Assembly (NCBI RefSeq): GCF_006345805.1 | Contig: NW_021834779.1 | Coordinates: 1-26,463, forward strand | Direction: 5' to 3' | DNA length: 26,463 bases | Source of the DNA: Octopus sinensis | Taxonomy: Eukaryota | In this document: piece after piece, positions 1-26,463 of the stretch | Layout of the letters: each line of letters opens with the position of its first letter | How positions within the stretch are numbered: the first letter of the stretch is position 1 | Position numbers and translations under genes: made by a program | The notes under the pieces: model-generated | Databases searched by the model: none | Seen by the model: the letters and a program-made list of their open reading frames with translations, nothing else | What the model was told of the DNA's origin: nothing

Positions 1-62
1 TTATATCTCACACAAAATATCTTAAATAACAAAATTATACTAAATTAAATTTATTGTCATCT
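1..62. other. Conserved non-coding element (partial), copy 1 of 3, in the presumed leader intron of a Pcdh gene beyond the left edge
   Basis: Aligns by eye to 10580-10643 and 17880-17941 (core aaatatcttaaataacaaa...taaa...ttat...catct) and sits at the same relative position in each unit. Confidence 0.6.
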
Positions 63-68
63 AAATAG

Positions 69-111
<43 letters not shown>

Positions 112-120
112 TAATAATAA
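69..120. repeat. (TAA)n microsatellite
   Basis: About 17 TAA units read directly, with one interruption. Confidence 0.95.
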
Positions 121-730
121 CGATGCTCATAGACACGACAGAGTTGGGACCTACATACCCTGGAAGCTATGCCAACACTATGGAATAACAACAGAAAAAA
201 GATGGTATAGGCACACACCAGAAAAGGTCACAGAAAACGAGAAAGCAACTACACTCTGGGATATGCCAATACACACAGATAGAGAAATTAAGGCCAGTAG
301 ATCAGATATAGTTGTCAGAGATCATGAAGAAAAAAATGCTTTCTAACTGATGTATCAATACCAGCAGATGACAACGTTTCTCTAACAGAAATGGAAAAGT
401 TTCAAAATACAGAGACCAAGAAATAGAGGTAACTCGAATGTGGAATCTAAAAACAGAAACAATTCCTATCTTACTAGGTGCATTAGGCATGATAAAAGAA
501 TATTCAGACAAATGCATAACAAAAACACCAGGACTTAAAAATATATATAACATACAGAGAATAGCACTACTGGGCACTCCACACATCCTATGCAAAAAAA
601 CTTTCAATACAGTAACCATAAGAGCATCACAGCAAACCACAGCACATACCCAAGGCACACAAGATCTGCGCTCGGTAGTGAAGTGAAAGCATGCTATAAA
701 AATAAAACTACTGAATAATAATAATAATAA
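121..730 (+). mobile_element. 5'-truncated non-LTR retrotransposon with restriction-like endonuclease (R4/Dong-like), degenerate
   Basis: Translation across frameshifts gives RHDRVGTYIPWKLCQHYG...LWDMPIHTDREIKASRSDIVVRDHEEK...DVSIPADDNVS...IEVTRMWNLKTETIPILLGALG...IQRIALLGTPHIL, the typical C-terminus of REL-type LINEs. It is followed by a short 3' UTR and (TAA)n tail (714-730) and has (TAA)n on its 5' side. Confidence 0.85.
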
Positions 731-981
731 TTTATAGGATTGAGGTAACTCCTCCAGTAGGTATACAGAAGCAAAAATAAGAAGAGCGCTATTGTTATCA
801 AGTGAACAATATTTCGGCATCTAGTGTGACTTCCACAAGTTCAAAAAATAAACTTTGCTTCTGTATACCTACAAAAGGAGTTACCGCAATCCTATAAAAT
901 ATTACCAAAAATGAAGTAGATTGACAAGTTTATCTTTTGAACCTGTGGAAGGTACACTAGATGCTGAAATATCGTTCACTT
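731..981. repeat. Interleaved inverted repeats A-B-A'-B'
   Basis: 731-775 is the reverse complement of 854-898 (41/45 match). 800-855 is the reverse complement of 926-981 (50/56 match). Confidence 0.9.
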
Positions 982-1208
982 AATAATAATAATCCTTTCT
1001 ACTATAGGCACAAGGTGTAAAATTTGGAGAAGGGGAATAGTTAATTACGTCGACCCCCAGTGTTTCACTGGTACATATTTTAGCGATCGCCGAAGGGATG
1101 AAAGGCAAAGTTGACCTCGGTGGAATCTGAACTCAGAACATAAAGACAAATGAAATACTGCTAAGCATTTAGTCCGGTGTGATAATGATTCTGCCAGCTC
1201 ACCATCTT
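981..1208 (-). mobile_element. tRNA-derived SINE with (ATT)n tail
   Basis: The minus strand has A-box-like GAGCTGGCAGAATC and B-box-like GAGTTCAGATTCC. The body GGATGAAAGGCAAAGT.GAC is shared with copies at 7735, 10661 and 23581. Confidence 0.8.
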
Positions 1209-1283
1209 AATAATAATAATAACAAAACATTCTTGGTTTATTATATACTAAAAAAGACATAAACACTTAACAGAGTATATCTG

Positions 1284-1310
1284 TATCTATCTATCTATCT
1301 ATCTATCTAT
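1284..1310. repeat. (TATC)n microsatellite
   Basis: 6 perfect units plus a partial unit. Confidence 0.9.
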
Positions 1311-1589
1311 AGGGATATTAGTGATCTGTTAGAGTTCATTGAAGGTAGAGAAAGATTAAGACTTAATCAGTGAATTATTACAACAAAATAGATATAAAAT
1401 ATATTGACATACATTATTATCATCCAGTCTTTTTGGCTATCAATCTCATGATGTCTGTCAGTGAAATAAATATATATACACATAGTTTGAACAATATAAT
1501 ATAAATATTATATATAAAACATATTTTAGCAATATATATAGTTTAAAATATCTTGTATAATGTTTCATGTTTGATTCTGACACTAAAAG

Positions 1590-2224
1590 ATGTAATGCAG
1601 TTTGAAGTAATTGTATTACAATGACAACTGCAGTTGTGTTGTTAATGGTGGAAGTGATGGCTAGATCTCTCGATCCTCCAGTGTCCCAGTCCCTGTGTAT
1701 ATACAACATGGCAGACATTTTAGATATTATCCTTACCCTGTCTTTCATTAGAAACACAAATAATATAAATGTTATAATGAATATGAAAAGATAATAAAGA
1801 GAAAGAGAGAGAGGGAGACTTACCTGCATTGTTTAATCCTTCACTGTAGTTGTGTGTGATGGATGATGTGTATCCTGCTGTAGTGTTCCACTCCAACTGC
1901 TGCTGCTGTAGTGGTATTATAGTGGTACTGCTGCTGTTGTAGTAGTGTTCCTGTGTTACTGCTCCTGCTGCTGCTGTTCCTGTGTAACTGCTGATATAAT
2001 AGTGTGTGACAGTTGCTGTATGTAGTGGGAGGTGATGTTAGCCAGATGCTGGTGTGTGCTAGTTACAACTCTATGTCCTCCACACACACACACACCACAA
2101 TTGTGTGTATGATGAACAAAGAAAAAAGCTATCAGCCTCACTTTCAATATTGAAAGAAATAGAGAAAATCTCTCTCATCCAATAGGAAATTACTGCAATG
2201 ATGTCTGTGTCACACAAACACATC
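1590..2224 (-). promoter_or_regulatory. Conserved unit block, copy 1: candidate promoter plus leader exon (donor at 1824|1823) for the next Pcdh gene beyond the left edge
   Basis: Near-identical to three other copies. CCAAT 2179-2183, palindrome CTTTCAATATTGAAAG 2141-2156, TG and CAG repeats, ATGCAG|GTAAGT donor, second donor-like CAGG|GTAAGG at 1737|1736. The function is inferred. Confidence 0.55.
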
Positions 2225-3126
2225 GAACAAGAGAATTCATGTTAAACAGAAGCAACTTCATTTTTTCTATTTAATAAAAACACTAAGTTTACATATTTGA
2301 TGTTATAAGATTTATAATAATATTTCTTGATATTTAATGGGTTATTATTAACTTCACTATGAGAATACATTTTCAGGATTTCTATCAGAAAGAAATTGAT
2401 TTTAGATGAAGTCTTCAAAGATTTCATTATTTAAGGAGTTTACAAGACTAGATAAACTGTAAACTAAGTAAATTCGGAGAAACAAAAAGTATTTTTGAGT
2501 TAAAAATTTAAAAAACACGATTTTCTGACACTTACTTTACTTTATACATAATAAAATATGAAACTTTTAGAATTTCTAAGAAAACTTCAAAAATGAATTG
2601 ACAGCTTTAGTATGTTACCAATATAGGTAACAGTACATTATTGGATGTTATGGGAGCTAACAATTACCTATACTTATATTAACTAGTAATTACCTATATT
2701 TATATTCATTAGTAATTAGTAAAATTCAATATACACTAAATATAAAAGAAGAGGAGAAACCAAAAGTGGAATATTTTAAATGAAAGCAAACAATTTATGG
2801 TAGAATTGATATCAAACCAAAAGACACAACAACTAAACATTCTAGGATGACTCAAACAAATTTACCTATGTTTAGTGAAATGTCTATACTAAGACTGAGA
2901 GGAAAATTACTATTTTATAATAGTGGATTATAGTAAGTAGGGTAGGGACTTTGTGATAGGTAATGAATCAGAGATGTAAATTAGCAGTAATAATGGATGC
3001 CACAGGTAGGCTCTTTAAGTGTGACGTGTGAAAGAAACATAGAGTTGATATTTTTACATGAATATAAAGTATTGTATAAGATTTGGTATGTGAGAGAATC
3101 ATTTAACAATAGTCATGGAACATCTA

Positions 3127-3206
3127 CTATGTTGGCTGTAGATAGGTATCTTGTATTTGTTGTCCCTTTAGTATTGTGGCTGCAACTGGATTGTCATTGG
3201 TATATT
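3127..3206 (-). CDS. Pcdh: Protocadherin A, last coding exon (EYTNDNPVAATILKGQQIQDTYLQPT*)
   Basis: Acceptor TTTTGCAG|AA. Phase 1 matches the exon-2 donor and gives the longest frame, ending TAG TAG. Conserved in B and C. Confidence 0.7.
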
Positions 3207-3370
3207 CTGCAAAATATCAAATATACAAACACAAATTACATTTCAATATAACAACTCCAATATATAAAGATACAAACATTGATCTTATATTACACTAAGC
3301 ATAACATTATATATTGTCCTACAGTAATAAAGGCAATTACATTTATATGTTATGTTTTGATAAAAGTTAC

Positions 3371-3515
3371 CTGGTTCTGCAGGTATCTCATCATATGGTT
3401 TAGTCTTGCCATTACTCTTGCTAGCTTCTCTGTCCTTTTGGGATGTTAAGGTGTCACTGTTGTAAGACATGATGGAACTGGTGCGACGTCCTTGACTATG
3501 GATTGAATCACATCT
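3371..3515 (-). CDS. Pcdh: Protocadherin A, cytoplasmic exon (RCDSIHSQGRRTSS...PYDEIPAEP)
   Basis: Acceptor TTTTCTAATCAACAG|AGA (phase 0), donor CCAG|GTAACT (phase 1), 145 nt. The peptide is identical in A, B and C. Confidence 0.8.
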
Positions 3516-3879
3516 CTGTTGATTAGAAAAAAAAGCAGAAGAAACATTCACATTTCATTTCTAGAATGTTCGTGGTAAGACTAAGAAAGGAATACTTTTA
3601 TGGAGTTGAAATGCTATAATTAAATTTTTTAACTAATAAAAATAAACTGGAATTCACAATTAAATAAAATGAAAATATTGTTCAATGAAATACTTATATG
3701 CAAATTTTAAATGGGTATTACTAGTAAAAAGTAAAATTATGAAACATCTTTCATCTTTTACGGAAAAAATATAAGAAAGGGATATGACATGTAAAAAAAA
3801 CAAGATGTATAGCATACGTTTTCAGGAATATTGTGAAGAAATGTGATGCAACAACTGGATTGTTTCAAAATATATTTAC

Positions 3880-6274
3880 CTGAGGCACAGGTGGAAGTCT
3901 CCTTTGTGTTGTTGAGAATTTCCACTCATCTGGTGTCTGTTCCATCTCCAGAAAAAACTGACTTTTAGATTTTATTGTCTGAAGATTTCGGTTAAATATC
4001 TCTTCTGCATTTCTCGTTATTGCAACAGGATTGTTAGTCTGATACAGTAATTGTCTCATCTCAGTCTGAGAGAGAAAGTTGGGATTCTCTGCTGTTGTGG
4101 GTGAGTTATTTGTGTGATTAATACATCTGAAAACACACAGTGTTATGGACACTACAATAGCCACAGATAGTATTACAGCTGCTGCTACAATGATAATTAC
4201 CCAAGTCATATTCAGGTCGTGACCAGACTGGAATGGCACAGCAGTCAACATTGGAGATGTATCATTACTAACAAACAGTGTTAGTATGATAGCAGTTGTT
4301 GCTGATTGAACTGGAGTACCACCGTCTTTCACTATAAACTGCAGCTCATATGTTCCTGCATCATTTTGGTAAACTGTGCGAGAGAAAGATAACACACCAG
4401 TGTGTGAGTTCACTGTAAACAGGTTTTATCATTGGATCTCAGTATTCCATATGTGAGGAAAGCATTGTTTCCAGTGTCTTTGTCAGATGCTCTCAGAATT
4501 GTGATGTCCTTCTTACTGTGTGGATGGTAGTGGACATCGAGATTGTAAGGGTCATTATTAGGAAACGTAAAATACGGAGCATTATCATTTTTATCTAGAA
4601 TCTCAATAACAATATTGCAGTGTCACTGAGAGAAGGTGTTCCATTATCTTTCACTAAAACCTTGAACTTATAGATGTCTTTCATTTCTCGATCTATTGGT
4701 TGTGATGTAGAAATAAATCCATATTTTGTCAGTTGGAAAGGAATGTTATCATTGTTGTTATCATTGATGATAGAATATGTAAGTTGGCCTCCATCTTCAA
4801 GATCTGGGTCTGTAGCATTGATGAAGCCAATAGGGAAGTCAACTTTCTGGTTTTCATAGGTGAGGAATTGGAATGTTTCTTTGGTAAAATGTGGTTCTAC
4901 ATCATTGACATCAGTTACTTTGACAGAGAAATATTTTTTACTTTCTAGTTGAGGTGACCCCATGTCATGACACACAATAGATGCTTTATAGTGGTCCCTT
5001 ATCTCTCTGTCAAGGTGGCCCTTAACAATCATTTTATATTCTTTAGAATCTATTTTGGCAAGTTTAAATTTATCATGTTTTAAATCACAGATAACCTCAC
5101 CATTAGGTCCACTATCAGTGTCAGTGACCATAACATAAGCTATAAAACTATCTACTTCACTGTCTTCTGAAACTGCAGCTGAGCTCTCTGATAAAGGAGA
5201 TACAAAATCTATATTTATCAATGGAGCATTATTCTGGTTATTAACTATATGAATCTGAACTGCTGCAACAGATTTTTTTGGTGGTTTTCCTCCATCCCTT
5301 GCTTCAATAAATAACTTATAATACTGCATTTTACTAAAATGAAAGCTGTCATGTAAAAATAAATCTCCAGTTTTCTTATCTAATACAAAATATTTCTGGA
5401 TATTTCGAGATGTTTTATGGTTGAAATGATACGAAATCCTTCCATTGTCTCCAGAATCTTTATCTGTGGCCTTTAAAGTAAAAATTGGTAAATGTCTTTG
5501 ATGTGAATTACTTACAGATGTGTTGTACAGGTCGTGTGAAAATACAGGTGTGTTATCATTGACATCAGTTACAGATATGTGTACCTTGAGTGTAGCTGTT
5601 TTGGGAGGATTCCCTCCATCTTTAGCTTCCAAGGTTAACATGTATGAGTCTTTTACTTCCCTGTCTAACTTATCTTCAAGAATTATTTCAGGTGTGAAAA
5701 TACCTTTGTGTTTTGTGACAGAGAGTGAAAATGGTTCTCTTTTACTTTTCTTGATCATATATGTAATTTGGGAATTTTTTATTGAAATATCTTCATCAAT
5801 GGCATTTAAAAGTGGGATTTTAGTACCTTTAAAATCTCTCTCTAAAAACTTTATTGTGATTTCATTCTGTGGAAATTCTGGAGAATGGTCATTGATGTCA
5901 TCTATTAATATTTTAATTTTTAGAATCTTCATAAATGTTTTTCCTTTTCTCACTGCTACTTTAACTATTCTGGAACATTCTTTGTTGTATGTACACAGGG
6001 ACTCTGCATCCAGTGTCTGAGTTGTGTATAGTTTTCCTGAGTTGGTGACATTAAATAAGTGAGAACCACTCTCGACTGTCCTTTGTAGTTGTGTAAATGT
6101 AATGAGAGTGTGTTGTTGATGTGTGAGAGGGTGTGATAAGTTAGAGTCAACAGCAATGTCTCCTATATAGGTGTGAGGTCTGTCTTCTTCCTTGACATGG
6201 TATGTAATATCTATGGACAGTACAAGGGTGATCAGTAAATGTAGAAGACACAGTAGACCAATATATGCTGTCAT
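3880..6274 (-). CDS. Pcdh: Protocadherin A, large exon (signal peptide, EC1-EC6, TM, juxtamembrane), with two 1-nt deletions as assembled
   Basis: Cadherin motifs (DINDHSPEF, LDRE, DVNDNTPVF, AxDxD, DGGxP), EC1 C-X5-C, TM WVIIIVAAAVILSVAIVVSITLCVF, donor CCTCAG|GTAAAT. It is 2395 nt vs 2397 in C, with deletions at ~4617 (GG>G) and ~4424-4427 (T5>T4). Could be a pseudogene or an assembly error. Confidence 0.9.
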
Positions 6275-6432
6275 GTCTGGAATTCTTCATCACATTTCAG
6301 CAGGAGAAATTGCTACAAAACATGAGAAATACATTTAAAGTTTATTTATAATTCAACAAATCTAATTATATTTACAATAATCACTGTGACACATCTATTT
6401 CTATCTGGAAACGTGTTCCATTTGTCAAAATT

Positions 6433-8019
6433 GAACGTGGAGCAAAAAAAGGTACTTTTTACACAGTTTTTTTAAATATGTTTCCAAAAATATATTTTTC
6501 ATTGCAAAATCCTTTATAAACAACTGTGTTAAAATCTGAAGTTCTTAAATATACATCTTCAGGCTCCACAGCCCACGTGAAATTTTGAATAATGAGCAAA
6601 AAATCAATTTATAACACATTTGCATTCCTCATTTTATTTTTTATATTCATTGTTACAAATTGATTTTCTTTCGCGAAATTATTTAAAAACAAGAGTGTTA
6701 AAATCTCAAGGTCTACAATTTATATCTTCAGGGTCCACCACACACTTGAAATTTCGAAATTATGTGAAAGAAATAGACTTTGTGACTTTGTTTCCTTTAT
6801 TATTTTTAATACTAGGTCACTGAATATATGTGTTACATGAGGTCTAGATCACACACACATTAAAATAAAATTACATATAAACCAATTTTTGATTCTTGAC
6901 ACATTTTGGTGATAAAAATATTTCCAATAAAAAATGTCAAATAAATCTTTTGTTGCATTTTTCTTAAACACATTACACTGTTTGAAATGATGGAACATTT
7001 TTTCTATTTCTCCCAGATTTTAGTAATGCTTGATACTTTAGATAAAAGTTCAAGATTTTTAGTTTAACTGACTCAATTGTAACACAAGGGATGGATGCCT
7101 TTTGCCAAAGAAGTATTATCTTTTCTGCCTCAATCTCGAAAATTTGTTTAAATGAAGGATCTTTCTTAACTATATTCTTTTCTTTATCTTGTTCAAATAA
7201 AACACATTTTAGTATGTCCCACCTAGTTGGCAAAACTCACTTGCTAAGATCATATGGAGTACCAAATATTGGGCATTCAATATCATGGTGCGTTATTGGC
7301 TTACGAGTCATCACTAAATGTAAACAACACTAAATTTAACGTGATCGTTAATTTTAATACAATGGCCTAAAGTCAAGGTACAAAGCAGAAAACTTCACAC
7401 GTACCATGTACATCCACACACAATGACTGCTGCAGTGGCACTGGAGAGAAGTTCACACTCCCGTTCTCTATATAGTCAGTGCGAACCTCAAGATATTAAT
7501 CAATTGTATTGAAACTTGGTATGCAACCTCTTAAGGATACTATATTTACTGTTTTGCATTTTGCTATGTAGAAATATATATACATTACGACTTATAATCG
7601 ATGAAATCCAAAATTTGACCAAAAATAGCGATTTTTAAATTTTTCAATTGTGTTGCGGAGCCTGAAAAGCATATTTAATCGCAATGTTCTTTATACACTT
7701 TTCTTTTTAACCTAATTCACAACAAAATATCTATTTCTTTATTACGCATAAGGGGCTAAACACAGAGGGGACAGACAAGGACAGACATAGGTATTAAGTC
7801 GATTACATCAATCCCAGTGCATAACTGGTACTTAATTTATCGACCCCGAAAGGATGAAAGGCAAAGTCGACTTCGGCGGAATTTGAACTCACAACGTAAC
7901 GACAGACGAAATACGGCTACGCATTTCGCCCGGCATGCTAACGTTTCTGCCACCTCACTGCAACAAAATATCGATTCTTGGTTACCAATTTCGAAAGTTG
8001 CACTTTTCGCTCCACCCTA
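6433..8019 (-). mobile_element. Decayed DNA transposon (possibly hAT-related) with imperfect TIRs
   Basis: Left end GAACGTGGAGCAAAAAAAGGTACTTTT resembles the right-end reverse complement TAGGGTGGAGCGAAAAGTGCAACTTTC. Internal ORF remnant 6973-7233 (PTRWDIL...W.KASIP...KI) resembles transposase N-termini as I recall them. A ~70-100 bp direct repeat has period 169 (6526, 6695). Family assignment is uncertain. Confidence 0.5.
7735..7961 (-). mobile_element. tRNA-derived SINE nested in the DNA transposon
   Basis: Same head and body as 981-1208 (B-box GAGTTCAAATTCC) but a different 3' tail. Confidence 0.8.
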
Positions 8020-8617
8020 CTGAATAGTCTTCCGTGATCTAACAATACATAACGAGAGTTATCTCCCTCGAATAAACCTCACTCATTTATCTTAATTATT
8101 GTGTTGTTTATCTAGTCTCAATGTTTTACGTTGTCTCTCAGAAAATTCTGTTGTTGGATTAAACGTTAGCAATCATGTTTTAGGTTTAATGTTCATAATT
8201 TATCAATAGATTAATGTATTTCTTCAAAAATATATCTATACTGAAATAATAAAACACTATATTAAAAATGAGTATCAAAGTGAGATATGACATGTCTGGA
8301 GCTCAATTTAAATTGCTTGTCCCAACCCTCTGACCGATTACAGAAACTATTTGATAAAAATATCTACCGTCACAATCCTAACGATACAGTTACTTTTTCC
8401 TGTTCCGAGAACAATTTTGGAATGAATGTTTCTGCATTTCATTTTAATGTGGAAACAGGATGGTGGAGAGTAAAGAATCGAGGGAACTGTCTAATCCAAT
8501 ATGTACATATGATGATAAAGATGAGGAGATAGAAAATATAAATTCTCAACCCAAATGTCACCATGTTTGAACAGTTATAAGGATTGCTACATGCTGGAAT
8601 ATAACATTTACTCTCTG

Positions 8618-9165
8618 TCATCATCATCGTCGTTTAACGTCTGCTTTCCATGCTAGCATGGGTTGGACGGTTTGACTGGGGTCTGGGAAGCCAGGAGACT
8701 GCACCAGGCTCCAGTCTGATCTGGCAGTGTTTCTACAGCTGGGTGCCCTTCCTAACGCCAACCACTCCAAGAGTGCAGTGGGTACTTTTTTACGAGTCAC
8801 TGGCACAGGGGTCACAGGGGGCTGACATTGACTGAGATTGGATGGTGCTTTTTACGTGACACCGGCATGGAAGCGAGTCAAGGTGACATATCATCTTTGT
8901 CGTTTAACGTTCGCTTTCCATGCTGGCATGGGTTGGACAGTTTGACTGAGGTCTGGAGAGCCAGAAGGCTGCACCAGGCTCCAATCTGATCTGGCAAAGT
9001 TTCTACAACTGGATGCCCTTCCTAACGCCAACCACTCCGAGTGTAGTGGGTGATTTTACATGCCACTGGCATGAAAGCCAGTCAGGCAGTTCTGGCAATG
9101 ACCATGCTCAAAAGGTGTTTTTATGTGCTACCTGCACAGGAGCCAGTCTGGCGGCACTGGCAATG
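8618..9165 (-). mobile_element. Two tandem RTE-like retroelement 3' ends (8618-8889, 8890-9165)
   Basis: Both contain GCCCTTCCTAACGCCAACCACTCC and, on the minus strand, end in CCAACCCATGC.AGCATGGAAAGC..ACGTTAAACGAC(GAT)n. Confidence 0.7.
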
Positions 9166-9390
9166 AAATATACAGCTTAATTGAAGAAAGAGAACAAAAA
9201 ACGTAGTGACAATTGTGATTGACTTAGAAACAAGAGAGATCTTTTCATCAAATGAAGAAATAATCTCACAATATTTACATGCTAAAGGAAATAAATGTAT
9301 AATATTTGTTTGCAGTAAGGGACTATTTTATATAAAGTAAAAGAATTATGAATATTTTTTTTACCACAATTATTTACATAATTACAACAC

Positions 9391-9475
9391 GAGCTCCGTC
9401 CAAACCGTGCTGTCCGTCCAACCCGTGCTAGCACGGAAAACGGACGTTAAACGATGATGATGATGATGATGATGA
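9391..9475 (+). mobile_element. RTE-like 3' end with (GAT)n tail
   Basis: GTCCAACCCGTGCTAGCACGGAAAACGGACGTTAAACG(ATG)n, inverted relative to 8618-9165. Confidence 0.7.
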
Positions 9476-9960
9476 GATCAGAGAAATAACTGCAATGTGA
9501 CAATGGCATCAGTGATAAATAATGGTGTGATGTACTGGATGCTGTATACAAAATAACTCTTTAAATAATTGAAAAGTGGCTCTGAACGAAAAAACACCCT
9601 AATGACAATTTATGCTATTTCCAGAGATTTGTGAAAGCTGAAAAATAGGTGTCAGCTGAGCCTAAAACTGAATCAACAACACTAGACAGAGTTGACAATC
9701 ATCAAAGTCCTTTCCTTTGGACAATAATATTTGCTTCATGTCAATGTGCCATTCTGTTACCAGTAGGTGAAAGGATATGTTTAGCAATGAGAATTACATT
9801 GATAGGAGAAGGCAGAAAAGCTCTGTGAATTATCCACTAAATCAATAAAAAACTACATAGTCTTTTCATTGCTTTACATACAAATATGTATTTTTCAGAA
9901 AATATAACAAGACAATCTCTAGTTGACTTCTCTTACTCTCAACCTCTTTTGTAAAAGCAG

Positions 9961-9992
9961 CTTAGGATTAGAATATTTATTCTAATCCTAAG
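9961..9992. repeat. 32-bp near-perfect palindrome
   Basis: CTTAGGATTAGAATA-tt-TATTCTAATCCTAAG: perfect 15-bp arms with a 2-nt spacer. Confidence 0.95.
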
Positions 9993-10534
9993 AAATGCAT
10001 TTAAGAAGTACTAAAAATTATTAACAGAATATTATTGGTACGAAATCTCACACAGATGGATTAAAAGATGTTGATAAATTTGAAAGAAGATATTTAGTAG
10101 CCATATTTGTCCAATATCTTTAAGGAATACTTCATATTTAATTTGAATGAAATATTTAATTTATAGAAAAAATAATTATGAGAATTTGGTACAAAGGTGT
10201 TAATGACATACACAAAACAGTGTGTAAAATTTTGTGTAATAATTCACAATACATTTTATTCATAAGTAGATGGGGATTATTGAATATTTCGCTGGAAGTT
10301 AATAATGAAAACAAAAAATTGATAAGTATCAGACAGAGATATTTAGAACTATTTATTAAGTGAAGTATAATGATGATAATTAAACCTCCATTTATATGTT
10401 TCGTATTATACTGCTAAATATAATAAATTTCTGTGATGTTTTGGTATATTATAATAACAACTACATTAATGTGATGTATGATAGTTTGTTGAAAGACGAT
10501 GATATTATTTCTGATTCTCAAAATTCATCAATTG

Positions 10535-10643
10535 TTGTCAGAGTTAATAGATTTTAACAACAGTTGACAATATCGTCAGTTTCTAACTCACAATAAATAC
10601 CTTAAATAACAAATCTACATTAAATAATATTTATCAACATCTT
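10535..10643. other. Conserved non-coding element, copy 2 of 3
   Basis: Aligns with 17833-17941 and 1-62 while the neighbouring intron sequence has diverged. Confidence 0.65.
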
Positions 10644-10660
10644 AATTATAAAATATAAAC

Positions 10661-10844
10661 CTTTCTACCATAAGCACAAAGCCTGAAATTTTGGATGGGT
10701 AAGGGTTAATTGATTACATCAACCCCACTGCTTATCTGGTACTTATTTCATCCTGGTAGTCTTTGAAATCAGAAGGTAAAGACAAATAAAATGCCATAAA
10801 GCATTTTCTGTTGTCTGCCAATAATTCTGCAAACTTGCCACCTT
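10661..10844 (-). mobile_element. Degenerate tRNA-derived SINE
   Basis: Similar to 994-1208 with an internal deletion, and its flanks are homologous to those of the 994-1208 copy. Confidence 0.7.
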
Positions 10845-11164
10845 GAAAATAATATCAGTAATAACAATAAACATCCTTAGTTTATTATTTACAATATATA
10901 TATGTATATCTATAAAATGGATATTAATAATCTATCACAGTACATTGAAAATTTAATTAGTGAGTTATTACAACAAAACAGATATAAACTATACTGACAT
11001 ACATTAGTCAACACCCAGTCTTACTGGTTAGTGATGTCTTCTGACAGTGAAATAAAATATATATATATACAACTAGTTTAGACTATATTAGACCAATATT
11101 CTTTATAGCAATATATATGTTTTTTAATATTTCTTGTATAATGTTGTCTTGTGTGATTCTGACA

Positions 11165-11820
11165 TTAAAAGGTGTAATCCAGATTGAAGTAATTGCATTA
11201 CAATGTCTACTGCAGTTGTGTTGTTAATGGTGGAAGTGATGGCTAGATCTCTCGATCCTCCACTGTCCCAGTCCCTGTATATATACAACATGGCAGACAT
11301 TTTAGATATTATCCTTACCCTGTCTTTCATTAGAAACACAAATAATATAAATGTTATAATGAATATGAAAAGATAATAAGAGAGAGAGAGAGAGAGAGAG
11401 AGACTTACCTGCATTGTTTAATCCTTCACTGTAGTTGTGTGTGATGGATGATGTGTATCCTGCTGTAGTGTTCCACTCCAACTACTGCTGCTGCTGCTGT
11501 AGTGGTATTATAGTGGTACTGCTGCTGTTGTAGTAGTGTTCCTGTGTTACTGCTGCTGCTGCTGCTGTTCCTGTGTAACTGCTGATATAATAGTGTGACA
11601 GTTGCTGTATGTAGTGGGAGGTGAGATGTTAGCCAGATGCTGGTGTGTGCTAGTTACAACTCTATGTCCTCCACACACACACACACACACACAATTGTGT
11701 GTATGATGAACAAAGAAAAAAGCTATCAGCCTCACTTTCAATATTGAAAGAAATATAGAAAATCTCTCTCATCCAATAGGAAATTATTGCAATGTTGTCT
11801 GTGTCACACAAACACATCAA
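11165..11820 (-). promoter_or_regulatory. Conserved unit block, copy 2: candidate promoter plus leader exon of Pcdh A (donor 11409|11408)
   Basis: CCAAT 11773-11777, palindrome 11735-11750, (CA)n, CAG repeats, ATGCAG|GTAAGT. The matching acceptor is TTTTGTAG|CAATTT at 6313|6312. Confidence 0.55.
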
Positions 11821-12462
11821 ATAACAGAAGCCACATGGAAGTAAAGCAGTTTGTAGTGCTAAGAATTTCGTTTGTGTTTAATATTAATAAGCAAAGAAAC
11901 TTCATATTTTCCTTTTATCTTCAAGTTATAAACTATTTGATATTCTAGTCTAGAAATTAATCTTTATAATTATTTAAATTCAAAATTATATTTGACGCTA
12001 ATATTGATTTTAAACTGCTATATAATGGTGGAAAATAATTAATTCTAACTTTTTATCTTTGAATATTTATGAATTTGTCTGATGCTTAACTTACAAATTC
12101 TATAATACAATAAATATACGATTTCCTTAGTTGGTTTTGAAATATAATCATATATTTCAGGTAAATATTATGAAATGAGTTATGAACTACTTCATGTAAA
12201 ATTAGGGTTTTTAGATGAATATGAGAAAAATAAAATCTATAACAGTTGAAACAAACTAAAGAAGTATGGAAATATAGTTTAAAATATTAACATTATTTAA
12301 GTATCAGACATGGAAATTATACACCATAAGGAAGATACTGTTGGCCGTTTATGTGTGCGATGTGTGAAAAAAACATAGAGTTGATATTTTTATAGGAATA
12401 TAAAGTATTGTATAAGATTTGGTGTGAGAGAGAATCATTTAACAATAGTCATGGAACATCTA

Positions 12463-12542
12463 CTATGTTGGCTGTAGATAGGTATCTTGTATTTGTTGTC
12501 CCTTTAGTATTGTGGATGCAACTGGATTGTCATTGGTATATT
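12463..12542 (-). CDS. Pcdh: Protocadherin B, last coding exon
   Basis: Acceptor TTTTACAG|AA, 80 coding nt to TAG, one amino-acid change vs A (VAST vs VAAT). Confidence 0.7.
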
Positions 12543-12706
12543 CTGTAAAATATCAAATATACAAACACAAATTACATTTCAATATAACAACTCCAATATA
12601 TAAAGGTAGAAACATTGATCTTGTATTACACTAAGCATAACATTATATATTGTCCTACAGTAATAAAGGCAATTACATTTATATGTTATGTTTTGATAAA
12701 AGTTAC

Positions 12707-12851
12707 CTGGTTCTGCAGGTATCTCATCATATGGTTTAGTCTTGCCATTACTCTTGCTAGCTTCTCTGTCCTTTTGGGATGTTAAGGTGTCACTGTTGTA
12801 AGACATGATGGAACTGGTACGACGTCCTTGACTATGGATTGAATCACATCT
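12707..12851 (-). CDS. Pcdh: Protocadherin B, cytoplasmic exon (145 nt)
   Basis: Acceptor CTAATCCACAG|AGA, donor CCAG|GTAACT, same peptide as A and C. Confidence 0.8.
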
Positions 12852-13109
12852 CTGTGGATTAGAAAACAAAGCAGGGTGAAACAATATAAAATAAAAGTAG
12901 CAATTGCATCTATATTCTGGAATGTTCCTAGAATGAAAGAACAGATTAAAGCTTTGAATTCAACAAAAATATAATTGAAGATTTTCTTAGTAAATTATAA
13001 TAAACATTGAGGAGAGAATTAACAAATATATTAGTGCAAAGAAATATTTATAATTGCTTCTCCAAAAAGTAAATTTATGAAATGCCTCACCCGGGGCACT
13101 GATATTATA

Positions 13110-13481
13110 GGCGCAGGAGTGGCTGTGTGGTAAGTAGCTTGCTAACCAACCACACGGTTGCGGGTTCAGTCCCACTGCGTGGCATCTTGGGCAAGTGTCT
13201 TCTGCTATAGCCCCGGGCTGACCAATGCCTTGTGAGTGGATTTGGTAGACGGAAACTGAAAGAAGCCTGTCGTATATATGTATATATATGTATATGTGTG
13301 TGTGTTTGTGTGTCTGTGTTTGTCCCCCTAGCATTGCTTGACAACCGATGCTGGTGTGTTTAGGTCCCCGTCACTTAGCGGTTCGGCAAAAAGAGACCGA
13401 TAGAATAAGTACTAAAAGGTGGTGCTCCAGCATGGCCGCAGTCAAATGACTGAAACAAGTAAAAGAGTAAAGAGTAAGAGT
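13110..13481 (+). mobile_element. tRNA-derived SINE of a second family, in the intron of Pcdh B
   Basis: GGCGCAGGAGTGGCTGTGTGGTAAG (A-box-like), GGGTTCAGTCCC (B-box-like), central CTTGGGCAAGTGTCTT, internal TA/TG microsatellite, tail AAACAAGTAAAAGAGTAAAGAG. It is absent from the same intron in A and C. Confidence 0.8.
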
Positions 13482-13613
13482 ATCAATAATCTTTTATAAA
13501 GAAGATATAAGGAATATGATATGACATGTAAATGAAATAAAATATATAAAACATGTTTTCAGAAATATTGATCACAAATATCTAACAAGAAAATTATTTT
13601 AAAATATATTTAC

Positions 13614-16012
13614 CTGAGGCACAGGTGGAAGTCTCCTCTGTGTTGTTGAGAATTTCCACTCATCTGGTGTCTGTTCCATCTCCAGAAAAAACTGACTTTT
13701 AGATTTTATTGTCTGAAGATTTCGGTTAAATATCTCTTCTGCATTTCTCGTTATTGCAACAGGATTGTTAGTCTGATACAGTAATTGTCTCATCTCAGTC
13801 TGAGAGAGAAAGTTGGGATTCTCTGCTGTTGTGGGTGAGTTATTTGTGTGATTAATACATCTGAAAACACACAGTGTTATGGACACTACAATAGCCACAG
13901 ATAGTATTACAGCTGCTGCTACAATGATAATTACCCAAGTCATATTCAGGTCGTGACCAGACTGGAATGGCACAGCAGTCAACATTGGAGATGTATCATT
14001 ACTAACAACAGTGTTAGTATGATAGCAGTTGTTGCTGATTGAACTGGAGTACCACCGTCTTTCACTATAAACTGCAGCTCATATGTTCCTGCATCATTTT
14101 GGTAAACTGTGCGAGAGAAAGATAACACACCAGTGTGTGAGTTCACTGTAAACAGGTTTTTATCATTGGATCTCAGTATTCCATATGTGAGGAAAGCATT
14201 GTTTCCAGTGTCTTTGTCAGATGCTCTCAGAATTGTGATGTCCTTCTTACTGTGTGGATGGTAGTGGACATCGAGATTGTAAGGGTCATTATTAGGAAAC
14301 GTAAAATACGGAGCATTATCATTTTTATCTAGAATCTCAATAACAATATTGGCAGTGTCATTGAGAGAAGGTGTTCCATTATCTTTCACTAAAACCTTGA
14401 ACTTATAGATGTCTTTCATTTCTCGATCTATTGGTTGTGATGTAGAAATGAATCCATATTTTGTCAGTTGGAAAGGAATGTTATCATTGTTGTTATCATT
14501 GATGATAGAATATGTAAGTTGGCCTCCATCTCCAAGATCAGGGTCAGTAGCATTGATGAAGCCAATAGGGAAGTCAACTTTCTGGTTTTCATAGGTGAGG
14601 AATTGGAATGCCTCTTTGGTAAAATGTGGTTCTACATCATTGACATCAGTTACTTTGACAGAGAAATATTTTTTACTTTCTAGTTGAGGTGACCCCATGT
14701 CATGACACACAATAGATACTTTATAGTGGTCCCTTATTTCTCTGTCAAGATGACCCTTAACAATCATTTTATATTCTTTAGAATCTATTTTGGCAAGTTT
14801 AAACTTATCATGTTTTAAATCACAGATAACCTCACCATTAGGTCCATTATCGGTGTCAGTGACCATAACATAAGCTATAAAACTACCAATTTTACTTGCT
14901 TCTGAAACTGCTGCTGAGCTCTCTGATAAAGGAGATACAAAATCTATATTTATCAATGGAGCATTATTCTGGTTATTAATAATGTGAATCTGGACTTTGG
15001 TTACAGAACTTAAATGTGGATTTCCTTCATCCTGTGCTTCAATAAATAATTTATATGATTGCTTTTTACTAAATTGAAAGCTGTCATGTAAAAACAGATC
15101 TCCAGTCTTCTTATTTAATACAAAATATTTCTGGATATTTCGAGAGGTTTTGTGGTTGAAATGGTAAGAAATCTTTCCATTGTCTCCAGAATCTTTATCT
15201 GTGGCCTTTAAAGTAAAAATTGGCAAATGTCTTTGATGTGAATTACTTATAGAGATGTTGTAAAGTTTCTGTGAAAATACAGGTACATTATCATTGACAT
15301 CTGTCACAGATATGTGTACCTTGAGTATAGCTGTTTTGGGAGGGTTTCCTCCATCTTTAGCTTCCAGAGTCAACATATATGAATCTTTGAGTTCCCTGTC
15401 TAATTTGTCTCCTAAAACTAGAGCTGGTATGAAAACACCATCATATCGCTTTTCAACTGAGAGAGAAAATGGTTCTCTTTTACTTTTCTTAATCATATAT
15501 GTTATTTGTGAATTCTGTATTGAAATATCTTGATCAATGGCATTTAAAAGTGAGATTTTAGTACCTTGAAGGTGACTCTCAAGAAATTCAATTTGAACTT
15601 CATTCTTTGGGAATTCTGGTGAGTGGTCATTGATGTCTTCTATTAATATTTTTATCCTTAGAATCTTCATAAAAGTTTCTTCTTTCCTCACTGCTACTTT
15701 GACAATTTTGGAACATTCCTTGTTGTATGTACACAGAGACTCAGCATCCAGTGTTTGAGTAGTGTATAGTTTTCCTGAGTTGGTGACATTAAATAAGTGA
15801 GAACCACTCTCGACTGTCCTTTGTAGTTGTGTAAATGTAATGAGAGTGTGTTGTTGATGTGTGAGAGGGTGTGATAAGTTGGAGTCAACAGCAATGTCTC
15901 CTATATAGGTGTGAGGTCTGCCTTCTTCCTTGACATAGTATGTAATATCTATGGACAGTACAAGGGTGATCAGTAAATGTAGAAGACACAGTAGACCAAT
16001 ATATGCTGTCAT
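13614..16012 (-). CDS. Pcdh: Protocadherin B, large exon, with one 1-nt deletion as assembled just after EC6
   Basis: Same architecture as A and C, 2399 nt vs 2400 expected (B has one extra codon in EC2). AAA>AA at 14007-14008 shifts the frame before the TM. Donor CCTCAG|GTAAAT. Confidence 0.9.
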
Positions 16013-16394
16013 GTCTGGAATTCTTCATCACATTTGAGCAAGAGAAATTGCTATAAAGACAACAAAGATATTTAAATGAAATTAAATTTAAAAAACAATA
16101 ATTTTTCTAAATGTTATTGCTATTTCTTAATAAAGTCCGGTAGACACAACTGAATAATTTAAAATTAGCTTCTGTGATACAGGTTGGAAGCATTAGAAAG
16201 TATAATATTGGTTTATGGAAATCAATTGGTTCATGCTGAAAACATTGGTTCATGCTGATCAAAATACGAACTAAACAAAAGGTTAATAATATTCCTTTTA
16301 TGCCAGGAATACATCTCTTTATAGAGAAGCACCATGTTGATAGTGACAAAGAACAAGATCAAATGTGTAATGCAACTATACTTAAGAGAAGTAC

Positions 16395-16630
16395 TTCATC
16401 ATCACCAACACCATAGTCGTCATTGTTGGTGGCGGCAGTGGACTCATTGTCATCAGCATTATCTAATGTCCATTTTCCATGCTGGCATATATTGGGCAGT
16501 TTGATAAGATCTGAAGAGTGACAGAGCGGCATCGGGCCCTAATATCACATGGTTTCTATGGCTTGATGCCCTTCTTAATGCTAAATTTTTTATAGTGTAT
16601 ACTGGATGCCTTTCCTGATATTGGTACCAG
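16395..16630 (-). mobile_element. Old RTE-like 3' end fragment
   Basis: TTTTCCATGCTGGCAT and GATGCCCTTCTTAATGC resemble the 8618-9165 copies, with a degenerate CAT-repeat tail. Confidence 0.5.
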
Positions 16631-17832
16631 TGACGTTGTTAAGTAACTTAAAAAAACAAAGAAAAAAATAAACCTCCTTAATTGAGTAGGAGTGTAGCAA
16701 AATTTAGAAATTAAACAAGATTAGTATTAAAAACTACTCTGATGAAGCAGTGCTAAGGTACAGAGGAAGGCGAGGGGAACAATTAGGTATGATCCACAGA
16801 TCTATTGTTGCAGTTACACCATGTCTCCATCTAGCTGAGAACCAGACTTTGATATGTGATGTAAAGTGATGGTCTGAGCCAATGCAAGAACTTTTATATG
16901 GTCATTCTGTCTGTGGTAGTAAAAGGCAGCCCAACCTTCAAATCTGATTCTACAGTCTCACAAATAGATGAATATACTTGATAAAGTAATCCTGAATATA
17001 ATAAACCAGAAATGATGACAGAATGTTGACAGCTTGAATAATGCAGACTCTGACAAGGAAATATTAAAACCCTTTAAATTTACATCACAGAGAAAGATTT
17101 TAGTCGTTGGAGATTAATGATATATACAATATGAAAACAACAGCAATTCTACTCTAAGCTGATGGTAGGTCCTAATCAAAAGAGAAGTAAAATATATTGT
17201 GAAATTAATGAACAGTAGTCTCTCGAGATATTTAATTAATGAAGTTTAGGTTTGCAGAGCGAAAGATTAAGGACATGATAACCTAAATGTACTTTATTGT
17301 GTCTTGTTGGTTGGAATTTCTCTCTTTTGTTACCGTATTTCTGTTGGAATACATTGCTTTTGTTTCGATCAATTTCAAAACTACAGCAAAAATTTAGTAA
17401 AATAACTTTGTCAAAATGAATCTGGTGATTGGAACACAAATCAAGATGAAATTTGATGGAAAGCTTTAATTTAAAGCACTTTAAGAAGGAAGTTAATATC
17501 ATAAAACCTGGCACAATTGGAGGCAAGTTGGTATCAGAGAGGGTGAAAGACATTTGATAATAATATACCTGTTTCACAGAAATGTAGGATAAGTGTATCT
17601 AAGAAACCTAATAACCTGGATAGAAGATGTCTTGATTTATTTCACAAATAACTGACAAAGAATAGATTATAAAATTATGTGGAAATATTTTACAAAAATG
17701 GGAATTATAAAATGGTGGAGTGATATGTTTTTGATGGAAAAATATGTATAATTATCTTCACAAAATATGCAGATAACTTTCTTATCAAATTAATTGTAAT
17801 AAAAGTAATTTAATCCCTATTTAATCCATCTC

Positions 17833-17941
17833 TTGTCAGGATTAATATATTTTAACAACAGATGACAATATCATCAATTTATATCTCCTGACAAATATCT
17901 TAAATAACAAATCTACACTAAATAATATTTATCAACATCTT
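17833..17941. other. Conserved non-coding element, copy 3 of 3
   Basis: Aligns with 10535-10643 and 1-62. Confidence 0.65.
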
Positions 17942-18097
17942 TTTTACATAACTTTGGCTTTGTAAATGAACAATCTCATGTGTTTATTTAAATGGTCTAC
18001 AAATGCATACAGCGAGTTTCTTTGCTCTAGAAGTCGGAAAGATACTTGGCAGGAAATGGAAATGAAAACTGAAATTAGGACAATACATAATAATATT

Positions 18098-18172
18098 GAT
18101 GATGATGATGATGATGATAAATATTCTTGATCTATTCTATACAAAAGAATACATAACAGATATTCAAAAGGG

Positions 18173-18216
<44 letters not shown>

Positions 18217-18217
18217 T
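18098..18217. repeat. (GAT)n and (TA)n(CA)n microsatellites
   Basis: Read directly from the sequence. Confidence 0.85.
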
Positions 18218-18434
18218 ACGGATAAGGTGATCTGTTAGAGTTAATTGAAGCTACAGCAAATTAAGATTTAATTAGCGAACTATTACAACAACAAAGATAC
18301 AAGCAACATCGATAGACATTATTAACACCTAGTTTCATTGGGTACAAATCAATGTTTTGTGACTTTAAATGATTATATACTTTACACAAATGTATATAAT
18401 ATATATTGTAGCGATACATATGTGATTCTGAGAT

Positions 18435-18931
18435 TAAAAGATGTAATCCAGTTCAAAGTAATTGTATTACTGCAGTTATTGTTGTTAATGGTGGCAGTGA
18501 TGGCTAGATCTCTCGATCCTCCACTGTCCCAGTCCCTGTATATATACAACATGGCAGACATTTTAGATATTATCCTTACCCTGTCTTTCATTAGAAACAC
18601 AAATAATATAAATGTTATAATGAATATGAAAAGATAATAAAGAGAAGAAAGGGAGAGAGAGAGACTTACCTGCATTGTTTAATCCTTCACTGTAGTTGTG
18701 TGTGATGGATGATGTGTATCCTGCTGTAGTGTTCCACTCCAACTGCTGCTACTGCTGCTGTAGTGGTATTATAGTGGTACTGCTGCTGTTGTAGTAGTGT
18801 TCCTGTGTTACTGCTGCTGCTGCTGCTGTTCCTGTGTAACTGCTGATATAATAGTGTGACAGTTGCTGTATGTAGTGGGAGGTGAGATGTTAGCCAGATG
18901 CTGGTGTGTGCTAGTTACAACTCTATGTCCT

Positions 18932-18964
<33 letters not shown>

Positions 18965-19088
18965 TGTGTGTATGATGAACAAAGAAAAAAGCTATCAGCC
19001 TCACTTTCAATATTGAAAGAAATATAGAAAATCTCTCTCATCCAATAGGAAATTACTGCAATGTGGTCTGTGTCACACAAACACATCA
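18435..19088 (-). promoter_or_regulatory. Conserved unit block, copy 3: candidate promoter plus leader exon of Pcdh B (donor 18670|18669)
   Basis: CCAAT 19042-19046, palindrome 19004-19019, longest (CA)n, ATGCAG|GTAAGT. The acceptor is CTTTATAG|CAATTT at 16051|16050. Confidence 0.55.
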
Positions 19089-19731
19089 AATAAAAGAATT
19101 CATATTACACTGAAGCAGCTTGATAATTTACAGGGGTATAATTAGTAATATGACTTTATTATATATTTAGTCTTAGTAAAAAGGAATTTCTATTAAAAAA
19201 TTTATAATTTTATAATTATATTTCTTAGTATCATGCAAGTTGTGAGATGACAATTCAGTAATTTCTATGAAAAAAATTTGACTAAACTTTCAAGGGAAAA
19301 TAGAGAATGTTTTATCAATGTGAGGGATAAATTACTTCTTGAGTTGATACAATGAGAAAAAGCTAAGAGAAAAGTTGTAAATAAAGGTAAAACAAATGAA
19401 AGTACATTTTAGAATTGGTGTCAAATGAAAACAACATAATTAAACTTCCGAGGATGACTCAGACTAATTTATCTATGCTTAGTGAAATGTCTATACTAAA
19501 ACTGACGGGAAAATAACTATAATAATTAACTATGGTAATGTAGAGTTGGGTGTTTGTAACAATTAATTTACCACAGATGGAAATTAGGGGTCATAAGAGA
19601 TGCCGCTGTAAGGCCCCTTACGTGTGTGATGGATGAAAGAAACATAGAGTTGATATTTTTATATGAATATAAAGTATTGTATAAGATTTGGTGTGAGAGG
19701 GAATCATTTAACAATAGTCATGGAACATCTA

Positions 19732-19811
19732 CTATGTTGGCTGTAGATAGGTATCTTGTATTTGTTGTCCCTTTAGTATTGTGGCTGCCACTGGATTGTC
19801 ATTGGTATATT
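19732..19811 (-). CDS. Pcdh: Protocadherin C, last coding exon
   Basis: Acceptor TTTTGCAG|AA, 80 coding nt to TAG. Confidence 0.7.
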
Positions 19812-19975
19812 CTGCAAAATATCAAATATACAAACACAAATTACATTTCAATATAACAACTCCAATATATAAAGATAGAAACATTGATCTTGTATTACAC
19901 TAAGCATAACATTATATATTGTCCTACAGTAATAAAGGCAATTACATTTATATGTTATGTTTTGATAAAAGTTAC

Positions 19976-20120
19976 CTGGTTCTGCAGGTATCTCATCATA
20001 TGGTTTAGTCTTGCCATTACTCTTGCTAGCTTCTCTGTCCTTTTGGGATGTTAAGGTGTCACTGTTGTAAGACATAATGGAACTGGTGCGACGTTCTTGA
20101 CTATGGATTGAGTCACATCT
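19976..20120 (-). CDS. Pcdh: Protocadherin C, cytoplasmic exon (145 nt)
   Basis: Acceptor CTAATCAACAG|AGA, donor CCAG|GTAACT. Confidence 0.8.
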
Positions 20121-20849
20121 CTGTTGATTAGAAAACAGAGTGAAACATAATGTTAAAAAGAGAAAAACATCTACATTTGCATTCTAGTATATTCCCTGTG
20201 TTATAGAAAAAAGGAACATTTTATTTTTCAAAATAAAAAATATTATAATTAAATATTTTCTTATTTAATTAAAATGCATTAGAGTCAAAAATAAATCATA
20301 ACAAATGTATAGGTTAGATATTAATGCACAAATTTTAAATATATCTATTTGGTTAAGTATAAAATGAAGAAAAAATCATTGAATCTTTCACAAAATAAAT
20401 GCAGTATATTTTTGTAATAAATCACTTAAATGTACAAAATACACGAAATAGAATATAATATGTAACAAATACAAGGTTCGGCTGAACACTTCGTAGGCTC
20501 AACAAGATCCTCACATAGAATGTGACCAAACAAGGTTTATTTTGCAACATAATCACAGAAAAAGGGATCTTGCATTAATACAGAGTTAGATCACTCCTAA
20601 TAAAACAGTCTTTATATTAAGAGTATTGTATTTCTATAATAGGCATTGTGACCGCTTTGCTATCACTAAATAAAGAATAATTAATTCAGAATGTCAAAAT
20701 AAACTATGACATTTGATTATTAAAAACAATACATGTACATTAGAATCTAAAGTTGATATTTTATAGAAATATTTGAACATACATCACTAATGGAAAGAAT
20801 ACTCTTGTATTTAAAATCATAAGGATATCAAAAACAAGATAATATTTAC

Positions 20850-23246
20850 CTGAGGCACAGGTGGAAGTCTCCTTTGTGTTGTTGAGAATTTCCACTCATC
20901 TGGTGTCTGTTCCATCTCCAGAAAAAACTGACTTTTAGATTTTATTGTCTGAAGATTTCGGTTAAATATCTCTTCTGCATTTCTCGTTATTGCAACAGGA
21001 TTGTTAGTCTGATACAGTAATTGTCTCATCTCAGTCTGAGAGAGAAAGTTGGGATTCTCTGCTGTTGTGGGTGAGTTATTCGTGTGATTAATACATCTGA
21101 AAACACACAGTGTTATGGACACTACAATAGCCACAGATAGTATTACAGCTGCTGCTACAATGATAATTACCCAAGTCATATTCAGGTCGTGACCAGACTG
21201 GAATGGCACAGCAGTCAACATTGGAGATGTATCATTACTAACAAACAGTGTTAGTATGATAGCAGTTGTTGCTGATTGAACTGGAGTACCACCGTCTTTC
21301 ACTATAAACTGCAGCTCATATGTTCCTGCATCATTTTGGTAAACTGTGCGAGAGAAAGATAACACACCAGTGTGTGAGTTCACTGTAAACAGGTTTTTAT
21401 CATTGGATCTCAGTATTCCATATGTGAGGAAAGCATTGTTTCCAGTGTCTTTGTCAGATGCTCTCAGAATTGTGATGTCCTTCTTACTGTGTGGATGGTA
21501 GTGGACATCGAGATTGTAAGGGTCATTATTAGGAAACGTAAAATACGGAGCATTATCATTTTTATCTAGAATCTCAATAACAATATTGGCAGTGTCATTG
21601 AGAGAAGGTGTTCCATTATCTTTCACTAAAACGTTGAACTTATAGATATCTTTCATTTCTCGATCTATTGATTGTGATGTAGAAATGAATCCATATTTGG
21701 TCAGTTGGAAAGGAATGTTATCATTGTTGTTATCATTGATGATAGAATATGTAAGTTGGCCTCCATCTCCAAGATCAGGGTCTGTAGCATTGATGAAGCC
21801 AATAGGGAAGTCAACTTTCTGGTTTTCGTAGGTGAGGAATTGGAATGTCTCTTTGGTAAAATGTGGTTCTACATCATTGACATCAGTTACTTTGACAGAG
21901 AAATATTTTTTACTTTCTAGTTGAGGTGACCCCATGTCATGACACACAATAGATACTTTATAGTGGTCCCTTATTTCTCTGTCAAGATGGCCCTTAACAA
22001 TCATTTTATATTCTTTAGAATCTATTTTGGCAAGTTTAAATTTATCATGTTTTAAATCACAGATAACCTCACCATTAGGTCCACTATCAGTGTCAGTGAC
22101 CATAACATAAGCTATAAAACTACCAATTTTACTTGCTTCAGAAACTGCTGCTGAACTCTCTGTTAAAGGAGATACAAAATCTATATTTATCAATGGAGCA
22201 GTATTCTGGTTATTAATAATGTGAATCTGGACTTTGGTTAAAGAACTTAAGGGTGGATTTCCTCCATCTCGTGCTTCAATAAATAATTTATAAGACTGCA
22301 TTTTAGTAAACTGAAAATTGTCATGTAAAAACAAATCTCCAGTGTTCTTATCTAAAACAAAATATTTCTGGATATTTCGAGATGTTTTATGGTTGAAATG
22401 ATAAGAAATCTTTCCATTGTCTCCAGAATCTTGATCTGAAGCTTTTAAAGTAAGAATTGGTAAATGTCTTTGATGTGAATTACTTATAGAGATGTTGTAG
22501 ATTTCCTGTGGAAATACAGGTGTATTATCATTAACATCTGTTACAGATATGTGTACTTTGAGTGAAGCTGTTTTTGGTGGGTTCCCTCCATCTTTAGCTT
22601 CTAGTATCAACATATAATAGTCATTGAGTTCCCTGTCTAATCTATCTTCTAGAATTAGCGCAGGTATGAAAATACCCTTCTGTTTTGTGACAGAGAGAGA
22701 AAATGGTTCGCTTTTACTTTTTTTAATTATATATGTAATTTGAGAATTTTTGATTGAAATATCTTTATCAATTGCATTCAGAAGAGGGATTTTGCTTCCT
22801 TTACTCTCTCTTTCTGAAAAATGAATCTTAACTTCATTTTGTGGAAATTCTGGAGAATGGTCATTGATGTCTTCTATTAATATTTTTATTTTGAGAATTT
22901 TCATAAATGCTTCTTCTTTCCTCACTGCTACTTTAACTATTCTGGAACATTCCCTGTTGTATGTACACAGAGACTCAGCATCCAGTGTTTGAGTAGTGTA
23001 TAGTTTTCCTGAGTTGGTGACATTAAATAAGTGAGAACCACTCTCGACTGTCCTTTGTAGTTGTGTAAATGTAATGAGAGTGTGTTGTTGATGTGTGAGA
23101 GGGTGTGATAAGTTAGAGTCAACAGCAATGTCTCCTATATAGGTGTGAAGTCTGTCTTCTTCATTGACATGGTATATAATATCTATGGACAGTACAAGGG
23201 TGATCAGTAAATGTAGAAGACACAGTAGACCAATATATGCTGTCAT
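20850..23246 (-). CDS. Pcdh: Protocadherin C, intact large exon (799 codons; predicted spliced protein 873 aa)
   Basis: Uninterrupted ORF with signal peptide, six cadherin repeats, TM helix and donor CCTCAG|GTAAAT (phase 0). Confidence 0.95.
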
Positions 23247-23580
23247 GTCTGGGATTCTTCATCACATTTCAGCAGGAGAAATTGCTATAAAAGACAACAA
23301 ATATTTAAACATTAAGTACAATAAAATAAGTTCATTTGAAGTTATAATAACCATTATATAAATGATTATTGATTGTATGTCTTTTACATGTGCTCTAAAT
23401 AATTCAAAATGTTTCTTTTAATCTAACAAGCTAAGTGACAATATATAGATGATGCCGCTTCTTTGGAAAAAGGCAACAACCTTTCTGTGTTTAGAATTGC
23501 ATTTAGAATGTTTTGGCATGACAAGTTTCATAATTTACTATTGAGAGAGTACTTAGAAAGGGACAACGTCTTGATATTGA

Positions 23581-23792
23581 TTTCTAATTATGGCACAAGG
23601 CTAGCAGTTTTGGGGGAGGGGTTAAGTTGCTTACATCGATCCCAGTGCTCACCTGGTACTTATTTTATTAACCCCAAAAGGATGAAAGGCAAAGTCAAAC
23701 CTGGTGGAATTTGAACTCAGAATGTAAAGGCAGACGAAATACTGCTGAGCAGTTTGCTTGGTAAGATAATAATTCTAGCAGCATATTGCCTC
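23581..23792 (-). mobile_element. tRNA-derived SINE (same family as 981-1208)
   Basis: AAGGATGAAAGGCAAAGTCAA...GGAATTTGAACTCAGAATGTAAAG on the plus strand. Confidence 0.75.
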
Positions 23793-23929
23793 ACAGTAGA
23801 TTGATACTGAAATATCACATCTTTGTTGACTCCATGAGTATCTGATGAGGATATTTCATTGAGATATTTTGTAACAAATGTTTAATCTTGTTCAGGCTCC
23901 ATGTCTTCCTTAGAAACGATTTCAAAACA

Positions 23930-24030
23930 GACACGGAGCCTGAACAGCCTTTCAGCTGGTCAGTTCCTACCAGACCATCCAACCCATACTAGCATGAAAA
24001 ATGGACATCAAATGATGATGACAATGGTGA
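23930..24030 (+). mobile_element. Degenerate RTE-like 3' end
   Basis: CATCCAACCCATACTAGCATGAAAAATGGACATCAAATGATGATGA matches the 9391-9475 terminus. Confidence 0.55.
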
Positions 24031-24954
24031 TTAGATGTAATCAATTTACAGTTAGATATTTAGAATTTAATCCACACTGTAGTTATATGTTGGAATATTA
24101 ACTGATAATGCTGTTAATGATTCTATTTTTGGTTGAAAGAATAAATGTAATGCAAAACATATCTTTATATTGTAGAAGTGTATGTAATACCTCTCTGTAG
24201 AAATATGAAGCCAAGTTCCATTCCTCAATACACACACCAATATAAACACCTTCAGGCACACATATATATTACAAGCAAGCAAAACAGTCAATATTCTTCT
24301 GGATAGGTAACAACACTGGGTGGACAAAGTAAACATATTGGAGGTAGACAAAAGGATAGATAAAGAAACTGAGGCAGTCAGAGAAGATACCAGAACAATT
24401 ACAATTAGACTTGTCATAGACAACATGACTGCAGCCATTATCTCTTCACTTAAACTGCAAACAAGAGGAACAGATGAACAACAGGATTGTTTCAAAAAAC
24501 TCTCTTATGGATCATCATGATAACAAAATAAAAATAAGAAAACAGTGGAAATTTTACCGGTGAGTGTGTTACATTATAAGGCACAAAAAGAAAATGATTC
24601 TCCCCAAAATGAGTTTATATTTCACACAAAATATTTTGAATAAAAAAGCTAGACAAGATTATATTTATCATCCATTGTAATGATAATGGTGACGAGGAAC
24701 ATTCTTTGCTTATTATGCACAAATGAATATATAATGTATATATATATATATATATATAGGGATATTACTAATGTTAGAATTCATAAATTATTAACACTGT
24801 CTTATTGGCTATAATCAATGTTTTTTGATAGTTAAATAAATGCACACACACACATACACGCACACACATATATCAGTTTGGACTATATTAAACAATTCTA
24901 TATAAGATATATAGTTTAATATCCTTTGTATAATGTTGTCTTATGTGATTTTGA

Positions 24955-25592
24955 TATTAAAAGGTGTAATCCAGATTGAAGTAATTGTATTACAATGACT
25001 ACTGCAGCTGTTGTTAATGGTGGAAGTGATGGCTAGATCTCTCGATCCTCCACTGTCCCAGTCCCTGTATATATACAACATGGCAGACATTTTAGATATT
25101 ATCCTTACCCTGTCTTTCACTAGAAACACAAATAATATAAATGTTATAATGAATATGAAAAGATAATAAAGAGAAAGAGAGAGAGAGAGAGACTTACCTG
25201 CATTGTTTAATCCTTCACTGTAGTTGTGTGTGATGGATGATGTGTATCCTGCTGTAGTGTTCCACTCCAACTGCTGCTGCTGCTGTAGTGGTATTATAGT
25301 GGTACTGCTGCTGTTGTAGTAGTGTTCCTGTGTTACTGCTGCTGCTGTTCCTGTGTAACTGCTGATATAATAGTGTGACAGTTGCTGTATGTAGTGGGAG
25401 GTGAGATGTTAGCCAGATGCTGGTGTGTGCTAGTTACAACCCTATGTCCTCCACACACACACACACAATTGTGTGTATGATGAACAAAGAAAAAAGCTAT
25501 CAGCCTCACTTTCAATATTGAAAGAAATATAGAAAATCTCTCTCATCCAATAGGAAATTACTGCAATGTTGTCTGTGTCACACAAACACATC
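24955..25592 (-). promoter_or_regulatory. Conserved unit block, copy 4: candidate promoter plus leader exon of Pcdh C (donor 25198|25197)
   Basis: CCAAT 25547-25551, palindrome 25509-25524, ATGCAG|GTAAGT. The acceptor is CTTTTATAG|CAATTT at 23285|23284. Confidence 0.55.
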
Positions 25593-26396
25593 AAACAAGA
25601 GAAGTCATATTAATGACCCAAAGCAGCATCACTTTTTCTTTTTAATAAAAACTCTACATTACATATTTAATGTTAGGAAATAAGACTTATATATATTTAT
25701 AATAATATTTCTGGATATTTGATGGATTATTATTAACTTGACTATAAGAATACATATTCGAGATTTCTATTAGAAACAAATTGATTTCATGGTAAGTCAT
25801 CAAACATAATTATTTAAGAAGTTTACATGATTAGTCAAACTAGAAACAAAGTAAATTAGGAGAAGCAAAACTATTTCCATTTTAAAAAGACACATGATTT
25901 TCCAATATGTTTTATGTCTTATTTCATAAAATATATAACATTTAAATCTTAACACTTCAAAAAACTTTATAAATATGTCGGTAAGTTTAGTATATTAACA
26001 ATATAGGTAACAACACTTTATTGAATGTTGTGGGAATCAACACTTATCCATTAATGCTGGTATTGATCAATGAAATTTAAAATACATTGAACATAAAGTG
26101 GTGTGAACAAAAGACGAAATGCAAATAAAATAAAACAATGGTAAAAGTGAGTATGATAATGTTAAATGGTAGAATTCATATCAAACTAAAATTCTATAAC
26201 TAAACTTCTGAGAATGATTCAGATTAAGTTGTGTATGTTTAGTGAAATGTATATACTAAGACTGAGAGGAAAACAACTATTTTGTAATAATGAACGTTGG
26301 TAATGCAGAATAAGTTGTTTGTGGTATTTAACGTATCAGTGCTGCAAATTAGGGGTCATAATAGATGCCACTGTAAGGCCCTTATGTGTGATGTGT

Positions 26397-26463
26397 GAAA
26401 GAAACATAGAGTTGATATTTTTATAGGAATATAAAGTATTGTATAAGATTTGGTGTGTGAGAG
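26397..26463 (-). other. 3' UTR segment of the last exon of a fourth protocadherin (D) that lies beyond the right edge
   Basis: GAAAGAAACATAGAGTTGATATTTTTATAGGAATATAAAGTATTGTATAAGATTTGGTGTGTGAGAG matches the post-stop segments at ~3030-3095, ~12367-12430 and ~19635-19700. Confidence 0.8.

Follow-up and report, generated by a model that had tools for sequence, protein, structure and literature searches.

The stretch of DNA analysed here (the window, 26,463 nucleotides, which is the entire unplaced Octopus sinensis contig VCDQ01010532.1) is very probably a segment of a clustered-protocadherin array, made up of complete genes that arose by whole-gene tandem duplication and were subject to gene conversion sparing EC2 and EC3, the second and third extracellular cadherin (EC) domains. 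This type of locus is already known and its kind is ordinary, and nothing in the window points to exons being shared through splicing of the vertebrate type. The locus confirms published biology, in that octopus protocadherin diversity comes from whole-gene arrays and not from shared-exon splicing. Our analysis adds a domain-resolved conversion map, a conserved leader with a promoter-like block, a splice-spanning upstream open reading frame (uORF) and a double stop before the main ATG.

Three units with flanking parts follow one another head to tail in a single orientation, all on the minus strand of the window; the sense coordinate is 26464 minus the window coordinate (Table 1). Four leader blocks, three large exons, three pairs of exons 2 and 3 and part of a fourth 3' UTR had been listed in a preliminary description of this DNA, and all were located. 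Its donor-to-donor periods of 9585, 7261 and 6528 bp are exact when counted between the AATGCAG|GTAAGT donors of the leaders, and every unit has the same splice phases, the large exon ending in phase 0 and exon 2 in phase 1. The repeated blocks of at least 300 nt are 93-100% identical, far beyond chance. In unit A the large exon holds 38 nt of 5' UTR, the signal peptide, EC1-EC6, the transmembrane segment and the proximal cytoplasmic region, ectodomain and transmembrane segment thus lying within a single ORF from ATG to donor. The main ATG and the signal peptide sit in the large exon, the leader being non-coding for the main ORF, and exons 2 and 3 with the stop codon come within 0.3-0.8 kb after every large exon. 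An ATG, a stop codon and a 3' UTR are present in each of the units, which makes each a complete four-exon gene, and what had been described as private copies of constant exons is therefore simply the gene structure of this family.

Table 1. Features of the protocadherin array segment, in window coordinates
Feature	Unit	Position	Strand	Remarks
3' UTR fragment	-1	26166..26463	-	80-95% identical to 3' UTRs of units A-C
Leader block	A	24948..25634	-	donor 25198
Large exon	A	20850..23284	-	ATG 23246; 799 codons, open; donor CAG|GTAAAT
EC2-EC3 variable cassette	A	22188..22847	-	escapes homogenisation (dS)
Exon 2	A	19976..20120	-	RCDSIHSQERR...YDEIPAEP, cytoplasmic tail; starts in phase 0, ends in phase 1
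Exon 3, coding part	A	19732..19811	-	EYTNDNPVAATILKGQQIQDTYLQPT, TAG, then 3' UTR
Candidate AATAAA	A	about 19155-19160	-	sequence motif
Leader block	B	18420..19106	-	donor 18670
Large exon	B	13614..16050	-	ATG 16012; one 1-nt deletion as assembled
Exon 2	B	12707..12851	-	SQGRR variant
Exon 3, coding part	B	12463..12542	-	VAST variant; ends in stop codon
Leader block	C	11159..11845	-	donor 11409
Large exon	C	3880..6312	-	ATG 6274; two 1-nt deletions as assembled
Exon 2	C	3371..3515	-	tail exon copy
Exon 3, coding part	C	3127..3206	-	ends in stop codon
Leader block	next unit downstream	1574..2260	-	donor 1824; large exon beyond contig end

Protocadherin genes were already annotated on this contig, to which the RefSeq proteins XP_036355791.1 and XP_036355790.1 map. 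The large exon of unit A matches XP_036355791.1 (P0006), the spliced model of this unit has the same C-terminus as a full-length RefSeq paralog (P0001), and the tail encoded by its exon 2 is found in both. The RefSeq name of the window genes, 'protocadherin beta-15-like', reflects a best BLAST hit rather than orthology. In the unit A protein, Pfam Cadherin was matched in five stretches (E = 1.6e-74) together with an N-terminal Cadherin_2, and no Pfam match to the cadherin cytoplasmic domain was obtained; Ca-binding linker motifs of the DxNDN type occur at residues 126, 238, 346, 456 and 562. Judged by inspection rather than with a predictor, the hydrophobic N-terminus MTAYIGLLCLLHLLITLVLS is a putative signal peptide and WVIIIVAAAVILSVAIVVSITLCVF the single putative transmembrane segment. 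The tail exons of distant family members are homologous and diverged, with a common Y[DE]EIP motif. Neural enrichment of the family's expression has been reported (PMC6339937, PMC9712504).

The array continues outside the window. A longer O. sinensis contig contains a duplicate of it, with 0 mismatches over 22.5 kb, and harbours at least five units, including a complete unit -1 preceding unit A (L006). The same module order is repeated on O. sinensis chromosome CM016872.1 (loci L001 and L005), where the nearest paralogs of the window genes are found (88-93% identical), and Argonauta hians also has an array with matching module order. Since the window is unplaced and wholly contained in another contig, one might suspect an assembly artefact, the array arising from one gene by false expansion or collapse. 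The units, however, differ from one another in their EC2-EC3 cassettes, and the introns and intergenic DNA of each are unique, and an independently assembled O. vulgaris chromosome carries a colinear array (95-97%) with one-to-one orthologs of units A, B and C, which makes such an artefact scarcely credible. Of the three large exons, that of unit A alone is open in the assembly. In unit B a deletion of one nucleotide (TTT to TT at about window 14009) results in a premature stop, and NCBI has divided this unit into two gene calls; unit C has two such deletions (CC to C at about window 4618 and AAAAA to AAAA at about 4428). If these frameshifts were real, units B and C would be pseudogenes. That they are true pseudogenes, and that the array is partly decaying here, is possible but unlikely. 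The frameshifts do occur in both redundant O. sinensis contigs, the frames of the O. vulgaris orthologs of B and C are disrupted as well, and probable pseudogenes in these clusters have been mentioned (Albertin 2022, PMC9068888). Nevertheless, all six disruptions across the two species are private 1-nt homopolymer shortenings and none is shared between orthologs, the O. vulgaris orthologs having full-length runs at the unit B site and at both unit C sites. There are no nonsense substitutions in the B and C units of either species, and dN/dS in these units is that of intact copies. Moreover, the two O. sinensis contig copies of the locus differ solely by three 1-nt homopolymer indels, one of them in a coding exon, and 4 singleton deletions stand against 6 singleton substitutions in the last 760 nt of seven copies. 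The duplicate contig shows an extra homopolymer difference in the large exon of unit C, at window 5630. The frameshifts of units B and C resemble the homopolymer errors of long-read sequencing.

Divergence at synonymous sites varies strongly along the large exon. Among six O. sinensis copies, mean dS is 0.13 in EC1, 0.59 in EC2, 0.31 in EC3, 0.09 in EC4, 0.06 in EC5, 0.000 in EC6 and 0.012 in the transmembrane and cytoplasmic part (EC2 versus EC6 plus transmembrane, Fisher's exact test, p = 6e-18). Within Octopus and within Argonauta, EC2 dS is 0.55-0.59 and EC6 dS 0.000 and 0.036, respectively. As paralogs are thus strongly diverged in EC2 and EC3 and nearly identical in EC6, as against an Octopus-Argonauta dS of 0.19-0.34 in the homogenised parts, EC2 and EC3 escape conversion. 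EC6 and the tail cluster by species in both lineages, and over residues 551-795 protein identity is 99.6% among the O. sinensis copies and 98.5% among those of A. hians, against 86% when the two species are compared. Outside the large exon, the leader blocks are 97.7% and the proximal intron 94% identical (four copies), and exon 2, intron 3 and exon 3 together are about 98% identical between units, whereas the introns neighbouring these blocks are unalignable (51-60%). The proposal that leaders and tail exons are kept homogenised was thus borne out, here with evidence from synonymous sites, and homogenisation of the array by gene conversion is strongly supported by these patterns of divergence. 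The notion of a variable ectodomain exon stood for EC2-EC3 only, most of the large exon being homogenised too, and that of an invariant tail did not stand, as the tail is subfamily- and species-specific across the family.

A very recent duplication without gene conversion, with EC2-EC3 evolving fast through positive selection or local hypermutation, would account for the near-identity of the 3' halves and would suit the published dating of the octopod protocadherin expansion to 8-14 Ma (PMC9795677). We consider it highly improbable, because the contrast falls at synonymous sites and dN/dS is about 0.2 in EC2-EC3 as elsewhere along the exon, so that there is no overall signal of diversifying selection. 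In addition, the dS of EC2 between paralogs exceeds that of the homogenised parts between Octopus and Argonauta, EC6 and tail group by species in both, and EC2 and EC3 contain mosaic tracts. Unalignable introns and intergenic DNA between homogenised blocks would also be unexpected for young duplicates. In our preferred explanation, duplication of whole genes has given head-to-tail, complete and independently terminated genes, each with a non-coding leader behind a conserved promoter-like block, an exon of about 2.44 kb and two short exons for the distal tail, the stop and the 3' UTR. Recurrent conversion between neighbours (concerted evolution) homogenises three portions of each gene: the promoter with the leader, the stretch from the 5' UTR to EC1, and that from EC4 to the tail and proximal 3' UTR. 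EC2 and EC3 are largely exempt, remaining old and diverged and being reshuffled only by occasional short conversion tracts. The outcome is a large set of proteins that share one chassis and differ in their EC2-EC3 cassettes.

The leader block consists of a conserved segment that is promoter-like and carries an inverted CCAAT box (ATTGG), of a non-coding exon and of ~250 nt of conserved proximal intron 1. The leader exon ends in ATGCAG|GTAAGT, and its core motifs and donor are kept in Argonauta. The leader does vary in its (TG)n and (CAG)n runs, as noted before, and exon 3 does occur in the VAAT and VAST versions. A RefSeq model joins a leader-type donor to the following large exon. The CGCT core of the vertebrate conserved promoter sequence element (CSE) was not found in the leaders, whose CpG count is zero, nor did a CTCF-like motif match there (6 matches window-wide versus 2.5 expected). 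In the 38-nt 5' UTR of the large exons all three frames are closed (two of three in unit B), the main frame by a TGATGA double stop that precedes the main ATG in every copy from either species, so that in-frame fusions are impossible. We also found a conserved 15-codon uORF that spans the splice and whose TGA overlaps the main ATG. AATAAA or ATTAAA occurs once per inter-unit interval, which is no above-chance frequency in such AT-rich DNA, and the candidate poly(A) signal lies only 40-100 nt ahead of the next leader block. Whereas anatomy, gene identity, synteny and the signature of conversion are demonstrated directly, promoter function, transcription start and polyadenylation sites are inferred, and each gene is most likely transcribed independently, from its own promoter.

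A vertebrate-like barcode had been proposed for this locus, in which any leader could splice to any downstream large exon and any large exon to any downstream tail. Splice phases would permit this (phase 0 follows all large exons), the units are closely spaced, with that lone candidate poly(A) signal between them, and in the multi-unit chains modelled by RefSeq the annotators' evidence linked neighbouring units. We nonetheless regard it as very unlikely. Sharing is not needed, as tail exons, stop codon and 3' UTR are present in each unit, and the framing as a new convergent cross-unit splicing system is not supported, each unit being already a complete gene. The matching phases carry little as an argument, since the leader is 5' UTR, where phase is irrelevant, and an exchange of tails between units would alter at most 1-2 residues; the TGATGA double stop further shuts the main frame. 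The annotated chains are sequential read-through, joining exon 3 of one unit to the leader of the next, and not exon skipping, and a search with the read-through peptide found no independent sequence. Furthermore, Albertin et al. 2022 (PMC9068888) explicitly rule out for cephalopods the splicing of diverse first exons to final exons that are shared. As a hint, the RefSeq read-through models are the sole sign of inter-unit transcripts, and because of them transcription may not be strictly gene by gene. It is tempting to speculate that neighbouring units are transcriptionally coupled, the expression of adjacent protocadherins being interdependent via read-through or promoter occlusion, although we hold this to be doubtful. 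The putative poly(A) region of one unit and the promoter-like block of the next are under 100 nt apart, and in read-through transcripts a weak donor splitting the stop codon of exon 3 (TA|GTAGAT) would be joined to an acceptor in the next leader, within the 16-mer ATATCAGCAG|TTACAC, from where the transcript would continue into the next large exon. This 16-mer is invariant in 11 of the 11 leaders examined in two species. The uORF and the double stop would insulate the ORFs from each other. Such coupling, if true, would amount to a mechanism of choice different from that of vertebrates.

Albertin and colleagues reportedly attributed cephalopod protocadherin arrays to full gene duplication as early as 2015. 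Later work also describes full gene duplications (Albertin et al. 2022, PMC9068888; Styfhals et al. 2019, PMC6339937), for which homogenisation by gene conversion was already suggested (PMC9068888). The window genes, themselves RefSeq-annotated members, likewise have most of the ectodomain in one large exon and do not differ in kind from those arrays. In vertebrates, each variable exon of the alpha and gamma clusters has its own promoter and is spliced to constant exons that are shared. The octopus array resembles these clusters in its tandem series of ~2.4-kb exons, which likewise code for six EC domains, a transmembrane segment and a short part of the cytoplasmic region, and in the conserved element upstream of each large exon. 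In contrast, its units have no shared constant region but their own tail exons, stop codon and 3' UTR, and neither the CGCT core of the CSE nor a CTCF-like motif was found in its leaders. Like the genes of the vertebrate beta cluster, the octopus units are tandem independent genes with their own cytoplasmic tails and no shared constant exons. Vertebrate beta genes consist of a single exon, while the octopus genes have a separate leader exon at the 5' end and two tail exons at the 3' end. Chelicerate sDscam and insect Dscam1 also draw great diversity of recognition molecules from tandemly repeated cassettes (PMC6339937), but they use alternative promoters or mutually exclusive splicing into the shared constant exons of a single gene, whereas the octopus units are whole genes.

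EC2 and EC3 set homophilic specificity in vertebrate protocadherins. In vertebrate clusters, gene conversion leaves dS at its maximum in EC2/EC3 and at its minimum in EC5/EC6 (PMC4978886), a pattern that the octopus array shares, with a contrast far stronger than the 2-5-fold reported in mouse and Xenopus; this likeness lies in the behaviour of the locus and is no evidence of membership, the cephalopod expansion being independent of that of vertebrates (PMC9068888). With EC2 and EC3 spared by conversion, evolutionary dynamics converge with those of vertebrates despite a different gene architecture. As conversion resets the 3' halves, duplication ages derived from whole-gene trees, such as that of the 8-14 Ma expansion (PMC9795677), may be too low for subfamilies of this kind. 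In current octopus assemblies, protocadherin counts and pseudogene calls are distorted by homopolymer errors and by chained gene models, and paralog-specific expression assays must target EC2-EC3 or the distal 3' UTR.

Our comparison of the array copies indicates that different parts of the large exon have very different histories. Copy differences are concentrated at nt 301-1050 of this exon, with nearly none beyond nt 1650. Mean dS, computed per region among six O. sinensis copies, follows the same course (table), a pattern that protein identities repeat, and the synonymous differences of EC2 and of EC6 plus the transmembrane (TM) segment are clearly distinct (p = 6e-18, Fisher's exact test); dN/dS is about 0.2 wherever measurable. 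With three Argonauta genes added, Octopus-Argonauta dS amounts to 0.19-0.34 in the homogenised parts, as against within-species values of 0.55-0.59 for EC2 and of 0.000 and 0.036 for EC6. The EC2 lineages therefore predate the Octopus/Argonauta split, and EC6 and the tail were reset within each species, a case of concerted evolution by gene conversion. The homogenisation of leaders and tail exons proposed in the preliminary description holds: identity reaches 97.7% in the leader and about 98% across exon 2, intron 3 and exon 3, as compared with 51-60% in neighbouring intron segments. Short mosaic tracts within EC2 and EC3 show that occasional patchwork exchange takes place there as well. In vertebrate clustered protocadherins, dS is highest in EC2/EC3 and lowest in EC5/EC6, the same direction of effect as in the octopus array (PMC4978886).

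We also observed EC2/EC3 tracts of 150-375 nt in which the O. vulgaris orthologs match an O. sinensis paralog other than their own counterpart; the unit A ortholog, for instance, matches unit C at nt 376-525. Such tracts point to short-tract conversion that reshuffles the variable cassette.

The window's genes are already annotated. It represents the entire unplaced contig VCDQ01010532.1 of the O. sinensis assembly GCA_006345805.1, as identified by protein search, and the RefSeq proteins XP_036355791.1 ('protocadherin beta-3-like') and XP_036355790.1 map to it. Pfam identifies five Cadherin domains and an N-terminal Cadherin_2 domain. The nearest paralogs, on chromosome CM016872.1, are 88-93% identical, and protein search found Argonauta hians relatives at 80-83%. 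The EC2-EC3 cassettes of the window are only 79-88% identical to the annotated chromosomal genes, which rules out that it is their haplotig. It is contained, as a duplicate, within a longer unplaced contig, VCDQ01002641.1, which lengthens the array to at least five units. Over 22,469 bp the two contigs show no mismatches and three 1-nt homopolymer indels; this assembly redundancy is a direct gauge of the indel error rate at the locus.

As assembled, unit B carries one 1-nt deletion, at about window 14009, and unit C two, at about 4618 and 4428. At all three frameshift sites the run is full-length in the O. vulgaris ortholog, and each of these orthologs shows a 1-nt homopolymer deletion private to it. 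One of the three indels between the redundant O. sinensis contigs falls in a coding exon, and the last 760 nt of seven copies contain four singleton deletions versus six singleton substitutions. No nonsense substitutions were found in the O. sinensis units or their O. vulgaris orthologs. On these grounds, the frameshifts are very probably assembly errors of the long-read consensus.

Repeat finding and self-BLAST recovered the blocks listed in the preliminary description, namely four leaders, three large exons and three exon 2/exon 3 blocks. Its donor-to-donor periods (6528, 7261 and 9585 bp) were reproduced exactly, and the VAAT/VAST variants and leader microsatellite differences are present as it described. 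With the genes on the minus strand, sense coordinates equal 26464 minus the window coordinate. On the O. sinensis chromosome (loci L001 and L005) and in Argonauta (locus L002), a large exon is likewise followed by exons 2-3, a leader and then another large exon. An O. vulgaris region is colinear with units A-C (95-97% nucleotide identity), which confirms the tandem order without reliance on the O. sinensis assembly. Unit tails are subfamily- and species-specific, and distant octopus protocadherins have their own diverged tails with the Y[DE]EIP motif in common. Thus, each unit does have private constant exons, but rather than a special device they represent the ancestral gene structure of the family, as the module order across species and the diverged tails indicate.

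The large-exon acceptor lies 38 nt upstream of the main ATG, and the exon, which encodes a signal peptide, EC1-EC6, a TM segment and a proximal cytoplasmic region, ends in phase 0 at CAG/GTAAAT. Exon 2 (145 nt) and exon 3 (80 coding nt, ending TAG) yield the tail RCDSIHSQ...YDEIPAEPEYTNDNPVAATILKGQQIQDTYLQPT, and the full-length RefSeq paralog P0001 ends in an identical tail. The leader contributes no coding sequence to the main ORF. Its sole ATG, in the terminal ATGCAG, opens a 15-codon uORF that runs across the splice and terminates at a TGA overlapping the main ATG (ACATGA); a uORF of equal length was read by hand from the printed Argonauta hians sequences. In both species, a TGATGA double stop in the main frame lies shortly before every main ATG. 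The leader block, which harbours an inverted CCAAT box and stretches conserved between Octopus and Argonauta, presumably provides promoter function and the transcription start. Neither a CTCF-like motif nor the CGCT core of the vertebrate CSE was found in the leaders. A core of about 45 nt inside proximal intron 1 (ATTATCTTTTCATATTCATTAT.ACATTTATATT) is almost invariant between Octopus and Argonauta, more conserved than the coding sequence. That the leader is instead the 3' end of the upstream gene is ruled out, since on L001 the 10 kb downstream of P0001 contain no leader; a RefSeq model pairing the leader donor with the acceptor of the next large exon also counters it.

Coordinates of array features, and mean dS by region
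Feature	Position	Strand	Remark
Leader donors AATGCAG/GTAAGT	end at window 25198, 18670, 11409, 1824	minus	
uORF	window 25198-25203 + 23247-23284 (unit A); equivalent positions in units B, C	minus	
Proximal intron 1	window 24948-25197, 18420-18669, 11159-11408, 1574-1823		~250 nt, 94% identical among units
Partial fourth 3' UTR	window 26166-26463	minus	repeat finding + self-BLAST
EC2 segment spliced out in XP_036355791.1	window 22506-22832		
Unit B intron 2 insertion	window ~12880-13512		
Interspersed repeat	window 1090-1202, 7846-7958, 23674-23786		
Local duplication	window 8620-9071		period 270 nt
Indels between redundant contigs	window 18226, 7021, 5630		
Duplicate of window on longer contig	L006 16159-38626		
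Chained RefSeq models	L005 6001-21309 and 21325 onward; L006 6556-28626		
Tract comparison regions (O. vulgaris)	L007 1148-2300 vs window units A and C; L007 9658-10800		
EC1			mean dS 0.13 (six O. sinensis copies)
EC2			mean dS 0.59 (six O. sinensis copies)
EC3			mean dS 0.31 (six O. sinensis copies)
EC4			mean dS 0.09 (six O. sinensis copies)
EC5			mean dS 0.06 (six O. sinensis copies)
EC6			mean dS 0.000 (six O. sinensis copies)
TM + cytoplasmic			mean dS 0.012 (six O. sinensis copies)

Splice phases are identical across all units in the alignment, and on this basis a vertebrate-like exon choice by splicing across units had been proposed. However, every unit is self-sufficient, a tail swap would alter at most one or two residues, and the large-exon 5' UTR blocks in-frame fusion. 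Moreover, according to Albertin et al. 2022 (PMC9068888), cephalopods do not use shared final exons, and we consider such exon choice highly improbable. The RefSeq model XP_029645448.2 connects exon 3 of one unit to an acceptor inside the next leader, through a weak exon 3 donor that splits the TAG stop codon, and continues from the leader donor to the 5' UTR of the next large exon. Eleven leaders from two species all share the same 16-mer at the read-through acceptor. When the peptide spanning the exon 3-to-leader read-through was searched against protein databases for transcript-derived ORFs, no independent support emerged: the sole match was a 60-aa O. bimaculoides tail fragment, without the extension. 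This type of junction hints at sequential read-through, unlike vertebrate-like exon choice. The frame of this model through the leader was rejected as a conserved coding frame: as read from the alignment, a TAG closes it in the B and C leaders, and at least one other copy keeps it open.

RefSeq also contains multi-unit models, 938, 1794, 3146 and 3333 aa long, in which neighbouring protocadherin units are chained together. Such models may reflect read-through transcripts, and gene counts based on them are inflated or distorted.

Published work (PMC9068888, PMC6339937) already covers this kind of locus, its origin by full gene duplication and its homogenisation through gene conversion. No domain-resolved conversion map for octopus protocadherins was found in the literature searched; this map, along with the details of the leader, the uORF and the double stop, adds modestly to a known kind of locus.

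Scans of the window for Rfam families (gathering thresholds), tRNAs and tandem repeats returned just microsatellites and a 31-nt CAG-rich leader repeat, and the ORFs of the longest intron are all short (80-86 aa). Intron 2 of unit B contains an insertion of about 580 nt with GC-rich and (CA)n/(TA)n content and without tRNA or Rfam match. Units A and C and the O. vulgaris ortholog lack it, so that a lineage-specific repeat insertion is probable. An interspersed repeat of about 110-180 nt (75-82% identity) recurs in the long first introns, and a local duplication is also present (table). In unit A, XP_036355791.1 splices out an in-frame, GT..AG-bounded segment of 327 nt that is exactly EC2, where the ORF is open; the bounding splice sites occur in units A and B, but unit C lacks them. 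Either the removal is an artefact of annotation or the segment is an exon-internal intron. Lastly, the Argonauta hians protein P0007 (L002, 953 aa) carries two copies of the exon 2 sequence, separated by translated intron, which reflects either tandem duplication of exon 2 or an artefact of the gene model.

Follow-up and report, generated by a model that had tools for sequence, protein, structure and literature searches.

The block of ~700 bp that recurs along an Octopus sinensis protocadherin (Pcdh) array, here termed block P, is in our assessment an ordinary 5′ module of genes that were duplicated whole, with some modest new details. The window, that is, the whole stretch of 26,463 nucleotides analyzed, is a complete unplaced scaffold with a head-to-tail Pcdh array on its minus strand, which carries all the elements studied here (block copies, donors, acceptors, and large exons). 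In the explanation that we consider probable as a whole, every repeat, 7–10 kb long, amounts to a complete Pcdh gene, and block P serves as 5′ module for the gene that follows it. A proximal promoter-like zone of ~120 nt (19105–18977 in copy 3), in which ATTGG would be an inverted CCAAT box, TGATAG a GATA-like site, and CTTTGTT a SOX-like one, would precede the leader exon. The latter would be non-coding and no longer than ~310 nt, with AACAATGCAG|GTAAGT at its 3′ boundary (18670 in the same copy), and would be followed by a conserved intron start of ~250 nt after the donor. This exon would be spliced over a long, transposon-tolerant 5′-UTR intron to an acceptor that precedes the large-exon ATG by 38 nt, the large exon being continued by two small coding exons of the same gene. 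Growth of the array by whole-gene duplication and gene conversion would repeat the block, and upstream transcription that runs on would allow a donor within the stop codon (TA|GT) to join an internal acceptor of the leader exon, giving origin to chimeric transcripts. Since duplication and gene conversion would account for the repetition, a cluster-wide control element is not required.

Organization of the Array

The large exon of gene C (20850–23284; 38-nt leader 23284–23247, ATG 23246) has an intact frame and is followed, after 20850, by the donor CAG|GTAAAT. The second coding exon (19976–20120) encodes the cytoplasmic domain, and the last (19732–19811) ends in the stop codon TAG (19734–19732), which holds a TA|GT donor with 19733 as last exon base; the equivalent donor of a paralog is used in the read-through model discussed below. 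Spliced together (23246–20850, 20120–19976, and 19811–19732), these exons yield a product of 873 aa, 93% identical to XP_029645453.1 over 100% of the length. The large exon of gene B (13613–16050; leader 16050–16013, ATG 16012) has a frame shifted by a 1-nt deletion near 14008, and that of gene A (3877–6312; leader 6312–6275, ATG 6274) by 1-nt deletions near 4617 and 4427, the 3′ ends of both exons being approximate. Each unit has two 3′ coding exons and a stop codon of its own, and no common constant exons are present; similarly, the diversity of cephalopod PCDH genes has been attributed to full gene duplication with gene conversion, without common constant exons (PMC9068888). At the O. sinensis locus L001, the unit following the last intact gene is a deletion remnant, so that a comparison at the edge of the array is not clean.

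Layout of Block P

Four copies of block P occur in the window, one per gene and in the same orientation, an arrangement also seen in the four copies at the O. sinensis chromosome loci L001 and L005. Copy 4 (24875–25610, upstream of gene C) comprises the upstream zone (25610–25483) with ATTGG at 25551 and a palindrome at 25524–25509, an internal acceptor whose first exon base is 25358, the last base of the leader exon (25198), and conserved intronic stretches at 25168–25134 and 25040–25012. Copy 3 (18419–19105, upstream of gene B) has its upstream zone at 19105–18977, with ATTGG at 19046, the palindrome at 19019–19004, TGATAG at 18997, and CTTTGTT at 18984, followed by a (GT)n run (18966–18933), the internal acceptor (first base 18839), the leader-exon end (18670), and, in the intron, a post-donor conserved element (18644–18595) and a late motif (18511–18483). 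In copy 2 (11075–11833, upstream of gene A) the corresponding positions are 11777 (ATTGG), 11750–11735 (palindrome), 11578 (internal acceptor), and 11409 (leader-exon end); in copy 1 (1363–2243), whose downstream large exon falls past the scaffold end, they are 2183, 2156–2141, 1987, and 1824.

Identity among the window copies is 90–95% for block P, 92–94% for the coding exon, and 88–96% for small introns. The 16-bp palindrome CTTTCAATATTGAAAG has four exact copies in the window (at 2141, 11735, 19004, and 25509) where 0.06 are expected, and TGTTTGTGTGACACA also has four. This excess over chance is due to recent tandem duplication or gene conversion, rather than to motif-specific constraint; thus, the motifs that the sequence-only reading described as invariant are indeed present as exact copies, yet their invariance carries no weight in a block that is nearly identical throughout.

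The similarity starts abruptly at the 5′ edge of the block, in all window copies as well as in Argonauta. At the other end, the block had been taken to finish at the donor, but conservation goes on for ~250 nt into the intron, and the 50 nt after the donor are the best conserved stretch of all (84% between genera). Together with the clustering of candidate GATA, SOX, and NF-Y sites in the upstream zone, this could suggest a distal regulatory element, acting as enhancer or boundary, or else an independent non-coding RNA, the splice sites being incidental. Such a role seems improbable: an Rfam scan of the window matched no family, no pairs were predicted in a search for a consensus RNA structure around the leader-exon donor, and the donor and the large-exon acceptor, at its fixed 38 nt from the ATG, are conserved together and joined in an annotated model.

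Leader Exon and 5′-UTR Intron

All coordinates given in the sequence-only reading proved correct, including the acceptors (YAG; first leader bases 23284, 16050, and 6312), each of which places exactly 38 nt of leader ahead of its ATG (23246, 16012, and 6274). Copy-to-copy similarity falls off within ~30–70 nt upstream of these acceptors. The introns between them and the leader-exon donors measure 1913 nt in gene C (23285–25197, GTAAGT...TTTTATAG), 2619 nt in gene B (16051–18669, with a SINE-like fragment at 16377–16532), and 5096 nt in gene A (6313–11408). The last is enlarged by inserted and repeated sequence, with SINE-like copies at 8618–8774, 8890–9044, and 9414–9466, and with ~1.1–1.4 kb of extra sequence that starts ~70 nt ahead of the acceptor and is absent from the paralogous gene C intron. 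A transposon had been proposed near this acceptor; the extra sequence is there, but the ORFs in the gene A intron and at 302–820 gave no Pfam match that would confirm it as a transposon. While the intron varies from 1.8 to 11.2 kb, the distance from the core of the block to the donor is steady (253–322 nt, 14 copies).

The leader exon is non-coding. A protein-coding block P was considered and ruled out, since in window copies 2 and 3 TAG codons interrupt the frame of the 64-aa tail of the NCBI model XP_029645448.2; exon length also differs among copies, through microsatellite indels. The exon carries a conserved upstream ATG, and there is a uORF with a stop that overlaps the main ATG. Upstream ATGs number one in the Octopus copies against ~4 expected, a depletion absent in the more diverged Argonauta copies. 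The joining of the donor CAG|GTAAGT to the large-exon acceptor is well supported, by the signals themselves, by their conservation across genera, and by their use in an annotated model. The proposal that an upstream non-coding exon is spliced to the large exon of each Pcdh is supported by the conservation in Argonauta and by the junction of the paralog model XP_029645448.2.

Conservation across Genera and Subfamilies

The block, the donor, and the large-exon acceptor with its 38-nt spacing are all retained in Argonauta hians, where the loci L002 and L008 hold seven copies of block P with 64–81% identity, compared with 84–87% for the coding exon, and with the same order of sub-elements. The donor (GTAAGT, GTATGT, or GTAAAT) is found in 10/10 aligned copies, and each of the three L002 genes has a YAG acceptor at a distance of exactly 38 nt from its ATG. 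The internal acceptor with its pyrimidine tract is conserved in Argonauta, the stop-codon TA|GT is retained in both genera, and for the rest of the long 5′ intron no cross-genus match was found. Further, a profile of the leader-exon 3′ end and donor recovers homologues upstream of diverged Pcdh genes, at L003 (E=2e-11 and 1e-8) and L004 (E=7e-4). Given that block P is not more alike among window copies than the neighboring small introns, it might be regarded as a functionless tract left by gene conversion or duplication. The cross-genus conservation contradicts this, the order of sub-elements being maintained in a genus where the remaining long 5′ intron gave no match, and the leader-exon end being recognizable even in diverged subfamilies; we find the idea barely credible.

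The homologues preceding diverged Pcdh genes also argue that the leader exon belongs with the gene downstream. This is the case of L004, where 1.7 kb separate the homologue from the ATG downstream of it, and the 10 kb preceding that ATG contain no Pcdh coding sequence. The upstream zone behaves otherwise: matches to its profile are confined to subfamily-1 units (E>1 in L003 and L004), and the upstream regions of six subfamily representatives have in common only AT-rich 9-mers, with none at k≥10. The upstream zone is therefore restricted to one young subfamily.

A Promoter-Like Zone and the Proposed Vertebrate Analogy

Within the ~120 nt upstream of the leader exon, after which conservation falls directly, CTTTGTT is invariant (9/9 aligned copies) and ATTGG occurs in seven of nine (2/2 Octopus, 5/7 Argonauta), accompanied by the GATA-like site; no clear TATA box or initiator was found in the block. 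From its sequence, it is plausible that the 5′ part of block P is a promoter, with transcription probably starting just downstream of the conserved zone and with the candidate NF-Y, GATA, and SOX-type sites being bound by factors. Such a layout would resemble the ordinary metazoan one in which a non-coding first exon and a long 5′-UTR intron are combined with a TATA-less CCAAT promoter of the NF-Y type: a consensus donor, an acceptor shortly before the ATG, an intron tolerant of insertions, and, within a short stretch of conservation preceding the exon, an inverted CCAAT box, here a candidate NF-Y site. The ATTGG/CCAAT box is the only motif highlighted by the sequence-only reading that survives comparison between species. 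TGTTTGTGTGACACA, put forward as a conserved element, is not kept, and the palindrome, proposed as a factor binding site, is not palindromic in any of the seven Argonauta copies, which have a C where symmetry requires a G.

The same reading had likened the block to the conserved sequence element (CSE) of vertebrate clustered Pcdh promoters. The two systems share one conserved upstream block per Pcdh unit and a head-to-tail array of neuronal adhesion genes. The vertebrate CSE has a CTCF-type motif (CGCT box), is common to nearly all cluster genes across subfamilies, and precedes the ATG of the same exon at a short, fixed distance, the variable exons being spliced to common constant exons; in contrast, neither a CTCF-like nor a CGCT motif is present in block P, the upstream zone is confined to the subfamily described above and undetectable in two others, an intron of 1.8–11.2 kb separates the block from the ATG, and each unit has its own 3′ exons. 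The analogy is not supported. A CTCF consensus with up to two mismatches has three matches in the window, none within the block P copies. The nearest resemblance to CTCF in the block, read by eye from the alignment, is CCAGCATCTGGC, which is lost in Argonauta. Tandem adhesion-receptor units with individual 5′ ends, expressed from alternative promoters, also occur in the shortened-Dscam arrays of chelicerates (as summarized in PMC6339937); those units have common downstream constant exons, whereas the octopus units are complete genes.

Could the blocks nevertheless be equivalent promoters, competing through a factor that binds the palindrome, as in vertebrate clustered Pcdh, where promoter activation is stochastic and mutually exclusive? 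The head-to-tail arrangement, in which every gene has an equivalent block, would fit, and octopus brain cells each express on average ~19 of roughly 170 PCDH genes (PMC9712504), which implies some gene selection. However, some octopus PCDH genes are cell-type-specific (PMC9712504), in line with deterministic control. In addition, the palindrome is Octopus-specific, the block lacks a CTCF-like site, the upstream zone is undetectable in two other subfamilies of the cluster, no common k-mer motif was found, and complete genes with their own 3′ exons pose no structural need for choice. We regard such competition as quite improbable. In the literature we found no description of cephalopod Pcdh promoters, or of how cephalopods regulate their ~170 protocadherin genes.

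Read-Through Transcripts

XP_029645448.2 (938 aa), the model of a chromosomal paralog, uses exactly the junction between block P donor and large-exon acceptor, across an 11.1-kb intron. Its 64-aa tail maps, with 95–98% identity in three window copies and 82% in copy 1, to the segment ending at the block P donor, and then to the leader of the next gene; no homologues of this tail were found. At L005 the chain runs from the TA|GT donor of exon 3 to CAGCAG|TTACAC, on to GCAG|GTAAGT, and over the 11.1-kb intron to TAG|AAATTTCTCC, closing with a TGA 16 nt before the next ATG. The leader exon is thus internal in this model, being entered from exon 3, the last exon, of the upstream gene, as befits a read-through transcript. 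Judging from the 11-kb intron, the junctions of the model probably rest on RNA-seq. Read-through transcripts are known to fuse PCDH gene models in octopus (O. vulgaris; PMC9712504), and multi-Pcdh fusion models of 1794–5758 aa, and one of 3333 aa, were also found here. As in other conjoined or tandem-chimeric transcripts, XP_029645448.2 splices the last coding exon of the upstream gene to the leader and large exon of the next; unlike the usual ones, it has its donor within the stop codon and its acceptor within the leader exon, two sites that Argonauta also retains, an unusual trait for splicing noise. Given the conserved internal acceptor, internal use of the leader exon may exceed noise. The collections searched contained no transcript contigs for this subfamily, and an N-terminus search returned five matches only. 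Among them, L006 is genomic, and L007, an mRNA-like contig from a Pcdh with 49% identity, is uninformative on the leader-exon junction.

These observations bear on a different reading, in which block P is transcribed only within the upstream gene or its read-through: its 5′ zone would be a distal 3′ UTR or termination region, the leader an internal or terminal non-coding exon, and productive Pcdh mRNAs would start elsewhere. The entry of XP_029645448.2 from the upstream exon 3 is consistent with it, as are the Argonauta conservation of the internal acceptor and pyrimidine tract, the retention of the stop-codon TA|GT in both genera, the documented fusions of the family (PMC9712504), and the position of the block, only ~0.4–1 kb past the upstream stop codon as opposed to 1.9–11 kb before the downstream ATG. 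Yet the ~120 nt conserved after the stop codon are separated from block P by a poorly conserved spacer of variable length, and no polyadenylation signal common to the copies lies between stop codon and block. The L004 homologue, with its donor, has no upstream Pcdh to belong to within the 10 kb covered, the large exon needs an upstream exon for which the intron offers no other conserved candidate, and a downstream ORF on a read-through mRNA would be translated inefficiently. We therefore consider this reading unlikely, although it retains an appreciable chance. Transcription of the block solely as the 3′ part of the upstream gene, which the sequence-only reading had held incompatible with its proposal, is approached by XP_029645448.2 without exclusivity being implied: this is the sole model that includes the leader exon, and internal use there does not make it the exon's only use.

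With block P as the 5′ module of the downstream gene, the leader exon might also have a double use, conserved in both roles, as first exon of its own gene and as a splice "landing pad" for upstream read-through via the stop-codon donor. Captured transcripts would end translation in the leader (at the TGA 16 nt ahead of the next ATG), the downstream gene being transcribed without protein and, together with the uORF, this would couple neighboring Pcdh promoters. This scenario is speculative and, in our view, has a low probability.

Implications

The parallel with CTCF/CSE-based promoter choice in vertebrates finds no support in sequence, and the repetition of the block is read as a product of whole-gene duplication. 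For one subfamily, our results define exact candidate elements: a promoter-like zone, a leader exon in which an upstream ATG is conserved, and a conserved post-donor intronic element. They also provide exact junctions, 25198 to 23284, 18670 to 16050, and 11409 to 6312, that can be counted in existing RNA-seq. If true, a dual-use leader would amount to transcriptional interference based on splicing and translation, sharpening which members of the array make protein in each neuron.

Results

All genes of the 26,463-bp unplaced O. sinensis scaffold lie on the minus strand, and comparison of the repeat units against each other reveals three conserved segments in each, also on the minus strand: block P, an upstream block of ~700 bp (25610-24875, 19105-18419, 11833-11075 and 2243-1363; the first three, copies 4, 3 and 2, precede genes C, B and A), one large exon of ~2.5 kb, and one segment of ~0.5-0.7 kb with two small exons. 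Sequence separating block P from the large exon mostly cannot be aligned between units. In gene C, an uninterrupted frame runs through the large exon, starting with the ATG at 23246 and reaching a CAG/GTAAAT donor after 20850 (slashes mark splice boundaries); joined to 20120-19976 and 19811-19732, this exon encodes an 873-aa protocadherin (Pcdh) with 93% identity over its full length to O. sinensis XP_029645453.1. Each unit thus has 3' exons and a stop codon of its own and forms a complete gene, which agrees with published work attributing the PCDH diversity of cephalopods to duplication of full genes, with gene conversion and no shared constant exons (PMC9068888). The reading frame of gene C is intact, whereas the large exons of genes A and B are broken by single-base deletions (~4617 and ~4427 in A, ~14008 in B) in short homopolymers (CC, AAAAA, TTT); these two genes are either young pseudogenes or products of long-read assembly errors. 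The RefSeq model of gene C, XP_036355791.1 (764 aa; 20817-23246 against the protein P0006), misses ~109 extracellular residues of the open frame, probably owing to a spurious annotation intron. At L001, a chromosomal O. sinensis locus, a deletion remnant of one unit lies past the last intact gene (13465-13695); it retains only 34 nt of block P, immediately followed by a degraded piece of a large-exon 3' end.

SINE-like repeats (motif CCATGCTAGCATGGGTTGGACGG) occur in the 5'-UTR introns at 16377-16532 and at 8618-8774, 8890-9044 and 9414-9466, and the NCBI model of the broken gene B, XP_036355790.1, draws an artificial first coding exon from the first of them (16532-16377). A 73-nt element of 70-74% identity is present in every 5'-UTR intron, about 190-1300 nt downstream of block P (1-73, 10581-10653, 17879-17951, 24615-24687), and another repeat family has members at 1090-1202, 7846-7958 and 23674-23786. 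A transposon had been proposed close to the acceptor of gene A; intron A does carry extra sequence relative to intron C from ~70 nt upstream of the acceptor, but the ORFs of this proximal insert have no Pfam match that would identify it as a transposon, and the SINE-like repeats of intron A lie further upstream.

The sequence-only reading had described block P as a candidate promoter with a non-coding leader exon, spliced to an acceptor shortly before each ATG, and every element it listed is present at the coordinates given. The palindrome and TGTTTGTGTGACACA each occur in four exact copies, ATTGG lies at 25551, 19046, 11777 and 2183, the donor AACAATGCAG/GTAAGT has its last exon base at 25198, 18670, 11409 and 1824, and the acceptors open the leader at 23284, 16050 and 6312, each 38 nt before the ATG. 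The invariance across four copies is uninformative about individual motifs, however, because block P as a whole is 90-95% identical between copies, and coding exon and small introns are similarly so; nor does the block end at its donor, beyond which a further ~250 nt are conserved.

Splicing from the leader-exon donor to the acceptor at -38 is supported across species. The donor is present in 10/10 aligned copies, including two of a diverged subfamily, and is kept in Argonauta hians, where 3/3 genes of one locus (L002) have the acceptor precisely at -38; other Pcdh subfamilies place it at -22 or -44. The strongest evidence is the use of the junction itself in XP_029645448.2, the NCBI model of a chromosomal paralog (L005), which occurs among the cluster members of the closest homologue. 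This 938-aa protein is a normal Pcdh with a 64-aa tail that maps to three window copies of block P at 95-98% identity and to copy 1 (2243-1363) at 82%, stops exactly at the block P donor and then runs into the next gene's leader. The exon chain leads from the end of exon 3, with a donor inside the stop codon (ACATA/GTAGAT), to an acceptor internal to block P (CAGCAG/TTACACAGG), on to the block P donor (GCAG/GTAAGT) and across an 11.1-kb intron to the next gene's leader (TAG/AAATTTCTCC), reaching a TGA stop 16 nt before that gene's ATG; the proposed junction is thus used in the annotated model, with the exon internal to a read-through transcript. As this junction spends an 11-kb intron on seven codons, we infer that aligned RNA-seq reads, and not ab initio prediction, underlie it. 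In window copies 2 and 3 the tail frame is interrupted by stop codons, and the leader exon is therefore non-coding. Overall, the observation is confirmed, and we hold with good confidence that leader exon and junction are real.

The leader exon has an ATG 6 nt short of its donor. Once spliced, this starts an upstream frame of 15 codons, and the TGA of that frame overlaps the main ATG (ACATGA); in gene C the frame spans 25203-25198 + 23284-23243 on the minus strand, and genes B and A are arranged alike. It is open, with equal length and overlap, in all correctly paired Octopus copies (three in the window, that of L001 and three of L005) and, read by hand from the sequence, in the three Argonauta genes of L002; at a second Argonauta locus, L008, one copy has an in-frame stop and another CTG for the upstream ATG. 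The leader additionally carries an in-frame ATG-TGA-TGA and one out-of-frame ATG.

Block P lies about 0.4-1 kb past the upstream stop codon and 1.9-11 kb ahead of the downstream ATG, so that position alone favours the upstream gene. This proximity, together with the internal place of the exon in XP_029645448.2, is what the main rival explanation draws on, namely that the leader exon is used only in read-through transcripts. We consider this unlikely: the first ~120 nt after the stop are conserved, but a spacer that varies and is poorly conserved separates them from block P, at whose 5' edge similarity returns abruptly, no polyadenylation signal next to block P is common to the copies, and leader-exon homologues are found upstream of diverged Pcdh genes. 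A profile of the exon 3' end and donor matches upstream of diverged Pcdh at L003 (E=2e-11 and 1e-8), in the downstream region of L001 (9e-7) and at L004 (7e-4), where the homologue lies 1.7 kb before an ATG with no Pcdh coding sequence within 10 kb upstream. Judged from these matches, the leader exon appears to travel with the downstream gene and to be old in the gene structure of this Pcdh clade.

On the O. sinensis chromosome there is one block P per gene (L001, L005), and A. hians has seven copies (L002, L008). Identity between Octopus and Argonauta is 64-81% in block P and 84-87% in the coding exon, with no cross-genus match elsewhere in the long 5' intron; judged by this comparison, block P is therefore constrained and more than a conversion tract. 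Along the block (copy 3 coordinates, minus strand), a sliding comparison of the two genera resolves an upstream zone (19100-18980, 76-84% identity), a poorly conserved stretch with a (GT)n run (18976-18890, 36-60%), a conserved patch at the internal acceptor (about 18864-18817, 68-76%), variable CAG/TAC repeats of low identity (18816-18770), the exon 3' end (18766-18670, 68-80%), a post-donor stretch that is the best conserved of the block (18644-18595, 84%) and a later intronic motif (18526-18480, 68%). The post-donor stretch, a CT-rich run followed by TTATCTTTTCATATTCATTATAACATTTATATT, recurs at 25168-25134, 11378-11344 and 1796-1762 and is possibly an intronic element that controls splicing; the sequence around the block P donor forms no consensus RNA structure, and the window has no match to Rfam families. 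Within the putative leader exon, a (GT)n microsatellite (18966-18933, 25471-25452, 11697-11672, 2103-2082) and (CAG)n runs (around 18830-18740) differ in length between copies; in Argonauta (GT)n is almost absent and the CAG repeats are largely replaced by TAC repeats.

Scored on nine aligned copies of block P, the three motifs of the sequence-only reading fare unequally: ATTGG is kept in 7/9, TGTTTGTGTGACACA varies among copies, one of which has lost it by deletion, and the palindrome is palindromic in 0/7 Argonauta copies. All seven have C where symmetry needs G, and so a single change in the Octopus lineage made the palindrome. The best-kept sequence of the nine copies is AAAGTGAGGCTGATAGC, which includes TGATAG and is followed by an invariant CTTTGTT (18984 in copy 3); from known consensus sequences, we take these to be candidate GATA-type and SOX-type sites, respectively.

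Discussion

The upstream-zone profile detects subfamily-1 units only, with nothing in L003 or L004, and a k-mer comparison of six subfamily representatives yields no shared motif of at least 10 nt. Block P, as far as these comparisons reach, is not a cluster-wide promoter element. The conserved sequence element (CSE) of vertebrate clustered Pcdh promoters is a CTCF site, and the defining features of that system (PMC7811963) that are open to sequence testing are absent from the octopus array, and block P has no CTCF-like site; neither the CSE analogy nor the palindrome as an element is supported. In octopus single-cell data about 19 PCDH genes are expressed per cell, some ubiquitous and some cell-type-specific (PMC9712504), a pattern that neither requires nor excludes promoter competition.

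The read-through splice is conserved, and unusual. Its donor sits within the stop codon that closes the last coding exon, at 19732-19734, 12463-12465 and 3127-3129 (minus strand) and at ~13166 of L005, where XP_029645448.2 uses it to reach the next gene's leader exon; Argonauta has GT at the same place (TAGTAC or TAGTAT). In the window, the corresponding read-through junctions would be 19733 to 18839 and 12464 to 11578. Read-through fusions were independently reported in the O. vulgaris PCDH family (PMC9712504), and fused multi-Pcdh RefSeq models of 1794, 3146, 3333, 4355, 5049 and 5758 aa from O. sinensis and O. bimaculoides, seen in the clusters of proteins P0001, P0006, P0022 and P0040 and at L005 25325-35309, are consistent with widespread read-through transcription across Pcdh arrays.

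Most likely, block P belongs to the downstream gene as its 5' module, in which a short, putative proximal promoter would precede a leader exon (~310 nt at most) and the first part of a long 5'-UTR intron; a conserved element in that intron may regulate splicing. That the block acts as a promoter is plausible, and we lean slightly towards transcription starting within block P. The module is unexceptional as the 5' end of genes duplicated in tandem, and for this subfamily the outcome is a set of useful candidate elements at that end.

Follow-up and report, generated by a model that had tools for sequence, protein, structure and literature searches.

The protocadherins have expanded independently in octopods and in vertebrates (PMC9068888), and both groups offer described systems with which the locus reported here can be compared. 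In vertebrates, region-limited gene conversion acts on the alpha, beta and gamma clusters (Noonan et al. 2004 as cited; Etlioglu et al. 2016, PMC4978886), and a characteristic dS profile serves as its signature (PMC4978886). Clustered and delta-2 protocadherins form antiparallel EC1-4 trans dimers (Nicoludis 2016, PMC5001838; Goodman 2016, PMC5106212); contact between the EC1 b6-b7 loop and the EC4 loop after b1a is reported by Nicoludis 2016. The octopod arrays are described (Albertin et al. 2015, cited in PMC6339937 and PMC9068888; Albertin et al. 2022, PMC9068888) as head-to-tail series of multi-exon protocadherin genes that resemble one another closely, with ectodomain and transmembrane segment on one large exon; their diversity arises by whole-gene duplication, and gene conversion has already been suggested to explain their similarity.

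In the literature that we searched, a scope that leaves Albertin 2015 and Wang & Ragsdale 2017 outside, we found no domain-resolved analysis of octopus protocadherin arrays and no binding measurements on a cephalopod protocadherin. Relative to that literature, an EC2-EC3 core set against homogenised ends, short cassette-like tracts and the covariation of an EC1 and an EC4 loop are undescribed.

A piece of an octopod protocadherin array

The window, meaning the whole stretch of DNA analysed, is an entire unplaced scaffold of Octopus sinensis (26.5 kb). It holds three tandem protocadherin genes, A, B and C, all on the minus strand, whose top protein matches are protocadherins from O. sinensis, O. 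vulgaris and Argonauta. With its layout, its large exon and its whole-gene duplication, the window is a piece of an octopod tandem array, carrying three complete three-exon paralogues in one orientation:

20850 to 23246, minus strand: copy C large coding exon, 799 codons (signal peptide, EC1-EC6, transmembrane segment, start of the cytoplasmic tail)
19977 to 20120, minus strand: copy C exon 2, 48 codons (RCDSIHSQERR...), AG and GT on its flanks
19732 to 19812, minus strand: copy C exon 3, 26 codons and stop
13614 to 16012, minus strand: copy B large coding exon, with one extra codon in the EC2 hairpin
12708 to 12851, minus strand: copy B exon 2
12463 to 12543, minus strand: copy B exon 3 and stop
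3880 to 6274, minus strand: copy A large coding exon
3372 to 3515, minus strand: copy A exon 2
3127 to 3207, minus strand: copy A exon 3 and stop

Exons 2 and 3 are present separately in every gene, bordered by AG/GT. The large exon is intact in copy C, with the 3' border CAG|GTAAAT, and frame-broken in copies A and B in this assembly, a point absent from the initial annotation. Copy A lacks one base near 4617 (CC to C) and another near 4427 (A5 to A4), and copy B one near 14008 (TTT to TT); each of these 1-bp deletions is within a short homopolymer inside the homogenised part of the exon.

Divergence between the copies

The three minus-strand open reading frames and the four variable patches of the initial annotation were all found in the sequence. 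Its EC2-EC3 spans (A 5222-5878, B 14957-15616, C 22194-22850) correspond to aa 133-351, with one more codon in B, by arithmetic from the ATGs at 6274, 16012 and 23246 and with domain limits from Pfam hits and DxNDxxP linkers. The concentration of differences there also held, with 59 of the 83 amino-acid-variable columns falling in 27% of the length (binomial p = 1.6e-16), as did the identity of the signal peptide (aa 1-21) and, at the protein level, of the EC1 core (aa 34-97). EC6, the transmembrane segment and the exon-encoded cytoplasmic part have no nonsynonymous and one or two synonymous differences. The divergent block is somewhat wider than EC2-EC3, taking in the final third of EC1 and the opening quarter of EC4 as well (about aa 95-375), and divergence dips in mid-EC3.

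22122 to 22964, minus strand: copy C divergent core, aa 95-375, paralogue dS about 0.4-0.7
5150 to 5992 and 14885 to 15730, minus strand: its equivalents in A and B
20850 to 22049, minus strand: copy C homogenised 3' part, aa 400-799, paralogue dS 0.01-0.07, essentially identical from EC6 to the exon end
3880 to 5077 and 13614 to 14812, minus strand: its equivalents in A and B

Codons that vary only synonymously cluster in EC2-EC3 as well (45 of 75, p = 3e-9), which the initial annotation had not stressed.

Synonymous rates along the exon

Outside EC2-EC3, where it is about 0.5, synonymous divergence amounts to 0.05-0.07, and from EC6 to the cytoplasmic tail it drops to about 0.008; within the window trio, dS is 0.65-0.79 in EC2, 0.29-0.39 in EC3, 0.06-0.10 in EC5 and 0 in EC6. 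The profile recurs among 10 O. sinensis, 7-11 O. vulgaris and 3 Argonauta copies. Even the most divergent paralogue pair (Os_1/Ov_6) has a dS of 0.54 in the core, 0.26 in the 5' part and 0.04 in the 3' part, and the ratio of paralogue to between-genus dS falls from 0.55 in the core to 0.10 in the 3' part. GC3 is lower in the core (0.21-0.26) than in the homogenised ends (0.31-0.36). Between species, EC6-to-tail has a dS of 0.006, colder than non-coding DNA (about 2.5%); this goes beyond conversion alone, so that synonymous constraint may add to the apparent homogeneity.

The vertebrate parallel drawn by the initial annotation stands for the rates, dS being maximal in EC2/EC3 and minimal in EC5/EC6 and the cytoplasmic part, and for the six EC repeats on a single large exon, with EC2-EC3 carrying the phylogenetic and specificity signal. 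It does not extend to locus organisation, as the octopus genes have no shared constant exons. In the mouse and Xenopus values taken from PMC4978886, the highest dS is 1.4-7.9 times the lowest, compared with about 26 times in octopus (EC2 vs EC6).

It is scarcely credible that the identical 3' halves reflect assembly collapse or polishing of a repeat, or that A and B are pseudogenes that differ from C through decay, even though the window is unplaced in its long-read assembly, A and B contain frameshifts, a second unplaced scaffold has a copy with EC2-3 identical to B, and the chromosomal version of the region is structurally different. The same dS profile emerges from the independent O. vulgaris and Argonauta assemblies, and differences among A, B and C have an omega of about 0.2, not about 1. 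At least nine of the 11 single-base frameshifts located in 24 copies are length changes of short homopolymers or dinucleotides, and none of the 11 lies in the core, which makes up 37% of the exon (0.63^11 = 0.006 under uniformity). Their types and their absence from the core fit uncorrected consensus errors where read placement is not unique.

Orthologous cores and conversion tracts

The window is collinear with O. vulgaris OX597827.1, where the order C-B-A corresponds to P0121-P0146-P0032. In EC2-3, protein identity is 92.7-95.5% to the orthologue vs 84.5-88.1% to the best paralogue of the same species, and in patches 2-4 dN is 0.007-0.025 between orthologues vs 0.10-0.36 between paralogues.

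The initial annotation had cited, for vertebrates, the escape of EC2-EC3 from gene conversion. In the octopus genes the escape is not simple: patches 1 and 4 have been carried between paralogues on tracts of about 90-150 bp, transfers that postdate the split of O. sinensis and O. vulgaris, whereas vertebrate EC2-3 are described as largely spared.

5801 to 5888, minus strand: copy A gene-conversion tract, exon nt 387-474, aa 129-158, spanning patch 1
22689 to 22839, minus strand: copy C cluster of C-specific changes, exon nt 408-558, aa 136-186

Across the tract in copy A, 24 consecutive informative sites agree with the O. vulgaris orthologue of C and not with that of A. The cluster in copy C reaches from patch 1 to a point just short of patch 2 (first residue aa 187). 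Neither the O. vulgaris orthologue nor the chromosomal C-like copy shares its changes; the latter has a cluster of unique changes of its own. The cluster in copy C would stem from conversion by an unsampled donor; among the sampled copies, no donor was found for two of the three core tracts, the best matches being 88-91%. Orthologue divergence peaks at aa 122-186 (15-17% vs a non-coding background of 2-3%), and the observed value of a PHI-type test was reached in 0 of 1000 permutations. For the exon ends, rate heterogeneity and mosaicism in the sequence suggest gene conversion, and the 3' part yielded no donor-recipient event.

Test for positive selection

The initial annotation had attributed the diversity to diversifying selection on a homophilic recognition surface, which would have driven amino-acid change in EC2-EC3 while the rest was conserved. 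The strong concentration of amino-acid differences there agrees with this, as do a core omega 2-4 times that of EC6-tail, the location of the patches on homologues of contact elements and, on parsimony trees, the counts of nonsynonymous and synonymous changes at codons 148 (17 and 1.8), 151 (13.5 and 1.5) and 177 (12.5 and 0.5). However, dN/dS, which the initial annotation itself had named as a check, speaks against it, being about 0.2 everywhere, EC2-EC3 included (window trio omega 0.1-0.37 along the whole exon), and 0.3-0.5 in the four patches, which were picked post hoc for amino-acid variability. No codon has a significant nonsynonymous excess on these trees (best uncorrected p 0.075 among 300 codons), although positive selection has been reported at vertebrate EC2-3 sites. 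Synonymous divergence in EC2-EC3 is raised 7-10-fold, as much as nonsynonymous divergence and beyond the reach of protein-level selection; much of the recent change comes in blocks mixing both kinds of difference; and the codons most variable among paralogues are constrained between orthologues (omega 0.33, compared with 0.05 at invariant codons). Pervasive positive selection is thus an unlikely cause.

The variable patches and the EC1/EC4 loop pair

The model predicted for EC1-4 (mean pLDDT 86) is a rod that superposes on clustered and delta-2 protocadherin structures (the set of PDB 6vfr, 6vg1, 5dzw and 5szo) with TM 0.7-0.8. In EC2 the patches lie on the b1 strand with its loop and on the b4-b5 hairpin, and in EC3 on the b1 strand and the b6-b7 loop; in vertebrate gamma-B dimers, these elements bear the residues named as EC2:EC3 contacts. 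In a mapping based on a sequence alignment of about 30% identity and a short list of contact residues from papers, 10 of 15 vertebrate EC2:EC3 contact positions fall on variable octopus residues, whereas EC1:EC4 contact positions fall on invariant, largely hydrophobic ones (M115, I117, Y380, M382). By analogy, this lends indirect support to a recognition role of the patches.

Two loops behave as charge-swapped partners:

22911 to 22916 (C), 15677 to 15682 (B) and 5939 to 5944 (A), minus strand: codons 111-112, EC1 b6-b7 loop, EE in C and B, GK in A
22122 to 22136 (C), 14885 to 14899 (B) and 5150 to 5164 (A), minus strand: codons 371-375, EC4 loop after strand b1a, ASKIG in C and B, DSEVD in A

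Their covariation is perfect against a near-zero background linkage. They form the only long-range pairs with r2 = 1 in 21 copies, and the pair 112-371 ranks first of 26,686 in 113 octopod sequences, in statistics that ignore phylogeny. This charge swap argues for an antiparallel EC1-4 contact, the two loops being those that touch in the dimers of Nicoludis 2016. By alignment the octopus b6-b7 loop is three residues longer than that of gamma-B2, and the contact geometry is a putative one. The charge-based classes may be analogous to the gamma-A/gamma-B barrier, where E41 is paired with K338/R340.

These observations also bear on whether the core is simply less constrained and, once diverged, mechanically shielded from conversion, with no role in recognition. 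Homologous conversion requires stretches of identity, so that divergence is self-reinforcing, and omega is indeed higher in the core than at the ends. Yet core omega is far below 1, isoform-specific residues are conserved between orthologues, and the core is more diverged (p-distance 13-15%) than the mostly non-coding paralogous blocks from exon 2 to downstream (3-10%). The variation lies on homologues of interface elements, and the EC1/EC4 loop pair is kept in matched charge states against a background without linkage. We regard purely neutral mechanics as very unlikely.

A mosaic exon and its possible role in recognition

The EC2-EC3 mosaic is probably best explained mainly by region-limited gene conversion under purifying selection, without measurable positive selection and with a role in recognition. 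The synonymous rate profile, the trans-specific orthology of the core and the conversion tracts are its observed part. Long-tract gene conversion or unequal crossing-over would hold the paralogues near-identical over the signal peptide and EC1 core, from late EC4 onwards into the cytoplasmic tail, and in exons 2-3. The central 0.85 kb (EC1 end, EC2, EC3, EC4 start) keeps old, distinct isoform lineages, each persisting as a syntenic O. vulgaris orthologue under purifying selection (omega about 0.2). The core is not sealed: occasional short tracts transplant cassette-like blocks, patches 1 and 4 among them, so that variation is reshuffled and not erased. Its diversity may be kept either by selection against homogenising conversions or by divergence that blocks long tracts.

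These proteins would probably bind in trans the way clustered and delta protocadherins do in vertebrates, through antiparallel EC1-4 dimers. Isoform identity would be defined by the variable elements of EC2 and EC3, and a coarser compatibility class by the two-state, charge-complementary contact of the EC1 and EC4 loops, and the common EC5-EC6, transmembrane segment and tail would confer the same cis and signalling properties.

Gene identity and organisation

Within the 26,463-bp window, three long open reading frames on the minus strand share about 94% DNA identity, and of these copy C is intact. The large-exon product of C matches the Pfam Cadherin family across five stretches (E = 8.8e-75) and Cadherin_2 (PF08266), the protocadherin-type first repeat, at aa 24-106; the DxNDxxP linkers are without variation across the family alignment, and these calcium-binding motifs, together with several cadherin (EC) repeats and the N-terminal repeat, identify the genes as protocadherins of the cadherin superfamily. 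A hydrophobic stretch, WVIIIVAAAVILSVAIVVSITLCVF, follows EC6 as a single-pass transmembrane segment. No match to a classical cadherin cytoplasmic domain was found in the Pfam scan of the large-exon product, outside which lie the 74 residues encoded by exons 2 and 3. The closest relatives are ‘protocadherin beta-15-like’ proteins, with 87-93% identity in O. sinensis, 65-92% in O. vulgaris and 69-84% in Argonauta hians (63-98% overall across the three).

The large exon of each copy spans 2.4 kb (799 codons) and ends in CAG followed by the GT donor GTAAAT; it carries ectodomain, transmembrane segment and short tail, and such exons stand in tandem, as in the clustered protocadherins of vertebrates. 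Vertebrate clusters share constant exons, whereas the octopus genes A, B and C each have an exon 2 of 144 nt and an exon 3 of 78 nt of their own within the next 0.4-0.8 kb, so that they are complete tandem genes and not variable exons feeding one common constant set. This agrees with the published description of cephalopod protocadherins as complete tandem genes (PMC9068888). Octopod array genes as nearest kin, head-to-tail order and synteny with another octopod array place the three genes in an octopod tandem array.

Upstream of the ATG, homology among the paralogues reaches only about 50-65 bp, from a putative splice acceptor (window 23247-23310, 16013-16076 and 6275-6339). About 38 nt 5' of the ATG of A, B and C there is an acceptor-like pyrimidine tract and AG (TTTTATAG followed by CAATTTCTC...), from which it looks as though each gene has an unannotated 5' non-coding exon further upstream. 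Downstream of every unit lies a block of 0.7-1.1 kb with 87-95% identity (1363-2235, 10953-11829, 18417-19121 and 24782-25876) that contains a 31-bp tandem motif (CTGCTGCTGTAGTAGTATTACAGTGGTA...; 1896-1970, 11483-11564, 18752-18822 and 25274-25348); the block could be a repeat element or a piece of the duplication unit. On the plus strand at 5520-6020, antisense to EC2-EC3 of copy A, there is a 166-aa open reading frame that has no counterpart of equal length in B or C and is probably a chance one.

Diversity among the copies and tests of selection

The initial annotation had located the diversity of the three proteins in EC2-EC3, and its span corresponds to aa 133-351 of each copy, where 59 of the 83 amino-acid-variable columns fall (p = 1.6e-16). 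All four short patches that it had quoted as strongly differing were found, and A, B and C indeed share one protein sequence in the signal peptide, at aa 34-97 and from EC6 onwards. The divergent block is wider than that span, at about aa 95-375, and codons with synonymous changes only are as clustered in EC2-EC3 (45 of 75) as the amino-acid changes are. Within the window trio, dS runs at 0.65-0.79 in EC2, 0.29-0.39 in EC3, 0.06-0.10 in EC5 and zero in EC6, while dN/dS stays at 0.1-0.37 per domain in all domains (pooled, about 0.20 in EC2-EC3 and about 0.2 elsewhere). Since synonymous sites behave alike here, clustered amino-acid differences alone are no evidence for positive selection.

Adding paralogues from the O. 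sinensis chromosome, O. vulgaris and Argonauta for comparison, we found paralogue dS to peak in EC2 and EC3 and to bottom out in EC5, EC6 and the tail: in ten O. sinensis copies it is 0.61 in EC2, 0.35 in EC3, 0.11 in EC4, 0.04 in EC5, 0.02 in EC6 and 0.01 in the tail, and the profile, which is that of region-limited concerted evolution, recurs in the other two species. Even in the patches, which had been picked for their protein differences, dN/dS reaches only 0.51 in the window trio, 0.34 in O. sinensis and 0.29 in O. vulgaris, with dS higher still (the ranges used were off by one codon in three patches, and the outcome is unaffected). A SLAC-like parsimony count on local neighbour-joining trees assigned 620 synonymous and 572 nonsynonymous changes to 300 core codons (dN/dS 0.24), both counts being inflated by recombination; in this low-powered, recombination-disturbed test no codon had a significant nonsynonymous excess (best p = 0.075, uncorrected). 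The claim of diversifying selection is therefore unsupported in the dN/dS sense: neither the region, at about 0.2, nor the patches, at 0.3-0.5, rise above 1, and no codon does so significantly, as the criterion set in the initial annotation would have needed. A few fast codons (148, 151 and 177) may be candidate targets of selection.

Homogenised ends

In vertebrate work (PMC4978886), such a per-domain dS profile is read as the signature of region-limited gene conversion, and the ratio of highest to lowest dS in the mouse and Xenopus rows read is 1.4-7.9; in octopus, dS in EC2 is about 26 times that in EC6. The profile is not an assembly artefact, because the independent O. vulgaris and Argonauta assemblies repeat it. 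Even the most divergent paralogue lineage (copies Os_1 and Ov_6), with dS of 0.54 in the core and 0.26 in the 5' part, has only 0.04 in the 3' part (aa 400-799), and relative to the Octopus-Argonauta distance, paralogue divergence is 0.55 in the core and 0.10 in the 3' part. Ancestry along the exon is mosaic: cores pair with those of the other species, and the ends differ among paralogues about as little as between orthologues (EC6-tail dS 0.008 vs 0.006). The homogenised ends have a GC3 of 0.31-0.36 and the core one of 0.21-0.26, a difference compatible with GC-biased conversion.

From EC6 to the exon end (20850-21542, 13614-14305 and 3880-4570), dS between O. sinensis and O. vulgaris orthologues is 0.006, or 3 of 481 synonymous sites, compared with a divergence of about 2.5% in flanking non-coding sequence; two further orthologue pairs give 0.045. 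This conservation between species is not explained by conversion alone, and one idea is synonymous constraint, for example from RNA-editing structures.

Conserved cores and short conversion tracts

The window has a collinear counterpart in O. vulgaris, at 79.33-79.37 Mb of OX597827.1, where the order C, B, A is matched by the gene models P0121, P0146 and P0032. The EC2-EC3 identity of each copy is 92.7-95.5% with the O. vulgaris counterpart and 84.5-88.1% with the best O. sinensis paralogue, and in patches 2-4 dN is 0.007-0.025 between orthologues vs 0.10-0.36 among paralogues. With identified tracts masked, orthologue dN/dS is 0.33 at the codons most variable among paralogues and 0.05 at invariant codons. 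The cores represent old isoforms that both species have kept; residues variable between isoforms yet conserved within an isoform are those nominated as specificity residues in vertebrate work (PMC5106212). Orthology of cores between Octopus and Argonauta, sought for dating, was not found, the cores grouping by genus.

EC2-EC3, which the initial annotation noted as escaping gene conversion in vertebrates, is still reached by it in octopus, where tracts of about 90-150 bp exchange patches 1 and 4. Non-coding divergence in the orthologous alignment is about 2-3%, with a spike of 15-17% at aa 122-186 in both C and A. In this block, identity of O. sinensis A with the O. vulgaris orthologue of C reaches 96-97.5%, while with A's own orthologue it is only 80-83%, and copy A equals the orthologue of C at 24 consecutive informative sites (nt 387-474). 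When window C, the C-like chromosomal copy Os_3 and the O. vulgaris copy are compared as a trio, the 11 unique changes of the last are scattered, whereas 26 of the 45 in window C fall inside nt 408-558 and 19 of the 41 in Os_3 inside nt 927-1029. A PHI-type statistic for the core was exceeded in none of 1000 permutations, and linkage among common sites drops to r2 of about 0.07 past 50 nt. From these observations we read the tracts as carrying blocks between paralogues, patches 1 and 4 included, and the divergent patches are partly a matter of cassette exchange. Neither the 24 DNA copies nor the protein set contained a donor for the C tract or the Os_3 tract.

Related copies occur elsewhere in O. 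sinensis. The C unit with its upstream flank (window 20842-24531, plus strand) is 97.0% collinear with positions 14839-18529 of locus L003 (CM016872.1, about 60.52 Mb), which holds Os_3 and runs on into sequence like the region downstream of B; a 42.6-kb unplaced scaffold (model P0147) carries a copy with EC2-3 identical to B. The C-like chromosomal copy and the B-identical scaffold copy could reflect a copy-number difference, unequal crossing-over or haplotig redundancy.

Frameshifts and annotation

The reading frames of A and B are broken by one-base deletions, a point that the initial annotation had not mentioned.

Single-base deletions in the window (minus-strand genes)
near 4617, copy A: CC to C, in a short homopolymer
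near 4427, copy A: A5 to A4, in a short homopolymer
near 14008, copy B: TTT to TT, in a short homopolymer

Among 24 copies we located 11 single-base frameshifts; three of them fall in the O. vulgaris orthologues of A, B and C (loci L009 and L010), one per gene and each different. In at least 9 of the 11, the length of a short homopolymer or dinucleotide run is altered. Assembly error is favoured over pseudogenes because none of the 11 lies in the divergent core; the pattern fits, and suggests, residual long-read consensus errors where reads lack unique placement. Pseudogene decay as a source of the differences among A, B and C was rejected on dN/dS and frameshift placement.

The NCBI model of copy C (P0007, 764 aa; window 20817-23246) removes EC2 (about aa 137-246) as an intron although the reading frame is continuous, and the model of B (P0129) shows similar distortion. 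Automatic gene models of the octopus protocadherin array are unreliable.

A predicted recognition interface

An AlphaFold2 (AF2) model of EC1-4 of copy C (mean pLDDT 86) has a predicted extended fold that Foldseek matches, at E of about 1e-43 and TM scores of 0.68-0.81, to the EC1-4 structures of the delta-2 and clustered protocadherins Pcdh18, Pcdh8.1, gamma-C4 and alpha-4. All of the matched structures form antiparallel EC1-4 dimers (PMC5001838, PMC5106212).

Positions of the four variable patches in the AF2 model
Patch 1: EC2 b1 strand and following loop
Patch 2: EC2 b4-b5 hairpin
Patch 3: EC3 b1 strand
Patch 4: EC3 b6-b7 loop and start of b7

When the contact residues named in those papers are carried over to this single-chain model by sequence alignment to gamma-B2 (5t9t), all eight EC1:EC4 positions fall on invariant or nearly invariant octopus residues (M115, I117, Y380 and M382 among them; E68 is D in one copy), and 10 of 15 EC2:EC3 positions fall on variable ones, with at least one in every patch.

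The strongest evidence for an interface comes from covariation in the sequences, with all statistics uncorrected for phylogeny. Codons 111-112, in the EC1 b6-b7 loop, read GK or EE, and codons 371-375, in the EC4 loop after b1a, read DSEVD or ASKIG; in none of the 24 DNA copies is the association of the two states broken, and these codons give the only long-range site pairs with r2 = 1 in the exon. Between B and its O. vulgaris orthologue the two loop sites differ jointly. In 113 distinct octopod sequences, the charge-complementary pair 112-371 is the top of 26,686 covarying pairs (MIp 0.77, the next being 0.55); K-D occurs 51 times, E with a non-acidic residue 34 times, E-D twice and K-A once. 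The net charges of the two loops are anticorrelated (Spearman -0.73). These loops are reported to touch in clustered protocadherin dimers (Nicoludis et al., PMC5001838), and because they are far apart in the rod-like monomer, the covariation is most simply read as an antiparallel contact between molecules. Between EC2 and EC3 the signal is weak: mutual information in 44 close sequences, which again takes no account of phylogeny, is not enriched at contact pairs predicted from gamma-B, though the pair 190-248 adjoins a predicted one.

The proposal of a homophilic recognition surface under diversifying selection has two parts: dN/dS does not support the selection, and the case for a recognition surface, from the fold match, the mapped contact positions and the EC1/EC4 charge covariation, is indirect but coherent. 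In the literature searched we found no assays of isoform-specific homophilic binding on cephalopod protocadherins.

Implications

Earlier work (PMC9068888, PMC6339937) already describes the arrays with their large exon and suggests gene conversion in general terms; the papers searched, whose coverage of the key literature is incomplete, contained no domain-resolved analysis for cephalopods, no short cassette-like tracts and no EC1/EC4 covariation. Protocadherins expanded independently in cephalopods and vertebrates (PMC9068888), and the octopus array resembles vertebrate clusters in three ways: its EC2-EC3 core is diverse, its membrane-proximal and cytoplasmic parts are homogenised, and its EC1:EC4 contact loops covary. 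The array repeats the vertebrate pattern cleanly and independently, the cause first assigned to it being corrected here, and the resemblance suggests that the antiparallel EC1-4 recognition logic has been reused. Positions 112 and 371 and the four patches supply concrete residues on which this can be tested.

We further offer, as a speculation that we rate as rather unlikely, that short-tract conversion in octopod arrays may not only homogenise but also generate diversity: a limited set of interface cassettes (the EC2 b1 strand and loop, the EC2 hairpin and the EC3 b6-b7 loop) would be shuffled among neighbouring paralogues into new EC2:EC3 combinations, and a charge-swapped lock between the EC1 and EC4 loops, kept by selection over 780 bp of unlinked sequence, would define two compatibility classes. 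If true, it would represent an independent and mechanistically distinct path to a protocadherin recognition code.
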